From the NCBI GenBank assembly GCA_963924565.1, contig OZ004613.1, positions 20,274,001 to 20,338,000 of the forward strand: a stretch of DNA of 64,000 nucleotides. The letters are read 5' to 3'. The notes below the pieces were generated by a model that worked only from the letters and a program-made list of their open reading frames with translations, was not told the origin of the DNA and did no database searches. A program made the position numbers and the translations under genes. Source of the stretch: Ascidiella aspersa. Taxonomy: Eukaryota. How positions within the stretch are numbered: the stretch's first letter is position 1; the number at the start of each line of letters is the position of its first letter. Positions 1-64,000 of this stretch are shown piece by piece.

Positions 1-256
1 ACCACAAAATCACACTGAAGTTTGAAAAACTAAATTCATTGAAAAATCTTTTTAAGTGCGTTGTGTGGCTTTAAGAACAAGCATTTCATTTTCGAATTGT
101 AAATTTTACCAAATTAAACGCACACAGGCACTTAATATTTACTACCCTACAGCAGGGTGAACAATTCTTAATAAATGACAATTGTATGCAACAGTTTGGG
201 AGCAATTGATTTGATGAGAAATAAAATAGAGTCTAAAATGTAGCAATAAAACTCAC

Positions 257-363
257 ACTTTGTGTGAGCATCTGCACAATGCATCATGTCAGCAGAATGT
301 ATAAACTCATATCCAGAACGTTGTCGTAATTGCTGCTCATTGTACCCAAGGACAATTTTTCCT
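257..363 (-). CDS. AHR: AHR exon, PAS-B (107 nt); gene continues beyond the window start
   Basis: GKIVLGYNEQQLRQRSGYEFIHSADMMHCADAHTK; flanked by gttttag and T|gtgagt. Confidence 0.95.
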
Positions 364-500
364 CTAAAACAAGAAACAAGTTTTAATACACTAAATATCT
401 TACATAATATTTATTAAATTTTGCCATATATTTTCCCAGGATGTTTAAGAATGGTTTAACAAGTTAGAAACACAAAATAATGAATAAAAATGTATATTAC

Positions 501-703
501 TTAGCATCTATTCCTAAAGGAGTATAATCCAGCTTGTGCTTGGTCCTAAAAATAAAGTTCTTGGTGCGAATTTCCAAGATGGATGGTGTATGAAGAGGCG
601 ATGCAAGAAGAAAAAGCCCTGTTTCTGGAGGAAGAAGAACATTTCCCTCCCCTCTCCTGTTTTGACCAGGTACAAGACGCAAATGTCCAGTGAAATGCAG
701 GGC
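501..703 (-). CDS. AHR: AHR exon, entry into PAS-B (203 nt)
   Basis: [17 protein letters not shown]...[29 protein letters not shown] contains the AHR motif [18 protein letters not shown]; donor AA|gtaat. Confidence 0.95.
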
Positions 704-895
704 CTTTTTTAATAAACAAGGACAGGGTATTAACTGCAAGTAGTTGTACTTGTTAATGACATGTAGAACCTTTTAAAAATGTTATTTAAAATCATATGTT
801 TACTGTGACTATAGCTTAAATCAGGCCAATTTTATATAACTGGTATGACACTGTTTAAATGATAAATTTAAGCAGCCTGTTGACCAAAATATTAC

Positions 896-975
896 CAAAA
901 ATCCAGATGAATTGTCTAGTAAACAACGAAGCCTGCAAATAAATGATCGATGAAGCATCCCTTTGTCAGATAATT
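896..975 (-). CDS. AHR: AHR exon (80 nt)
   Basis: ELSDKGMLHRSFICRLRCLLDNSSGFL contains the AHR motif CRLRCLLDNSSGFL; flanked by tctttcag and TTG|gtaata. Confidence 0.95.
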
Positions 976-1287
976 CTGAAAGAAACATTTTTTTCTTTAA
1001 TAAATATACATGAAAACTAATAAATATCCTAGTAAAAATACCTTTCTCAATAGAAAATTTCTTGTAATTTTTTTGTGCACAATTTTTAAAACATTTACGA
1101 TAACTCCAAATCCTTAATTAAACAAACTTCATTATTTTCGTTCAGCTTGTTTTACAATTTTTTGTGTTTTAAAATTCAATTTAATTTTTCATAAATGCAC
1201 TCCATACATGCAAGCAAAAATGCTCAAAAAAGTTTTACAGCTAGAATGTACATTATAAGAGATTTGATAGTTTTTGTATAATATCAC

Positions 1288-1462
1288 CTTTAAACATTTC
1301 TGGAGAAAATCCATACTTTGAATATTCAGGTACAGCTGGTGGATCCCCCTCTTGTACAGGCTCTGGGGCTGCTTGCTTTGGGTTTAATTGCATATGCCGC
1401 ATGAAAATATACCTGTCTTCAGCATGAATTAAATCCAGCATTGATTGGTTCATCACATCACA
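1288..1462 (-). CDS. AHR: AHR exon, PAS-A (175 nt)
   Basis: CDVMNQSMLDLIHAEDRYIFMRHMQLNPK...PEMFK; acceptor ttttcag; donor G|gtgata (phase 1) fits the next exon. Confidence 0.88.
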
Positions 1463-1612
1463 CTGAAAATAATGGTAATTATTTTTGGCAATTCTTGTAC
1501 ATAGGGTTACTAACATTTTATATTGTTGTTTCAATGTTTAATAATAGTTTTTTAGTGTTTTTTATGTGTAAGGTAGCATATTCAATAGGAATATGCAAAT
1601 GCCATTATATAC

Positions 1613-1702
1613 CTGAGGAAATCCTAGGTAATCTTGTACAGTATCTGTCACATGGAAAATATTATAGTCTTGAGTAACTATAATGATGAAACCATGTAGA
1701 GC
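1613..1702 (-). CDS. AHR: AHR exon, PAS-A start (90 nt)
   Basis: ALHGFIIIVTQDYNIFHVTDTVQDYLGFPQ resembles AHR ALNGF...QDYLGF; flanked by ttgttcag and CAG|gtat. Confidence 0.93.
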
Positions 1703-1987
1703 CTGAACAAAATTAATTGAATGGTTGTAAATAATATAGCATTTGGATTTTCACAATTAAAATTAATATTTTATTTTCTAAAAAAAATATCAAGAATATT
1801 CGAATCTGTCTTATATTTAATAAAGTGTATTTAATAAATAAAGCTATTTTAAATTATTACTATTAGTAAAATCATCATTTTAATTCTTGCATATATGTTA
1901 GGAACAACTGCATTCGCGTTGATTGTAAATCCACACATTACAATTTACATGCATCACCTGTTAAATTGCTTAGTTTAAAATACTTGC

Positions 1988-2088
1988 CATGAGTGAGAGC
2001 ATACTCTCAGTTTCAACTGGTAGGGGATCTTTAGGAACAAGTTGACCATGTCCAATACCAGGTTCAATCTGGTTGCCTTCTAATGAAC
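1988..2088 (-). CDS. AHR: AHR exon, bHLH-PAS linker (101 nt), GC donor
   Basis: Acceptor tgtttag; reads GSLEGNQIEPGIGHGQLVPKDPLPVETESMLSLM. Phase 1 in, phase 0 out only if the donor is ATG|gcaagt. Confidence 0.8.
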
Positions 2089-5000
2089 CTAAACATATTT
2101 GATAACATATTTGGCATTTGTTCTAAAGATTTGTGCAATTCAGAATATTGCAATTAAAAAGGTAGGGTTTCAAACAGTAAAACATTCAACCATAAAAGAA
2201 CGATTTTTAATGGTTGAACGTTGAAATTGCCAAAGTGGGTAAAAGAGTGAATGACAAACACTAAAATCCAACATAAGATATCCTTCTACACCTTGAAGTT
2301 GTGTGTTAATATATTGTTTGAATGACCTAGAAACAGGTTGTTGAAAATATCTCTCACTGACTTTCACAGAATTTAAAATGTTGTTAGTTTTAATAAACAT
2401 TTGTGCCAAAACCAGTTTGTATCAACTTAGATGTTTAAAGTATGTGTTTTCTAATTTGTTTAAACCCAAATTAAAACGAATGTGAATTAGCTTAATGTAC
2501 AGGGTATTAGGACAGAAACTCGTAAAGTTTGGGAAGCATTGTGTAAGTTGTACACTACCAGGGTAATTATTGAAGTGTTTTTGCATTTTACCAAGGGGGT
2601 AGAAAATGCTGGTTTTACTCCCATGATATTGAACCATAAGCACTTTCAAGTTATTGTGTTGCTTGAGCCGCGGGCGACGTGGTCACCAGTGCGAAACGCC
2701 GTTGCGTGCGAACCATTGGGCTCTCCTATCGCGCTGCGCCGAAGCAGTTCTCTTTCTTTTACGCTCAGTGCAGAAAAAGTTCTCTCTAGAGACTTCGCTT
2801 GATTGGGCAGAGACGAAAGAAGTGTAATTTGAAAAAGTAACCTGCAGTTGGCCCAGAAAGTGCGCTTTCCAGTTGCGTCCCAGGCACAGGGGTTTACCTA
2901 GTAGTAAGGCAAGTCGTCAAACAATTATTACAAGCAGGGACACTGAAATCATTCGCCCATTTCGAGATGAAATTACCCAACCAATGCCACCGTTGCGAAA
3001 ACTAAGCTATGGTGCAAAAACTAGCAGACTTCGTTCGCAGCCCGCCAACTTGTCGTGTTATTGTAAGCCTCCTTGATGATTTGGCGACAAAGGGAATGTC
3101 TCGCCTAGTTGGCAAGATGGATGTCATTGTTGCGCTTAAAATGTGTTTGTAAAAACTCTATTGCACTTGTTCTGGCCTGATATGACCTGGTTTGAGATCC
3201 AACCACACACATACTTTCGGTGTCTCTAATCACGTATAAGTGCACATGGCTTGCTGCTTGCAATTTATCGGTGTTTCGAAGCATGAGTTTGCTTGTATTA
3301 TGTTGCTGCTCGAACTTTTTGTTTTCTTTTGACCTAGTTGGAAGAAGCAGACAAAAGGCAAGATGGTGGATTATCGCTTGTAAATCATCAAATGACCTTT
3401 TTTAAGGTTCCACACAAGACGATGCAGAATGTATTAAGAGGTTTTATCGCTTTCGTTGATTAAAGGAATCGTTGCCATACAAATATGTGGCCGACTTGTA
3501 CGGTAGCCTACCCTCCGGCAGTAGTTTTGTATGGCAAGTCTGTCATTAGGTTGCTATCACTTAAGGATGTGACGTTCATTACAATCTTCGCCTCGGAATC
3601 GAACTAAAATTAATTTTACAATAAATGTTATAGGTGTAGGATTTGTTAGTGACCTGGAAGGTCATTTACAAGATAGTGTGAAAACCCCACACCAATACTT
3701 TGGCCACTTATCAAAGTTTAATATATTTCAACAGGCTGGTTTAATGTAATACGTTTAAACCTATTTCTGTAGTTTAATAAATGCAGTGAAAATTGATACT
3801 GCATACAAAAATCAACTTTTTACATGGAAACTGTTTAAACCACTAAATTATGCTGATTTATCATCGACCATTTTTTATTGGAATAATTCTCATTAGGATT
3901 TTTTATGGTACTGAAGTTAAATTATGTGGTTAAATATATAAATATACGTGTAAACGTCCATTAGACTTTTTCGGCTCTAGCTATATATCATATATAAATT
4001 CACGTTTCGTCAACTTTAAAACAGAAGTTTCGTTTTTATTTCAAGAAACCAAACTGACCACAATGGCCTTGAAACGATATACCTAACTCTGTCATAAGGT
4101 GATGTTAAGAAAAAGCTTAGCTTTAACTTCATTATACTGTACTTGTAATTCTTGTATGCTCATTTTACCATGAAGAGTTTTTTTGGCGCCCAGAAGATTC
4201 TGGATTTTAGTTGACTTACTTCGCCTCTTTAAACAGTGAAGCTGGTAATATCATTCCATTCGACTTTTTTTTTTTACAAAATAAAGATGGTAAACTGTTT
4301 TTCACCCGATTGCTAAGACATGATAATGGTTTATCTCCACTTTAAGGTCCTGACGTTCTTTGTTTAGTAGCCTACTTTTCTGAATGACAGATTCGTAGCA
4401 CAAGATTTTACGATGGCGGCAGCTACTTTGGCGGGCGATTTTAGTCTGGTCTGCACGCCACAATGTAAACAAATTTGTCCACGGTTACTTCCATTTCAGT
4501 TTACAGACGAGCCATTTGAAAATGACTGGGGAAACCGTTTCCTGTCTCTTTCTTGTACCTTTTGTTCCATGCATAAACTGGAACAACTATTACTTGGTGC
4601 ATAAGATATATCGGAGTGACTTAGGTTTTACAAACTGTATATTATGTTAGCAACAAATATGATTCATGAAATTTGTTTTTTTGCCTTGTTTGCCAATATA
4701 AACACCGCATTACGGTACAAGTACCTATTGCTCTTCAAACCAAATGCATTGCCAAACCAAAGAAAATCAAACCATGGTTGATCAGACCTTATCCCAAACC
4801 AAAGTAATTGGGTATACGATCATTGCAATATGGACGTGTTTGATGTATTGCCGAGCCGTTGAACGTAGATGTAGGCAATAATGAGTCACCGCGTTTAACT
4901 TGATGCTCTTTGATTTAAATTGATTTGTCAGCGCCTTTTGATTGTAAAGGAAATCGTTGTACAGACAACTTGCAATATGGCATTGGCAACTGCTTTCCGC

Positions 5001-5335
5001 TTGAACTCCCGGAGTAAAACTAATCGAGACGAATACACGGACAAGTCAAATTGCTTAAACAAATCCAGACTGTATATATAAACTAATATATATATATTTA
5101 TATATATTATATATATATTAAAACGATTTTCCTAGGTTCATGGTTTATTTAACACATATTTTAAAGTAGAAAATTCACACACGATTATTTAGCATAGTTA
5201 ACCTAATAATTTTATTATTCTTTGCTGCTACAAAAAAAAGTGTTTGAAATAACGCTTCACATGTTTGCTAAACTGGTTTGACACGATGGCGCAGTCTGTC
5301 AGTTTCGGGCTGGCTGCAACATTTTGAAGCAATAC

Positions 5336-5520
5336 CTGCGTGGTAGTTCTTGTTGCGAAAGTAGGACACCGCGAGCCTGAGAATGGAAAGCTTGTCAAGT
5401 TTGTTAAGCACTTCTTCGGGAAACGGAATAAGCTTTGCAAGGTGATCGAGTTCATGGTTGAGCCTATCTCTATGCCTCTTGCTCGGGTTGGTTTTGCCCT
5501 CTTGCTGCGCGTCCTTTTCC
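5336..5520 (-). CDS. AHR: Aryl hydrocarbon receptor, bHLH exon (185 nt)
   Basis: Encodes [61 protein letters not shown], with the AHR signature [11 protein letters not shown]...[10 protein letters not shown]. Acceptor ttttgcacag, donor G|gtatt; phase 2 in, phase 1 out. Confidence 0.95.
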
Positions 5521-5698
5521 CTGTGCAAAACCGACATAAACTTATTAATAATGCATTGGCTTCCGGCTTCTGTCGCGGGAAATGAAGGCGAGCGACGCAC
5601 TGGACTCGACCACACATCATCAATCGACTTGAATGGTTTTAAGGCGACTTGTGTAATGTTTTGTCAGCTTACGTAATTCTATAGGATACGCCACTTAC

Positions 5699-5759
5699 CT
5701 GTTTAGGGTGGTTTTAAAGTGTTCTCCAAGAAAGTCAATTTTAGGGTCGGAAGAGTTGG
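5699..5759 (-). CDS. Candidate upstream AHR exon (61 nt, no ATG)
   Basis: Consensus donor CAG|gtaagt and possible acceptor tataacag. Open in the frame that joins the bHLH exon (NSSDPKIDFLGEHFKTTLNR). No homology recognised. Confidence 0.35.
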
Positions 5760-6279
5760 CTGTTATACAAATACGCGATTTTCTATTATAAGTTTAAACA
5801 AGTGGTCGTATCTATCCGCTTGTGAACTTCTAGATAAGGTAACTGTTTATTTGTCGCTACAAATGCGAACACAGTAGCAAAGGATCAATGTAGAGCCATA
5901 AAATGCTTTACAGTTGACCCTACAGGTTTGAGAAATTCAGGTTACAACAATAAAAAACAAAACTATTAAGGACGAAATATAGATGTTTGAAAACAAACGA
6001 TAGCCTACAGACAGGATATCAGCAGAAAAAAATCTTTAACGGCGAACGGTTATGAGAACTTAGAGCACAAATGAGGAAAGAAATAGTCACACGCCAGAAA
6101 ATCTACCCAACGATATTTCGCCTGCTGTCAGTACTAATCCACTACTGTTAAACCACATTTCACGAAAAACATTCGAAGCTGAATTTTAATGAATATTTAC
6201 TCATGCAGGCAAATCATATCAATAAGTAAGCAACGCCGTGATATAATTGAGAAAAACAACGCCGTGATATAATAAGAGA

Positions 6280-6382
6280 AATTTTGACCTAAAAATTTTA
6301 AATTCTGACATATTTTGACCTACAAATATGTTTTTTGACAAAATTTTGACCTACAAATATTTTTTTTAAAAATTTTGACCTA
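6280..6382. repeat. Short tandem repeat, about 4 copies of an aaattttgacctacaaat-like unit
   Basis: ttttgaccta recurs at ~30-nt spacing; caacgccgtgatataat is duplicated just upstream. Confidence 0.7.
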
Positions 6383-8507
6383 GCAGGAATACATTGATTT
6401 AAACAATGCCTTTTCGTATAAAGTACTACATTAGTGTTTTGGCGTCGTTAGTCACTCGTTATTGGTGTTTTACTGACGGTCGGTTGAACGCAAATCAGTC
6501 ATTTTTCGGGTTTGAAATGTAAATCTCTTAAAAGTGCATATCGTTGATATTTTTGGCATATCAAAAAAAACTATAAAAATACAAAATAAAAACAATGAAA
6601 ATTGTTAAATAATCAGTTCAGCCAAAATACTAGGTAAAAATAATTTTCAAAAATTAATAAAGCACGATGGTAGATTATCGAAATAGTAAATTGGTTAATT
6701 GCAAATCACCACCGAGAGAACACACAGCAAATACTGCACAAAACAGTTGTCCAAATCTGAGATACAAAACTATCTAAAGCAAAATAGAAGTTTGATGATC
6801 CTAACGCGTTTATATATCGTATATTGCTCTAATGCAAATATAACACAGTTTAATTTTTTTTGGATCAGATGTAAATCTAAATTTTGATAAAATTTTAACT
6901 AAACGACAATTTCAAGCAGCGTATCGCATATTTGTTAATACTTTGTGTGGATTTTTAGGCAGTTTGTAAACGATTTTTGAATTTTAACAAATTTTGACCA
7001 AACGTGTAAATTTTGACAAAATTTTGACTTTTTTTGACAAGTCAAAAAATAATCGCCCACTGATGCATTGCAGTAAAAACACCCTTTGTTTAACCAAAAG
7101 CCACGAAGTATATTAACACGGCGCGACAATAGGTGAATACCATAATATTATCAGTCAAATCTCACATGCTTGTTTGCTGTGTGTAAATATAAATATTTTT
7201 CGGCAAATGGGCAATTTTTTTATGGCACACAGGAGTCTACCAAACACACAATTTGAGTATTAGTGGTCCAGACTTTTAGTTGAGGTTTTAAGTATTAATG
7301 TATTGTAGTGTTTCGTAACATATTTATGTTAGGGCGCACTTTGTGTAGACCTCTGAAAATGTGGTGGTGCACGTGCACCTGAAGGAAGCCCATCTAGAAG
7401 CTGAGTTTATCCGTATTTTTGTTGAATTACCTGCAGGTTTTTATTACATAGGCTATGTAATGTCTATGCTCAATGAAATAAGCGGAAGAATAAAATAACA
7501 CAAATTAAGTATTTCTACTTTTGCTTGGGCCCACCCCACAACCATTCAAGGCTTTTTATCATTCTATAGACATATCCATGTACAACACGTTGTACAACAA
7601 CGACCTTACAATGCAACCGTGTTGAAAACGAACACAATTGCTCGCATCTCTGCGCAGCAAAGCTTTACCGAACGTGACCCCAACAAGCGTGTCAAAATTC
7701 ACCCTGATGACGTACTTTTTGCAGATTAAAGATGCTAACAGTCATTTCAGTTTAGTAGCTGTTTTCCGATTTCAAGTAATATTAAAAGTTTAGGCAACTT
7801 GACAAAGCAACACTGTAGCCAACAAAACGATGAACGGCAGTTTTGAAGCCGTGTGAAATATAAGAATTTTGAGTACACGTTTTGCTTGGTCTGTTCCATT
7901 ATAAAATACTAATCCTAAACGAAATAGTTTATTTTTGTTATCATAAGCCCTATTTATTAGTCTTTATTCTGATGGAAATTGTTGCTGTAATATTTGGTAA
8001 TTGTAAGACTATTTCATAAATAAAAGACATTTCAATCAACGTTATTGAATAAATGTGTTTCCGACTTTGTTCTATTTATCAGGTAGTAAGTTTGACTCGT
8101 TAGCAAACTTCAGCTGCTAAATCGTACTTAAAAATATAGAAAGAAGTGGCTTAAAAAAATTGTAACGGTGAACGAACCTTAAGTAGCGATAAACGAAAAA
8201 TAAGTCCACATTTTCACGATACGCTACGACGGACAACACAAGCCATTTTAACCAGTTACAGTTTCTCATGAAAAAGTCATATCTTCAATCTTCATGCTTC
8301 AGTGACCTATCACGACACAAATGACTCAGCAACTGCCAGATAAGCGACCTTCGTGTAAACTTTTTAACATACTTTTAGCACTAACAGTTAAATGATGCTC
8401 AACACATTCAATTTCGTGATAATTGAGCGTTACCGTCAAATGTCAATCGTTGTATATTTCTTGACCAAGAATATTTGGACAATTAGGCGTTATTTGTTTG
8501 CTACGAC

Positions 8508-8893
8508 GAGGCGCGGATCTAGGAATTTTGTTTGAGACGGAGGGGCACTACCATTTTTTCAGAAATGACGTCATAATCGTTTAAGTTGTCTTAACTTTTA
8601 TTTTCTTCGATAGGACGTACGACGTCTTTGGGCTAAAACAAATTTATCAAAATAGGCTAAGATTTGCTAGCAACATAATTGCGGAGTGCTAAAAACAATT
8701 TGAATTTACTTAGTTGAAACAGACCAAAATATACTTTTTGAGGGGGCATGGTCGCGTGACTAAGACATTCTAGAAACATAATTAGATTCGAGCAAAGCGC
8801 GAGAAACTTTTTGAATTTACTTAGTTAAAATCGGCCAAAATATATTTTTTTGTGGGGGCGTGGCCAGTTGGTCCTACTTTTGATCCGTCACTG
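8508..8893. mobile_element. hAT-type MITE
   Basis: Imperfect TIRs gaggcgcggatc / gatccgtcactg, flanked by a near-perfect 8-bp TSD gctacgac / gctacgat; internal ~110-bp duplication. Confidence 0.65.
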
Positions 8894-11800
8894 GCTACGA
8901 TCACGTCTCACCGCAGCAAAAGTTTTTAAATAAAAGGAGATATTCACATTTCGTTTGAACATGTTTTTTGTAAGATGCCCAGTGCACCGAAACATAACAA
9001 AACAGGCATAGTATGTGCAACCGGTTCTTCAATTAGCAAAACGAATTCATACGGAGCAGGCCAGTTAAATCAGTTTGCAACAAACAAACAATTTACCGTT
9101 CGCGGGATGTTCAATAATGGCGCAATTAGTTTTTCCATGGTCGTTACAAAGCATATTATTTCTAAATTTAAGTATTATTATTGATAAATAGTTGTTTTGT
9201 TGTGAAGGGATCATTTGAATGAATTGTTAAAAGTAAGATATCAAAACAGGTAAAAGTGAGCTAAATAATCTTTATGCGCACAAAAACATATAAGGTTTTC
9301 GGTGGTTTCTATTGTGGCTGAACGGTTCGCTTTCTTCGAGCGGCGTGAAACGTGCGAGCAACTATATCGATATTACAGTTGCAGAAGGCAAAAATGAGAA
9401 AGAGAAACAAAGAAAAAAAAGAGGCAAGGGGAGAGATTGGGAAAAAATACGTGTGTTATAAAAATGTTTTGCCGCCCTTGTTTACCACCGAAAGTCGATT
9501 TCATTTGTATGGCCGGGGTTGTTCAACAAAGTTGCAGTGCTAGTTTTCTTTGTAGGCCAACTAACTTGGTTTAATAACAAGCTTGCGGTGACACAGTTGA
9601 GTTTGTGTAAAGCTTGTATTTTGACCAGAGGCATTTCATAAGCCGATCTGTATTGACAATTTGTGTAAATAATACGCTAAAGGCAAATCGGAATTGAAAA
9701 CGAAAGCGCAAAAAAAACCTTAATTTAAATAAACCTTACTTGTTATATCATTCCTGTATATTTGAGCATCTAAATTCAAAATTTTATACCACGCAAAACC
9801 TATACAAATAAGAACATTGTTTTTATTGGTCGACATAAAAACATTGATTATTTGTTTGCACACCACGGTCGTCTGTAAGTCAATAGGGCAAAAAGTAACA
9901 ACGTCATTGGGCATGCTTTAAAAAGATTTCAGTTATCGGGACTGTATCGTTGGAGCTTAACAATTGACAGGTGATCGAGGGACGCTACATAACACTAAAA
10001 ACAATTGAAATGCCCTGTCGCCCACGTCACTTTTCGTGACGTCAATGAGGTTTAAAGTGTAGCACAGGGGCCGCTTCCGTCGATATCAAAAGCCAAAAAT
10101 AACAAGGTGCGTACACAACATGCTAGCGGAAACCGACAGCAAGTTTGCCATTAGGCATTTTTTTTTCACGTGATGTTTGCTGTCTTTTGAAAACAATTTT
10201 AGTTCTTTCACACAAGATTTTCTTCGCATCGCTTTTGTTGTGTGTAATATTAGTTAAAGAAAATTGGGTCACGCAGAATTTAAAATACGGTCAAACCACA
10301 CGTAAAAAGCAGTGCCATAAGTTTTTAAGTGACTGAGTTACGCACATAATCTAGTGTCGGCCACAGTGACTGCAAATACAACAACCCTCGGGATTGATAG
10401 ACATGGTCGATGGGTGCACAGTGCACACATTCCGAAAAACAACTTCCCTACGCTAGAACTGTTTACTTTACTACATCGCTTCAACGTCCAACAAAGGTGA
10501 ATAAACATTGGGACGGTTTGGCATAAAAAAGTAAAACTCTCGACTCATATATAGCACGTAAGTTTGTCAAAACGTTGTGGACCATGTTTCATGAAATGGT
10601 AATGGTACATATATCTTTGTTCCACATGAAAACGCCTTTTTTCGAGTCTAATAGTGTAATGTAGTGATTTCACAAAATGTAAAATTAAGCAACGTTTTAA
10701 ATTTGATAACATTAAAAAAGGTAAAACAGAAGCGTTTGAACAACGTTTAAAGTTTCGATCCAAATGGCTTTGTAATCTGTGTAGTCGATTGAGGTATTGC
10801 GTTTACTAATGGCAAAGTATAACTAAAAACATGCGTGATACTCCTCCAGCAGGCCTGTAGCCTACCGGTCAAAATGGTACAAGGGACGCATCAATAAAAA
10901 CTTATAACTTTTTTTTTAACTTTAAAGTTTACCTTCGAAACGTACTATTAACATTTGGTTGTTGATATAATGCAGTACATAAACATGTCGGCACTTATTT
11001 GAAATTGAATTAAAAAACGGAAAATATATCACGTCCCGCGGTCCGCATGTTGTGCAGGCCGTTTTTAAGGTCTACTACACCACGTATTATGGAATTTTAT
11101 CAGTCTTACGAATATTTGAGGTTTTGGTAAGTAAGCCTACTTGACTTGTCGTTTAATTAAATTGCAATGTTTCACTTCGCTTTTTTAGGCCAATAAAGGT
11201 CAAAATCAGATCACAGCACGAAGCAGACAAATTTGAACAAACGCCTAGCTTAGTTTCGCCACTTCCTTCCTATCATAATTACCTCATCTCAAAACTAACA
11301 GCCTCTTGGTATACGACACTTTATCAAAAGTTTGCTTTGGTTGGTAGCGAAGCATTTATATCGTTAATTAAAAATTCGTTCGTATTGGAGTGCTATGATA
11401 AGTTAGAAATGGCTTAACAAGAGATTTACAATATTTCGTTGACATTGTAAAGACAAAAGAGCAAGATCCGTATGAATAAGCGCCGAACGTGGGTGACTGG
11501 GTGTGCAGACCGTTTTTTGACGCCCTGGATTTTTGGCAGGGTGTGTTAAAACGCCATTGCACTTCATTAATTTTGCAAATTCCACTTGTGACAAAATATA
11601 ATAAAGATACTCCACGAGCTGCACAGTTTAGATTCACAAAAAATAATTTGCGAAACTTACAGCGTGGGGAAGCATCCGTTGGCAGATATATAAACCGAAG
11701 TGCTCGCAAAATATTGCCCGCCATTGTAAATTATTCGGCCTGCAACCTTTTCACAAACTGGGCAAGAGACGGTTCAGCCGTGCCCCATAATTATTTTATG

Positions 11801-12994
11801 TATTTTAACAACGTGAATGCATTTTTTTGCGCTTTACGTGTCATTTATAAGGACGTTCTCACTCTAAATGCGTCATCAATACCCTGAAACTTTAACCTTC
11901 CAAGTTTCGTCAACTTCGTACATCTTAATGAATTTTACCGCCTTCTTCCTAATTTAAAAAAGACCAATTTTTAATTGTAAACAAACAATATTACCAACTT
12001 AAATTTATTACGGGCCCTCTGATACATTTTACACCCTAAAGTATGTCAAGCTCATAGACTGATTTCTGTTGGGGTGAAACCTCCACTAATAAAATCTGCA
12101 TCAACTCATTAACTAAGCCTGAAATAGACAGAACTGTCAACCTGTTTTTACGTTAAATACGCCGCATAACACTGCCTCGTGTGACGTAACAAATCATAAA
12201 TTTTAAACACTCTGTGACGTTTAGTTTTCCACGATAAGAAAACGTCAATTCAAAGCAAAAGCTTTCAATTGCAACCAACATGAAACAAATTTGTCGTTCA
12301 TTACTTTAACGATACCGCAACGATGAGGCCTATGTAAAAAACACTAGCAAGAAAATAAAAAATAATACTGGTATGCCACAAAAATTTGATACCACCCTAG
12401 TTTCGGACGAGTATCGATACCAATACCATTACTTCATATCGGGTATAAGCCCCGATTCGATTTTATCGGAATCCCTACTTGTATCAGACTATTATGAATC
12501 GGCCATCGCTCTAATTCACACTTCGTGAGTTCTACGAGAGTGTAAAAGAAACATTCTACATAAAAATTTGTAAAGGCATTTTTATGTACACACTGCAAAA
12601 AAACAGTGCATTCTCGTTTAGAGCTGACTATAGTTTATGTTTTTAAGATAGCATTAAGTCCATCGGCTATCGACAGAGTCGTAAACAAGTTATTTTGAAA
12701 TGACTTAAGTACAAGTCAATGCAAGTCAAGTATTTTAAATAAATAACAAGCCATGTTCCAGTCTAAGTCATCGGCTGGCCAAGGCAAGTCATAAATAGAG
12801 TCAAGTTCTTGTTGCAAAAAAAGTTTAAACTATTAAAACAGGTACCCTCGTCCAATTATGAGCAACAACTCAAGCAAAAAATAACATAAACGTAACATAT
12901 AGCAAGAAAATTGTTTAATGTGCAAAAATTAGGATAAATAACCCAATTTTATAAATAATTGCCCAATAAAAACGCTAAATTTTAACCCAAGTCG

Positions 12995-13732
12995 TTTGCC
13001 CTGGCGCAACTGCTGAGTGTTGTGCATCTGCCAGGTCTCGCAGTGCTCATACTAGCCGCATCGACACAACGCTTAACGAAGCCTTGCGTATTGTCACAGT
13101 GTGTCTGCTGAGGCCAACATCAACTGCCTGTCTACCGATCCTTGCAGGTATTCCACCGGCTGATCTTCGCCGCAAAGGAGCAACTTTATATCTGGCCCGT
13201 CGAGAACTTGATTCAAACCATTTGCTTCACTCCGTGTTGGCCTCCCCGCCAAAGGGAGCACCCCGTCTCAAGCATCGACGCCCATTCGTGCAAGCCGCCT
13301 TGAGCTAACGAAAATCCTTAACGATCTTGGTACCAACGTGGCCTACTGGACGAACCACAATTGGAATATGGAGTAACATTCGGTCGACAACACAGACTTC
13401 GCAACTTCATCCCTGCTGCTGGATCCTACCCATGGGAAATGTCTCTACCTAGAGCTTTATGGGTTAGGCCCAACCGGTTAAAAACGGGTGTTGGGCGTTT
13501 CAGCTCATTAGTGTACAAATCGGGTCTGAACCCGTTGGGAGACTGTGAGTGCGGTGCCATAAGAACAAACCTTAGTTCACGTCATTGGAGATTGCTCAAT
13601 ACTAAGAGCACCGCATGGGGTGCATGGTCTGAAGACTTTGAACGACCCAGCGATAAACTGGCTGGCCAAGAAGCGCCCCGAAATATAGCCCGGAATATCG
13701 GAAAATCTTGGCGCACACGAAACAACAACAAC
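12995..13732 (+). mobile_element. 5'-truncated, degenerate non-LTR retrotransposon (Ingi/Vingi-like 3' end)
   Basis: Frameshifted translation TAECCASA..RSAHT..ID..LNEALRIVT.CL.RPT...LPILAGIPPADLRRKGATL, then LWVRPNRLKTGVGRF and a CECG motif; ends in an (aac)n tail. Confidence 0.85.
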
Positions 13733-16700
13733 ATTTATCCAAAAGACTTACGTCAAGTTATTTTGGAAAAAAATACATAAGTGAAGTTATGACTTAAATG
13801 CACTCCAAGTCATTGAGTGCAGTCGTAACAACACTGGCTATAGGTTGATATGTGCATTTTATGCTATTGTAAAAGAAACTTGAATTTGGCTGAAAACATG
13901 CCGCTTTTGGTGGTCCCGTTAACTGGGGAAAAAGGTGTTGGGATACGACATTGCGTGTCAAACGGGCGTCGCGCTCACTGTGCGTGTTTTTTTATTCCGC
14001 CCTATCATTCTATTTCGTCCTTTGTTGACGTTCCACTCGCTGCGTTCGCTCTTTAATTTATTGTATACGCATTACAGAAATAGCAAGGTGTCCTCCCGAC
14101 CGACGCTCTGCCTACATTAAGAAACAGACGGCTATAGCTGAAAACCGTCGTTGAAAAAAGTCAGTCTTTCCAGGATTCGCGATTTGGCCTGAAAATGACG
14201 GGTTGTACACGCCGTTGCGGATTTGTTTAGTAAAGTTCGGTCATCCGATCCGTTACCAATTACAAAAATCAAAGCAATGTAATTGGACGGCATGGAACCA
14301 TTGTAACTGTAATATTTTCTGAAATTGCGATTCGCGTTTACAAACCTAAAGTTTCCCACAAAAATTATAATTCGAGTTGTTGGTAATCTGCTTCACCTTA
14401 AATACCGTCATTAATTGTGTAGCAAACGTATGCTGGGATTACAGCATGCCAAAAAGGTACCAGGTATGCTTTTCATCCGATATAATTAGACGATCCTAAC
14501 ACGTGCGTTGAAATCGTGCACAAGATATCACGACAAAGCATTAAGATGAGTTTAGTATATAAATTGTTTCTACAAGTAGGAACAAAAATAATAAATTGAA
14601 CCAACTATTCGTGTTTATGTCAAACACTTGCACATAAACCCATTTTAAAAGCTGCTTTTAATAAACCAAACTGCGAAACAACGTAACAGAGAGCTTCAAA
14701 AACTCTCAGCAAATTGCATATACATCTAAAAATTGTTTACGATAGTAGGAAAAAAGAGAAAGAGAAACTTGCAAATAAACATTTCAGGTTTTAAATAACT
14801 TTTTACTTGAACAGGTTTGTTCCAACGACGTCTCCTGGGAATCAATTATTTATAAGTAACCTTTTCTTTCCCTAAACATCTTCCATGACGGTTGTGTGCT
14901 TATTAATGCCAGCCTTACAACTAAACAACACTTCGACTGAAAAAAACACACAGAAACATCCAGTAAATTTCGATAAAAAGTAAATGCGATCTAGTTAAAG
15001 CCAACACATATTCCCGTTAAACGTATTTTTAGCAATTTAGGATAACTAATGTCTCATGTTGTGTTTGACAACAGTCCCTTTTCTACGCAACATTAAGCAG
15101 ACCCGACTTAATCAACGCTGTTTACACGTGGCTGTTTTGCAAATCTGGCATTTTGTGAGATTGTTAAACAACGTCATAGGCATGGCAAAAGAACAACAAA
15201 GGTTAAAGAATACCCAAATCAACTTTATTAAAAGACGGAATAAGGATATTTACTAGGATAGCCTATATCTCAAAATAAAAAATATTCCTGACATTTTGGC
15301 GTTATTCGAAGTTTTGTAGTCGGTTGTTCTTAACTATAGTAAACAATTAAAAAGATAAAAAGACATCACTTACTTTTTCGGCTGTGGTCGGCGGCGCTTT
15401 TTGGCGGCGTACTGTGTTCCAACTTGGTTTGTATTGCTCCCTGGCAATGATGACATATTTACACAGGACAGGTTATGGGGCTAAATCGTATCGTTATGCT
15501 TTTTCACTTTTATGCATAACCTATGCCAGCCGTAGGTAAATGCACGTACTTAAAGTTCGAAAAGCTGGGATTTTGTATATATTTAACCGTTATACCTAAT
15601 TTTTCACTAGTTAGCGTAATATCTAAAAATCAAAGATCCGTTATTATTTTTGATATAGGTAGGTATGGCGCCTACCCTAAACGTTTAACTTTCTAGCGCA
15701 AAACAACAGCCTTAAGGCAGCCATATAACTTTGTCGGCGCCGAGATGGAACTGTGCGATTTCTGCCCTTTTTCGCAAACCAGCATTCAGGCTCTTTCGTG
15801 CGCCGCGCAACCGCACATACATGCGCCAGTGCACACCCACGTCTAGCACGAATCGATCACGTAAACATGTTAAAACTTTTTCCTCAATTCTTGCTTTTGT
15901 TATTGATGAACCTTATTTAAGCTAGCCTGCGGCATTCATACAAGTCTGTTTGTAATTGCGATTTCAGCAGGCAATTTTTGCTAGCTCGGCGGCGGTCTTA
16001 GGCTGTAGACTTTTATTTTAATATTTGTGATTTTTTTGACTAGTAATGTTTACAACAGTGAATTTCCGCCTATGTTACCTCTTTCACGGATTTTATTCAT
16101 TCAGCAAACATAATTTACTGTGCGATTACACCTGGTTTTTCATAAACTGACCTTTTTTATATATACCAATTTTCTTTTGTTGTGGGAAAATAAGGCCACA
16201 GATGTTTATCCTGTACAAAGGGCCTACATACAATGTTATATATGTTGCGTTGTCAACGACCTTTTGTGTCAGGACAGTGGCTTTTCTGTTTATCATTCGA
16301 GGGTAAATGATTAACCATTTACGAACTGTAACCCACCACACGTGTTATCAAGCCTTTTGATTCTTTCGTAACAGAGCCATTCATACGAAATCTATTGCGT
16401 TTTGGAAAGCTAAGGGACATTTTTTACGGCATCCTTGTTTTTGTTTATTTCAAATTCGATTTTCGAGAAGTAAATCGGCTGAAGCCCATTTCCAGGCCTG
16501 AAGTTAAAATACTATTCATGAGCATACCAACTAAATTGAAAGGTCACAGTACTCACAGTACAGTTTGATATAGAGGAAATATGTATTTAAGAAAAATTGT
16601 TGCAAGACCACCAGTAAAAACAACGCAGTTTATCAACATTTCACACTGCACAGTTTGATTAGAGCAAAACACAAATAGTCCAAATACGCTTCGCATTATT

Positions 16701-19700
16701 TCAACGAAGACGTACAATGTTTTTGACTACGACATTTCTGCATTAATTTTGTAGGCTTAACAAATAAACTTAACAATTTCAAACATGTGGACCAACAATA
16801 AAAATATCAAAAGACTAGTGTTTTTTTAGTGTATAAAAAAGTTAGATCATATTTCCCGTCAAATCGTTTAGCCTAGTACACAACGAAATTTAATTTCTTG
16901 GTACTAGGGCAAAAGGCAGTGTTCCTTCCAAGCCTTAAGGTGTGCAAATGGAGAGCACCACCAAAACTATTGCGCAGTAAAATTTGCCTTTCGTGTCATA
17001 CATCACAAAAAGACTTTTCATATTTTTCTATGTTTACTAAAACAAGTTTCTATGTTTACTAAAACAAACGTTTGCTAAATATGGAATTTTTCGGATGGAA
17101 AACTACTAGTACAAAGTAAATACCGGGTAATATGTTAACGAACAGAGGTAGAATGAAAAACTAAGAGTTTAGGACAAAATCACAAAAAATGGGTAAATGG
17201 CACCTTTTCGTATTGCATTGCTGTGTATAATTACGTTACTTTCTCTTAATCCGTAAACAACAACAGTTAACACGCGGAAAAAAGGTTTACACCTCTCTGG
17301 CACAAAACGTGTTTGTTTTCCATCCTGGATGTCTTTCCTGCGCCAGCTTGTCGTTTTTTACCTCGTCGCCCCACTGGAACAACATGAAAGAAAAGAAAAG
17401 CACCATGACGCTTCACGCTTGGTCGCACTGTTTCGTGCGTCCGCAATGCGGAGTCACCATTAACAATTGTAGGGCTCGACACGCATCACAAATGCCCATG
17501 CTGCTGCTGTTGCCTCTACTGCTCCACCGATCGCCTATTTTCAATGCCAGCGCTTACTATTATCCGGTTGACTTGTTTCGGCTTCAGCTATTGGCTACAC
17601 CTTGCGTACAAAAACTCTGCCCGGGAGAGGAAGTATTGTGTCTGAAAAACAAGCTCTTGACTCATTGGTTAGCTCAGTGACGCGTACAGTCCAACGGGAA
17701 CGTTCCTGGTTATACGAACTTTCTAGGTGATACGTCATCAGTCACCACACGTTTTGAACATAACATTGGTTGACAAACGTTTCCATACTAAATTTTGCGC
17801 AGATTTCTAATAAAGTTGAATACTGCTCCTACTTTTAAATTCTAAGTGAAAAACACGTCAATTGTGAGTGCATTTCGTTATCTAACATTTCTAGTGATCC
17901 GGTTGACTTGTCAAAACGTGGTTTGCCATTTCCGATCTAATATTTATTTTTTCTGGAGCTCAACGTTCCGTGTGTCCTTCAGCAATTTTTTTCTCCAATT
18001 TTTTTCTGCATCTGTTACCACTGCTTGTCTGGCAATACGTTTTAATGAGACATTCTGCATTTCCTCTGAAACTGGTGTTCGTAAATTTACGCAAAACACT
18101 TACACAAAAATATTTTAACCTGTAGCCACATATTGAACCAAACTAAGAAAGGTAATTACTTGTGGTATTGCTATAAGTTGTTTCAACCAATAACTATCTA
18201 ATCAATATTATAAATCATATTTGTCATTCGATACAAAATTAAAAACATTTTAAACCATAAAATAAGAAGCAACAGCAGAGAGATTGCGTTAAACCTTAAC
18301 TATGGGAAGCTACGTATATATTTTACATATATAATTACACTTTTTTGTTGTTTTATGTAGTAAAAGTGACATAATTGTTTAAACTTCGCTTTACAGGCAT
18401 GTACAATACTTAACTCTGAAAGAACTTTAACATTAACGGAAGTTTAACGTCGCACCAAGCGCGTGTTTCACAATTTTTTTGTAGTTTCCCAGCCAAGCAA
18501 TATTAGTATTTGCAACAGATCCAGTTGGAGTGTGCGGCAGTAATTGCATCAACCGCATCCTATTTTACCAGGTCGAGACTTTCGCCCACATCACTTGTAG
18601 TGTATTTGGCGCCATAATGACAGGTTGAGCTTCTCAGCCGCCACAAAGCCAGTGTGCCAACGTGGACCGTAATTTTACTACAATTAAGTACTTCAGGTCA
18701 AACGGCCCGACATCGTATTATATCTGTTCAGGCTGACTGGTCCTTTTTTGATGGAATTTAGCCGTTTAAGCCACACCTGCTTTAAATTGTTGACTTGCCT
18801 GAAGGCGTATTACGAACTGACATCAACAAACAACTCCGTATGGTTGCTTACAGATATGCGACTGATTGCTGGTTCACAAGGCAGCTAACATAAACACCAT
18901 CCTAATGAACACAAACAAGCTATTTATGCATTTCTCGATTAAAATGTAAATTATTTCTTTTTACTGTCAACTCTGAGAAACCTTGGTACATAAACATTCG
19001 AACGTGACTAAATAAATAACAGAACAACAGGATTTTAGGGGCCTGTGGATAGAATGAAACTTAGTAATGTTTGGTAAAAATAATCGCTCAAAAGAGTCAA
19101 ACTTGAAAAAATTTACACGTTGTGTAAAAAATTGTCAACTTCGTAAAATTGTGACAACAGTGAAAAGCACAGAAACTGTACAAATTCGACAGGATCGTTT
19201 AATATTTGAACAAACTTTTGGTCACGAGGGTGAAGATGAAAATAAAGTACTTGATCACAGAATAGAGTGCAAAATCACAAAAAAATATATATATATTTAT
19301 CGTAAGGCAGGGATCCGCAAATACATTTTAGCGCTAACCAAAATGACTATATATAGGCCTAGTCCAAAAGTTTAACGACCCAAATATACTTCGCCAGTTG
19401 TTATTTTTTAAATAGCTTCGTTAAAAGTGTGTGTTTAGCAATGTTTTATTACATTGTAAAAGTTAGTAGGCTACAAAAATAATAACGTATTGTGTATCGA
19501 ATTATAATGATAAGTGTTCTGCCTTTTGTTTATTTTAAAAGAAAAGGTTTCAATAGCATTTCAACATAACTAAATTAAATTTAAGCTAAAAAATATTTTC
19601 TGACATTATGTATGAGTTTTCTGACATTATGTATGCCATATTACGATGACAAAATTTACTTAGGATCTCATATTATTTCTCAGTGTTTGCAGCCCCATCA

Positions 19701-22700
19701 ACACGCGCCATAATTAGGTACGGGATTCTCTTTGAGGTTAATGTAATAATCACTGACCAGAAAAAATGTGACGTCATAACGCAATAATGGTTAAAACGTC
19801 ATAATACAAGAAGTTCACTTTAGAGAACCCTTCTTTGTTCAGCCAAACTCTTTCGCACAAATGCGCAAAGCGCGAACAAATTACCTGTATCTGGTTTCGG
19901 TTGTCAAAACTTTTCATTTATATGGACAAACGACTCATTGGTAGCACAAATTGTCATTTTAATACAGCCAATTCCATATTCTTATCTAAATCCATATTCT
20001 TATCTAGATTAGGCTTACATAAGGTTTAGTTTATTGAGTTCAACGTGCTCAAGACGCTTTGATTTCAGAGTAAGGAATGAAAAACAAATATTTTCTCTAA
20101 CAAAACGTCGAAATCAAAATAAGGTTCCAGCTATACAAATGAGTTTGGTATTTCGGTAGTAAGGTTAGCCAAAATAGCATTTGGGTGCAAGGTCTCGTCC
20201 AATCCCGTAGCCCGAACTACGTCATTACGACATTTTACTAAGCTTATCGTGTATGTGTCTTGTGACAATGCTTGCCACGCTTGGTGTAAATAAGTTTAAC
20301 ACGGGGGCCCAGGGGGGCTCTCTTAGTATTTAGTTTTGTATACAACATAAACAAAAAAACTTTGTGTTTTGTTGTGTGATCAGTTTAGTAAATATAAGGT
20401 AGAAATATTGGTCCTACGTTTTAAATTTTGGTAAGGAATGAAGTAAAATTTTTCAGGCCGTTGAATCGCAGAAGGGTCAGTTTTCGCAACAAATAAAGGC
20501 TTGGATATGTTAAAATTTAACCCTCTTTATACTTCACGCTTTTAAAACACAGTCATTGCATTTGAAACTTAATAATCTAAAATCATGGCTATATGAGGTG
20601 CATTTATTATGTCTGATTTTCCAAAATATTGTTTGTCATAACTGCGCTTGCTATCACGAGTTCACTGAGTTGCATCCTAGGGTTTCGCCGGAAATATAAT
20701 TACCTAGCGGTTAAAATTGATTCCAAGGCACTTGAACGTATGACGCCAAGAACATTATATGCCAACTTTAATGTCGCAAATTCACTGTCAACTACGTTTG
20801 ATAACTGTAGTTTATTCAAGAGGATTACAACCTCCGATCAGATCCGTGGGGTATATGCTTGCTTTATAATGACGGCGAACGCCCCGGCCACATCAACAAA
20901 CAAGCGACTTATCGCTGGCATCGGCAACAAAAACATGCAAGATTCGCTTCTCAAATTCGCATCAGAACCTCCCTCTTCCACCGAGTCTAATTCATCAATG
21001 TCACGGTGATAGCAACATGCACTTATATTCAGGCTGATGATCAGATTCAGGTCGGATCATGTTGACATTGACTGTAAAGCAATAAGGTTAAGTTGTTATT
21101 TATTCTGAAGTCACAGCTTGTTTAGCCTTAAAATTGCAAAGTGTGCAGATTGTTTAGCCTTAAAATTGCGCCAGAAAGTTATACAACCAAAATTCACGCA
21201 CTATTGACAAATCTCTAATTGATAATATATATCACAAAGTTAAAATGCTGGATATGACATTATCTAATAGACATATTTCAAAGCTCATGAACGAAGAATG
21301 ATAACAACAAATGCTTTGAAGTTTTGAGATACAGCCTACCTCGAAAACTGTCGAAAATACTTAATATGACACGGACACCTGATGGTAGCGTTTTCCTATG
21401 AAACTGCATAAATACATATAACGATAGATTTATTGAAGTGTTGACACACTAACAATATTCAAGCGTAGACATTACATCTTTTTTATCTATCCAGTCAAAT
21501 TTTCCATTATATCGAGCAACGGGCTTAACTTGTTTGCTCAACACGTCATAAAACCTTCAAAATTACCTTTAAAAATGTAACCATTCAGGGTAAAAAAACA
21601 TTGAGGGTATACGGAAAATACTTTTTTGCCTTTCCAAACATATAAAAATTTTACCCGTTTAACGAAATGAAGCAAGTATTTAGTTGGGGATGAGATTTGC
21701 CTTCATATGCATATTTGGCCACTGTAAAATCTAAGAAGCGATGCAAATATTTTTGTAAAGATTGACAAAACTTAAGTGCACAGTTCTTTATTATTACGTC
21801 ATACTGCGCTATATGCTTGTTCCCTGTTATTTATTACTACAGCTTAACATTAAATCAGGTTTTACATTATATCATGGCATTATACCATAGGAGCTGCTTG
21901 CGGTTAATATTATATGGTTTATAACACATCATCAACGAAGTTTATTACGAATAAGTTTGTAATATAAATTCGGCTCAAATGCTTTTGGAAAAAGCTTGTA
22001 GGCCTACCTGCTTTTATAGTGGCATATTTCTAGGGTTATTTGTAGGCGCTGTTTTAGGGGAGCAATTGAGCTAAATTAGTGGTTGAAAGAGTCCACGGAA
22101 TAAAAAAAGGTTATGAACCATTTGTGTAGGCATTTCTAACTGCTATATAAAACCAACTAAGACATAGTTAGCATACAAGGGCTTCTATACCAATAACAAG
22201 AATACCCATTGAATCTGTGTGCACAGTTCTGCTTACATAATGTATTGCTGGTAATGGTTTATGAGTAACGCAGTCCATTGCTGAAACACATATCGACACG
22301 CTTTGATGCGTTTTCTTGCTTGGAAAGATGCCATGGGCGACTGCCGACAGTGTTAGTTTAGTAAACAAGTTTAAAAAGTTTTTTTGTCCAGTCCTCACCG
22401 GATTACTATTAGAAACTTCTAGAGAAAAAGTGTTATTTACGACATTTTAATTTTACGAATCTGGATACGGAATAAGCTAAAATGAAATATTTGAAAAGCT
22501 GTTAAATATTCGACGTTTTAAGCAAAAGTGTAGCGTCAAGAGAAGAAAATAGTACATTATTAAAACCTAGCTTGCTTTGTAAGAAAATTTTCACTGTGAA
22601 TCTTTTAATCTTTCCCATATGTGTCACCCTTTTTAGCACCAAAAGGAGCCCTATGTACTGAAGCACTCTTTTAACCAAAAGTTTGTTAAAGATAATGTAT

Positions 22701-25199
22701 TTTTCGCGCTTCGATGAAACACATTCCTATATAAACAAAAATTAGGATCTGCCGTTTTTCAAATCTCTGAAACATCCCGACGTTTTGCTTCCAACCACAT
22801 TTAAATCGCCGCAATTTGCTCAGAAAATAATTCATCTTCGTACAGAGTTTTAGGTGAAGAAAAGGTTATCGAAAAAATAATCTCTGAAAAGCTTAGCAAA
22901 AAATATTAAAATTGTGTCGTTTTTCGTGTTTTATGAAAAAACAATAGTGGAGCAAATTGCATCATACTGCCATAAAAGACGACCAGCATCTGAATTTCTT
23001 TAATTACTGACACGGTTACCAGTGCGAGACATCTAGCGCTACGATGTCCCCAGCAGCTCCAGCATCGCAGAAAACAAAACAGTATTTTGTCAGATACTTC
23101 GTAATATAATCGACCAATCTGAACCACTTGCTATAGTGAATCGCACAATGATACTCAAGATCGTTTGACATTCCATACATGAAAGGATGCACTAGCGACC
23201 CGTCAGCATAATCTAGCACTCGAGAAATGACAGTTGGAGTTTAATTGCGCATTGTTCGCAAAGGTAATTGCTTGTTTTGTTAAGCAGTCAAGGTCAGGCG
23301 GTCACCAACCACATAACTGGCTGTTCTTTGTTTCGATAAAGGTCGTAAAGTTTAAAGTACCGATATACGTAAAAACAGTTGTATTGTGTAGCTTTTAAAA
23401 TTACTTACAACCACGTATAAGCTTCCGAACGAAACTCATTTAATGCAATTGAATTAAAAAAATGGTATATTAGAAAAAATGTGTTTCGCTTACCGTTTCT
23501 GTTCTGCCTTGCAGTATAATTTAATTTAGCAGATAAACCGTCATAATTGTTAACTGGCAGGAAAAATGTTTAACTGCGAGTAAAAAATGTGATTAATATG
23601 GTTGCAGTAAATAAAACAAGTTTTCACCGTTTTGTGACACGCTTACATTTAATGTTGTCGCAAGGTGGCGTACATTATCTGAAATGTTTTAAAGCGAATG
23701 AAAGACAGTGATTTTAGCACATCCCTACCAAAGCTATTTACGATTTAATACAAAGATCTTCACAAATTCTTCACAACAAAACCTCACCTGAATTGTCATC
23801 GGACATTAGGATTCTGGGATGCAAGTCTGCCGTGGAAAAGCATTAATTTTAACTCGTACAATGCAACGATAGACAACGAACAAAGAAGCTTCCAAACAAA
23901 TCAATCTTGGGTACTATTGGAGCAAATGATTTCCATTATTCGTTTGGTAAAATAGGATTTAACCAATGTGCTTAAAAAAGGATGAACTAGGATGCTATCA
24001 ATGCAAACACAACAAAATCGTGCACCATATTTGTGTCTCGTTACGTTGCCTAATTACTGGGCAAACGTGAAAGTTGAGAGACTATTCTATATTAGCCTGT
24101 TTATAAAATTGGTTTCAAATTCTCTAAGCTAATCGGAATTAGGACTGCGTTTTTACGATTATAAAATGAAGTCTTTTTATCCGCTACCATTCAAACAAAC
24201 TAAAAAAAGACTGTTTTTTACCATCTTTTACAAAAGAGCTTTGTACAGTCTTACTGTTAAAAAATACTGTTAATTTTACTAAATTCATTGGCAGCAAATC
24301 TACAGACCGTCATTATATAGTTTTTTAGATTTAATCGTGTCCATTGTGAAAGTTAATACGCACGGTTATTGTCGTTGACTTCAAAGTTTGTTCATATTAC
24401 TATGATTTTTGTTATATAATTTAAAAAAGTTTCTGGCATCAAATTAGCATGAGAACCTGTGAACTTTACGGAACATAGGAAACAGTTTTGTTTTTAGAAC
24501 TGTATTCTGGGAGTCACGCACACCGAATTATATGTGATGTTTAAAAGTTTTAATGCCGATAAAAGAAATATTTTTTTCAATCTATTTTAAACAGGCATCT
24601 TTTTTAAGCTTACACAAATTATTTTATGATCCCAGATAAATATGAATAGTGGATAGAAAGTATTGCATTGATTTTGGAATATGTGTAATAACAAATACTT
24701 TTGTAAACGCGATATTATTAGGCGAAACTTTTTGTTGTTGATAGTTTTATAGTAAGCATGGCGCCTTTAGTCTGAAGAAATTCACTCATAAAGACATACA
24801 AGTGCTGCAGATTCGAACAATGTTTAATCAGTTTAATATTTTTTAGACAAAATGCTTGTATCGTAAAAAAAAGGGGCCATTATCTATAATTATACAAGCC
24901 ATAGTGTTTAAAAATAACGAACATTAAGAAATTTTAATTGTTCAGTTTTCGGGTTTATTATCGCATTATTAAAGAATAACCGAACCATTGTTGATATAAG
25001 ATTTCTAAACAATAACTGTGTGTGTGTGTTTTTCATTGAAAACAAAAGACGCTTATAAAAAAATGGTGTGTCGATTTTAAATGTAATCGCTTTCCGTCAG
25101 TCATTTTCTAACTAAAACTAAAGCAATATTTTTGTTTTTGAATTTTTGATTCTGACATATTCTAAGAATTGTTTATCCGCTTTTTAAAAAGTTTCAAAG

Positions 25200-27242
25200 T
25201 TTACAATTAGATGTTTCACAGTCACGCAGATAAATTTAATAATTTATAACGCGCCATTCGATTAAATGTGGCTTCAACAAAGGTTGAAGGTGCACAGTGA
25301 CTCAAATTGTGGCGAAGCATTTCGTTAACCCATTTCAGGGACAATCAGCGAAAATAGTCCAGGGACGACCAACACATATGCTGTATAACAATTTATACTA
25401 CCATTTTTCCATGACCGGCGAAATTCAAAAACCGCATCACATGTTTTAAAATGTCTATTTACCGAACGTGTAGTGCCACGATAGTGCAACGTTTAGGGTT
25501 AAGTAAAATATTAAGGTTTAGGTTTGTTAGTTATTCCCGATCGCTTTACATATCAGGAAATTTCGTTGCGTTGGAGCTGGTTAGGTTAGCGCCTATTTAC
25601 TAAACACTTCCGAGAATGATAGGGCGCAGGAAACACGTATTTGTTAGGGCCGACCATCGCCTTCGCTAAATCACAATGGTGTTGCAACTACAATACTACA
25701 ATGCCCGTATCCTTAAATGGTTTTATTTTAAATGTGCATTTTCACGAACTATTATAGACACAATGCATAATTAACTTTCGGTTACATGCGAAATAGCCAC
25801 AAGTAATTTTTAAATCATCGGCTATAAAGCGAGATATGAGCACATTGAAACGTTGTGGGTCAACATAATAGGTAATGGTGATTAACAGGGAACAACTTGA
25901 TGGCCACCCGAGAACGAGTTGGTACCGGGATTACATATTTGTTTTAAATATGACGCCAATCGACCATTTGCCGCTTTCACACAGGTCGTTTTCAAATAAG
26001 GTCTTACTGGTATTGTTGGAAATCATTTTTTATTTTACACACAATTAGTGGCATAGTGACGATCTGCTTCCAGTGCCATTGTTGTTTTACTATTATACGC
26101 TATCCGATCATTGCGAAATACCCATAAAGCACATAATACAAAATTCATTTTACCTAACGCGTCTCAAGCGAGCGTCGTTGCAACACTCTTGAAACATCGT
26201 CCTGGCAATTTTCACTTTTAAACGATCACGGGTTGCAAACTTCCTTATGGTATGCTATCTCACGCAAAAGTTATCAGAGTTTGCAAAATATCGCGTTTAA
26301 TGCGGTGATTAACAAGTAAGCAATTTTTACTTTTGAACACGATCCTGATTTTTCTTAGATTGTACGCCGGGTTTGCTTAAATATCATAACAGTTGTATCC
26401 CAAGCTTTTCGGGTATTGTAGAACAAACTTTCGTTTTTCCACAAAAACTTTTTTCCACAATTTGACAGTGATTTAAGCTAAAGCCTAATTGCTTCTCATA
26501 GTGGGTTTAACCACTCAAAATTTAGGCAGAGTTCGCAAAATATCGCGTTTATTACAGCGGTTTTAACAGTAAGCAATTTTACTTTTTGGTTCATATGTAT
26601 ACAAAGACTAATCTTGTCTTAAAAGACCAAGAATTGAATTTGATTTTTTACAGTCGCGCGGATAATAGCGATAATAATGCATTCCACGCCGGTCGATTTA
26701 ATGTAGCTTTCATTAACTCAGACTTCATCATATAAGGAGGTATTTTTATTGTGGTAAACCATTAAGTTGGCCCGGTTCACAGGAAAAATCTTTGCGAAGT
26801 TAAGACTTTCGTGCTCAGTGTTTTCAAAACAGTGTGGAATTGTCAGTACTTTGCGGATTAGTTTGTTAATGTTGCGTTTTCAAGCAAAATTCATACTTTC
26901 GTCACGTTTAAATGCAGTGTATTGTCTTATGATAGCCAACGTGGCTTCAGCAAAATGACTACAATTTACTGAGATGTTTATCGCCATGAATTACACTTAA
27001 GGGCGATAGACGTTGGAGGCCATATGTATTACCGCCTCTTTATTAAACCTATACCCGACAATAACATGCAATAGTGATGAAGCGACGACAGTACTATAAT
27101 GGATTGTTTTATTTTGTTTAACCACGCAAATTTCAGATTATAATTTACATATCCAGTATACCTATATCAGTCGTTTATTAATTAGAGTTAGACTGGTATA
27201 TACTTTATATAACCTGGGCAACGCCGGGTATTTCATGTATAG
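25200..27242 (+). mobile_element. Non-autonomous Helitron remnant (left arm of IR1)
   Basis: 3' hairpin-type end cctgggcaacgccgggtatttcatgtatag; body similar to the element at 43848-46701. 5' boundary approximate. Confidence 0.6.
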
Positions 27243-30200
27243 CTTTTATTATGTGACGACTTTTTGCTGTGAGAAGTTTTGGTCGAAAATAATCTATTGA
27301 AACAAAACAAAAAATGTTGTGCACAATTTAATGGTAAAAATACTTTTTATTTGTTTGTAAATTATTTTATAGAGTATAGGTCGGGGGTTCTTAACCAGGG
27401 GTAGGTTTACCACTTGGTGGTACGAAGCACCAAACCAGGGGGTAAGACATGCAGTGTGAAACTATGTGCTATTTACACATACTTCAAAGTGTACGAGCTC
27501 TAAAAAGGTTAAGAAACACTGGTATAGATTGATATACACCTATATAGCTTCATTGCTAACCGCCATAAAGTTATAGGTTTGCCAGTAGAAAACTTGCTTG
27601 GATATTGGTTGGTTTAAGCCGATTTAAAATAATATATTAAATTGGCTTTCTTTGAGATTCACGTTTGTCACTTCACGGGTCCGGGCCCACATCGGGAAAC
27701 GCCAGTATTTTATGGGCACGTCCAAAAATTTACAAAAAATACAGAAAAAACGTAATAGCTGTATCCGGCTTGCAAACCGTGGGTTGGTGACCCTTGATAA
27801 AATTGTTGGACAAAAAGTCGAAAAGATATTACTGTAAGCCCTATTTAATTACAGTTACAAGTAAAAAACAAAATAAGTGCCAAGTAATTTGCAAATGTAT
27901 TTCACTGTAATGCAATCTACGAAGCAAAAAAATAGCCTATACGTACAAAACCTAAATCACGGAGATGGGGCGTTCTAATTAACACAGCAGAAACCTATGA
28001 AGAGCACGAAGTGTAAGAAATAAGAAAGTTTTTGTACAAATTCTGACAAGTGTATTTATTACTGTGCACTTTTCTTCATATGGTGTAGTTTCGAAGAATG
28101 TTTGATCAATTTAAACTTTTGTGGACAAAATGCATGTATCGTAAAAAACTGCAAACAGTCGACTTATTCTATAGCAGAGAATTATCATCATAGGCCCTAT
28201 AAGTTATATAAGCCAAAGTGCCGAAGATTAGAGAACAGTCTTACCAAATACAAAATGAGGAAATTTTAATTGTTCTGTTTTGGTGTTCTATTGCATGATC
28301 AAATATATAGAGAAACCGAAACATTTTTCATTATAGGAGTTCTAAGCAAAGAATTGTGTGGGAATTTCATTGAAAAAGATTGACGCTTAATATAAAATCT
28401 GTATGCCAGTTTTAAATTTAATTGCTTCGCGCCAGTCCTTTTCTAACTAAAAATATTTTTATTTTGATATTTTTGTTTCAGATATATAATAAGAATTGTT
28501 TATCAATATAGCCGCTTTTTAATAAATTTCAAAGTTTGTCTGAAAATCGCCGGACGGCGGTCGACGCCATATGCTCTTTCTAAAGAACTATTTTATTCTA
28601 AGAACTGTTATTCAATATGGCCGTTTTATCGGCTGGTCGTTTCCAACATGTGACATTATTCATATGTGACGACTCTCTTGGTGATAAAAGTTTTGGCCAA
28701 AAAAGTATTTATAGAATCAAGAAATAGAAACAATTTTAGGTAAAATCCAATGGTGACCGTACTTTTTATTTATAGCTATTTTTTTAATTTATAGTATTTA
28801 TAGATAAATCGCCCTTCTGCTGATGTTCCTCATCAGGGTTCATAATCAAAACGAGAATGCGTTAGCCAGTATATATAAGAATAAAAAATAAATAGACTAT
28901 GATAAAAAATAATACATTTAAACGACCCAGAAGTATTTTATTATTATTAAGCCTGATAAGGTCACCTGCTATCTGCTGCCGAAACGTCGGTTTATATTTC
29001 GTTAACACCGGGAGTGCGATTTATATTTTGCACGTTGGGGCTAACTCTATTTGTACTTTTCATTTGTTTGTAAATTCTCTTTAAGAGTGTAGATTGATGT
29101 TCACCTTATAGCTTCATTGCTAGCTGCCATAAAGTTATATGTTTGCCAGTATAAAAGTTGTTCTCGAAACGGTTATTGCCCATGAATACTGAAACAAATA
29201 ATTTACCTGTTTCAATCAATTTAAAGTCCTTAATAGAAATAAATTGTAACTTGAAAGCCACGTGAAGGCTGGAAATATCCTATAGACAACAACTGGCAAC
29301 AACACCGAAATTCGTATATTATGATCGTAGCAACAAAACACCACAGGGGTGCGTACGAGGTCTTGGGTCTCGGGATAAACTACTCGACAAAGTCTTGTTT
29401 AGCCATCGTAGGACTCAGGACTCGGGACTCCAGCAAGATTACGTAAGACAACCTGAGAGTCCCGAGTCCGACGTGCGCATGCGCAGTACTAACATTTGGA
29501 AACTGCTAAGATCATAAATTGTAAATTCTATAAGTGGATTAGCATACGATGAAACTTTTTAAAACAGTGTATTGTGAGTCGAGAGCCGAATTTGGGACTC
29601 GACGAAATCGCAAGTTCTAAACTTCGAGAATTAACAACACATTCTAACCCAAAAGCAAACCACCAAAAGCAACAGCTCAGTGACAAAATGGTGACAAGCA
29701 AACGACAATGCAAGACTGGCCGACGCCAAGATGGTGGGGTTAAATCGTCCCTTGCTATATTTCTACGAATTTAACGTTTTTGGCCATTGTGATATTATAC
29801 CGATCGGTTTTTGACTTATTCTGACTGGCTTAGATCATATTGTGTCGCAGATATTACTACTATTCGGTGTTAATATTTTCGGGCAATATTTTTGCTAATA
29901 TAAAAGCGTTTCTGTATAAATAACGAGGTGTATGTTAAAAGTGAATAAAATTTACTCTTTAGTTCTCGTGGAAATGTTTTCACAAGCGTAAACTAAATTT
30001 CCGTTCAATAAATATTCTGCCTCGTCGCGATGAAAAAGTCCAACGACTCCAAATTGTTTATATTTTATGCTTCACGAAAAAACCCTCCAGCAAAATTTCT
30101 CCGGCAAATAACAATTTTTTTTAATGGTAAAAAATGTTATTTTAACTAGGTCTTATACCCTTTTAACCAGGCCATCTCTCCATAGTCTTAAATGTATTTC

Positions 30201-30561
30201 AACCTAGATTCTAGTTGCATGTTTGTGTACTACGTCGAACTATAACTTAAGGCTTGGTTTGAGTGGCTTGTTTTAAACTCCCTGTTATAACAAAATTTTG
30301 TGACGTCATTTATCGTTTTTGGTACAAAAATTATTCTATTTTCACCACTTGCTGGATAGTCATATGCGATTAAACTAAACTTGACTGTCCCGCGGTTGGA
30401 ATCTAGAACATTGACAACATATTTTGTTTAACGTTTAACGCTATGAGGTCCAATAAACCGACTTGTGTAATATTTTCGTTCCTTGAAAATTTATGGATCA
30501 CAAATCAAACGAAATTGCTTTCAAATTTTATTATACTTTGCAGTATATACCAAATATCAAC

Positions 30562-30971
30562 TTAGTGATGCTGTTGATCCATCTCGTTTAACATTTCAAC
30601 ATGTTCTTGTGCCTCTTCTGAGAACAAGTCTTTCATATCTAGAGAGTTGTCTAGTCGAGAATCCTCTTCAGACATCTTCTCATTATCTGTCCAAACATTT
30701 TTAGACGCATCAAATTAATAAATTTTAATTGGATAAGTAACTTTAAATTAACTTGCAACCAGAACAACCGCAATTATTTATGAACTAAAATAACCATAAA
30801 AATTCGAAACGTATGTCCTTTATCAGACACAAAAAATAACTAACTTGCACTATCGTAGCGCCTTCGGGAGTAGTACCTTCTTCTTCGGCTCAACCAATGG
30901 AAGAGAAATGCGTCAACATTTGCGGTGGAGATAACCAAAACCAATAGCAGAAGCAAGCAAAGTTTGTCCAT
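30562..30971 (-). CDS. Secreted Trp/Arg/Tyr-rich peptide precursor, copy A (putative antimicrobial peptide, 83 aa); coding exons 30971-30845 and 30686-30562
   Basis: MDKLCLLLLLVLVISTANVDA-FLFHWLSRRRRYYSRRRY-DSANNEKMSEEDSRLDNSLDMKDLFSEEAQEHVEMLNEMDQQHH*. GT-AG phase-1 intron; 5'UTR intron 31122-30972; TATA 31173-31179; AATAAA 30527-30532. Confidence 0.88.
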
Positions 30972-31122
30972 CTAAAAGTACAAAAAATTTCAGTTATATA
31001 AATTGAAAACAACAACATTAGTGGTTATTTGTTAGAGTTAACATAAACTTAAATAATAGTATAAAAAAGTTACAAAAACTTCTGTTATCTCTGTGATTCA
31101 CGAAGTGTCTCATCTAACTTAC

Positions 31123-31345
31123 CTTGAAGTGCTGTTGCAAGTCAATAGTGCCAGATTATAGCTATGCCCCTTTTATATAACGCTGGCGCAGCTGTTCAAA
31201 TTTGTTATTGGCTGGAGAAGGGTTTTTCCGTGAAGCATATAAGGTCAACAATTTGGAGTCGTTGGACTTTTTCATCGCGACGAGGCAGAATATTATTGAA
31301 CGGAAATTTAGTGTTACACTTGTTAAAATATTTCCACGAGAACTA
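31123..31345 (-). promoter_or_regulatory. Copy A promoter and non-coding exon 1
   Basis: CAGCTG followed by TATATAA (31173-31179); donor AAG|gtaagt at 31123/31122; same layout in copies C and D. Confidence 0.7.
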
Positions 31346-33639
31346 AAAAATAAATTTTATTCACTTTGAACATACACCTCGTTATCTATACAGAAACGCT
31401 TTTATATCAGCAAAAATATTGCCCGAAAATATTAACACCGAATCGTAGTAATATCTGCGACACAATATGATCTAAGCCAGTCAGAATAAGCTAAAAACCG
31501 ATCGTTATAATATCGCAATGGCCAAAAACGTTAAATTCGTATAAATATAGTAAGGGATGATTTAACCCCATCATCTTGGCGTCGGCCATTATTGCATTGT
31601 CGTTTGCTTGTCACCATTTTGTCACTGAGCTGTTGCTTTTGGTGGTTTGATTTTGGGTTAGAATGTGTTGTTAATTCTCGAAGTTTAATTCTACGCGATT
31701 TCGTCGAGTCCCAAATCGGCTCTCTATAGCCTATATTTCACCCAGTAAGGTAACCAAAGTAAGATGAGTATTCAGCAATCCACTCACTTGGGTTTAATAT
31801 AACTCATCGACTCACAATACACTGTTTAAAAAAGTTTTATCGTATGCTAATCCACTTTTAGAATTTATAATTTGTGACCTTAGCAGTTTCCAAATGTTGG
31901 TACTGCGCATGCGCACGTCCGACTCGGGACTCAGCTTGTCTTATGTAATTTTCCTGGACTCCCGAGTCCTGAGTCCTACGATGGTAAAGCAAAGACTTTG
32001 TCGAGTAGCTCATCCCGAGACCCGAGACCGCGTACGCAGCCCTGTGGTGTTTTGTGGCTACGATCATAATATACGCACTCCCGATGTTAACGAAATATAA
32101 CCCGACGTTGCGGCAGCAGAAACCAGCTGACCGCATCAGGATTAATAATAATTAAATACTTCAGCGTCGTCTATAGATGGATTATTTTTTGTCTATATAG
32201 TCTTTTTGTTTTTTTACTCTTATATATACTGGCTAACGCATTCTCGTTTTAATTATTAATCCTAATGAGGTACACCAGAAGAGCGATTTATCTAGAAATA
32301 TATAAATTAAAAAAAAATAGCTAAAATAAAAATTACGGTCACCATTGGATTTCACCTAAAATTGTTTCTATTTCTTGTTTCTGTAGATTATATTTTGGCC
32401 GAAACTTTTGTCACCAAGAAAGTCGTCACATATTAATAATGCCACATGTTGGAAACGACTGGACGAATAAACGGCCATATTGAATAACAGTACTCAGAAT
32501 AAAACAGTTGTTTAGAAAGAGCATATGGCTTCGACCGCCGACCGGCGATTTTCGGACAAACTTTAAAATTGATTAAAAAGTGGCTATATTGATAAACAAT
32601 TCTTAGAATATATCTGAATGAAAAATTCCAAAACCAAAATATTGCTTAACTTTTAGTTAGAAAAGGACTGACGAGAAGCGATTAAATTGAAAATCGACAT
32701 ACAGATTTTATATAAACGTCTAGTTTTTTCAATAAAAGCATACACCCATAATTATTTGTTTAGAACTTCCATAATGAAAAATGTTTCGGTTATTCTATAT
32801 ATTTGATCATGCAATAGAAATCCAAAACTGAACAATTGAAATTTCCTAATTTTGTATTTGGTAAAACTGTTCTTTAATCTTTGGCACTTTGGCTTGTATA
32901 AATGATCAGGCCTATGATGAAAATTCTCACCTAAAATAAGTCGACTGTTTGCAGTTTTTTACGATACATGCATTTTGTCCACAAAAGTTTAAATTGATCA
33001 AACATTCTTCGAAACTACACCATAAGAAAAAAATTGCACAGTAAAAATACACTTGTCAGATATTGTATAAAACTTTTTTATTTCTTACACTTCATGCTCT
33101 TCATAGGTTTCTGCTGTGTTAGTTAGAACGCCCCATCTCCGTGATGCCAATTACTTGGCACTTATTTTGTATTTTGCTTGTGACTGTAATTAAATAGGGC
33201 TTACAGTAATATCAACTTTTTGTCCAACAATTTTATCAAGGGTCACCAACCCACGGTTCGCAAGCCGCATACAGCTATTATGTTTATACTGTATTTTTTA
33301 TAATTTTTTTGAGGTGCCCATAAAATACTGGCGGTCCCAGATGTGGGTCCGGACCTGTGAAATAATCAATGTGAATCTAAAAAAACGCCAATTTAAAATA
33401 TTATTTTAAATCGGTTAAAACAAACCAAAAGCCAAGCAAGTTTTCTACTGGCAAACCTATACCTTTATGGCGGTTAGCACTAAATCTATTAGTGTATGTT
33501 AATCTTTACAAGGGTTTCTTAAAATTTTTAGCGCTCATACCCTTTGAAATATGCCTAAACAGCACATATTTTACACTGCATGTCGTACCCCCTGCTTTGG
33601 ACCAAAATTCTCACACCAAAAATCGTCAAATAATAAAAG

Positions 33640-35700
33640 CTATATACATGAATTTCCTGGCGTTGCCTACGTTATATAGAGTATATACCAGTCTAATTCT
33701 AGTTAATAAACGGATGATATAGTTATACTGGATATGTAAATTATAATCTGAAATTTGCGTGGTTAAACAAAATAAAACAAGCCATTATAGTACTGTCGTC
33801 GCTTCATCACTATTGAATGTTATTGTCGGGTAGGTTTAATAAAGAGGGGGTGAAACATTTGGCCTCCAACGTATATCGCCCTTAAGTGTGATATATGGCG
33901 ATGCACCTCTCAGTTATTGGAGTCATTTTGCTGAAGCCACGTAGGTTATCATAAGACAATACGCTGCATTTAAACGTGAAGAGGGTATGAATTTTCCATG
34001 AAAGGGCAACACTAACAAAGTAATCCGCAAAGTACTGACAATTTCGCACTGTTTTGAAGCACGGAGCATACAAATCTTACTTTCACAAAGGCAAGACTTT
34101 AATTTGATTTTTACGAATACGAAATAGCTGCGTCTAACGCCAGACAAACCCGTCACCCAATTAAAATAAAAATTGCTTACTGTTAAAACCTTTTCAATAA
34201 ACGCGATATTTTGAACTCTGCCCAAATTGTGTGCGGTTAAACACACTATATAAAAAGCCAATAGGCTTGGCCTAAATCAGTATCAAATTGTTAGCGGGAA
34301 GGTTTGTTGGGCGCTATCCGTGTAAGTTTCCTAGTGGCTATTAAAAGTATGTTTAGAATACGACCGGTGGCGTGTAATAGCAGTCCTATTTGTCCGACTT
34401 GTGTAGTATTAAAGCAACCCGTAATCCCGGTACCAAATGGCGAACGAAGTAAGAAAAAATCTGATCGGACTTTAAAATTACATCTGCTTGCTATATTTTT
34501 CAAACTTTCAATTTAACGTGTGCTAAACATACTATAAGAGCTAAAAGTTCTAAAATTGTAAATTGTTAGACGATGTTTAAACCCCAAACTATAATCCAGG
34601 TATTTACGGAAAGTATATTATAATTGCACACTGTTTTGAACACCCCGAGCATGAAAGTCTTAACTTCGCAAAAATGATGACTTTAGTTTTTGTACCATGC
34701 GTAAAATTATGTAACCAAAAAGTAAAGTTGCTTAACTGTTAAAACCGCTGTAATAAACGCGATATTTTGCGAACTCTGCCTAAATTTTGAATGGTTAAAC
34801 CCACTGTTAGAAGCCATTAGGCTTTTGCCTAAATCACTGTTAAACTGTGGAAAAAAGTTTTTGTGAAAAAATGACGTTTGTTGTACAATACCCGAGTAAG
34901 TTTAGGATACGTTTTATATATGTGTTTCATAGCAAAACAGTAATGGCACTCGCAGCTGGTCGTCCCTATGCCGCTGATTGTGTGTGAAATAAAAACAATA
35001 TTTTCCCACAATACCGGTAAGACCTTATATGGAAACAGCCTGTGTTTCAAAAAACGGCAAATGATCGATTGGCACCATATTTAAAATAAATATGTAATGC
35101 CGCGGTGCCAAATCGTTCTCGGGTGGCCATTAGGTCGTTCCCTGTTAATTGCCATTACATATTATGTTGATAGACAACGTTTCAATGTGCTCATATCTCG
35201 CTTTATAACCGATGATATAAAATCTACTAGTGGCCATTTCGCATGTAATCAAAAGTTAATTATGCATAGTGTCCATAATAGTTCGTGAAAATACTCACTT
35301 AAATAAAACCGTTTAAGGATGCGAATGTTGTAGTATAGTAGTGGCTCCAACGCAACGAAATTTCGTGATATGTATAGCGATTGGAAGTAACTAACAAACC
35401 TAAACCTTATTTTTTTATTTAACCCTAAACGTTGCACTGCGTGGCACTACACGTTCGGTAAATAGACATTTTAAAACATTTGATGCGGTTTTTGAATTTC
35501 GCCGGTCATGGAAAACTTGTAGTATAAATTGTTATACAGCATATGTGTTGGTCGTCCCTGGACTATTTTCGCTGATTGTCCCTGAAATGGGTTAAAGAAA
35601 TGCTTCCCCACAACTTAAGTCACACCTTTAACCTGTGTTGAAGCGGCATTTAGTCGGATGGCGCGTTATGGCATTTATCTGCTTGACTGTGAAACTTCTG
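33640..35700 (-). mobile_element. Non-autonomous Helitron remnant (right arm of IR1, mirror of 25200-27242)
   Basis: Reverse complement of the left-arm copy; similar to 43848-44400. Confidence 0.6.
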
Positions 35701-37044
35701 ATTGTTCGTCTTCGTAAACTAAAATTTCCATAAATTTAATATTTTGTAATATGTAGCCTTGTAATGTTGTGTGTTTAGTAATATTGTGCGTTGGTCTGTC
35801 TGCCTCTTTAAGTTTACATGCCAGCGACCGAATATGCCGTATCGCCCAGCTAGTCGTTGTTAAACACGTCAAAATACCAGGTGTTTAGCATAAAATCGTT
35901 CAGGTGTTTATAATTTAACACCAACACTAAAATTAAACACAAAGGTGTTTAAATTAGGTGTTTAAGTGTTTAGATTTTAAACGTGTATAGACCGTTTTGG
36001 TGTTCAGATTTAAAAACCGTTCTACTTATACAACAGTATAAGCTAAGTTGTTCAGTCTTTCTCGTAATTTTTATTTTGTCTGGAGCATATGACTTGCTTT
36101 CTCGGCAAACATATGGCGTCGACCGCCGTCCGGCGATATTCGGACAAACTTTGAAATTTATTAAAAAGCGGCTATATTAATAAACTATTCTTAGAATATA
36201 TCACAATCAACAATTCCAAAAAGATAATATTGCTTTAGTTTTAGTTAGAAAATGATTGACGGAAAGCGAATACATTGAAAATCGGCATACGAATTTTTTA
36301 TGAGCGTCTTTTGTTTTCAGTGAAAACCACACACAATTCTTGTTTAGAAATCTTATATCAACAACAGTTCGGGTATTCTGTCAATTTTTGCAATGCGATA
36401 GAACCCGAAAACCGAACAATTAATTTTTTTAATTCTGTATTTGGTAAGACTGTTCGTTATTCTTAAACACTATGGCTTTTATAACTATAATAATAGCCTA
36501 TGGCGAAAATTCTCTTCTAAAACAAGTTGACTGTTTGTAGTTTTTTTTTTACAAGCATTTTGCCTAAAAAATATTAAATTGATTAACGTTGTTTGAATCT
36601 ACATCACTTAAAGAAAATTGTACAGTAAGAATGCCCTTTAACGACATATACACTTGCCAGAGTTTGTACCTAACTTTCCATCCGACCCGCCTCCTATTTT
36701 ACAAAGTATGGGTACGAGGCCATTTCCCATATTGTTTAATTCTTTTGATCTAATTAAACCTTTAACAGCGGACTTCGTAAAATTAACATGAAGAAATCTA
36801 ACAACTATATAATGACGGTCTGTAGACTTGCTGCCAAAGAAGTTAGTAAAATTAACAGTATTTGTTTTAACAGTGAGACAGTACAAAGCTCTTTTGAAAG
36901 AGATGGTAAAAAACAGTCGTTTTTGAGTTTGCTTGATTGGTAACGGATATAATATTTTATTTTATTATCGCAAAAACGCAGTCCTAATTCCTAATAGCTG
37001 AGAGAAATTTAGACCAATTTCGTAAATAGGCTGATATAGATTTT

Positions 37045-39312
37045 TTTTCAAATTTTCCCATATTTTTTAACAACTTTTCCCATATTAACTGCTGCACCTA
37101 AATTCAACCAATATCTTATTTGTTGCACCGTTTTTTTTATTTTACTCAACATATCGATTTACGAAAAACTTTTTTACTTTTTAACAGAATATATAACACT
37201 GGTTTACAAATTTAAACTCATTGAAAGCTACCGCCTCCCTATTAGGCGTTTCCCCCTATTTCGAGGTCACTGATTCCGAAAATGGCAGTAGTTTTTCCCT
37301 ATCACGTCAGGTTTTTCTGTACAGAATTTTTTGTTACGACATTATTATGTACTCTGAAGAAGAATTAGTGAAATTCTAAAAAAATGTCTTGTTTAGAATC
37401 AGTATATTTTTGTAATGCGTTTAATACAGACTGTCTTCCAGTATAGTTGGAAGCATATATAGTAGGGGGGGTCACGAAATCACTTTTATTTCGAATCCAC
37501 CTGCCTCGTATGGATTTTGATAGATAGACACCTAAAACCATTGTATACAAAATTGAAGCTGATTTGAACATGTATTGGTGTGAGGAAATCGAGTTGAATT
37601 TTTGCGGAAATTCGCAAAATCGGGTAAAAATGCGAAATTTTAGGTTATGTTTCACCTATATTTTCGAGTGAAATCCATCTACTGTGACCTAATATTTGTT
37701 TTTTTAGACATTTATGGAATAACTAAAGCAAGAAAGATCTGCAGAGTTTGCATTTTATCATTTATTTGCAGAAGTATTGAAAATTAAATTTGTGACGAAA
37801 ATCAAAATTTTATAAAAAAGGCAAAATTTTGGATTTGCCTTTAATTTGTACATTTTAGGTAAAACATGACTTTAAATTAATGTTTATGGAAGATAAAACT
37901 CATTACAAATAGATATATCGGCAGGAGACTGTGTTTTAATGCTAATATGGCCAGTATTAAAAATTGAATTTCTGCCGAAAATGTCAAAACAATAAAATTT
38001 GTCCATTGTTGCCTGTCACTGCAAATGACATAAAGTTCTGCTTTTATTTAGAATTTTAGATGATGCATGGATTTTTTCTGGAGTTCAACTTGGAAAGAAT
38101 AATTTCCTTTTCTTATTTTATTTACAAACAAATTTACTTGCTGCTATTAGATTCTATTAGCTCTTTCCATTGACTGGGAATAATGCGCAATTTTACTAAA
38201 CATTATTACAAGTTTTGGAGCATAATGGTTGAAAGTTGTAGTAAGACGTAGTAAGAATATGAAAGCCCATTCAGAAGTAGGGGGCATTTTAAACGTTTCG
38301 AATAACTCTTTATTCATTTTCATTATGTATTATATAACCTTTCTGATGTTTTCCAACTGATGTGGGCCTCCTTTAGTAAACTGGTTCTGTTGGATATTTC
38401 CAGTTTGTCATTTCGTTATAATCCACCGATTTAAATTTAGTGTTTTGGTATATTGAACTGTTTCACAATGTCATCTCCAAATCAATTTTGGCCATGTATC
38501 TATTTTAGATTATGGACCGCTTTTCCTCGTAATATTGGATCATTGTCAGCCCCTTACCAATGTTACAATTGCTCCCCGGTAGGCTACTCTATCCTTCATT
38601 TTATATAAAAAAGCCAAAGTGTGCATGATTTGGCGGAATTACAGTGAAAAGTTCATCTTACTGCAAAATTTAAATCTCTAATAAGACTGTGTTTTATAAA
38701 ATGGAATAACAATTTTTTATAAATTATGATTTAAGTCCCCTTTTTATATGTTCAACGAAATATTCGTTTTCAAAAAAGGTTGCCACCTTGGCTGGAGCAA
38801 ATTTGCTGTAAACCAGTGTAATAATTGATAACGTTATTTCGACAAGTTTCAAAAACATTTCTTGTCGTTTTTTTACTGGCCCAATTCTACATTACTTTTT
38901 TAGTATAAATCATAGGGTTTGATAGACTTGAAAAAAGGTAAAAAAAACAAAACCAAAAAGTGATTACTTAAAATAACTTTTGTTACATTAATAATGAAAT
39001 CTGTACGCTTGACGTTTCATCATTTCAACGGCGCTGGGACGTCCACCGAAAGTCTCCTTTCTTTTGCATTTGCCATTTTCAAGCTTTTTCACCGAACTGA
39101 TTAAAGCTATACACCGCACCAAACACGAAAAAACAGCAAGCATTTCGTTAATCGTTATTTTGGCAGAATCTGCATTTGTGGAGAGTCTGAAATTTTAAAC
39201 GTTCACTTAAGTTTTTTGAAAACAATGACAAAACGTCTTTAATTCATACTTTGTTTTTTCTTGTAGAATTTTTCTTGTCTCTGATCTTTCAACGATAATT
39301 TTTAAGATAGCC
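37045..39312. mobile_element. ~2.3-kb segment present only in the right arm of IR1; probably decayed transposon DNA
   Basis: Its flanks are nearly contiguous in the left arm (~24070). No intact ORF, TIR or TSD identified. Confidence 0.45.
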
Positions 39313-40469
39313 TTTTTTCACGTTTTTCCAGTAATTAGACAACGTAAAAGGATACAAATATGGTGCACGATTTTGTTCTGCGTACATTGATAGCATCCTA
39401 TTTTATCATTTTTTAAGCACATTGGTTAAATCCTATTTTACCAAACGAATAATGGAAATCATTTGCTCCAATTACACCCAAGATTGATTTGTTTTGGAAA
39501 CTTCTTTGTTTGTTGTCTATCGTTGCATTGTACGAATTAAATTAAATGCTTTTCTACGGCGTGCATCACCGTATCTTAATGTCCGGTGACAATCCAGTTG
39601 AGGTTTTGGTGTGAAGAATTGTTTTTTGTATTAAGTCGTAAACATTTTTTTTTTGCTTTAAAACATTTCAGATGCTGTACGCCACCTTGCGACAACTTGA
39701 TGCGGGAGTTCTAAACAGAGAATTGTGTGTGTGCTTTCATTGAAAAAAATCGTCATGCCGATTTTAAATTTAATCGCTTACCGTCATGGCTTTTCTAACC
39801 AACACACAAGCAATATTTTCGTTTTGAAATGTTTGAGTGTGGCACATTCTAAGAACTGTTTATCAATATAGCTGTTTCTAAGGGAGGCCGTTTTTAGGAT
39901 GTGACATTTTTAATGGGTGACGATGTTCTTGGTGAGAGAACTTTTAGTCAAAAAATAATCTATAGAAACAAGGAATAAAAACAATGTTAAGTAAAATTCA
40001 ATGGTGAATGTACTTTTTATTTGCTTTTAAAATCTTTTTCAGAGTATAGATGGGTCTCCAGCCATTAGACGGAGATAAAAACAATACCAACGTCAGAAAA
40101 AAACACAATTTGGGATAAGGCCAAAATAGAACTAATATATGATGGTATTAGTACTGTCTAAATCGGAATAAGTATTAAATCAGTCGGAATTAGACCTAAA
40201 ATGTCAGAACCAGGTCTAAACAACACTTTAACCAACTCCAAACCCCACCCCAAAGTACATCACTAAATCCCCTAATAATTTAAACACTAACCAATTATCT
40301 AACCCCACCCATCACCAGACGATAACCCCAAACAGGACCAAAAATGGGGTGCTCTGACGGCGCCGGTCAGACTAAAGTGTCCAAAATAGTCACCACAAAC
40401 ACCGATTGCATCCGATTGTACCATATCCTCTACCGACAGGTTCGGGCGTTATTTTGGCCATATTTACAC

Positions 40470-40600
40470 CTTCTTCCGATGAATTTAGGCCTTATTCTGA
40501 TGAATGTAGAACTTACTTCGACGATTTTAGGACTTATTCCGATTAATTTAGGCATTATTCCGATGAATGTAGAACTTATTCCGATGAATTTGGGACTTAT
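40470..40600. repeat. ~21-bp minisatellite (ttattccgatgaatttaggc-like), inside a ~550-bp insertion at ~40055-40600
   Basis: About 6 tandem units; an inverted counterpart (aatcggaataagt) lies near 40160. Confidence 0.75.
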
Positions 40601-40743
40601 GTAAAATCCGCATGCCGATTTTAAATGTAATCGCTTCTTGTCAGTCCTAAACTAAAACTAAAGCAATATTTTCGTTTTGGAATTTTTATTCTCACATATT
40701 CTAAGAACTGTTAATCAATATAGCCGTTTCTTAGGGTGGTCGT

Positions 40744-42847
40744 TAGGGATGTTCAGATTTAACTTTTTTTTGAAAATTTATGCTTCCTGCTTGAATTCCC
40801 ATTATGTGTCACATAAAAATCAGTTTCACAAGTTTTCAAAACAATTGGACAACATTTAGGGGCTCCGCAGGAATTATTTAAAACCTGTTCATGATCGCCT
40901 GTGATCTTCAACAGCCTGTAGCAAGCTTGCACGTTGCTGAGGATTGTCATTTAACATAGCAGCATATTCATCGATTAATGTTTTTAACAAACACATGGTC
41001 AGCATAATCATGGAACTTGTCCATAATCGCAGCTTTGTTTTAAGACAAACAACGGCGGCTCCATCAAAGCAGGTTATGTCGCCTTAGAAACGGCATGCTT
41101 CAGGGATTAGTTCTGGCTCCTTTGCTGTTTAAAGTTTATTACAGTGATCTGCCCGCCACAGTCTCCTAGCATACGTTGATGACTGGCGTTCTTGCATGCT
41201 GAAGGGAATTGGCGCAGTGTTGAGAGGACTCTTAGTCCACCTCAATAACAAGGAAATTAAACGTGTGTTGTCCGTCAAATGGATGAACTTTGGATTTCCA
41301 CGTCTACATACCTCGCATTGCATCTGGCAGGACACTCACATTCCGACCCTGGCAGGCATCTAGCCCGCTGAGCTTCGCCCCAGAGGAGCCACAATACCAA
41401 AGGCTACTATCCTCGAGATGCCCCTTTGTACCAGATGTACTCAAATCACTGCAGAAATGTGAAAGCTCTGGTATAGGTGAATGGATGGCCAGCAAATGGA
41501 ACGAGGGGGAAGATTACCCCTCTCCCACCACTATTGCCCCACCACCTCCAATAAGCCTTAGGGTTTTGGCCTGTCTATTCGAGCCTGGACTCGCCTTAAC
41601 AGGCTGAGAAGAACAGGGGTCGGGTGTACCAGGTCTTCAATGAATAAATGTGGCTTCTGTGACTGTGGTTTGGAGGAACAGACTGCAGATCACATAGTCT
41701 CACGGTGCTGATATATCGCCAACCAAGTGGGACAAATGGTCTGACACTCTTGGACGATGAGACTATCCGCTGGCATCTCGACTTCTGCCCGGACATTTGA
41801 ACTGGAATAATAAGATCGTCCATACGAAAGAAGAAGACGATCAAGCAGGTGTAACACACAGTACAAGGTGGATGGGACAAGTTTTCTATGGCCAAAAATG
41901 TTTATGTGGTCTGAACAGTTGGGTAATGATGCTATTTTTCTAGACAAACTTGTCACATTTTCCTTGTTTAGTAATCACCCACAAATGACCAAGGACACAA
42001 AGGCAGCAATTGCCCGACAACTTCTTGCAACTGCAAAACCTGAAGATTTTCGCATCATAAAATCAACACTTTAGAGGATTTGATTGGCACAGATTCCTGG
42101 TTTATTTTTACGCTACTCAATCAGATATGTGATTGGCTGACGCATTCTCCCGATTCATGGTGCCCATAATGGGTACAACTAGTTAAAGTCTTCATGTACT
42201 GTTAAAGTTGTGAATGATGCCGCAGAAAGGGGGGTTAAAAGTAAACACAGATTGTGCTGCTATATTAACCGACAATCCACAGCAACAAACAATTTGTTGC
42301 AAGCTGTTGAAGATCCAGGCGATCATACCCAGATTTTCTAAAAAAAAAACTTTGCTAAAAAGTAAAAAAAGCTATTATTCATTGATGTTCTTTTTACATT
42401 TTTTAACTATGACATTGGTATACTTTTGCTATACTCCTTCTTTATCCACTGTTGATTAAAATACTTTGCTTTTCACAATATACAATTTGTTTTATTGTAC
42501 ATATGTGATAAATTGAATGTCAGCTCCAAAAATGGGGTAAAGTGGGGGCTTTAACAATACATTTTAAGTTAATAAAACTGGAAAATAAATTAGTAATGCT
42601 TTCTTGCCATTGTTTAATATAAAAATTACAAGGTTTCTGTGTGTTTTAAGAAAAACGTACAGTATCGTGTTATGGGAAGTCCCAGATTTTAGCAATTTCA
42701 GTGTGATAACTTTGAGGTGTCTGCGGAGCCCCTAAATGTTGTCCAATTGTTTTGAAAACTTACGAAACTCATTTTTATGTGACACATAATGGGAAATCAA
42801 GCAGGAAGCATAAATTTTCAAAAAAAAGTTAAATCTGAACAACCCTA
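40744..42847 (+). mobile_element. Defective hAT-superfamily (hATm-like) DNA transposon
   Basis: ~125-bp TIRs (40744-40870 vs 42721-42847) with TAGGG...CCCTA termini; perfect 8-bp TSD GTGGTCGT (40736-40743, 42848-42855); frameshifted transposase C-terminus KVVNDAAERGVK...ILTDNPQQQ..LLQAVE at ~42200-42350. Confidence 0.9.
41040..41840 (+). mobile_element. Internally deleted non-LTR retrotransposon fragment (Ingi/Vingi-like) nested in the hAT element
   Basis: RT motif remnants NGMLQGLVLAPLLF..Y.SDLP...AYVDD; CDCGLEEQTADHIV; 3' end catacgaaagaagaag. Same family type as 12995-13732. Confidence 0.8.
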
Positions 42848-43639
42848 GTGGTCGTTATAAGCATGTGCCATTACTAATATGTGCCGACTTTCTTGGTGAG
42901 AAAAGTTTTGGCCGAAGTATAATCTATCAAAACAAGAAATAAAAACAACAGTTATTTGCAAAAAAATGTAGAATTCAATGGTGAACGTATACCGTACTTT
43001 TTATTTATAGATACAAGTAGCTCTTCTGGTGTAAATGAAGTATCTCATCAGGGTTAATAATTAAAACGGATGCCTTAGCCAGTATGTATACCAAAGAGTA
43101 AAAATCAAAAGACTGTAGAACGGTTATTACCCATACTAAGATAAATGATTACTTATTTCAATCAATTTGAAGTCCCTAACAGAGGTGTATTCAAACAATG
43201 TTTTGTGGGTCGATGAGTTATATTGAACCCCAATGTGTCGATTGCTGAATTTCCATCTTACTTTGGTTACTTAAGAGGTTCAATACAGGCTGTTAAGAGC
43301 CTAATTCCAAGTTCAATGAAATCGCTAAGTTGGCCTAAGTAAAAAAGGTTAATAAGAAATAAGATCAAAACTTCGAGAATAAACAAACATTCTAACCAAA
43401 AACCCAAACAAAGGCAACAGTTCAGTGACAAAATAGTGACTCGCAAACGACGTAACCAAAACGGATGACGACAAGATGGGGCTTCAAATCGTCATTTCAC
43501 CTTCCTCAAATTTAACATTTTTAAGCCATTTAGATATTATGACGATATGTTTGTGGCTTATTCTGACAGGCTTTAACTTATATATTACTGTGATTTGTTG
43601 TTAATAACTTTTTACAATAGTTTGCGATATTTCTGTGTA

Positions 43640-43847
43640 GATTATTACGAGGTGCATGTTAAAAGTGAATATAACTTACTCAATAGTTTTCGTGGAAATT
43701 TTACACAAGGGTATCTATAAATTTCCTTTCAATAAATATTCTGCCTCCTCGAACGACTCTAAATTGTTTACCTTTTCTGCATCACGAGAAAAATCCTTCT
43801 CCAACAAAAAAACAATTTGAACAGCTGCACCAGCGTTATATAAGTGA
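43640..43847 (+). promoter_or_regulatory. Displaced promoter of copy B
   Basis: acagctgcaccagcgTTATATAAG (TATA 43837-43843) matches the copy D promoter and is followed within 4 nt by the Helitron. Confidence 0.7.
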
Positions 43848-46701
43848 CTATAGACGAAATACCCGACGTTGCCCAGGTTAAATAGAATATTTACCAGTTA
43901 TTTTAACTGGTTCAAAGTTAATTACACCACAACTATCGCCATAATGTACGAAGTCTACCTGAATTTTGTCTGGTTAAACAAAATGAAACAATCCAACATA
44001 CTGTGGGCTCATTATCACAATTGTACGTTACGTTGTTACATGTCAAATTGCTGGCCTCATGTTATTTACCATGAACATTTTTTTAATGTCTAACAAATTT
44101 GCTTATGCCTAAACGTTTGCACTGCGTGTCACTAAATAGAAGTTTCAAATCATGTCATGTGTTTCAAATCATGTCATGTCATGTGTTTCAAATCATGTCA
44201 TATCGTGTGTCTAAAAAAAACGTTAACCTAATGCTTCCCCACAATCAGAGTAACACCCCACAGCCTGTGTGAAAGCGGCATTAATGGAATGTCGTGTTTA
44301 ATTATGTGACTTATCTGCGTGGCTCTAAAGATCTAATTCTTGGTCTCCGTAAATTGCCATTAAATTTTGCATTTGGTTAAAACAGTGTAAAACTAACGTA
44401 TAAAAAGCAGTTTTGTGTCAGAAATGAGTCGCTAAAGGTAGGGCGCGAACGCGCTCTGACGATTTAATCACTAATCACGTGTTACCAGCATTGTATAATC
44501 TTCTTCCTGAAGCCACTATATGTTGTAGCCGATAATTTAAAAAATACATTTAACATCAAAACAAATTACAACGTTGTGTGTTTTTTAAAATGAAGCTACT
44601 AAGCACACAACTTTGGCTAAAGACGTCCCGCATATTTTACGTAACGAAAACCCGTGACATATGTCGATCAAAAATTACCAACAAACATGAAAAAGTCGTA
44701 ACACCAATTGTTCAAATCGCGCGAAATTCAAGCAAATACGTAATCCCGGTAGGTAGCATATTGCATCCAACGAAAATAAATCCCGTTTGAAAAGAAAATT
44801 TGCTTGCTGTTCAAACCGCTGTAATAAACGACATATTTTGCAAACTCAGTCCATATGTTGCGTAGAATATACTCGGTTAGGGTTGCTGTGCGTTGTCTGT
44901 GTGAGCGTCCTAATGCCTCATAAATGTTAAGGAAACCGCTGCAATAAACGTAATATTTTACGCAACAAACACCCGTGACATATGTTGATCGAAAATCACT
45001 AACAAACGTAAAAAAGTCGTATCAGCAATTGTTTAAAATGCGCGAAATTTAAGAAAATACGTAATCCCGGTAGGTACCATGCATCCAACGAAAGAAAATC
45101 CCGTTTGAAAAGACAATTTGCTTAGTGTTCAAACCGCTGCACACGATATTTTGCAAACTTAGGCCAAATGTTGCGTAGTTTATATTCGGTTTGGTTAGGG
45201 TTGCTGTACGTGTCTGTGTAAGTGTCTTAATACCTCATGAAAGAATCCTAAAAACGCAATATTTTGCGAACTCTGCCAAGAAATGCGTGGATAAACACAT
45301 TGTAAGAAGCCATTAGGGTTAGGCCTCAATCACTGTCACAATATTGTTGGTAAGGTTTGTTGTCGATATCCGTGTAGGTTTCCTGATGTTTATTCAAAGT
45401 ATGTTTATAAAAGTGAAGAATGGTAAACCTTTGCACTAAACGCCTGATTAAGCTGCGTCCAACGTCAGAAAAACCCGTAACTCTTGCTTTTTACGTAATC
45501 CCGGTACCATACTTCTTCCAACGTATAAGTAAATTCTCGCTTGAAACTGAAAATTGGCTACTATTTAACCGCTGCAAGGACTAAATAGCCAACGGCTAAG
45601 CACGTCAAACATCTTTTAAGTTAAATACATTAAAATTTAGTTTTGATTAGGGCAATATACTTATATTGATTTTTTATGAAACGCAGGTAATTGCGACCAA
45701 AAATAAAGTTTTGCGCGGTTACGTTCTAAATTTTACGCGGTAACAGAAATCAATAAGTTCCTAAACTTAATAGTCTTTAGCTGGAAACATGTAACCTTAC
45801 TTTGTTAAGGAAATATACTTACGTTGATTTTTTTATGTCCAGGAAGATAATTGCGCTACTTAATTTGATTTTTTATGTACAGGCAGGTAATTGCGCTTTT
45901 TACGTAATCCCGGTACCATACTTCTTATTTGAACGTAAGTAAAATCTCGCTTGAAACTGAAAATTGGCTACTATTAAAACCGCTGCAAGGACCAAATACA
46001 CAACGGCTAAGCACGTCAAACATATTTTAGGTTTAAAACAATAAAACATATTTTTGTAGGGGCAATATACCTAATTTGATTTTTGATGTCAACGCAGGTT
46101 ATTGCGCTTGAACAAAGGGTGTTGCGCGGTTACGTTATGAGGTTTTCCTAAACATAATATTCTTTAGTTGTTAACGTTAAAATTTTACTTTATTAAGGAA
46201 AAATACTTAATTTTATTTTTTTATTTCCAGGAAGATAATTGGGCTTGAAAAAAGTTTTGCACGGATACGTTAAATAGTTTTATTAAACCAATATACTTAA
46301 TTTGATTTTTATGTCCAGACAGGTAAATGCACTTGAAAAAAAGTTTTGCGCGGATATGTAAAACTTGGACTATCTTTTACGTACTGCGACAACAAACGCG
46401 ATATTTTGCAAACTCTGCCTAAATTTGGCACTGTTGAACTTAAGTCTTTACTTGGATAGTTGCATACGTTTGTTAACATAAATATTAACATGTGTTATGT
46501 CGCTCGCGCGCCCTGGGAGAGGCAAGCACACGGCGGGGAGTCGCCGCTCCTTTTGTTAGCCGACGACCCCTTGCAATGCCAGCGACTGTAGTCGATGACG
46601 GCGTTTGCTCTGCCAGCGACGGTTAGTCAACGGACCGGGCGAACATCTTGCCACACACACACACACACACATCTCACAAATCTTTTCTTTTATTATGTAG
46701 A
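43848..46701 (-). mobile_element. Non-autonomous Helitron (2854 bp)
   Basis: On the minus strand: A|TCTACATAATAAAAG...(GT)n at the 5' end and a hairpin cctgggcaacgtcggg...ctatag|T at the 3' end. Inserted at A|T without TSD; removing it restores the TATA-to-exon-1 sequence seen in copy D. Internal direct repeats (~44600-45240, ~45485-46250). Confidence 0.82.
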
Positions 46702-46908
46702 TGCATAACGATAATCTGGCACTATTGACTTGCAATAGCACATCAAGTTAAGTTAGATGAGTGACTTCGTGAGAGTTGACAAAGTCGTTGTCACTTTTAT
46801 TTATACTGGTAATTAGGTTTCTGTTAAATCTAACAAATGACCAGTATTGTTGGTTTTTCAATTCAAAAACCTGAAACCCATTTTGTAAGTTTAGAATCTA
46901 AACTTTAG

Positions 46909-47316
46909 ATGGACAAACTCCGCCTATTTCTGCTATTGGTGTTGGTTGTCAACGCCGTAACTGTTGACGCGTGGTGGCACTATTGGTATACCCGAAGAAG
47001 GAGACGCTGGGATGGTGAAAGTTAGTCGTATTTTTGTTTATGATAACAACAGACGTTTCGTAATGTTATAATTGTTATTTTAGTTCAAACACATCCCAAG
47101 TTGTCCTGGTTGCATGTTAATGAAAAGTTACTTAAGTTTATCCAATTAAAATATGGTAATTTTTTTGCGTTTAAAAATATTTTAACAGTTCATAAAAATA
47201 TGTCCAAAGAGGATGCTCAAATAGAGAACTTTCTAGATACGGAAGAAGACTTGCTGCCAGATGAGGCACAAGAACTTATTGAAATGTTCAACGAGGTGGA
47301 TCAACAGCATCACTAA
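46909..47316 (+). CDS. Secreted Trp/Arg/Tyr-rich peptide precursor, copy B (putative antimicrobial peptide, 79 aa); coding exons 46909-47020 and 47189-47316
   Basis: MDKLRLFLLLVLVVNAVTVDA-WWHYWYTRRRRRW-DGEIHKNMSKEDAQIENFLDTEEDLLPDEAQELIEMFNEVDQQHH*. ORF and coding splice sites are intact; AATAAA 47346-47351; promoter interrupted. Confidence 0.82.
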
Positions 47317-50300
47317 GTTGATATTTGATACATACTGCAAAGTATAATAAAATTTAAAAGCAATGGCGTTTCTTTGTGTTGCATAAACTTTCAAGAAACT
47401 CAAATTTTAAACTAATCGGTTTATTGAACCTCATTGCGTTAAACGTTAAACAAAATATGTTGTCATTGTTCTAGACTCCCTCCGGGACAGTCACGTTTGG
47501 TTTAATCACATATGACTATCGAGCAGGGGTGAAAGTAGAATATTTTTGCCAAAACTAAAAAGATGAGATGACGTCACACAATTAGGTTATGACGGGAAAT
47601 TTAAACAAACAGCCTATATATAGAAAGCTTATCGTTCGACTTAGTACACAAACATAAACATGCAACTGGAATCTAGTTTTTCAAGACTATAACGGGATAA
47701 CCTAATGGCAAAGTGATTAGACCAAGTAAAAATAAATTTTTTTACCGGTACTGCGTACCTGCAAAAATTATTTCTTAGAAATCCTTTCGGACGGCAAATC
47801 TTTTACCGTTCCGGACCGTCCCGCTTACTTTTACCACTGCTAAAGAGTCGACCCTCAACCCAACGTTTTAAGGTCGTGTCATATAAAAAAAAATATTGCT
47901 TTGTTTTACTTTGAACATAAAAAGCGCCCAGGATATTATATATCAATAGAAAAAGGTCAAAGTGGTAGAGATATTCTTCTGCGGGCAAAACTTGTGCAAA
48001 AAACGATAATGTGCTCGATATCAAATAGTTGTTACAAAAGTCTGGCATACTATTAAAACATTTTTTTCATGTAATGTAAATGAGAAATATAATTAGCCTA
48101 TAATATTAATTATCATCAATATATGTTTGCAAACCATAAGGCATTGTCGTTATTTGCATCGGCGAATCTATATTTTTTTATAAACACTTAATTTGTTATT
48201 AAGCCCCGCAGCTGCGATTAACATGACAGAATTAGACGGGGTTGCGGTTGTTGTATATAGGCAGGGGTATATTTTCAGAGGGTGGCTTTCATGGGTGGTT
48301 TGGAAGTGCCAGTGGGCTGTTGTGAATAGCGTTACTTTAAACATTATTTAATTTAGCTTTTTAGTAGTATATACCTTGCGTGTTCTATAGTTTTCTTAAC
48401 TTGTTTCTGTAAGCAAAAACCGATATGGGCCGAAAACTTCCCGCCTTAACTGATGGATTAGGTGCGAAAGGGGTAGTTGCCAGGGATTTATTTTCTTAAA
48501 CGTTAATTTGGTAAAGGCTATGTAAAATTAATTTCTTAGGATCATTTTGCAATTAAAATATTCACTAATATATTTTGATTTTTACCGACTTCAAACAAAA
48601 ACCCCATTCCCAGAGCAGTAACAAACTGGCACTTGACGGAAGTGGTGTATCCAGGGTGGTTTTATGTGTTTGGGCCACGCGTCCTAAGCTAATGCGAAAG
48701 CGAAATCAAACGCAAAACACCGTTTTTCGTCTTTTGTTTGCACAAGGGTCGACCATCGCAGGATATTTCCGCTGTTTTGCCTTTTGTTATTCGTACAGGT
48801 TGGCTGATTTGCAAGTCCAGCTTTCTTCCTTTTTCTAAAAACGTCAGAGTTAGGCGCATTTAAAATTCCTCGCTGTTCACTGTCAGCGCAAATATTCGGT
48901 GCAATGGCATTTTTTTAACTAAAGCAGATTTTGTCAAAAGGTGGTCTAACTATGACTATCGTTCGCGCTTCAAAGTCGGGAGTTCTATTTAGTGATAGTT
49001 AACGCAAAATTATTAGCTTTAAGCATAGTATAAGACCACGTGTTTAGTGTGCAATTGACACAACTTATTTTCCCTCAACCGGACACAATATTCTGGCGAC
49101 ACAGTTCATAAACGCTCATATAAATAAAGTTTTTCGCAATGCTTCCCTGCGTTCCACGATGGATGAAACTTTATTACACCTTGCCTCTTTATTTATTACA
49201 GCGACACTAAATTCAATTACCACGAGATAATTGCGGATTTCGAAAAATAAATTTGATAAATAGATTTTATGCATATGTTATTACTGCGTCGTATTACATA
49301 AATGTATAGATTTTATTTATTGTATTATTTACGTTTCTTCCAATCGTTTTTGATTTACGTTGAAGAGCCTTACAAAATAACTTGACGTCACACTATTTAA
49401 AGGGAAAAAAATAAGACCCTTATAATTTTGAACCTATAAACCCAATTTGTATAATAGACCTAAATGTTCAACATGAAAGCAAAACATGTTAAATTTCAAA
49501 GTTTAGCTTTATAAGAACCAGCTTATAAACTTCATAACTATTTCTGTAGCCACTATTAACTATATAAATGCAAAATATTTTTCGTGAAATATATTTTAGG
49601 CGCAAAACACAAAAAACACAAAATGTTAACTAATAATTGTGTTATTAACATGTTAGAAATGTGGATCAGGCAGGCCTCGGATCGTTTTCGCACTTAAAAA
49701 CGTGTTTAATTACATTTAAGGAGGCAGTAAAGTGTTGACGCAAAGCGCGAAAAAAAGCGTTTGTTTGGTTTAAAATTAGAGTTCACACGTCGTCATCCGT
49801 GCAACGAATGAAAAGTCCAATAAAACTACTTGGATGGAACGCGATAACACTTTATCTATAGCCCAGTGTTTGTTAACCTTTTGGGTCAAAGTAGATCTGG
49901 CGAGCGAAGCGAACGCGATTTTTTTGTTGTATACGGGCATTTCTTTTAAATTTCTTGCAAGTTTTCATACATTGCCGAAAATGAAAAATAAATAAATGTT
50001 AAAAAATATATGTCCAATATTTTAGAATAAGTATGTTTTCCGTTTTTCCGCGACGCACTTGGCAACCTTCCACGGCGCAACGGTAATAAAGAGCTAATCT
50101 AGTTCAAAAGACAGCATCAAAACGTAAACAAACCGGACGCAGAATGGTCATTCGCGCGAAGCGCGAAAATTTTTCGTTCTTACGTAGTTAAAATAGTCAA
50201 AAAGTATGTGAAATAGACTCGTTTCTAATTTATCAAAGAGGCGGCGGGCCGGATCAATTTCATCGGCGGGCCGACCCCTGATATAAACAATAAAAAAAAA

Positions 50301-51293
50301 CATTAACCTATGCTGCTTGTTTTCGCACTGTCTCGCGTGAAAACAGTAAGTCCCTTTATAAAAAATAAACGTTGTTGTGTAATTTCAAGCACGTAAAAGC
50401 TTCCAGTTCACATTAAGCGTATTCAATTCATTTTGTTTAGTATCGAAAAAGTTTAATGAAAAAAAAAGTTGTTATCGAAAAAGTTTGATGCCACGAATGT
50501 TGGGCTTAATCGAGATTTGGGCTTTATGTCGCATTACGCCATATAACACGCTTCACTACACCCAGCGCACTTTTAAGCGCAGACCTCGAGTAATTAGTGT
50601 TTGTTTTTTTGGTCAGTTGCACACGTCTTTGCGATCATGTGCCTGTGGATATAATATACGTCACCACTCTTATCGCATTTTATTCACGCGTGTGTGTACG
50701 CTACAATAAACAGAAATCAGTTTAGGTCACTCGGTGTCTGCGTTTTGACCGCCCTGTTCGACAAGGCCATCAGTTTCACAATAATGCAGCCAACCAAAAA
50801 ACATTCATGCTTGCAACAGAGCAGTAGAAACTTCCCTAGACTGCGCCCCACTGTGACATAAAGGATGAACGACGCTGATAAATAATATTTTTGTTTTAAA
50901 ACTGATTTTCTTAAACTCCTATGAACATAATATTATTTTTACTTTAAAATATCTATTTCCACTTAAACATTTAAACCAGAATTGGCAAGTTTGTTACAGA
51001 GGGCGGCATGAGATACAATGTTTTTGGTAAAACGTTATGTAACCGCGCAAAAAATCCTTTAAACCGAGCCAAATCATACTAGGTCTACAAGGTTATACAA
51101 GATTAGCTTTTAGTGTAGAATTCATAAAGCCGTTACATATAGCGTTTTAAGTTTGTCTATGTTAGCAACAAATGAGAACGAGCACCTAAGCACTTTCAGA
51201 GTGACGTAATACATTTCAAAAAAATAAGGTATACTTCGGTTTGCCTAATAAATTAATGATAAATAAAAAAACACAAATCTAACGACCTATAAC

Positions 51294-51488
51294 CACGGTT
51301 CTTAACAACTTATAACAGCGGTTATTAATAAAACTCTTCCTTCGCGCTTCGCGCGACCGACAGCAAACTTCACTATTTTCAAGTTGTCTTAGTAATATTT
51401 AATTGAAAATGCCGGTTTTCGTGCGGGGGCCCAAGGCATATGAATATTACGAAAGCGGGCGCGACTAAAAAAGGGTTAAGAACCAGTG
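51294..51488. mobile_element. Small hAT-type MITE
   Basis: Imperfect TIRs cacggttcttaac / gttaagaaccagtg. Confidence 0.45.
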
Positions 51489-52469
51489 GCTTATAAAAAT
51501 TGGACACTTTTCAAAATTGCTTATAACAGCCGATGGCAGAGAAGTTGTTTAGGTTTCGGACATTGACCTTCTTGCTTCTGGAGTTCCAATGAAAACGCAC
51601 TCCTTTAATGAAATCTCTTACGTTGCTTTTACAGTGCCCCTTTGTCGCGTATTAAGTCTGTACAACCAGGGTCGTTTTAACCAAGTCATTTTTAGGAAAT
51701 ATCGCTACCGCTAGATAGTAGTACAGAGCTAAGCGGTTGTTGTACAATTTGACATGGGTTGTTTTACAGAGCCTTATTTTCATGGGTGCATCAATATTTG
51801 CGTCATTATAAATAAGGTTATTTGCCAGGTTAATTCATGTATTATTACACATTACGCTTTACTTGGTTTTAGGGTATATATTAAGTGATATTTTCCTCTG
51901 ACTCGTTTGTGCAAGCAAAAAAATATGGGACAAGTTTCCAGCCTTCACTTATGACATAGATGCAACATTTATTTTAATTTTTTGTTATATCCTACTTAAA
52001 AAGTAAGCCTAATAATTTCTCGGCAGTATTTACTACCAACTCCATCCAAAAAACAATATCACAAATTTTTCTTATAATTCATTTAGCCTACATAAAGAAA
52101 TATTATAAAATTTATTGTTTTTTTGTTCACATCGACCAAAAAAAAAACATTTTAAAAAATATTCTTATAAATCAACTTTTTGTATTCAATTGCCATAAAA
52201 CCACACAATTTTTATTTGTTTTCACCTAAAAAACAAACAAGGAATTCGCAGTATCATATTTTGATGGTTTATTAGCTTTTAAAAAATAGCACAGTGGCAA
52301 ACACAGCAAAAGAAGTTAGATTACGATACATTACTACCGCTAAGTAGGGGTAGAGATCTTTAAATAACTTGACATCACATTATTTAACGGCGAAAATATA
52401 CGACCCACTCATAATTTTGAACTCGTAACACAATTATTATATTAAATATAAATTTTAAACATGAAAGCC

Positions 52470-52868
52470 GAATCTTCGTGCGAATGGTAACCTTGAATGT
52501 ACTAATTCCATTCCCAACAACATAGGAGTGTGAATCTGCATTTTCGGCACTACTTTTCATTAAGCCAAAGGCTAGAAACCGTTTGGATGCGATTCATGGA
52601 GGGTTGCGTTGTCCATAACGGAACCAAACATAGCCGAGCAGCGAGCTAATAGCAAAGAAGCAAGTGCATCCGCCCTATTGATACCACTAAAAACAACGTG
52701 TTATTTTGTGTTTATTTGTGTATATTTTTAAGTGGACCGTGAGCGTTTCTAGGGGACCGCTGCGTAATTTTTTTAAAAAAGTTTAAGAACCACATTGGTC
52801 TAAGGAGAATACAAAGCTTTGGCGTAATCTGTTTTCTTGCAATCATAGTGCACGTTTGGGGACCGCTG
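52470..52868 (+). mobile_element. hAT (Charlie/Buster-like) transposon 3' remnant
   Basis: Translation from 52493 is LNVLIPFPTT*ECESAFSALLFIKPKARNRLDA, a hAT C-terminal dimerisation motif with a stop; ends in TIR-like gtttggggaccgctg. Confidence 0.8.
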
Positions 52869-53341
52869 GGATAAAGTTTCAATGCGTATAGGCACCATAC
52901 CGCTTCCATACCGCCAAACCAGTTTTTTTTACTAGGTCCTTTTATTACCAGGCCATCCATTCATAGTCTCGAATTTATTTAAACCTAGATACCATTTGCA
53001 TGTTTGTGTACTACGTTAAACGATACTCTTATAGGCTTTCTATATGTAGGTTGCTTGTTTTAAACTCCCCCTAATAACGTAACTTTGTCATCTCAATTTT
53101 TTTATTGTTTTGATAAGAAAATTATTTTACTTTCACCCCTGCTCGATAGTCATATGCGATTAAACCAAACTTGACTGTCCCAGTTGGAATCTAGAACTTT
53201 GACAACGTATTAAGTTCAACGTTTAACGTTTAGTAAATCGCGGTGTGTAAAAACTGGGTACCTTGAAAGTTTATGCAACACAAAGAAAACGCCATTGCTT
53301 TCAAATTTTATTATACTTTGCAGTATATACCAAATATCAAC

Positions 53342-53747
53342 TTAGTGCTGTTGTTGATCCACCTCGTTGACCATTTCAACAAGTTCTTGTGCCTCCTCTG
53401 GCAGCAAGTCGTCTTTCATATCTAGAGACTTCTCTAATTGAGAATCATCTTCAGACATCTTTTCATTATCTGGCGAAACATTTTTTAAACGCAACAAATT
53501 ACCATATTTTAATTGGATAAACTTAAGTAAGTTTAAGCTAACATGCAACCAGAACAACCGTGAATGTTTTTGAACTATCAGACACAAAAATCGACTAACT
53601 TGCAACATCGTAGCGCCTTCTGCGATAGTAGTAGTAGTACCTTCTTCGGGAGTAGTACCTTCTTCTTCGAGAGTACCACCACCATGCGTCGACATTAACG
53701 GTGGAGATAGCCAACACTAATAGCAAAAGCAAGCAGAGTTTGTCCAT
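53342..53747 (-). CDS. Secreted Trp/Arg/Tyr-rich peptide precursor, copy C (putative antimicrobial peptide, 91 aa); coding exons 53747-53600 and 53469-53342
   Basis: MDKLCLLLLLVLAISTVNVDA-WWWYSRRRRYYSRRRYYYYYRRRRY-DVANNEKMSEDDSQLEKSLDMKDDLLPEEAQELVEMVNEVDQQQH*. 5'UTR intron 53890-53748; TATA 53940-53946; AATAAA 53307-53312. Confidence 0.9.
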
Positions 53748-53890
53748 CTAAAAATACAAAAAGGGTTTCAATTTTTTTTAAGCAACACTACTAGTCATCT
53801 GATATATTTAACACAAACTGATTAAAAGCACAAATAAAAGATGCAACAACTTCTGTTAACTCTGTGATTCACGTCACTCATCTAACTTAC

Positions 53891-54100
53891 CTTGAACTGC
53901 AGTTGCAAGTCCGTAGTGCAAGATCATAGCTATGCAACCTTATATAACGCTGGTGCAGCTGTTCAAATTTTAGGGTTCTCCCGTGACGCATAAAAGGTAA
54001 ACAATTTAGAGTCGTTGGACTTATCCATGGCGAGGAGGCAGAATATTTATTGAAAGGAAATTTAAAGTTACCCTTGTGATAAAATTTCCACGAAAACTAT
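53891..54100 (-). promoter_or_regulatory. Copy C promoter and non-coding exon 1
   Basis: CAGCTG plus TATATAA (53940-53946); donor AAG|gtaagt at 53891/53890. Confidence 0.7.
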
Positions 54101-57100
54101 TGAGAAAATTTTATTTACTTTTAAAATACACCGATTTATCTAAATACAGAAACGTTTCTATATCGGCCAAATTGTTGCCTGAAATTAATAACACCGAATC
54201 GCAGTAATATCTACAGCAAAATTGTATCTAAACCAGTCAGAAGATGCCTCAAACACATCGGTGTAATATCTCAATGGTCCAAAGACGCTAAAACCGTAGG
54301 AAGATAGTAAGGGACGATTTGATGCCCCCATCTTGGCGTCGGCCGTTTTGGTATGCGAGTCTCTATTTTGGCACTGGACTGTTGCCTTTGTTTGTGTTTT
54401 GGGGTTTGAATGTTTTGTTCAGTTTGGAAGTTTAAATCTTATTTCTTACTATAACCTTATTCCGACTGTCAGGTATAAGTCCTATTTTTGTTTTAGTGTG
54501 AATTGTATTTTACAGGGCTGCGGACCTGCGGTGTTGGCAAAAAGAAATTTTACAATTGATCCAACTCTGCTGGGGTTTAGTAGAACTCATCGACCCACAA
54601 TACACAGGTACAACATAGTTCACCATATGCTTTTCCACATTTTCAATTAACAGTTTGCGACCTTATCAGTTTAAAAATGTTGGTACTGCGCATGCGCACG
54701 TCGGACCCTGGACACAGGTAGTCTCACGTAATCTTGCTTGAGTCCCAAGTCCTGAGCTCGACCATTGAAAAACAAAGACTTCGTCGAGTCCCTAATCCCA
54801 AGACCAAGTACGCAGACCTGGTGTTTCATTGCGACTTTTATGTTAGGCGAATTTCGGTTTTGATGCCGCAGTTGTTCTCTATAAGACAGTTCCAGGCTTC
54901 TTGTGGCTTTGAACTTTAGATACTTCTATTGGGAACTTCAAATTGATTGAACTAAGTAAATTATTTATTAGTATTCATGGGTAATAACCGTAAACTTTTT
55001 ACTGTCAAACATATAATTTTATGGGGGTTAGCAACGAAGCTGTTGGGTGTACTGTACATCAATCTATACTCTAAAAACGAATTTACAAACAAACGAAAAG
55101 TACATTGACGATTAAACTTAACTTAACATTGGTTTTATTTTGTCGTTTCTATGATTATCTATGGACTAAAAATATTCTAACCGAAAAAGTTGCCACGTCT
55201 TAATAATACCACATGCTGAAAACGATAAGCTTAAGAAACGGCTATATTGATGAGAATTCTTAGAATTTGTCAGAATCAAATATTCCAAAACCAAAAAATT
55301 GCTTTAGTTTTAGTTAGAAAAGCCGTGACGGGAAGCGATTAAATTTAAGATTGGCATACGGATGGAAGTGTCTATTTTTTTCAATGAAAACACACACACA
55401 TTTTTTGTTTAGAACTCCCGTATCAACAACGGTTTGGCTACTTTATCTATTTGATCATTCGATAATAACTGAGGTCGATTTGAAGAAAAAGCGACACAAA
55501 TGCAGTGCGAAGTGCGAAAAACTCGCGTCTATTTCGTTTAAAATGCAAACTGGGGCTGTAGTTTGCCCAGGTGTGGCTTAAACTAAAGATAAACAAACTT
55601 ATTTCTTCGCATTCTTATGTGCTCTCAACAAAAAATAGCTGAATTGATTTAACTCGACTAAAGTTGCTTCTTTACGATGTTTTCTAACATTATAACAGTT
55701 AAAAGTTACACCTACCAATTAAGCACCCCTAAATCCGTTCCCGGGTGTGTTATACCAAGTGACACGCTGTTTTTTTACAGGAATCTTTCGAGTCGAAGCG
55801 GGTAAATCATGGTTCAGTTCAAACTATATACCCTACTCATTTTATGTCTTCGTTTTTTATATAATCTGCTTTTATTATTCGCATGTAATTCTTGATACGC
55901 TTCGCTTTATATATCTGTCATCAATTCGCCATAAACCAAGCGATCCTTCCGAATATTAATTTCGTTCTACGGGCAAATTTGTTACTTTTTGGTTTAAAAT
56001 TCAAGCTTTCATTTAGAATGTATAGATGAACAAGACGCATAAAGAACAGATGAATATAAATCTCGTAAAATGGTAGCCTATTAACTATTGGGTTAAAATA
56101 TGTCAATCTTGATGTTATAAGAGATTGTATGTGGTCGATATACTAAATTTTGTTATAGCTTAATGACGGAATACATTCGATCAAAGCGTAAAAACTACAT
56201 TTTAAAATTTTAATTTTTTAACAGTACAGAGGGCGCTTTTAGTTTCTTAAGGTGTCAAAAGTAAAACATATTCGGAAGACAGCTGAGATTGGCGAATCAC
56301 AAAACTCCATTTATGTACTTTAGACAAGCAAAAAATAAAGTTTAGGGCGGCATGCCTGGATCAGGTCCTGGTAAGCCCAGTAGTGGTCCACGAGACAATT
56401 TTCAGTGGGATATGGAGCTCTTTGAAAATCTTGTTTGTATATAATTTAATTTACTAAATATAGTGTGCCCGCCAATAAATATTATCGACCGCCGACTATT
56501 TGGCGGGTTTCTGTAGATTATTTTTTGACTAAAAGTTTTCACACCAAGAAAGGCGTCACATATTGATCATAATGGCCCATGCTGAAAACGACCAGCCTTA
56601 AGAAACGGCTATATTGATAAACAGTTCTTAGAATATGTCCGAATCAAATATTCCAAAAACAAAATATTGCTTTAGTATTAGTTAGAAAAACCATGACGAG
56701 AAGCAAACAAATTAAAAATCGGCCTATGGATATTATATAGAAGTGTCTATTTTTTCAAGGAAAATGCACACACAATTCTTTGTTTAAAACTCCCGTATCA
56801 ACAACGGTTCGGCTACTCTATATTCTATTTGATCATGCAATAGAACCCGAAAACTAAACAAATAACATTTCTTAATTTTGTATTTGTTAAGACTGTTCTT
56901 CAACCTTAAACACTTTGGCTGGCACAACTAATAAAGCCTATAGTGATAATTTATTTCCTTCCTAAAACCAGTCGACTGATGACAGTTTTTTTTTACGATA
57001 CAGGTATTTTGTCCACAAAAGATTAAATTGACTAAACATTGTTCAAATGAAAACCACATGAAGAAAATTACACAGTAAATTACCCTTTAACAACAAATAC

Positions 57101-60100
57101 ACTAGTCGGAGTTGGTACATAACTTTTTTAATTCCTTGCACTGCTGTGTTAATTACAACTCCCTATTTTCCTGATTTAAGATTTAAAGGAAGACTGTTTT
57201 TGCTTCTTATGAAACAGTGCAATAATATATATCTGCAATTTTTTTTGTTTTACTCGTATGTTAACAAATAGAGCTTAAGGCAATGCAGTTAATTTCCTTT
57301 TAACTTTTTGTCCAACAAAGTTATCTAGGGTCGCCAACCCACGGTCCGCAAGCCGCATACAGCTTTTATAATGTGTTTATGATTGTTTGGACCGACAATA
57401 TAACTTTGCCCAGAAAATACACCCCGTCGTCCAGGTAGAATAGAGTCACAAACCGGCGCGGATTTAAGGGGACAATCATGTTGCATCAACTCTCAAAATT
57501 TTATGTTAAATTGGCATGGCACGTCACGAAAAAGTTTAGTCGGAACGTAACGTAACAAAGCAGGCATTTTCTCGAGACCAGCTGTTCTTGGATCTTCCCA
57601 TGAGCAAATGGGCAACTTCATAGGCTGAATAAAAGAAATAGCTATTCGATTTATGCAGGTGTACTCAACTGGCGGACCCCGATTCGGGTCCGGACATGTG
57701 GAGTGTTGAACGTGATTCTCAAAGAATGCCCAATGTACTAAAAAATATTTAAATGTGGTACGATTGAATGACATTTTCGACGAACTTGCTAAGAGGCATA
57801 TGACCATTGACCAACCCTTAAGCAGAAAGGCCGCATTGCCACACAAATTTTGATGAGCCGCCAAACCCATTAAATTAAAGGAGACGACGTCATAAGTTAC
57901 GTGATATTGTGACGTCATAAAAACAACTTAACATATAAACACCCGCTCTTCCAGTGTGAAGTCGAGCGCAAATATGCACGTAAATGTCGGCCTAGTTTAA
58001 AGTAGTTTAGGAAACGCTGTTGGCCACACTGCTATAGGTTTCTTTCATTATTCTTGATCGGACTACGACGTGGCCCGCTTTGCTGAATTAGCCTAAGACC
58101 ACCTTTCGTGAGGCCCACAGTTCTTGAACAGTTGACATGACGGCAATTTATAATTAAACCTTTTACTCAAACAATATAATCAATTTGTCACGCAGACGTC
58201 AAATAATGCACTCGGCCGAAACAAAATATAAAATATTGTTCAAAAATGCAAACATTCCGATGTTAATATGACTTACAAACAGTTTTATGTATCCATCTTG
58301 TATGGTACGTGTATTGGTTCTACACTGTCATAAAATAAATCTTGCGATGACTTTAAGTTACACGACAAATACCAAATACATAGGTCGATTTAAAATGTTA
58401 AGGAATTTTGTGTGTTAAGTACATTTATTATTTAATGCTGTTGGGCATTCAAACTATAGTTGACAAACCTTAAGATATTTAGCCTGCTTCTGTATTATAT
58501 CATCCTCCACATCTGGATAATCCTTATGATAAACATTTTGGTAATTCTTTTATATGAATACTTTTGCACAGCGTCAAAATTTCCAAAAAAGTGCTGCTTG
58601 TTTCACACCGTCCTAATTAAGGTTTACCCATATCCAAGGAAAACGAATTAATTGTGTGGTTAACCTGACGCGTGACTATACTCGTCAGAATATTCGTGTC
58701 CCTGTCGCGCGCCACGTATTGTCGCCCTACAGGCAACAGTTTGAACACCACTGGTTGAATGGGGTATTTAACAGATTTGTAATAAAGGCCCAATCGAATC
58801 TTAACATTCAAAATGTGCGCAAACGCTTGGTATAGTGACAGGGTTATATAAACACTTTCGCATCGTTTCAGAAATATATTTTTCATTCTCAGCAAGGAAA
58901 ATAGCTGATGCAAAATTACAGTTGTATAATAGGAGTTTTACTTTCTATGGTATAACTGATTTATAAAATATTAGTCCCCAATTTTCTGTAATTGGAGACA
59001 TTGTTTCACAGCGGGGGTCGCACTTGCTGGTTGTACGTGACATTTATAGACATAATTTATTAACAGTATAGTTTAAATATATCCACTTGGTTGAATCGAA
59101 ATCTTTAAAAGGTTCATTTTTCGCGTTTTATGACTAATGTTCACGGAACAAATAAGTATTAGTCTACAAACATTTCGTTAGGATGTTTTGCAATAACATT
59201 TGTATGTTTTCTGTAAAACAGCGCCTTTTTCCAGAGAAACAAAATTTTAATTTTTACCCTACTTATATGGGCCCTTTTTCACAATAAAATTTGGGTTATA
59301 TAATACAGTATATTGCTAATGTTTGTAAGCCCAACTCAGTAAATTTGCATAGGTTAACTATAAATACATTTTGTCATGTTGATTGCAGCTGCGGAGCTCA
59401 ATAACAAATTGAGACGTCACAATATCACGTAACTTATGACGTCGTCTCCTTTAATTTAATGGGTTTGGAGGCTCATCAAAATTTTTAAAGTGGCAATGCG
59501 GCCTTTCTGCTTAAGGGTTGGTCAATGGTCATATGCCTCTTAGCAAGTTCGTCGAAAATGTCATTCAATCGTACCACATTTAAATATTTTTTAGTACATT
59601 GGGCATTCTTTGAGAATCACGTTCAACACTCCACAGGTCCGGATCCGAATCGGGGTCCGCCAGTTGAGTACACCTGCATAAATCGAATAGCTATTTCTTT
59701 TATTCAGCCTATGAAGTTGCCCATTTGCTCATGGGAAGATCCAAGAACAGCTGGTCTCGAGAAAATGCCTGCTTTGTTACGTCACGTTCCGACTAAACTT
59801 TTTCGTGCCGTGCCATGCCAATTTAACATAAAATTTTGAGAGTTGATGCAACATGATTGTCCCCTTAAATCCGCGCCGGTTTGTGACTGTATTCTACCTG
59901 GACGACGGGGTGTATTTTCTAGGCAAATAAGCAAAGTTATATCGTCGGTCCAAACAATCATAAACACATTATAAAAGCTGTATGCGGCTTGCGGACCGTG
60001 GGTTGGCGACCCTAGATAACTTTGTTGGACAAAAAGTTAAAAGGAAATTAACTGCATTGCCTTAAGCTCTATTTGTTAACATACGAGTAAAACAAAAAAA

Positions 60101-63100
60101 ATTGCAAATATATATTGCACTGTTTCATAAGAAGCAAAAACAGTCTTCCTTTAAATCTTAAATCAGGAAATAGGGAGTTGTATATAACACAGCAGTGCAA
60201 GGAATTAAAAAAGTTATGTACCAACTCCGACTAGTGTATTTGTTGTTAAAGGGTAATTTACTGTGTAATTTTCTTCATGTGGTTTACATTTGAACAATGT
60301 TTAGTCAATTTAATCTTTTGTGGACAAAATACCTGTATCGTAAACAAAAACTGTCATCAGTCGACTGGTTTTAGGAAGGAATTAAATTATCACTATAGGC
60401 TTTATTAGTTATGCCAGCCAAAGTGTTTAAGGTTGAAGAACAGTCTTAACAAATACAAAATTAGGAAATTTTATTTGTTTAGTTTTCGGGTTCTATTGCA
60501 TGATCAAATAGAATATAGAGTAGCCGAACCGATGTTGATACGGGAGTTTGAAACAAAGAATTGTGTGTGCATTTTCCTTGAAAAAATAGACACTTCTATA
60601 TAATATCCATAGGCCGATTTTTAATTTGTTTGCTTCTCGTCATGGTTTTTCTAACTAATACTAAAGCAATATTTTGTTTTTGGAATATTTGATTCGGACA
60701 TATTCTAAGAACTGTTTATCAATATAGCCGTTTCTTAAGGCTGGTCGTTTTCAGCATGGGCCATTATTATCAATATGTGACGCCTTTCTTGGTGAGAAAA
60801 TTTTAGTCAAAAAATAATCGACAGGAACCCGCCAAATAGTCGGCGGTCGATAATATTTATTGGCGGGCACACTATATTTAGTAAATTAAATTATATACAA
60901 ACAAGATTTTCAAAGAGCTCCATATCCCACTGAAAATTGTCTCGTGGACCACTACTGGGCTTACCAGGACCTGATCCAGGCATGCCGCCCTAAACTTTAT
61001 TTTTTGCTTGTCTAAAGTACATAAATGGAGTTTTGTGATTCGACAATCTCAGCTGTCTTCCGAATATGTTTTACTTTTGACACGTTAAGAAACTAAAAGC
61101 GCCCTCTGTACTGTTAAAAAATTAAAATTTTTAAATGTAGTTTTACGCTTTGATCGAATGTATTCCGTCATTAAGCTATAACAAAATTTAGTATATCGAC
61201 CACATACAATCTCTTATAACATCAAGATTGACATATTTTAACCCAATAGTTAATAGGCTACCATTTTTCGAGATTTATCTTTATCTGTTCTTTATGCGTC
61301 TTGTTTATCTATACATTCTAAATGAAAGCTTGCATTTTAAACCAAAAAGTAACAAATTTGCCCGTAGAACGAAATTAATATTCGGAAGGATCGCTTGGTT
61401 TATGGCGAATTGATGACAGATATATAAAGCGAAGCGTATCAAGAATTACATGCGAATAATAAAAGCAGATTATATAAAAAACAAAAAACGAAGACATAAA
61501 ATGAGTAGGGTATATAGTTTGAACTGAACCATGATTTACCCGCTTCGACTCGAAAGATTCCTGTAAAAAAACAGCGTGTCACTTGGTATAACACACCCGG
61601 GAACGGATTTAGGGGTGCTTAATTGGTAGGTGTAACTTTTAACTGTTATAATGTTAGAAAACATCGTAAAGAAGCAACTTTAATTGAGTTAAATCAATTC
61701 AGCTATTTTTTGTTGAGAGCACATAAGAATGCGAAGAAATAAGTTTGTTTATCTTTAGTTTAAGCCACACCTGGGCAAACTACAGCCCCAGTTTGCATTT
61801 TAAATGAAATAGACGCGAGTTTTTCGCACTTCGCACTGCATTTGTGTCGCTTTTTCTTCAAATCGACCTCAGTTATTGATCAAATAGAAAAAGTAGCCAA
61901 ACCGTTGTTGATACGGGAGTTCTAAACAAAAAATGTGTGTGTGTTTTCATTGAAAAAAATAGACACTTCCATCCGTATGCCAATCTTAAATTTAATCGCT
62001 TCCCGTCTCGGCTTTTCTAACTAAAACTAAAGCAATTTTTTGGTTTTGGAATATTTGATTCTGACAAATTCTAAGAATTCTCATCAATATAGCCGTTTCT
62101 TAGGCTTATCGTTTTCAGCATATGGTATTATTAAGACGTGGCAACTTTTTCGGTTAGAATATTTTTAGTCCATAGATAATCATAGAAACGACAAAATAAA
62201 ACCAATGTTAAGTTAAGTTTAATCGTCAATGTACTTTTCTTTTGTTTGTAAATTCGTTTTTAGAGTATAGATTGATGTACAGTACACCCAACAGCTTCGT
62301 TGCTAACCCCCATAAAATTATATGTTTGACAGTAAACAGTTTACGGTTATTACCCATGAATACTATAATAAATAATTTACTTATTTCAATCAATTTGAAG
62401 TTCCCAATAGAAGTATCTAAAGTTTAAAGCCACAAGAAGCCTGGAACTGTCTTATAGAGAACAACTGCGGCATCAAAACCGAAATTCGCCTAACATAAAA
62501 GTCGCAATGAAACACCAGGTCTGCGTACTTGGTCTTGGGATTAGGGACTCGAGGAAGTTTGTGTTTTTCAATGGTCGAGCTCAGGAATTGGGACTCAAGC
62601 AAGATTACGTAAGACTACCTGTGTCCAGGGTCCGACGTGCGCATGCGCAGTACCATCATTTCGACACTGATAAGGTAGCAAACTGGGAATTTTAATGTGG
62701 AAATGCATATGGTGAACTATTTTCCACCTATGTATAGTGGGTCGAGGAGTTCTACTAAACCCCAGCAGATTTGGATCAATTGTAAAATTTCTTTCTGCCA
62801 ACACCGCAGGTCCGCAGCCCTGTAAAATACAATTCACAGTAAAATAAAAATAGGACTAATAGCTGACAGTCGGAATAAGGTTAGCAAGAAATAAGATTTA
62901 AACTTCCCCCCAAAAAAACATTCTAACCCAAAATCCAAACAAAGGCAATAGTCCAGTGCCATGGTGACTCGCATACCAAAACGGCCGACGCCAAGATGGG
63001 GGCATCAAATCGTCCCTTACTATCTTCCTACGGTTTTAGCGTTTTTGGACCATAGAGATATTACACCAACGTGTTTGAGGCATCTTCTGACTGGTTTAGA

Positions 63101-63224
63101 TACAATTTTGCCGTAGATGTTACTGCGATTCGGTATTATTAATTTCAGGCAACAATTTTGCCGATATAGAAACGTTTCTGTTATAAATAAATCGGTGTAT
63201 TTTAAAAGTAATTAAAATTTTCTC

Positions 63225-63435
63225 AATAGTTTTCGTGGAAATTTTATCACAAGGGTAACTATAAATTTCCTTTCAATAAATATTCTGCCTCCTTGCCATG
63301 GATAAGTCCAACGACTCTAAATTGTTTACCTTTTATGCGTCATGGTAGAACCCTAAAATTTGAACAGCTGCACCAGCGTTATATAAGGATGCATAACTAT
63401 GATCTTGAACTACTGACTTGCAACTGCACTTCAAG
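63225..63435 (+). promoter_or_regulatory. Copy D promoter and non-coding exon 1
   Basis: CAGCTG 63365-63370; TATATAA 63380-63386; donor AAG|gtaagt at 63435/63436; the intron ends tttttag directly before the ATG at 63579. Confidence 0.72.
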
Positions 63436-63578
63436 GTAAGTTAGATGAGAGACGTGAATCACAGAGTTAACAGAAGTTGTTGTAACTTTTATTTGTGCTT
63501 TTAATCAGTTTATGTTAAATATATCAGATGACCAGTAGTGTTGCTTAAAAAAAATTGAAACCCTTTTTGTATTTTTAG

Positions 63579-63984
63579 ATGGACAAACTCTGCTTGCTTT
63601 TGCTATTAGTGTTGGCTATCTCCACCGTTAATGTCGACGCATGGTGGTGGTACTCTCGAAGAAGAAGGTACTACTCCCGAAGAAGGTACTACTACTACTA
63701 TCGCAGAAGGCGCTACGATGTTGCAAGTTAGTCGATTTTTGTGTCTGATAGTTCAAAAACATTCACGGTTGTTCTGGTTGCATGTTAGCTTAAACTTACT
63801 TAAGTTCATCCAATTTAAATATGGTAATTTGTTGCGTTTAAAAAATTTTTCGACAGATAATGAAAAGATGTCTGAAGAGGATTCTCAATTAGAGAAGTCT
63901 CTAGATATGAAAGACGACTTGCTGCCAGAGGAGGCACAGAAACTTGTTGAAATGGTCAACGAGGTGGATCAACAACAGCACTAA
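63579..63984 (+). CDS. Secreted Trp/Arg/Tyr-rich peptide precursor, copy D (putative antimicrobial peptide, 91 aa); coding exons 63579-63726 and 63857-63984
   Basis: MDKLCLLLLLVLAISTVNVDA-WWWYSRRRRYYSRRRYYYYYRRRRY-DVANNEKMSEEDSQLEKSLDMKDDLLPEEAQKLVEMVNEVDQQQH*. A|gttagt...cgacag phase-1 intron. Confidence 0.9.
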
Positions 63985-64000
63985 GTTGATATTTGGTGTA

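Follow-up and report, generated by a model that had tools for sequence, protein, structure and literature searches.

Why should closely related peptide genes lie on alternating strands along a single stretch of chromosome? The locus that raises this question is a 64,000-nt window of contig OZ004613.1 from the ascidian Ascidiella aspersa (assembly GCA_963924565.1). The initial annotation described the same multi-kb upstream region five times with polarity + - + - + (unit 0, without a gene, then units A, B, C and D). Self-BLAST recovers homologous upstream blocks near those positions with that polarity, far above chance (E = 0), but not one multi-kb region common to all five. Unit 0 and A share ~5.0 kb, C and D share ~4.0 kb, and unit 0/A share 1.8–2.5 kb with C/D; within the 4147-bp upstream region of B, just 1.1–1.35 kb is common to any of five other units. 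The neighbor relationships had been described correctly: the A and B upstream regions adjoin directly at 39696/39697, C and D stand head-to-head with 57917-59412 between them, and B and C are tail-to-tail. By simple arithmetic, alternation of five units has p = 1/16 if orientations are random, and it stops at a sixth unit, E (+), which lies outside the window at ~67858-70996 (window-equivalent coordinates) head-to-tail with D. Mirror symmetry is present at only two of the four junctions, the centers of two palindromes (P1 and P2); A/B and B/C are non-mirror junctions at 75–82% identity. We consider it reasonably probable that the five blocks are two separate palindromes, each made by one local event that flipped a short segment of a head-to-tail array and copied the adjacent 5–6 kb. 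Each flip likely went through two template switches during replication.

P1 consists of a left arm (unit 0; 23654-30117, +), a spacer that is gene A itself (30118-31197, −) and a right arm that is the A upstream region (31198-39696, −), which has ~2.3 kb of extra sequence at 37.0–39.3 kb. The arms show 86.8% weighted identity over 4872 aligned bases. The left arm had been said to end at ~30090; it ends at ~30117, about 17 bp before the expected TATA site, with no gene next in this orientation, and the right arm runs from ~31198. Gene A has its TATA box at 31179, ATG at 30971 and a stop codon ending at 30562; promoter and gene are unbroken, an arrangement shared with C, D and E, and the 3' flank is cut at an A/T run. 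Unit 0 does lack a TATA box and exon 1, but gene death is not required to explain this: a single event that duplicates the upstream region and flips the gene gives the identical map. The right arm stops exactly where the locus-specific upstream module of B is cut, so that 39696/39697 would be a new junction, with microhomology of 0–1 bp. At the left edge of P1 (23653/4), no spanning repeat was found that would mark the edge as ancestral.

P2 has arms at 52854-57916 (−, gene C) and 59413-64471 (+, gene D; the window ends at 64000 and the remainder is window-equivalent) that are ~97% identical. Gene C has TATA at 53946, ATG at 53747, an intron at 53599-53470 and a stop ending at 53342; gene D has TATA at 63380, ATG at 63579 and a stop ending at 63984. 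Between the arms is a single-copy 1.5-kb spacer (57917-59412) that would have flipped together with C. A dispersed repeat of ~190 bp (57808-57999) spans the C-arm/spacer edge (57916/7) uncut, whereas its D-arm copy is truncated at 59413, so we read the C-arm/spacer edge as ancestral. A MITE-like element, with its two ends intact and flanked by an 8-bp target duplication, lies between the right arm and unit E (64457-64817) and again downstream of E; at the outer end of the C arm, it is cut ~15 bp inside its terminal repeat. Because repeats or modules are cut at 39697, 52854 and 59413, the edges of the flipped segments are read as new junctions, two per inverted segment (30117/8 and 39696/7; 52853/4 and 59412/3). 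Microhomology at 59412/3 is 0–1 bp; at 30117 there is an A/T run and at 52854 the terminal repeat of the element.

Both palindromes thus pair a duplicated arm with a single-copy flipped core. In P1 this core is gene A, which joins the right arm without a break. The evidence for a flip of the P2 core is a single 46-bp match: the core is continuous with C and ends in an inverted B-type flank. These 46 bp of the B 3' flank (48187-48232, +) recur in inverted orientation at the right end of the spacer (59413-59368), with 40/46 positions identical and a score of 57.2 bits (maximum 34.6 among 100 shuffles). The six mismatches have p = 0.002 at 2.8% and p = 0.03 at 5%. We set aside a dispersed repeat as the source of the match; the spacer end finds one match, itself, in a search insensitive enough to miss the 46-bp partner too.

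The older event would have converted X-U0-G-Y-R to X-U0-[G' U0']-R, doubling the upstream DNA, flipping the single-copy gene that is now A and losing Y. Unit 0 would then have lost no gene, A being its own gene in the flipped state. The younger event, after the split of D and E, would have converted L-S-U-R to L-[U' S']-U-R, doubling a whole unit (the birth of C) and flipping the 1.5-kb spacer. Gene conversion between the inner parts of the P2 arms likely came afterwards; mismatches number 50/3240 there and 90/1793 in the outer parts (p = 5e-12). The direction of both events is read from cut repeats, because neither an ancestral allele nor an outgroup locus was seen. Arm identity (~87% in P1, ~97% in P2) makes P1 the older palindrome. 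In the promoter tree, U0 and A group apart from B, and E is sister to C and D, (E,(C,D)), with support of 100/98/95. Pairwise identities are 94% for U0/A against 75–78% with B, and 95–96% for C/D against 79–82% with B; the neighbors A/B (75–80%) and B/C (80–81%) are the most distant pairs. In a further comparison, A/C is 82.8%, B/D 82.1% and C/D 96.2%.

Template switching had been offered among the possible causes and is likely, as the maps are among those that the four-point template-switch model names (3-1-2-4, 1-3-4-2 and 3-1-4-2); that model was built for base-pair-scale events (PMC5453318). P1 corresponds to 3-1-2-4 and P2 to 1-3-4-2 or 3-1-4-2. As in the model, a single-copy spacer lies inverted within an inverted repeat, sequence between the switch points may be lost, and each event leaves two new junctions. 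Fragments in the model are tens of bases long, whereas those copied here measure 6.6 and 9.6 kb, and the switch points were placed without a reference allele. Template switching at the kb scale is named as FoSTeS/MMBIR in PMC4689423. The maps are also compatible with staggered-break inversion, which in Drosophila, where 17 of 29 inversions have inverted breakpoint duplications of at most ~1.9 kb, similarly combines an inversion with inverted duplicated sequence at one or both breakpoints, but the duplications here (5.1 and 6.5 kb) exceed the flipped core (1.1–1.5 kb) (PMC1885836). A peptide-gene pair on contig C9 reads a-b-c-a'-c, with 21 nt of filler and ~3 bp of microhomology, a structure that favors copying over cut-and-flip.

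Several points weigh against the two-switch model. The P1 map would also follow from whole-unit duplication and a central deletion; microhomology at 39696/7 and 59412/3 is at most 1 bp; the precedents from the four-point model and from Drosophila are on a smaller scale; and the 46-bp match, with its six mismatches, is separated from C by 4.6 kb of repeats, some of them old. This B-C interval (48233-52853) is repeat-rich, with dispersed elements that are old (78–84%), apart from one young one (98%); these mixed ages led us to reject a single young insertion. The 46-bp match may descend from an older unit that has since been lost rather than from a breakpoint, and the cut at 52854 could have been made by later transposon turnover.

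The first of these points is the basis of the strongest alternative, which we consider unlikely but worth weighing: entire units were copied as inverted duplicates (by fold-back or 'drift' duplication), the unstable centers were later trimmed by one-sided deletion, and unit 0 truly lost its gene. Central asymmetric deletion is a described stabilizer of long inverted repeats (PMC1803023), and one X3 contig, which links position 58802 in the spacer with 59648 in the D arm (65 letters on its shorter side), omits 845 bp over the P2 center. For P1, however, an extra event would be needed that deleted exactly the segment from TATA to 3' flank, and trimming alone does not account for a single-copy 1.5-kb spacer ending in an inverted B-type flank.

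It is improbable that P2 is older than it appears, with one inversion giving C and the ancestor of E and D, a tandem duplication splitting D from E, and conversion between arms making C and D seem sisters. The 87% identity of the 46-bp match resembles that of D/E, and support for (C,D) is just 74 in the gene tree. Arm identity is also uneven, with the inner and outer mismatch counts given above. In one patch (62494-62693), C and E agree against D at 11 sites and D and E agree against C at 3. Against this reading, 13 of 15 bins hold at least as many sites with C equal to D as sites of any other class. A 2.1-kb deletion in the flank, 70 bp away from the outer end of the arm, is common to C and D, as is a deletion in intron 2; B and E have neither.

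Still less probable is that C and D are two alleles fused by the assembler, leaving P1 as the only real palindrome. Allelic differences could be of the right size: an X1 spacer contig differs from the window at 28 positions in ~1310 bp, more than the 1.5% between the inner arms of P2. In X6, the arm-to-spacer depth ratio is just 1.4, and at 9 of 13 listed C/D sites nearly all reads carry the C letter. No X6 read is listed across 59412/3, and X6 depth falls to 1–3 at 59045-59389. On the other side, the depth ratio is 2.2 in X1 and 1.7 in X2, and X6 shows both letters about equally at 4 of the 13 listed sites, mostly where depth is ~2x. The spacer-to-D-arm join is crossed in X1, X2 and X3, although X1 and X2 contigs pass 59412/3 by just 25 aligned letters, below the 31-letter threshold applied. 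The window and the 110 kb of flanks examined have no N gap. Mis-assembly, named earlier as what would refute the inverted units, is thus opposed at P2 by arm-to-spacer depths of 1.4–2.2x and junction-crossing contigs.

In a serial fold-back or breakage-fusion-bridge chain, every adjacent unit pair is mirrored about its junction. That such a process, or ODIRA, built the entire + - + - + chain, as first suggested, is the least probable reading: the five blocks do alternate inside the window, but only two of four junctions have mirror centers, no pairs are more distant than the neighbors A/B and B/C, the palindromes differ in age, and D-E, three units beyond E (F, G and H) and the contig C9 pair are head-to-tail. 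The trees and unit E contradict such a chain, short of conversion having wiped out its whole history. The trees also reject an ODIRA inverted triplication, as defined in PMC4689423, since there are no three direct-inverted-direct copies of equal age. Short interrupted inverted repeats, an ODIRA feature, were not clear by eye at the junctions, where the spacers are 1.08 and 1.50 kb. The mouse Mup class B genes similarly have alternating orientation, head-to-head pairs and pseudogenes (PMC2533699). In Mup, however, one head-to-head pair is tandemly repeated, whereas A-B and C-D do not descend from a single such pair; we rejected pair repetition on the trees, in which same-strand genes of successive pairs are not sisters.

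Under our preferred history of two local flips, the decaying copy is likely B, whose decay would stem from an inserted transposon and an altered splice donor, independently of the flips. The truncated B upstream region (39697-43844, +), with a TATA box at 43837 and an element at 40744-42847 that has 127-bp inverted repeats at its ends, is separated from exon 1 by a transposon-like dispersed insertion of 2.86 kb (43845-46700). A near full-length copy of this insertion on contig C8 is 92–94% identical. Gene B (46701-47746, +) retains an open reading frame (46909-47316), but its first splice donor is changed from GT to TT at 46748; almost no RNA reads match, and the gene is likely silent. Further decay is visible at a peptide-gene copy on contig C2. 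The proposal that inverted duplication drives birth and death in the family holds to this extent: inverted duplication occurred twice here, and both birth and death are visible. It was not the sole builder, because the head-to-tail arrangements of D-E, F-G-H and the contig C9 pair show that direct duplication also built the family.

To place the locus in its genome, we compared it with 16 blocks of 50 kb. Two contain a local tandem array that includes one flipped member, 13 have no chained inverted repeat longer than 1.2 kb, and one is rDNA, which we set aside (near-perfect inverted copies, with flips mostly at assembly gaps). A repeated upstream module of 300–500 bp was considered as a transposon and rejected; among 40 candidates scored, all long matches lie within the peptide cluster. 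The class of mechanism is known and ordinary: linked duplicates in animal genomes often include inverted members, at ~20–40% of events (PMC3194840), and a member of this kind occurs in each of the two further arrays sampled in this genome. In C. elegans, paralog pairs flank long inverted repeats, and conversion between them has been proposed (PMC1803023). P1 differs from such cases in having a gene as the spacer between two copies of upstream DNA, and is known here from one genome.

The genes predict small secreted cationic peptides of 72–90 aa, with a signal-like N-terminus (judged by eye), a cationic core whose end is marked by an acidic residue, and an anionic tail. The family is expressed and numbers no fewer than 12 copies, spread over three contigs. 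The core is 61–92% Arg/Tyr/Trp, in blocks, with a modest maximum 11-residue hydrophobic moment of 0.26–0.45 on an Eisenberg scale, whereas PMC7387483 used a HeliQuest screen; Ciona precursors of the kind discussed below have a cationic amphipathic alpha-helix. A homolog search with the contig C9 peptide gave 0/186 candidates at E <= 1. A profile search of 1.84 billion representatives gave two matches, of which the one inspected is a repetitive protein matching in composition. None of four peptide queries matched Pfam above the curated cut-off, and a Babuvirus_MP match was rejected (18 bits, cut-off 27). A literature search by title and start of abstract, covering subscription papers thinly, found no paper on the locus or the family.

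As judged from sequence, the peptides resemble the Ciona linear cationic antimicrobial peptide (LCAMP) precursors Ci-MAM and Ci-PAP in their signal, cationic, anionic order, their length (within the 50–100 aa of that class) and their lack of Cys after the signal (PMC7387483). They differ in the Arg/Tyr/Trp block core and in a signal that, by eye, is unlike Ci-MAM or the KH.S921.1-type consensus, and the searches above gave no sequence homolog. The layout is thus that of an ascidian antimicrobial precursor, and an antimicrobial role is putative.

A more speculative extension, which we regard as doubtful, is that the family is a hot spot of kb-scale template-switch inversions (P1, P2 and contig C9) whose palindromes are kept and used. 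A would be an invertible cassette between two copies of a regulatory region, and the P2 arms would exchange sequence and vary in copy number or center length among individuals, tuning peptide dose. The value of the locus is as a natural case with repeat-marked junctions, in which kb-scale template switching can be separated from unequal crossover within one family. It also illustrates that a gene scored as 'missing' can instead have been flipped, and the peptide family offers a lead for research on ascidian host defense or tyrosine-modified peptides.

Self-alignment of the window bears out the alternating polarity (+ - + - +) of five blocks that the initial annotation had read as one multi-kilobase upstream region repeated five times, but the blocks are not equivalent: they include two long mirror pairs, and gene B has only 0.9–1.35 kb of upstream DNA in common with other units. 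Palindrome P1 has arms at 23654–30117 and 31198–39696 (86.8% identity over 4872 aligned bases) around a 1.08 kb spacer, gene A from the TATA box through the 3' flank. Palindrome P2 has arms at 52854–57916 and 59413–64471 (140 mismatches in 5033 aligned bases) around a 1.5 kb spacer. Promoter identities are 94.2% for unit 0 (U0) and A, 94.7% for C and D and 93.3% for C and E, the sixth unit (plus strand, outside the window, ATG at window-equivalent 69707), versus 75–80% when B or A is compared with the remaining units. On the promoter tree the units group as (U0,A),(B,(E,(C,D))); gene-tree support for (C,D) is only 74%. The mirror pairs, identities and trees therefore leave two of the four junctions (U0/A, A/B, B/C and C/D) as symmetry centres, and alternation ends at E (+), after D (+). 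A 150–530-bp module, a candidate cis-regulatory element, occurs about twice per upstream region (24.9, 28.3, 32.6, 36.2, 39.7, 40.6, 55.2, 56.6, 60.5 and 61.9 kb); its long matches are confined to the cluster among the 40 candidates scored.

The window (C7:20274001-20338000) belongs to a 309 Mb assembly of 75 contigs; coordinates beyond 64000 are given as window-equivalents. Genes A(-), B(+), C(-) and D(+) each have a predicted short non-coding exon 1, placed by TATA box and donor, then an exon encoding a hydrophobic leader and an Arg/Tyr/Trp-rich core of 13–25 residues, and a last exon encoding an acidic tail of 40–41 residues. The core changes length through gain or loss of 18–24-bp units, from 13 residues (B) to 30 (E) (sites 53604–53684 and 63642–63722), and a 273-bp mismatch-free tract over the core exon is common to C and D. 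In RNA run X7, 421 reads splice out 53470–53599 on the expected strand, where C, D and E are indistinguishable; more than 1100 reads with only partial matches to C resemble a second subfamily. This subfamily, without the coding intron, comprises F, G and H on C7 (100–117 kb, all minus, outside the window), two copies on C9 and one on C2 interrupted by an in-frame TGA, dispersed in multi-kilobase blocks of 84–94% identity. A distant single paralogue (C7:14.08 Mb, L098:293-760) has the cluster intron layout and a core containing Lys, Pro and Val. Protein homologue, Pfam and profile searches found no sequence homologue of the peptides, and literature searches listed no paper on this locus. Their layout matches the Ciona cationic antimicrobial precursors in passages of PMC7387483, which suggests an antimicrobial role. 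About 18 kb from the cluster, and transcribed away from it, lie aryl hydrocarbon receptor exons (1253–5663, minus), whose bHLH exon (5268–5510) has its best named matches in Ciona and Clavelina, so the animal is probably an ascidian. A GC-richer stretch (12979–13780) has frames resembling, by eye, a broken LINE-type 3' end, with no Pfam match.

No N gap was found in the window and 110 kb of flanking sequence. Divergence between the P1 arms is about 13%, besides kilobase indels, which is probably too much for alleles. For P2, DNA was aligned to the spacer plus one arm. Arm/spacer depth was 46.3/20.8 = 2.2 in contig set X1 (two contigs) and about 107/64 = 1.7 in X2 (length-weighted over listed contigs, two allelic contigs counted once), contig depth being a rough measure only, and 8.7/6.3 = 1.4 in the X6 reads (15 arm and 12 spacer bins; three of 30 bins excluded as repeats). 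X1 and X2 contigs pass 59412/3 by 25 aligned letters, below the 31-letter cut-off, and one X3 contig (depth 3.45, likeness 90) links 58802 to 59648, its shorter side covering 65 letters. C and D differ in 13 of 15 arm rows listed (of 117); there, the two letters are about equally frequent in X6 at four sites, and nine show nearly only the C letter. Depth and junction contigs thus argue against misassembly, and the X6 letters at the 13 sites, which fit a polymorphic or converted D arm, leave some room for artefact.

Dispersed elements mark the edges. A 190-bp repeat is intact over the C-arm/spacer edge and cut at 59413. A MITE-like element, presumably hAT-type, is intact behind D and E, where it has both its ends and an 8-bp target duplication; behind C, at the outer end of the C arm, it is truncated roughly 15 bp into the element. 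A locus-specific module of B breaks off at 39697, precisely at the end of the right P1 arm; the promoter of A is continuous with its gene, the arrangement also seen in C, D and E, and U0 ends just before the TATA box. From these cuts and continuities, new junctions would bound two inverted segments, 30118–39696 and 52854–59412; U0, B, D and E, all outside them, are on the plus strand. No repeat was found across the left P1 edge (23653/4) to mark it as ancestral; we assume that it is. The last 46 bases of the P2 spacer match the B 3' flank in reverse (57.2 bits versus a maximum of 34.6 in 100 shuffles), suggesting that the spacer flipped along with C; given its six mismatches, and the 4.6 kb of repeats, some of them old, between it and C, the match may instead be left over from an older unit. 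A retrotransposon-like remnant (reverse-transcriptase-like segments, by eye) lies at 64899–67857, between the D flank and the truncated E upstream region.

We consider two independent inversion-with-duplication events within a mixed array the rather likelier history. Each palindrome would have a single-copy core in flipped orientation between the two copies of an arm, the P1 event neither gaining nor losing a gene and the P2 event gaining gene C. U0, initially annotated as lacking its gene, does stop without a TATA box, but gene loss is not required, since a flip would give P1 without it. In the four-point template-switch scheme outlined in parts of PMC5453318, where events are short, P1 would be 3-1-2-4 and P2 1-3-4-2 or 3-1-4-2. 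Staggered-break inversion yields the same map; in passages of PMC1885836 the duplications reach at most about 1.9 kb. We favour template switching because the C9 pair, ordered a-b-c-a'-c, with a filler of 21 nt at one junction and microhomology of about 3 bp, needs copying. The direct copies there (C9:6011114-6023059) share 99.7% identity across 3.8 kb, and between them lies an inverted copy of upstream DNA, 1.17 kb long. P1 could conceivably also stem from inverted duplication followed by central deletion, as sketched in part of PMC1803023. Neither repetition of one head-to-head pair, as in the Mup array (passages of PMC2533699), nor equal-age triplication, as in ODIRA (passages of PMC4689423), agrees with the trees. 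Of the repeated inverted duplication first proposed, two probable events remain, and a serial chain is not supported. Within P2, the inner part of the arms differs by 1.5% and the outer by 5.0% (p = 5e-12), as conversion predicts, and we infer arm-to-arm conversion there.

Passages of PMC3194840 put the inverted share of linked duplications at about 20–40% in six animal genomes. Among 16 control blocks of 50 kb from the same genome, 13 lack a chained inverted repeat above 1.2 kb, two contain a tandem array in which a single member is flipped, and one holds rDNA that changes orientation mostly at gaps. The two arrays are unrelated (L017-L021 and L067-L071; units of about 2 kb and 5.4 kb, one reversed member each). 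The rDNA (C5:26.00-26.05 Mb, L057-L061) has units of about 7.4 kb, flipped mostly at 200-N gaps, likely from scaffolding.

In gene B, a dispersed element of 2.86 kb separates the TATA box from exon 1, and the first donor is changed from GT to TT. X7 RNA depth over B is 0–0.03, which may reflect decay, or an X7 animal with a B genotype unlike the assembly. DNA depth over 46590–47625 is low in X6 and partly in X2. Because X6 depth over B is 3.1 and 0.4 versus about 6.3 expected (1936 Mb/309 Mb), B may be absent or strongly divergent in some individuals. The birth and death first ascribed to this family would thus be seen as the birth of C, proposed to have come through P2, and the death of B, with its element, changed donor and low RNA.

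What the first reader, a model, noticed from the sequence alone, without database searches (positions are those of the whole stretch)
30562..63984. Hidden four-gene family of secreted Trp/Tyr/Arg-rich peptide precursors (candidate new ascidian antimicrobial peptides)
Seen: four paralogues (A 30562-30971 -, B 46909-47316 +, C 53342-53747 -, D 63579-63984 +) share one layout: TATA, short non-coding exon, intron ending right at the ATG, an exon with a 21-aa hydrophobic signal ending VDA plus a cationic/aromatic core, a phase-1 intron, an acidic-tail exon and (A, B, C) AATAAA. Cores: FLFHWLSRRRRYYSRRRY (7 Arg), WWHYWYTRRRRRW (5 Arg), WWWYSRRRRYYSRRRYYYYYRRRRY (11 Arg, 9 Tyr, 3 Trp). Tails carry 14-15 Asp/Glu. 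The ORF track misses the signal/core exon in its true frame. Known: signal - cationic peptide - anionic C-terminal piece is the precursor plan of styelins, clavanins and Ciona Ci-MAM-A/Ci-PAP-A, and Trp/Arg-rich peptides are an established membrane-active class. From memory (unverified), a Ciona peptide starting WLSRRR and ending RRRRYD has been reported, so the family may have a known relative. Inference: these are processed host-defence peptides.
Basis: partly seen in the sequence, partly recalled or inferred. Interest (0 to 1): 0.92.

Follow-up and report, generated by a model that had tools for sequence, protein, structure and literature searches.

The report
Sea-squirt arginine/tyrosine-rich secreted peptide genes
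The window holds four of at least eleven small, spliced, strongly transcribed sea-squirt genes for secreted precursors whose short arginine- and tyrosine/tryptophan-rich middle part is probably a defence peptide; a related Ciona peptide already kills microbes in tests, so the family is real but only moderately new.

Summary
In a stranded RNA run, 402 reads from 83 start points join 53469|53600, the predicted phase-1 intron of gene C. About 120 more reads carry exon-1-like sequence spliced onto the ATG exon.

The family is larger than reported. A fifth copy lies 5.5 kb past the window. A second subfamily of six genes (C7, C9, C2) has no phase-1 intron and reads signal, core and acidic tail in one frame, which supports the splice independently. 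Gene B is probably dead: 2.86 kb is inserted between its TATA box and exon 1, its exon-1 donor is GT>TT, and constraint is relaxed.

The core is the least conserved part. The signal and tail of A versus C are under purifying selection.

No homologue turned up in any protein library. However, the motif WLSRRR led to Ohtsuka & Inagaki 2020: Ciona KH.C1.640 has the same plan, a synthetic core with MIC <3.125 uM, salt resistance and LPS induction. The family is therefore a new member of a known kind.

Function is inferred only. Cleavage at the Arg runs into small aromatic, possibly DOPA-modified, peptides remains open. Other scan notes on this genome (s1-801638, s1-790891, s1-801580) describe look-alike genes elsewhere.

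The parts
31171..31179 (-). Gene A TATA box
   Evidence: Read directly; aligned with the TATA of C, D and E.
31123..31155 (-). Gene A exon 1 (non-coding). The 5' end is approximate; the donor GT is at 31122-31121.
   Evidence: The exon-1 3' end ('cagcacttcaag|gtaagtt') is also conserved in subfamily 2.
30845..30971 (-). Gene A exon 2: ATG, 21-aa signal ending VDA, an 18-aa core with 7 Arg that contains WLSRRR and RRRYD. It ends in phase 1.
   Evidence: The motifs are shared with Ciona KH.C1.640.
30562..30686 (-). Gene A exon 3 coding part: acidic tail and stop codon
   Evidence: pN/pS against C is 0.39.
30527..30532 (-). Gene A AATAAA
   Evidence: It lies inside the 3'UTR block that is 91-98% conserved between paralogues.
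43683..43844 (+). Displaced promoter piece of gene B, with its TATA at 43837-43844
   Evidence: blastn to the upstream region of C; sequence read.
43845..46701 (.). 2.86-kb insertion between gene B's TATA and its exon 1. It holds internal tandem repeats and a (CA)n run.
46702..46747 (+). Gene B exon-1 remnant; the donor is mutated GT>TT at 46748-46749
46909..47020 (+). Gene B exon 2: signal plus a 13-aa core with 4 Trp and 5 Arg; phase 1
   Evidence: The reading frame is intact.
47189..47316 (+). Gene B exon 3 coding part: acidic tail and stop. AATAAA is at 47346-47351.
   Evidence: pN/pS in the tail is 1.2-1.65 against A, C and E, which indicates relaxed constraint.
53939..53946 (-). Gene C TATA box
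53891..53920 (-). Gene C exon 1 (non-coding, 5' end approximate)
   Evidence: 123 RNA reads run from the ATG exon into exon-1-like sequence.
53600..53747 (-). Gene C exon 2: signal plus a 25-aa core with 11 Arg, 9 Tyr and 3 Trp; phase 1
   Evidence: Translation; RNA depth of 270-400 in run X8.
53470..53599 (-). Gene C phase-1 intron (GT..AG)
   Evidence: 402 reads from 83 starts join 53469|53600 in stranded RNA run X8. Overhang consensuses decode to the exon-2 end and the exon-3 start.
53342..53469 (-). Gene C exon 3 coding part: acidic tail and stop. AATAAA is at 53307-53312.
63380..63435 (+). Gene D TATA (63380-63387) and exon 1, ending at 63435
63579..63726 (+). Gene D exon 2: signal plus a core identical to that of C
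63857..63984 (+). Gene D exon 3 coding part: acidic tail and stop. Its AATAAA lies just past the window end, in L002.
   Evidence: The RNA 3' ends carry the D-type 5-base deletion.
53326..64000 (.). Inverted segmental duplication that carries C and D head to head: arms 53326-57916 and 59413-64000, 96.6% identical
23654..39696 (.). Inverted duplication with gene A's transcribed unit in the central spacer: arms 23654-30086 and 31219-39696

Best explanation
These are genes for small secreted prepropeptides of an ascidian cationic-peptide family.

Shown:
- TATA-driven transcription and removal of a 5'UTR intron that ends at the ATG.
- Removal of a phase-1 intron between core and tail.
- High RNA level.
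- A leader with the shape of a signal peptide.
- A core that changes fastest between paralogues, by gain and loss of 18-base YYSRRR-type modules.
- An acidic C-terminal helix.

Inferred:
- The signal is cut after VDA (VEG in subfamily 2).
- The acidic tail (net -9 to -14) neutralises the core (net +5 to +13) during storage.
- A protease cuts on the N-terminal side of the first Asp, as reported for styelins and clavanins. In subfamily 2 the cut follows a Gly that could give a C-terminal amide.
- The released Trp/Tyr/Arg-rich peptide binds and disturbs microbial membranes, like the tested Ciona relative KH.C1.640. It may carry Tyr/Trp modifications, as styelin D does.

Gene B is probably a dead copy.
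For: - Gene model and expression.
- Intron-less paralogues read signal, core and tail in one frame. The split Asn codon is contiguous in them.
- Family pattern typical of defence peptides: core 63-78% identical plus indels, against introns 74-84%, tail 82-87% and signal 76-87%. pN/pS for A versus C is 0.11 in the signal and 0.39 in the tail.
- Charge balance of core and propiece.
- AF2 gives helices only at residues 2-26 and 67-83, the acidic tail.
- Published relative KH.C1.640 (PMC7387483): it shares WLSRRR, RRRYD and M-x-EED with gene A. Its synthetic core has MIC <3.125 uM on E. coli and S. aureus, stays active at 500 mM NaCl, and the gene is LPS-induced in haemocytes. KH.C7.94, built of RRR modules, is also active.
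- Look-alike genes in this genome have single aromatic residues or Cys pairs between Arg runs, and a Gly-Asp/Glu boundary. That only makes sense if the core stays whole.
Against: - No peptide, processing or activity data exist for these genes.
- The Arg runs fit furin/prohormone-convertase sites, so the core might be cut up.
- The two most Arg-rich Ciona peptides tested (KH.L63.9, KH.S1007.2) had no or weak activity on E. coli.
- AF2 predicts no helix in the core (pLDDT <50), so it does not fit the 'linear cationic alpha-helical' definition used for the Ciona set.
- The tissue and cell type of RNA run X8 are unknown.
- Homology to KH.C1.640 rests on short motifs compared by eye.
Confidence: 0.52

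Rival explanations
1. Multi-copy precursor of very small aromatic peptides. Convertases cut after each Arg run and a carboxypeptidase trims the Arg. This leaves pieces such as a 5-7-residue Trp/Phe/His-rich head, YYS units and oligo-Tyr blocks. These pieces are then hydroxylated, halogenated or decarboxylated into tunichrome-, plicatamide-, halocyamine- or morulin-like compounds.
For: - RRR/RRRR runs flank every aromatic block, and YYS-RRR is repeated 1-3 times per gene, as in multi-copy peptide precursors.
- Ascidian blood cells hold small DOPA/TOPA/bromo-Trp peptides made of just these residues. Their genes and sites of synthesis are unknown, and a ribosomal route has been proposed (PMC3039461).
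- The head of gene A has a Phe/Leu/His-rich make-up like plicatamide's.
Against: - The blocks end in Ser/Thr, not in the Tyr that would become the C-terminal dehydrodopamine.
- No block is a clean aromatic tripeptide.
- Related genes in this genome would yield useless 1-3-residue pieces, and some have Cys pairs spanning Arg runs.
- The repeat can be explained by slippage of an 18-base DNA unit.
- The whole KH.C1.640 core is active as such.
Confidence: 0.2
2. Tyr-rich cationic structural or adhesive peptide. Phenoloxidase or peroxidase turns Tyr into DOPA, and the peptide cross-links or glues tunic cellulose and sulfated glycans, plugs wounds or binds metals, like ferreascidin or the DOPA peptides of the Halocynthia holdfast. 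The acidic tail would keep it condensed in granules.
For: - Tyr makes up to 45-50% of subfamily-2 cores (9 Tyr in 18-20 residues) and 30-36% of the C, D and E cores (9 Tyr in 25-30 residues).
- RNA level is very high.
- Ascidians make 1.5-2 kDa peptides with about 50 mol% (halogenated) DOPA plus Ser, delivered as condensates and with no gene known (PMC13079984).
Against: - The holdfast peptides are reported rich in Glu/Gln, Ser and Gly, and the composition summary does not list Arg among the abundant residues.
- Paralogue cores A and B are poor in Tyr (3 and 2) and rich in Trp/Phe.
- Rapid diversification of the core fits defence better than structure.
Confidence: 0.13
3. A secreted signalling or other non-defence peptide (for example reproductive or neuro-endocrine), or transcribed genes whose products have no lasting function.
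For: The signal peptide plus basic runs are also the plan of hormone precursors. No functional data exist (searches found no annotated relative).
Against: - There are no Gly-basic amidation sites inside the cores.
- The cores are not conserved between paralogues.
- Signal and tail are under purifying selection.
- Copy number and RNA level are high.
Confidence: 0.08

Closest known systems
Ciona KH.C1.640 (Ohtsuka & Inagaki 2020, Sci Rep 10:12619; PMC7387483)
   Same: - A short secreted precursor with a signal, a Cys-free Trp/Tyr/Arg core and an acidic tail.
- Gene A shares WLSRRR at the head of the core, RRRYD at its end and M-x-EED just after.
- Function is known only from a synthetic core and RT-PCR.
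   Different: - It comes from another species: its primer has no match in this 308.6-Mb genome.
- Its core has one spacer (SSLFYW) instead of YYS modules.
- The distal tail differs.
- No oligo-Tyr blocks are reported, and no multigene cluster with an intron-less subfamily.
- Similarity was judged by eye only.
Ciona KH.C7.94, KH.L63.9, KH.L136.4, KH.S1007.2 (same paper)
   Same: Their cores are built of Arg runs alternating with a few aromatic or hydrophobic residues. Some have acidic tails.
   Different: There is no shared sequence beyond composition. KH.C7.94 is active, while KH.L63.9 and KH.S1007.2 are weak or inactive.
Ci-MAM family (Ciona)
   Same: - A 21-22-aa signal starting MD.K.
- An acidic C-terminal helix ending in a Met/Asp/Gln/His-rich stretch. 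Compare the published '...EEVMQKIMDHQ' with '...VEMVNEMDQQH' here.
   Different: The Ci-MAM core is an amphipathic helix with few Arg runs.
Styelins and clavanins (Styela clava)
   Same: Signal, mature cationic peptide and acidic C-terminal extension. Cleavage on the N-terminal side of Asp is stated in PMC7387483. Styelin D carries DOPA.
   Different: They are Phe/His/Lys-rich helical peptides with no sequence similarity and no Arg-run modules.
Trp/Arg-rich antimicrobial peptides (indolicidin, tritrpticin, lactoferricin fragments)
   Same: Short, non-helical, Arg plus aromatic pharmacophore; membrane-active (established knowledge).
   Different: They come from cathelicidin or lactoferrin precursors. 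There is no acidic C-terminal propiece and no Tyr blocks. This is analogy only.
Tunichromes, plicatamide, morulin Pm, Halocynthia holdfast DOPA peptides
   Same: They are made of Tyr/Trp/Phe/His-derived residues, occur in ascidian blood or tunic cells, and have no known genes.
   Different: They are much shorter or Arg-free as reported. There is no sequence to compare, so the link is compositional only.

Membership tests
Ciona LCAMP-type precursors as defined in PMC7387483 (KH.C1.640 group) | 50-100-aa precursor with an N-terminal signal peptide | tested here: met
   Subfamily-2 open frames are 72-84 aa. Exon sums for A-E fall in the same range. The leader has a charged start, 11-12 hydrophobic residues, and Val at -3 with Ala/Gly at -1, read directly. 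AF2 gives a helix at residues 2-26. SignalP was not available.
Ciona LCAMP-type precursors as defined in PMC7387483 (KH.C1.640 group) | Cys-free cationic segment directly after the signal | tested here: met
   Cores have net charge +5 to +13, with no Cys and no Lys.
Ciona LCAMP-type precursors as defined in PMC7387483 (KH.C1.640 group) | Cationic segment forms an amphipathic alpha-helix | tested here: inconclusive
   AF2 on a 4-sequence alignment gives no helix and pLDDT <50 over the core. Short peptides are poorly predicted in any case.
Ciona LCAMP-type precursors as defined in PMC7387483 (KH.C1.640 group) | Anionic helical region at the C-terminus | tested here: met
   14-17 Asp/Glu in A-E and 12-13 in subfamily 2. 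AF2 helix at 67-83, with pLDDT about 77 over residues 71-80.
Ciona LCAMP-type precursors as defined in PMC7387483 (KH.C1.640 group) | Sequence homology to KH.C1.640 | tested here: inconclusive
   Gene A shares WLSRRR, RRRYD and M-x-EED, judged by eye against Tables 1 and 3. No computed alignment was made, because the published sequence has no reference here. Protein searches did not return it.
Ciona LCAMP-type precursors as defined in PMC7387483 (KH.C1.640 group) | Antimicrobial activity of the core; induction by LPS in haemocytes | not testable with these tools
   Only transcription could be shown. The sample type of run X8 is not given.
Ci-MAM family | Conserved signal consensus MDRKIVFALxLVxxLxVSxxxA and conserved acidic proregion (PMC7387483) | tested here: inconclusive
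   The signal here starts MDKL or MNKL, is 21 aa long and ends in A or G. The tail end resembles Ci-MAM-D/E by eye. No statistical test was possible.
Cathelicidin-derived Trp/Arg peptides (indolicidin type) | N-terminal cathelin proregion | tested here: not met
   There is no proregion between signal and core, and no Pfam family is found.
Ribosomal precursors of tunichrome-like DOPA/TOPA peptides | Native product carries DOPA/TOPA/bromo-Trp and matches a block of the core | not testable with these tools
   No gene of this kind is known. Mass spectrometry is needed.

The most novel reading that the evidence does not exclude
The oligo-Tyr/Trp blocks between Arg runs are cut out and modified. On this reading, these genes are the long-missing ribosomal precursors of ascidian DOPA/TOPA/bromo-Trp peptides (tunichrome-, morulin- or plicatamide-like, or the halogenated-DOPA glue peptides). 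The acidic tail would serve as a packaging partner in granules.
Probability: 0.13. Interest if true: 0.85.

Novelty: new member of a known kind. Interest (0 to 1): 0.5.

Why it matters
- It adds a well-supported, highly expressed multigene family to the small set of known ascidian cationic peptide precursors: at least 11 genes, in two subfamilies that differ by one intron.
- It shows that the Ciona peptide KH.C1.640 is not an orphan.
- The cores are unusual: only Arg, aromatic residues and Ser/Thr, no Lys, with up to 9 Tyr and 13 Arg in 30 residues. They diversify by gain and loss of an 18-base module.
- They are cheap to synthesise and test as salt-tolerant antimicrobials.
- They give concrete masses to look for in the old, unsolved question of where ascidian DOPA/TOPA peptides come from.

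Tried and rejected
- Protein homology searches found nothing:
  - an intron-less member, whole;
  - the acidic tail of C, scored alone inside a 124-aa open frame;
  - exon 2 of A.
- A profile of four subfamily-2 proteins against 1.84 billion representatives gave only five spurious low-complexity or repeat proteins.
- ESM Atlas: best score 0.80, which is chance level.
- Pfam: only a below-threshold chance hit.
- Rfam on the window: nothing.
- Paper search for the YYSRRR-type motifs: no ascidian paper. KH.C1.640 appears in one paper only.
- The genome is not Ciona robusta: the KH.C1.640 primer is absent and the genome is 308.6 Mb.
- The interspersed 250-770-bp repeat between the genes is not a genome-wide transposon. 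All 12 copies lie in this cluster, and it is silent in X8.
- Retrogene origin of subfamily 2 is rejected. These genes keep the TATA box, exon 1 and the 5'UTR intron.
- RNA run X2 (seawater) laid no contig. X1 holds only an unspliced 234-base contig, so it gives no support.
- Left out on purpose:
  - the spliced proteins were never joined, and exons were searched apart by reference;
  - the published KH.C1.640 and Ci-MAM letters have no reference here, so no computed alignment with them was made;
  - expression of A and B could not be tested, because the single read-laying run went to C.
Full report
**What is there.**
- a TATA box;
- a short non-coding exon ending '...ttcaag|gtaagt';
- an intron whose AG abuts the ATG;
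- an exon coding a 21-residue hydrophobic leader ending VDA, followed by a core made only of Arg, Trp/Tyr/Phe/His, Ser/Thr and Leu;
- a donor after the first base of a codon;
- a last exon coding an acidic tail;
- AATAAA about 30 bases after the stop.

The three quoted cores and their Arg/Tyr/Trp counts are right. The window has no N. The units are 75-77% (A/B/C) to 97% (C/D) identical over about 1 kb, so chance is excluded.

**Transcription and splicing.** One RNA run of raw, stranded reads (X8, about 6% of it read) was laid on 52950-58900.
- 402 reads from 83 start points join 53469 to 53600. They skip 130 bases with GT..AG on the minus strand, exactly the predicted phase-1 intron of C.
- The short overhangs decode to the end of exon 2 and the start of exon 3.
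- All first mates lie on the plus strand, as expected for a minus-strand RNA in a dUTP-type library.
- 123 reads run from the ATG exon into sequence that matches exon 1 of C/D/E at 13 of 15 bases. The acceptor at the ATG is therefore used; the donor side is supported only by that similarity.
- Depth over the exons is 270-400, and zero over 53945-58900.
- Part of that depth comes from paralogues. About 700 reads fit only 53630-53662 and continue into sequence coding NVEGWWSRR and RRRYHGDVN, which is a subfamily-2 gene (exact match to L006 on one side).
- X1 holds only an unspliced contig, X3 is DNA, and X2 laid nothing.

**The family is larger.** The window is G000:C7:20274001-20338000 in a 308.6-Mb genome.
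- A fifth close copy, E, lies at C7:20343493-20344217. It is intact and has three tandem 18-base YYSRRR-type units.
- Six further genes form a second subfamily: three on C7 within 54 kb of D, two identical copies on C9, and one on C2.
- Subfamily 2 keeps the TATA box, exon 1 and the 5'UTR intron, but it has no phase-1 intron. Signal, core and tail stand in one open frame of 72-84 codons, and the Asn codon that is split in A-D (Asp in E) is contiguous. This confirms the reading frame across the splice independently and rules out a retrogene origin.
- The C2 copy has an in-frame TGA in the reference, yet X8 holds abundant reads of an intact version.
- At E-values of 0.03-1 the genome also holds look-alikes. 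These have an MNK... leader, Arg runs separated by one to three aromatic residues (some with Cys pairs), a Gly-Asp/Glu boundary and an acidic tail. They include a tandem array of at least nine on C1. Their homology to this family is not established.

**Evolution.**
- In a five-gene DNA alignment the core is the least conserved part: 63-78% identity plus many indels. Introns are 74-84%, the tail 82-87%, the signal 76-87%, and the first 56 bases of the 3'UTR 91-98%.
- pN/pS between A and C is 0.11 (signal) and 0.39 (tail). Pairs with B give 1.2-1.65 in the tail (small counts).
- B also has 2.86 kb inserted exactly between its TATA box (43837-43844) and exon 1 (46702), and its exon-1 donor is TT. 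Its frame is intact, but it is probably dead. I could not test its RNA.
- The genes sit in inverted segmental duplications.

**Protein features.**
- Cores carry net +5 to +13 with no Lys. Propieces carry net -9 to -14.
- AF2 on the subfamily-2 alignment gives helices only at 2-26 (leader) and 67-83 (acidic tail). The core is below pLDDT 50.
- The leader obeys the -3/-1 rule (Val, Ala or Gly), read directly. SignalP was not available.

**Comparison with what is known.**
- No library returned a relative.
- A text search for WLSRRR found Ohtsuka & Inagaki 2020 (PMC7387483).
- Ciona KH.C1.640 has the same plan and shares WLSRRR, RRRYD and M-x-EED with gene A, judged by eye.
- Its 14-residue synthetic core has MIC <3.125 uM on E. 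coli and S. aureus and 12.5 uM on yeast. It keeps activity at 500 mM NaCl, and the gene is induced by LPS in haemocytes.
- KH.C7.94, built of RRR modules, is also active. KH.L63.9 and KH.S1007.2, both very Arg-rich, were weak or inactive.
- The paper notes that ascidian precursors seem to be cut on the N-terminal side of Asp/Glu, as in styelins and clavanins. That fits the invariant aromatic-Asp or Gly-Asp boundary here.
- The acidic helix also resembles the Ci-MAM tail by eye.
The spliced proteins were not joined either; exons were searched apart.
- The KH.C1.640 primer has no match in this genome, so the species differs from C. robusta. A GH6 piece in the genome and other notes of the scan fit an ascidian.

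**Interpretation.**
- Best reading (about 0.5): a defence-type prepropeptide whose whole cationic aromatic core is released from a neutralising acidic tail.
- Main rival (about 0.2): the Arg runs are convertase sites, and the products are small aromatic peptides that are then modified.
[quoted passage not shown] Halogenated-DOPA peptides of the Halocynthia holdfast were sequenced only de novo (PMC13079984).
- Against the rival: the blocks end in Ser/Thr, and the look-alike genes would give meaningless fragments.
- A structural or adhesive DOPA-peptide role (about 0.13) fits the 45-50% Tyr of subfamily-2 cores and the 30-36% of C, D and E. It does not fit the Trp/Phe-rich cores of A and B.
- These readings are not exclusive, since styelin D is a DOPA-bearing antimicrobial peptide.

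**Verdict.** The family is a new member of a known kind. Interest is moderate and would rise sharply if mass spectrometry tied the cores to modified aromatic peptides. Other notes of this scan describe similar Arg/Tyr/Trp-rich secreted peptide genes elsewhere in the same genome.

Noticed in passing
window 24903-25202, 27753-28522, 32573-33281, 36161-36677, 55231-55464, 56598-57369, 59971-60738, 61877-62102: A 250-770-bp repeat unit lies upstream of the peptide genes. All 12 genome copies lie inside this one cluster (C7:20298811-20342481), so it is not a dispersed transposon. It had no RNA in run X8. Its role is unknown; it could be a regulatory module or a relic of another gene.
   Followed up: partly
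window 30527-30561, 47317-47372, 53290-53341 (first ~56 bases after each stop codon): The start of the 3'UTR is the most conserved part of the whole unit. It is 91-98% identical between paralogues whose introns are 74-84% identical, which hints at a post-transcriptional control element.
   Followed up: no
window 30301-30308, 47569-47576; also D and E in L002/L003: A perfect TGACGTCA palindrome sits about 250 bases downstream of the poly(A) signal in A, B, D and E. It is deleted in C.
   Followed up: no
L006 (G000:C2:17387371-17387628, minus strand): The reference copy has an in-frame TGA in the core. RNA run X8 nevertheless holds about 700 reads of an intact version whose upstream part matches this locus exactly. 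This could be a polymorphic null allele or an unassembled paralogue.
   Followed up: partly
L007 1375-1440 (also L008, L011): A degenerate, stop-containing duplicate of the signal exon, with its own AG|ATG acceptor, lies inside the 5'UTR intron of subfamily-2 genes.
   Followed up: no
G000:C1:8899888-8960181 (L039-L046), C1:9054879, C2:26547971-26579561, C2:28119278, C7:14078293: Further small genes share the same design: an MNK leader, Arg runs with aromatic residues, a Gly-Asp/Glu boundary and an acidic tail. They include a tandem array of at least nine copies about 9 kb apart. C7:14078293 has the same ...STANVDA leader but a Lys/Pro-rich core.
   Followed up: partly
window 53386-53387: All 316 RNA reads at this spot code Gln-Gln-Leu, where C has Gln-Glu-Leu and D has Gln-Lys-Leu. 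The sequenced animal carries another allele or another near-identical copy.
   Followed up: no
window 53960-53990 and the aligned sites in A, D and E: A conserved upstream block holds TGCGTCA next to GGGAGAACCC, a 9-of-10 match to the classical kappaB consensus in C and E only. It lies about 20-50 bases upstream of the TATA box. This was read by eye and not tested.
   Followed up: no
window 1-23000: Six open frames of 123-141 codons (five in this stretch and one at 57496-57918) have no Pfam match, and the window has no Rfam match. No other gene was recognised in the first third of the window.
   Followed up: partly

What the first reader, a model, noticed from the sequence alone, without database searches (positions are those of the whole stretch)
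63642..63716. Oligo-Tyr/Trp blocks between Arg runs: possible ribosomal precursors of DOPA/TOPA or bromo-Trp modified peptides
Seen: the C/D core parses as WWWYS-RRRR-YYS-RRR-YYYYY-RRRR-Y; A gives FLFHWLS-RRRR-YYS-RRR-Y; B gives WWHYWYT-RRRRR-W. Known: ascidian blood-cell peptides are heavily modified at these residues (styelin D: bromotryptophan, DOPA, dihydroxyarginine; tunichromes and plicatamide: short DOPA/TOPA peptides), and polybasic runs are proprotein-convertase sites. Inference: the core may be kept whole and hydroxylated or brominated (catechol/cation chemistry as in mussel foot proteins, for tunic repair or metal binding). Alternatively it may be cut into tiny aromatic peptides such as YYYYY or YYS, which would offer a gene-encoded route to tunichrome-like compounds. 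No modifying enzyme is visible in this window.
Basis: inference. Interest (0 to 1): 0.75.

Follow-up and report, generated by a model that had tools for sequence, protein, structure and literature searches.

The report
Sea-squirt Tyr/Trp/Arg secreted peptide genes
The flagged stretch is the core of a real, strongly transcribed small gene, one of about a dozen in this sea-squirt genome, built like an antimicrobial-peptide precursor; whether its tyrosines and tryptophans are chemically modified, or cut out as tiny peptides, cannot be decided from sequence.

Summary

It lies in exon 2 of a three-exon gene: an untranslated exon 1, then signal peptide plus core, then an acidic tail. Raw RNA reads show the exon 2-exon 3 joint (GT..AG, 387 reads) at depths in the hundreds.

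At least 11 paralogues exist. The core is built from an 18-base in-frame repeat encoding SRRRYY.

The core is not an amphipathic helix, but the tail is. The tail charge is -10 to -13 against +5 to +13 for the core.

The only credible outside relative is an uncharacterised Ciona protein. Published Ciona peptides of similar build kill microbes at low micromolar levels in sea-water salt (PMC7387483).

Best reading (0.55): a defence peptide kept essentially whole, with modification plausible but untested. The tunichrome-route reading is disfavoured but not excluded.

The scan noted this family before, on this window (s1-801575) and, if its stop-cut copy is L010, on another contig (s1-801638). It is a new member of a known kind.

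The parts
63380..63387 (+). Gene D: TATA box (TATATAAG). It is preceded by a conserved CAGCTG E-box, shared by copies A, C, D and E.
   Evidence: Read directly and in the alignment of the five genes. Promoter function is inferred.
63410..63435 (+). Gene D: exon 1, untranslated. The start is approximate. It ends before the GTAAGT donor at 63436.
   Evidence: The donor is read. In one search, 123 RNA reads that end at the exon 2 acceptor carry loose letters resembling the 3' end of this exon (11 of 13 by eye). No read was laid on exon 1 itself, so the start is inferred.
63579..63641 (+). Gene D: signal peptide, 21 codons (MDK, a Leu-rich core, then VDA before the cut).
   Evidence: RNA depth here is 138-480. 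In the relative L008 the model gives a helix at 3-25. The cleavage site is inferred from the -3/-1 rule.
63642..63716 (+). Gene D: the flagged core, 25 codons. Composition is 11 Arg, 9 Tyr, 3 Trp and 2 Ser, with charge +11. It holds 2.5 copies of the 18-base unit encoding SRRRYY.
   Evidence: It is covered by RNA reads. At the one diagnostic base, 471 of 1198 reads carry the C/D-type letter; the rest come from a paralogue.
63717..63726 (+). Gene D: first residues of the acidic tail (Asp-Val-Ala) plus the first base of a split codon. This is the end of exon 2.
   Evidence: The joint at window 63726 to 63857, GT..AG, is seen in 387 reads from 82 start places.
63727..63856 (+). Gene D: intron 2, 130 bases, phase 1.
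   Evidence: the intron is skipped by 387 reads, and depth inside it is 0.5-1 against hundreds in the exons.
63857..64000 (+). Gene D: exon 3, encoding the acidic amphipathic-helical tail (41 whole codons, 63859-63981), with the stop at 63982-63984. The 3' UTR runs past the window end to about window 64030.
   Evidence: 34 molecules end at L002 1952, which is window 64030; helical moment 0.283; 1.65% of shuffles reach it.
53342..53980 (-). Gene C, the mirror copy of D. ATG at 53747, core 53610-53684, exon 2 ends at 53600, exon 3 starts at 53469, stop at 53342-53344. The span starts above the TATA box.
   Evidence: Exon 2 is 100% identical to D, while the introns are 96.5-96.9% identical. C and D lie in the two arms of a large inverted duplication.
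46909..47316 (+). Gene B. Signal 46909-46971, core WWHYWYT-RRRRR-W at 46972-47010, exon 2 ends at 47020, exon 3 starts at 47189, stop at 47314-47316.
   Evidence: Its upstream region has a (CA)n run in place of the TATA box, and the intron 1 donor is altered. Expression was not tested.
30562..31185 (-). Gene A. TATA near 31178, ATG at 30971, core FLFHWLS-RRRR-YYS-RRR-Y at 30855-30908, exon 2 ends at 30845, exon 3 starts at 30686, stop at 30562-30564.
   Evidence: Expression was not tested.

Best explanation
The stretch is the mature-peptide region of a small secreted prepropeptide. It belongs to a young, tandemly and invertedly duplicated family of at least 11 genes in a sea-squirt genome.

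Shown:
- The gene has three exons, and the exon 2-exon 3 joint is seen directly in RNA reads. It is transcribed on the + strand at high level.
- It encodes a 21-residue signal peptide, a 13-30-residue core made only of Arg runs and Trp/Tyr/His/Phe blocks closed by Ser or Thr, and an acidic tail of about 45 residues with an amphipathic helix.

Inferred:
- The signal peptide is removed after VDA or VEG.
- The acidic tail (charge -10 to -13) masks the cationic core (+5 to +13) during transport and storage.
- The tail is then cut off on the N-terminal side of the conserved Asp. A published discussion says styelins and clavanins are cut this way.
- That leaves a disordered Arg/aromatic block peptide ending in Tyr or Trp.
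- The peptide acts as a salt-tolerant host-defence peptide. Arg would bind anionic lipids or nucleic acids, and Trp/Tyr would anchor at the membrane interface.
- Conversion of Tyr to DOPA and bromination of Trp are plausible by the styelin D precedent, but nothing here shows them.
For: - Gene model and transcription: the GT..AG joint 63726 to 63857 is seen in 387 reads. Depth is in the hundreds with about 6% of the run read, nearly all first mates lie on one strand, and the 3' end is at about 64030.
- Architecture and charges in 9 family members.
- Family of at least 11 genes, of which 10 have open frames. The eleventh carries a TGA in this assembly.
- Exon 2 is identical in C and D, while their introns differ by about 3%. 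My estimate of the chance of that is about 0.01.
- All core length differences are in frame.
- The tail is an amphipathic helix: moment 0.283, best angle 100 degrees, 1.65% of shuffles reach it. The model gives helix 67-82.
- An aromatic residue sits directly before Asp at the core-tail border in 8 of 9 members.
- The only credible outside relative is Ciona intestinalis F6WKX8 (E 3.5e-4 against 1.84 billion proteins; named; hhalign 96%).
- Paper PMC7387483 (Table 1 and sections 6-8 read). Ciona KH.C1.640 has a WW-x-S-RRR start and an RRRR-Y-D border followed by an acidic tail. Its synthetic 14-mer has MIC below 3.125 uM on E. coli and S. aureus, works in 500 mM NaCl, and the gene is induced by LPS in haemocytes. 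KH.C7.94, built of S-RRR modules, has MIC 6.25 uM.
- Myticalins of mussels have the same gene layout and precursor build (PMC5577615, passages).
Against: - No activity, processing or cell type was or could be tested. The tissue of the RNA run is coded.
- The core is not an amphipathic helix. Its helical moment is 0.07-0.22, and 80-94% of shuffles reach or exceed it. It is modelled as disordered with pLDDT under 50. It therefore fails the defining feature of the class under which the Ciona peptides were published.
- RRRR followed by Tyr is itself a good convertase motif (general knowledge), so survival of the whole core in the secretory pathway is an assumption.
- Oligo-Tyr blocks are unusual for antimicrobial peptides.
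- Tail charge does not track core charge (r = -0.23 over 9 members).
- No NF-kB consensus lies near any of the four genes. The window has 3 matches against 2.2 expected, none within 4 kb of a start codon.
- Coding parts of A, B and C are not clearly better conserved than the introns.
- The likeness to KH.C1.640 was judged by eye only.
- The RNA reads carry fixed differences from D (G>T at 63879 in 521 of 521 reads; A>C at 63940 in 327 of 327). They therefore come from a non-identical allele or sister copy. Most reads over the middle of the core come from a paralogue.
Confidence: 0.55

Rival explanations
1. Polyprotein reading. Convertases cut after each Arg run and a carboxypeptidase trims the Arg. 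This releases several tiny aromatic peptides (WWWYS, YYS, YYYYY). These may then be hydroxylated to DOPA/TOPA polyphenols of the tunichrome type.
For: - Identical YYS-RRR units repeat 2-3 times, as in multi-copy peptide precursors.
- Runs of 3-5 Arg fit convertase motifs (general knowledge).
- Tunichromes An and Pm are three Tyr-derived residues. Their biosynthesis was called unexplored, with a ribosomal route proposed (PMC3039461, passages and Table 1).
- Expression is very high.
- My paper searches found no gene for any tunichrome.
Against: - After trimming, the N-terminal block and every YYS unit end in Ser or Thr. All listed tunichromes, plicatamide and halocyamines end in a decarboxylated aromatic residue.
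- No listed natural product equals YYS or YYYYY.
- Arg is 38-44% of the core, and the tail carries a matching opposite charge. That is what one expects if Arg is payload.
- Possible distant relatives with the same kind of signal peptide separate their Arg runs by FG, CIG or T. Cutting these would give meaningless fragments (the homology is weak, E 0.3-1.7).
- The plicatamide pattern is absent: 0 exact matches, and 520 against 547 control matches at up to 3 mismatches. The two top hits examined have no signal peptide.
- Whole Ciona analogues are active.
Confidence: 0.2
2. Material reading. The core is kept whole, its Tyr is turned into DOPA, and it serves as a cross-linking, adhesive or metal-binding peptide in blood cells or tunic. 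The chemistry would be cation-pi and catechol, packed as a condensate with its own acidic tail. It would resemble the highly aromatic DOPA protein ferreascidin.
For: - Aromatic residues make up 39-58% of the core and Arg 32-44%.
- The core is a disordered block pattern with a period of 6-8 residues rather than a helix, except the short single-run core of B, whose best period is 18.
- The oppositely charged tail sits in the same chain.
- DOPA-rich peptides of 1.5-2 kDa form metal-bound condensates and glue in Halocynthia holdfasts (PMC13079984, abstract and section 8).
- Ferreascidin exists as 'a highly aromatic protein containing DOPA' from stolidobranch blood cells. I saw only the title, in a reference list. 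Its basic, Tyr-rich composition is recalled, not checked.
Against: - The Halocynthia peptides are described as rich in Glu/Gln, Ser and Gly beside DOPA, with no mention of Arg in the main text (0 occurrences of 'arginine'). Their sequences are in a figure I could not see.
- No modification is shown here.
- No oxidase gene is linked to the cluster.
- The closest published relatives were shown to kill microbes.
Confidence: 0.15
3. No product of use. The family is a young, drifting set of duplicated small ORFs around a coding minisatellite, transcribed but without a selected function.
For: - Coding and intron identity are similar among A, B and C.
- Copy B has lost its TATA box.
- One copy carries a stop codon in this assembly.
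- The family is nearly absent from public protein sets.
Against: - Ten of 11 frames are open, and all core indels are in frame.
- Exon 2 of C and D is identical while the introns differ.
- Expression is high and correctly spliced.
- The same build is kept in a Ciona relative.
- RNA reads with the flanks of the stop-bearing copy do not show the stop.
Confidence: 0.05

Closest known systems
Ciona intestinalis candidate antimicrobial peptides KH.C1.640 and KH.C7.94 (Ohtsuka and Inagaki 2020, PMC7387483), and the uncharacterised Ciona protein F6WKX8
   Same: - The order is the same: signal peptide, Arg-run/aromatic core, acidic helical tail.
- KH.C1.640 starts WW-x-S-RRR and ends RRRR-Y-D before the tail, as the D core does. 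This was judged by eye from Table 1.
- KH.C7.94 is made of x-x-S-RRR modules.
- F6WKX8 matches the family profile (E 3.5e-4; hhalign 96% over 58 columns).
   Different: - The Ciona cores have no oligo-Tyr blocks and no 18-base SRRRYY repeat.
- The tails are not alignable by eye.
- The Ciona peptides were filed as alpha-helical, whereas these cores are not amphipathic helices.
- No tool comparison with KH.C1.640 was made, because its full sequence is not among the stored proteins.
Styelins and clavanins of Styela clava (blood-cell antimicrobial peptides)
   Same: - The precursor order is the same: signal, cationic mature peptide, C-terminal pro-piece (PMC8659048 passage).
- Cleavage before Asp is stated in the PMC7387483 discussion.
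- Styelin D shows that ascidian blood cells turn Tyr into DOPA, brominate Trp and hydroxylate Arg in such peptides.
   Different: - Styelins are Phe-rich amphipathic helices of 31-32 residues with Lys. No sequence likeness was tested.
- Whether this genome is a Styela was not established.
Myticalins of mussels (PMC5577615)
   Same: - The gene layout is the same. Exon 1 is 5' UTR only, the ATG is at the start of exon 2, exon 2 holds signal plus mature peptide plus the first tail residues, intron 2 is phase 1, and exon 3 holds the anionic tail.
- The signal and tail are conserved, and the Arg/Tyr-rich core is hypervariable.
- It is a multigene family with pseudogenes (passages).
   Different: - It is in another phylum, with no sequence relation, so the likeness is convergent.
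- Myticalins are Pro-rich (PRY repeats) and have a Lys-Arg site before the tail, which is absent here.
Tunichromes, plicatamide and halocyamines (small DOPA/TOPA/bromo-Trp peptides of ascidian blood cells)
   Same: They are made of the same residues (Tyr, Trp, His, Phe), and their genetic origin is unknown. The whole core would end in Tyr or Trp, the residue that is decarboxylated in those compounds.
   Different: - None of the listed structures is encoded in these cores.
- The N-terminal block and the YYS units bounded by Arg runs end in Ser or Thr.
- The plicatamide pattern is absent from the genome.

Membership tests
Ascidian signal / cationic / anionic defence prepropeptides (styelin, clavanin, Ci-MAM type) | N-terminal signal peptide | tested here: met
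   Twenty-one residues with a Leu/Val core and a small residue at -1 (VDA or VEG) in 9 of 9 members. The model gives a helix at 3-25. No dedicated predictor was on hand.
Ascidian signal / cationic / anionic defence prepropeptides (styelin, clavanin, Ci-MAM type) | Short cationic mature region followed by an anionic C-terminal pro-piece | tested here: met
   The core is 13-30 residues with charge +5 to +13, and the tail charge is -10 to -13, in 9 of 9 members. There is no covariation (r = -0.23).
Ascidian signal / cationic / anionic defence prepropeptides (styelin, clavanin, Ci-MAM type) | Removal of the pro-piece on the N-terminal side of an acidic residue | tested here: inconclusive
   Tyr or Trp sits directly before Asp in 8 of 9 members; L008 has His-Gly-Asp. 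The cleavage itself cannot be seen in sequence.
Ascidian signal / cationic / anionic defence prepropeptides (styelin, clavanin, Ci-MAM type) | Expression in blood cells and antimicrobial activity | not testable with these tools
   Transcription is shown, but the tissue of the run is coded. There was no assay.
[quoted passage not shown] | Cationic amphipathic alpha-helix | tested here: not met
   The helical moment is 0.07-0.22 in 7 cores, and 80-94% of 2000 shuffles reach or exceed it. The best period is 6.2-7.8 residues in six of the seven cores and 18 in the short single-run core of B. Core pLDDT is under 50 with no helix.
Ciona F6WKX8 / KH.C1.640-like peptides | Detectable sequence homology | tested here: inconclusive
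   F6WKX8 scores E 3.5e-4 in the profile search and hhalign 96%, E 2.9e-9. Both partners are short and of low complexity, with signal peptides. KH.C1.640 was compared by eye only.
Precursors of tunichrome-type or plicatamide-type peptides | Encodes a known product sequence | tested here: not met
   The back-translated plicatamide pattern gave 0 exact matches, and 520 against 547 control matches at up to 3 mismatches. The two top hits examined lack a signal peptide. No core holds Tyr-Tyr-Gly-Pro-Tyr.
Precursors of tunichrome-type or plicatamide-type peptides | Released peptide ends in an aromatic residue that can be oxidatively decarboxylated | tested here: inconclusive
   If cut at the Arg runs, the YYYYY block and the lone last Tyr of D end in an aromatic residue, while WWWYS and YYS end in Ser. 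If kept whole, the core ends in Tyr or Trp in 8 of 9 members.
Precursors of tunichrome-type or plicatamide-type peptides | DOPA, TOPA or bromo-Trp in the native product | not testable with these tools
   This needs mass spectrometry.
Multi-copy peptide polyproteins cut at basic sites | Repeated near-identical units, each flanked by basic sites | tested here: met
   YYS-RRR occurs once in A, C and D and two or three times in E and L005-L007. It is encoded by an 18-base tandem unit. Actual cutting was not tested.

The most novel reading that the evidence does not exclude
The Arg runs are cleavage sites, and the oligo-Tyr/Trp blocks are cut out and oxidised to DOPA/TOPA polyphenol peptides. These genes would then be the first gene-encoded route to tunichrome-like compounds, whose origin has been open for decades. 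The 18-base repeat would be a simple way to change the dose and kind of product.
Probability: 0.08. Interest if true: 0.85.

Novelty: new member of a known kind. Interest (0 to 1): 0.42.

Why it matters
Sea squirts are the closest invertebrate relatives of vertebrates, and their blood cells make heavily modified peptides whose genes are mostly unknown. This family is strongly expressed. None of the four full-length members I looked up by exact sequence is in the public protein collection. It consists almost wholly of the three residues that ascidians are known to modify: Tyr, Trp and Arg.

It gives mass spectrometrists exact masses to search for. It offers a simple, salt-adapted Arg/aromatic block design for peptide work. 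It also allows a cheap test of whether small catechol peptides can come from ribosomal precursors.

If the whole-peptide defence reading holds, it is a modest addition to a known kind.

Tried and rejected
- **Public protein sets.** A word-indexed search with the 84-aa intron-less member L008 gave 0 hits at E <= 0.01 among 186 candidates. The profile search of 1.84 billion representatives gave 3 hits. Two of them (P0001, P0003) are translated tandem repeats, which I discarded after reading them. A search with the Ciona hit found only itself. The four full-length members are not in the 15-billion collection.
- **Pfam.** The only match for L008 was a sub-threshold chance hit (18.2 bits against a cut-off of 27).
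- **ESM Atlas.** The best score was 0.80, which is noise level.
- **Plicatamide precursor in this genome.** Rejected.
- **NF-kB sites near the genes.** None.
- **Linked tyrosinase or peroxidase.** None within about 0.79 Mb.
- **Charge matching of core and tail.** No correlation.
- **The 117-aa ORF at 63631-63984 (and its twin at 53342-53695).** Rejected. It reads the core in another frame and runs through intron 2, which the RNA reads splice out.
- **Species identity.** Not established. The length rule of the protein search prevents using the bHLH exon. I rely on the Ciona relative and on unchecked scan notes that call this genome a sea squirt.
- **Print searches.** Searches found no description of this family. 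They cover only the held library.
- **Supplements.** These are closed. Those of PMC7387483 may hold the full Ciona precursors, and those of PMC13079984 hold details of the holdfast peptides.
- **Joined protein.** The exons were searched and aligned as separate rows, and charges were added as numbers.
Full report
**What is at the coordinates.** Reading from the ATG at 63579 gives a 50-codon open frame. The first 21 codons are a typical signal peptide.
- C (minus strand, 53610-53684) is identical to D.
- A (minus, 30855-30908) reads FLFHWLS-RRRR-YYS-RRR-Y.
- B (plus, 46972-47010) reads WWHYWYT-RRRRR-W.

A six-frame scan of the window for an aromatic pair followed by three or more Arg found 11 matches. 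Nine lie in these four genes. The two others have no signal peptide.

**Gene model and transcription.** All copies share the same layout:
- a TATA box about 30 bases before a short untranslated exon 1;
- a GTAAGT donor and an intron of about 140-170 bases;
- an acceptor directly before the ATG;
- exon 2, holding the signal peptide, the core and three to seven tail residues;
- a phase-1 intron of 130-170 bases;
- exon 3, holding 40-41 acidic residues, the stop and an AATAAA signal.

I laid one RNA run of raw reads (X9) and three runs of contigs on D (L002:1150-2150, which is window 63228-64228).
- In X9 the joint 63726 to 63857 (GT..AG, skipping 130 bases) is seen in 387 reads from 82 start places.
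- Depth is 138-1112 on exon 2 and 44-551 on exon 3, against 0.5-1 in the intron, with only about 6% of the run read.
- Nearly all first mates lie on the minus strand, which in most stranded libraries means RNA of the + strand.
- 34 molecules end at about window 64030.
- 123 reads ending at the exon 2 acceptor carry loose letters that resemble the end of exon 1 (11 of 13 by eye). No read was laid on exon 1 itself.

**Results that qualify the RNA evidence.** Two exon 3 positions differ from D in all reads: G>T at 63879 (521 of 521, the letter of copy C) and A>C at 63940 (327 of 327, found in none of C, D or E). The transcripts therefore come from a non-identical allele or sister copy in another animal.

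About 700 reads over the middle of the core run on into unlike sequence. That sequence matches the flanks of a paralogue (L010 on another contig). At the diagnostic base 63674, 727 of 1198 reads carry the paralogue's letter and 471 carry the C/D letter.

The 117-aa ORF at 63631-63984 reads through the intron and is an artefact.

**Family.** Exon-wise searches of the window's own genome gave the following:
- 12 places at E <= 2.3e-4 for exon 2 and 10 at E <= 1.4e-6 for exon 3;
- eight genes in about 87 kb on this contig (A to E, then three more);
- two identical tandem copies on a second contig;
- one copy on a third contig;
- one signal-plus-core-only match elsewhere on this contig.

Six members (L005-L010) lack intron 2. 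L005-L009 therefore give uninterrupted 72-84-aa frames; L010 carries a TGA. I used the four distinct uninterrupted frames, L008 and L009 being identical, as full-length proteins.

C and D sit in the arms of an inverted duplication (arms about 53326-57842 and 59490-64000, 95-99% alike). Exon 2 is identical in C and D, while their introns are 96.5-96.9% identical. At 3% divergence I estimate that zero changes in 148 bases has a chance of about 0.01.

Among A, B and C the coding parts are no better conserved than the introns (for A against C: signal 87%, core 79% plus 33 gapped columns, introns 79-85%, exon 3 87%). The family is young and the evidence for constraint is modest. All core length differences are multiples of three.

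The core is a tandem array of an 18-base unit encoding SRRRYY: 2.5 copies in D and 3.1 in E. This explains the alternating blocks.

**Properties of the product.**
- Core: 13-30 residues, 5-13 Arg, 7-13 aromatic residues, charge +5 to +13.
- Tail: charge -10 to -13.
- The two charges do not covary (r = -0.23, 9 members).
- The cores are not amphipathic helices. The moment at 100 degrees is 0.07-0.22, and 80-94% of shuffles reach or exceed it. The strongest period is 6.2-7.8 residues in six of the seven cores, a block pattern; the short single-run core of B gives 18.
- The tail is an amphipathic helix. Its moment is 0.283, its best angle is 100 degrees, and 1.65% of shuffles reach it.
- An AlphaFold model of L008 (mean pLDDT 61) has helices only in the signal peptide and at residues 67-82. 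The core has pLDDT below 50.
- A Tyr or Trp directly precedes Asp at the core-tail border in 8 of 9 members.

**Relatives elsewhere.**
- A family profile against 1.84 billion representative proteins found three hits. Two are translated repeats. The third is a 64-aa uncharacterised Ciona intestinalis protein, F6WKX8, of the same build. hhalign gives 96% probability.
- The word-indexed search with L008 gave nothing.
- The four full-length members are not in the 15-billion collection.
- Pfam and the ESM Atlas gave nothing usable.

**Literature.** A scan note (s1-801638) pointed to a published Ciona family, which I took to be PMC7387483. I read its Table 1, its peptide list and sections 6-8.
- Candidate KH.C1.640 has a core beginning WW-x-S-RRR and ending RRRR-Y-D, followed by an acidic helix.
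- Its synthetic 14-mer has MIC below 3.125 uM on E. coli and S. aureus and 12.5 uM on yeast. It stays active in 500 mM NaCl, and the gene is induced by LPS in haemocytes.
- KH.C7.94, made of S-RRR modules, has MIC 6.25 uM.
- The authors note that ascidian precursors lack dibasic sites at the border. They state that styelins and clavanins are cut before Asp.
- My comparison with these peptides is by eye.

Other papers, seen as passages only unless stated:
- Myticalins of mussels have the same gene layout and precursor order (PMC5577615).
Styelin D has 12 modified residues, including 6-bromo-Trp, four DOPA and a dihydroxy-Arg (PMC8659048).
- Tunichromes An and Pm are three Tyr-derived residues. 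Sp-1 is Dopa-Dopa-Gly-Pro-dehydrodopamine. Plicatamide is FFHLHFH-dehydrodopamine. [quoted passage not shown]
- A 2026 paper describes 1.5-2 kDa halogenated-DOPA glue peptides in Halocynthia holdfasts, rich in Glu/Gln, Ser and Gly (PMC13079984, abstract and section 8).
- For ferreascidin I saw only the title. Its composition is recalled.

**Weighing the readings.**

*Kept whole as a defence peptide.* This reading fits the architecture, the acidic masking tail, the conserved aromatic-Asp border, the large excess of Arg over what cleavage needs, and the activity of whole Ciona analogues. I give it 0.55.

*Cut at the Arg runs.* This reading is helped by the repeated YYS-RRR units and by the fact that RRRR-Tyr is a good convertase motif. 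However, the N-terminal block and the YYS units would end in Ser or Thr, not in the aromatic residue that ends every listed tunichrome-type compound. None of those compounds is encoded here. A plicatamide pattern is absent from the genome (0 exact; 520 against 547 control matches at up to 3 mismatches; the two top hits examined lack a signal peptide). I give 0.2 to cutting at all, and 0.08 to tunichrome-like products.

*Cross-linking or metal-binding material.* I give this 0.15.

*No function.* I give this 0.05.

No oxidase gene is linked. The nearest tyrosinase-domain match is at contig position 19.48 Mb, 0.79 Mb from the window, and a peroxidase cluster lies at 22.76-22.84 Mb. No NF-kB consensus lies near the genes.

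**Verdict.** The product is a secreted precursor whose Tyr, Trp and Arg could well be modified, but nothing here shows modification, and the tunichrome route is the less likely alternative.

The family is a new, unannotated member of the known ascidian signal-cationic-anionic peptide kind. Its unusual features are oligo-Tyr blocks and a coding 18-base repeat. The scan had already noted it on this window (s1-801575, s1-802525) and, if that note's stop-cut copy is L010, on another contig (s1-801638).

Noticed in passing
window 53326-57842 and 59490-64000: Genes C and D sit in the two arms of a large inverted duplication. Nine collinear arm pairs are 95-99% complementary, with a spacer of about 1.6 kb.
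   Followed up: partly
window 46650-46760: Copy B has a (CA)n run where the other copies have the CAGCTG box and the TATA box. Its intron 1 donor reads AAG/TTAAGT instead of AAG/GTAAGT. It may be silent or use another promoter.
   Followed up: no
L005-L010 against window genes A-E: Intron 2 is present in the five MDKL-type copies (A to E) and absent in the six MNKL-type copies. This is an intron gain or loss within a young family.
   Followed up: no
L010 about 1529-1531 (minus strand), and at L002 1586-1618: The copy on another contig has TGA inside the core in this assembly. About 700 RNA reads with that copy's flanks show no C>T at the matching base and have a shorter Tyr/His block. In that animal the copy, or a close sister, is therefore open, and it appears to be the most highly expressed member.
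   Followed up: partly
window 63362-63387; same place in A, C and E: A CAGCTG E-box lies about 10 bases before the TATA box and is conserved in 4 of 5 aligned copies.
   Followed up: no
window 1253-1534 and 5268-5615, minus strand: These are exons of a bHLH-PAS gene (Pfam HLH, E 1.2e-7). By eye it looks like an aryl-hydrocarbon-receptor type.
   Followed up: partly
L013, L014, L017 (other contigs): These small ORFs have a similar MNKL signal peptide followed by runs of 5-9 Arg and other cationic sequences, two of them ending in Gly. They may be more distant peptide families sharing a signal exon. The match is weak (E 0.3-1.7).
   Followed up: no
runs X2 and X1: A contig of an oligo-dT RNA library labelled as a seawater metagenome covers exon 3 from 3 bases before its start (95% alike). 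A contig of another run covers exon 2 plus the unspliced intron 2.
   Followed up: no
L002 1591-1614 (window 63669-63692): Twenty RNA reads from only 2 start places show a 24-base 'goes back' joint inside the core, hinting at a variant with an extra repeat unit. This matches the 24-base period seen by Tandem Repeats Finder.
   Followed up: no
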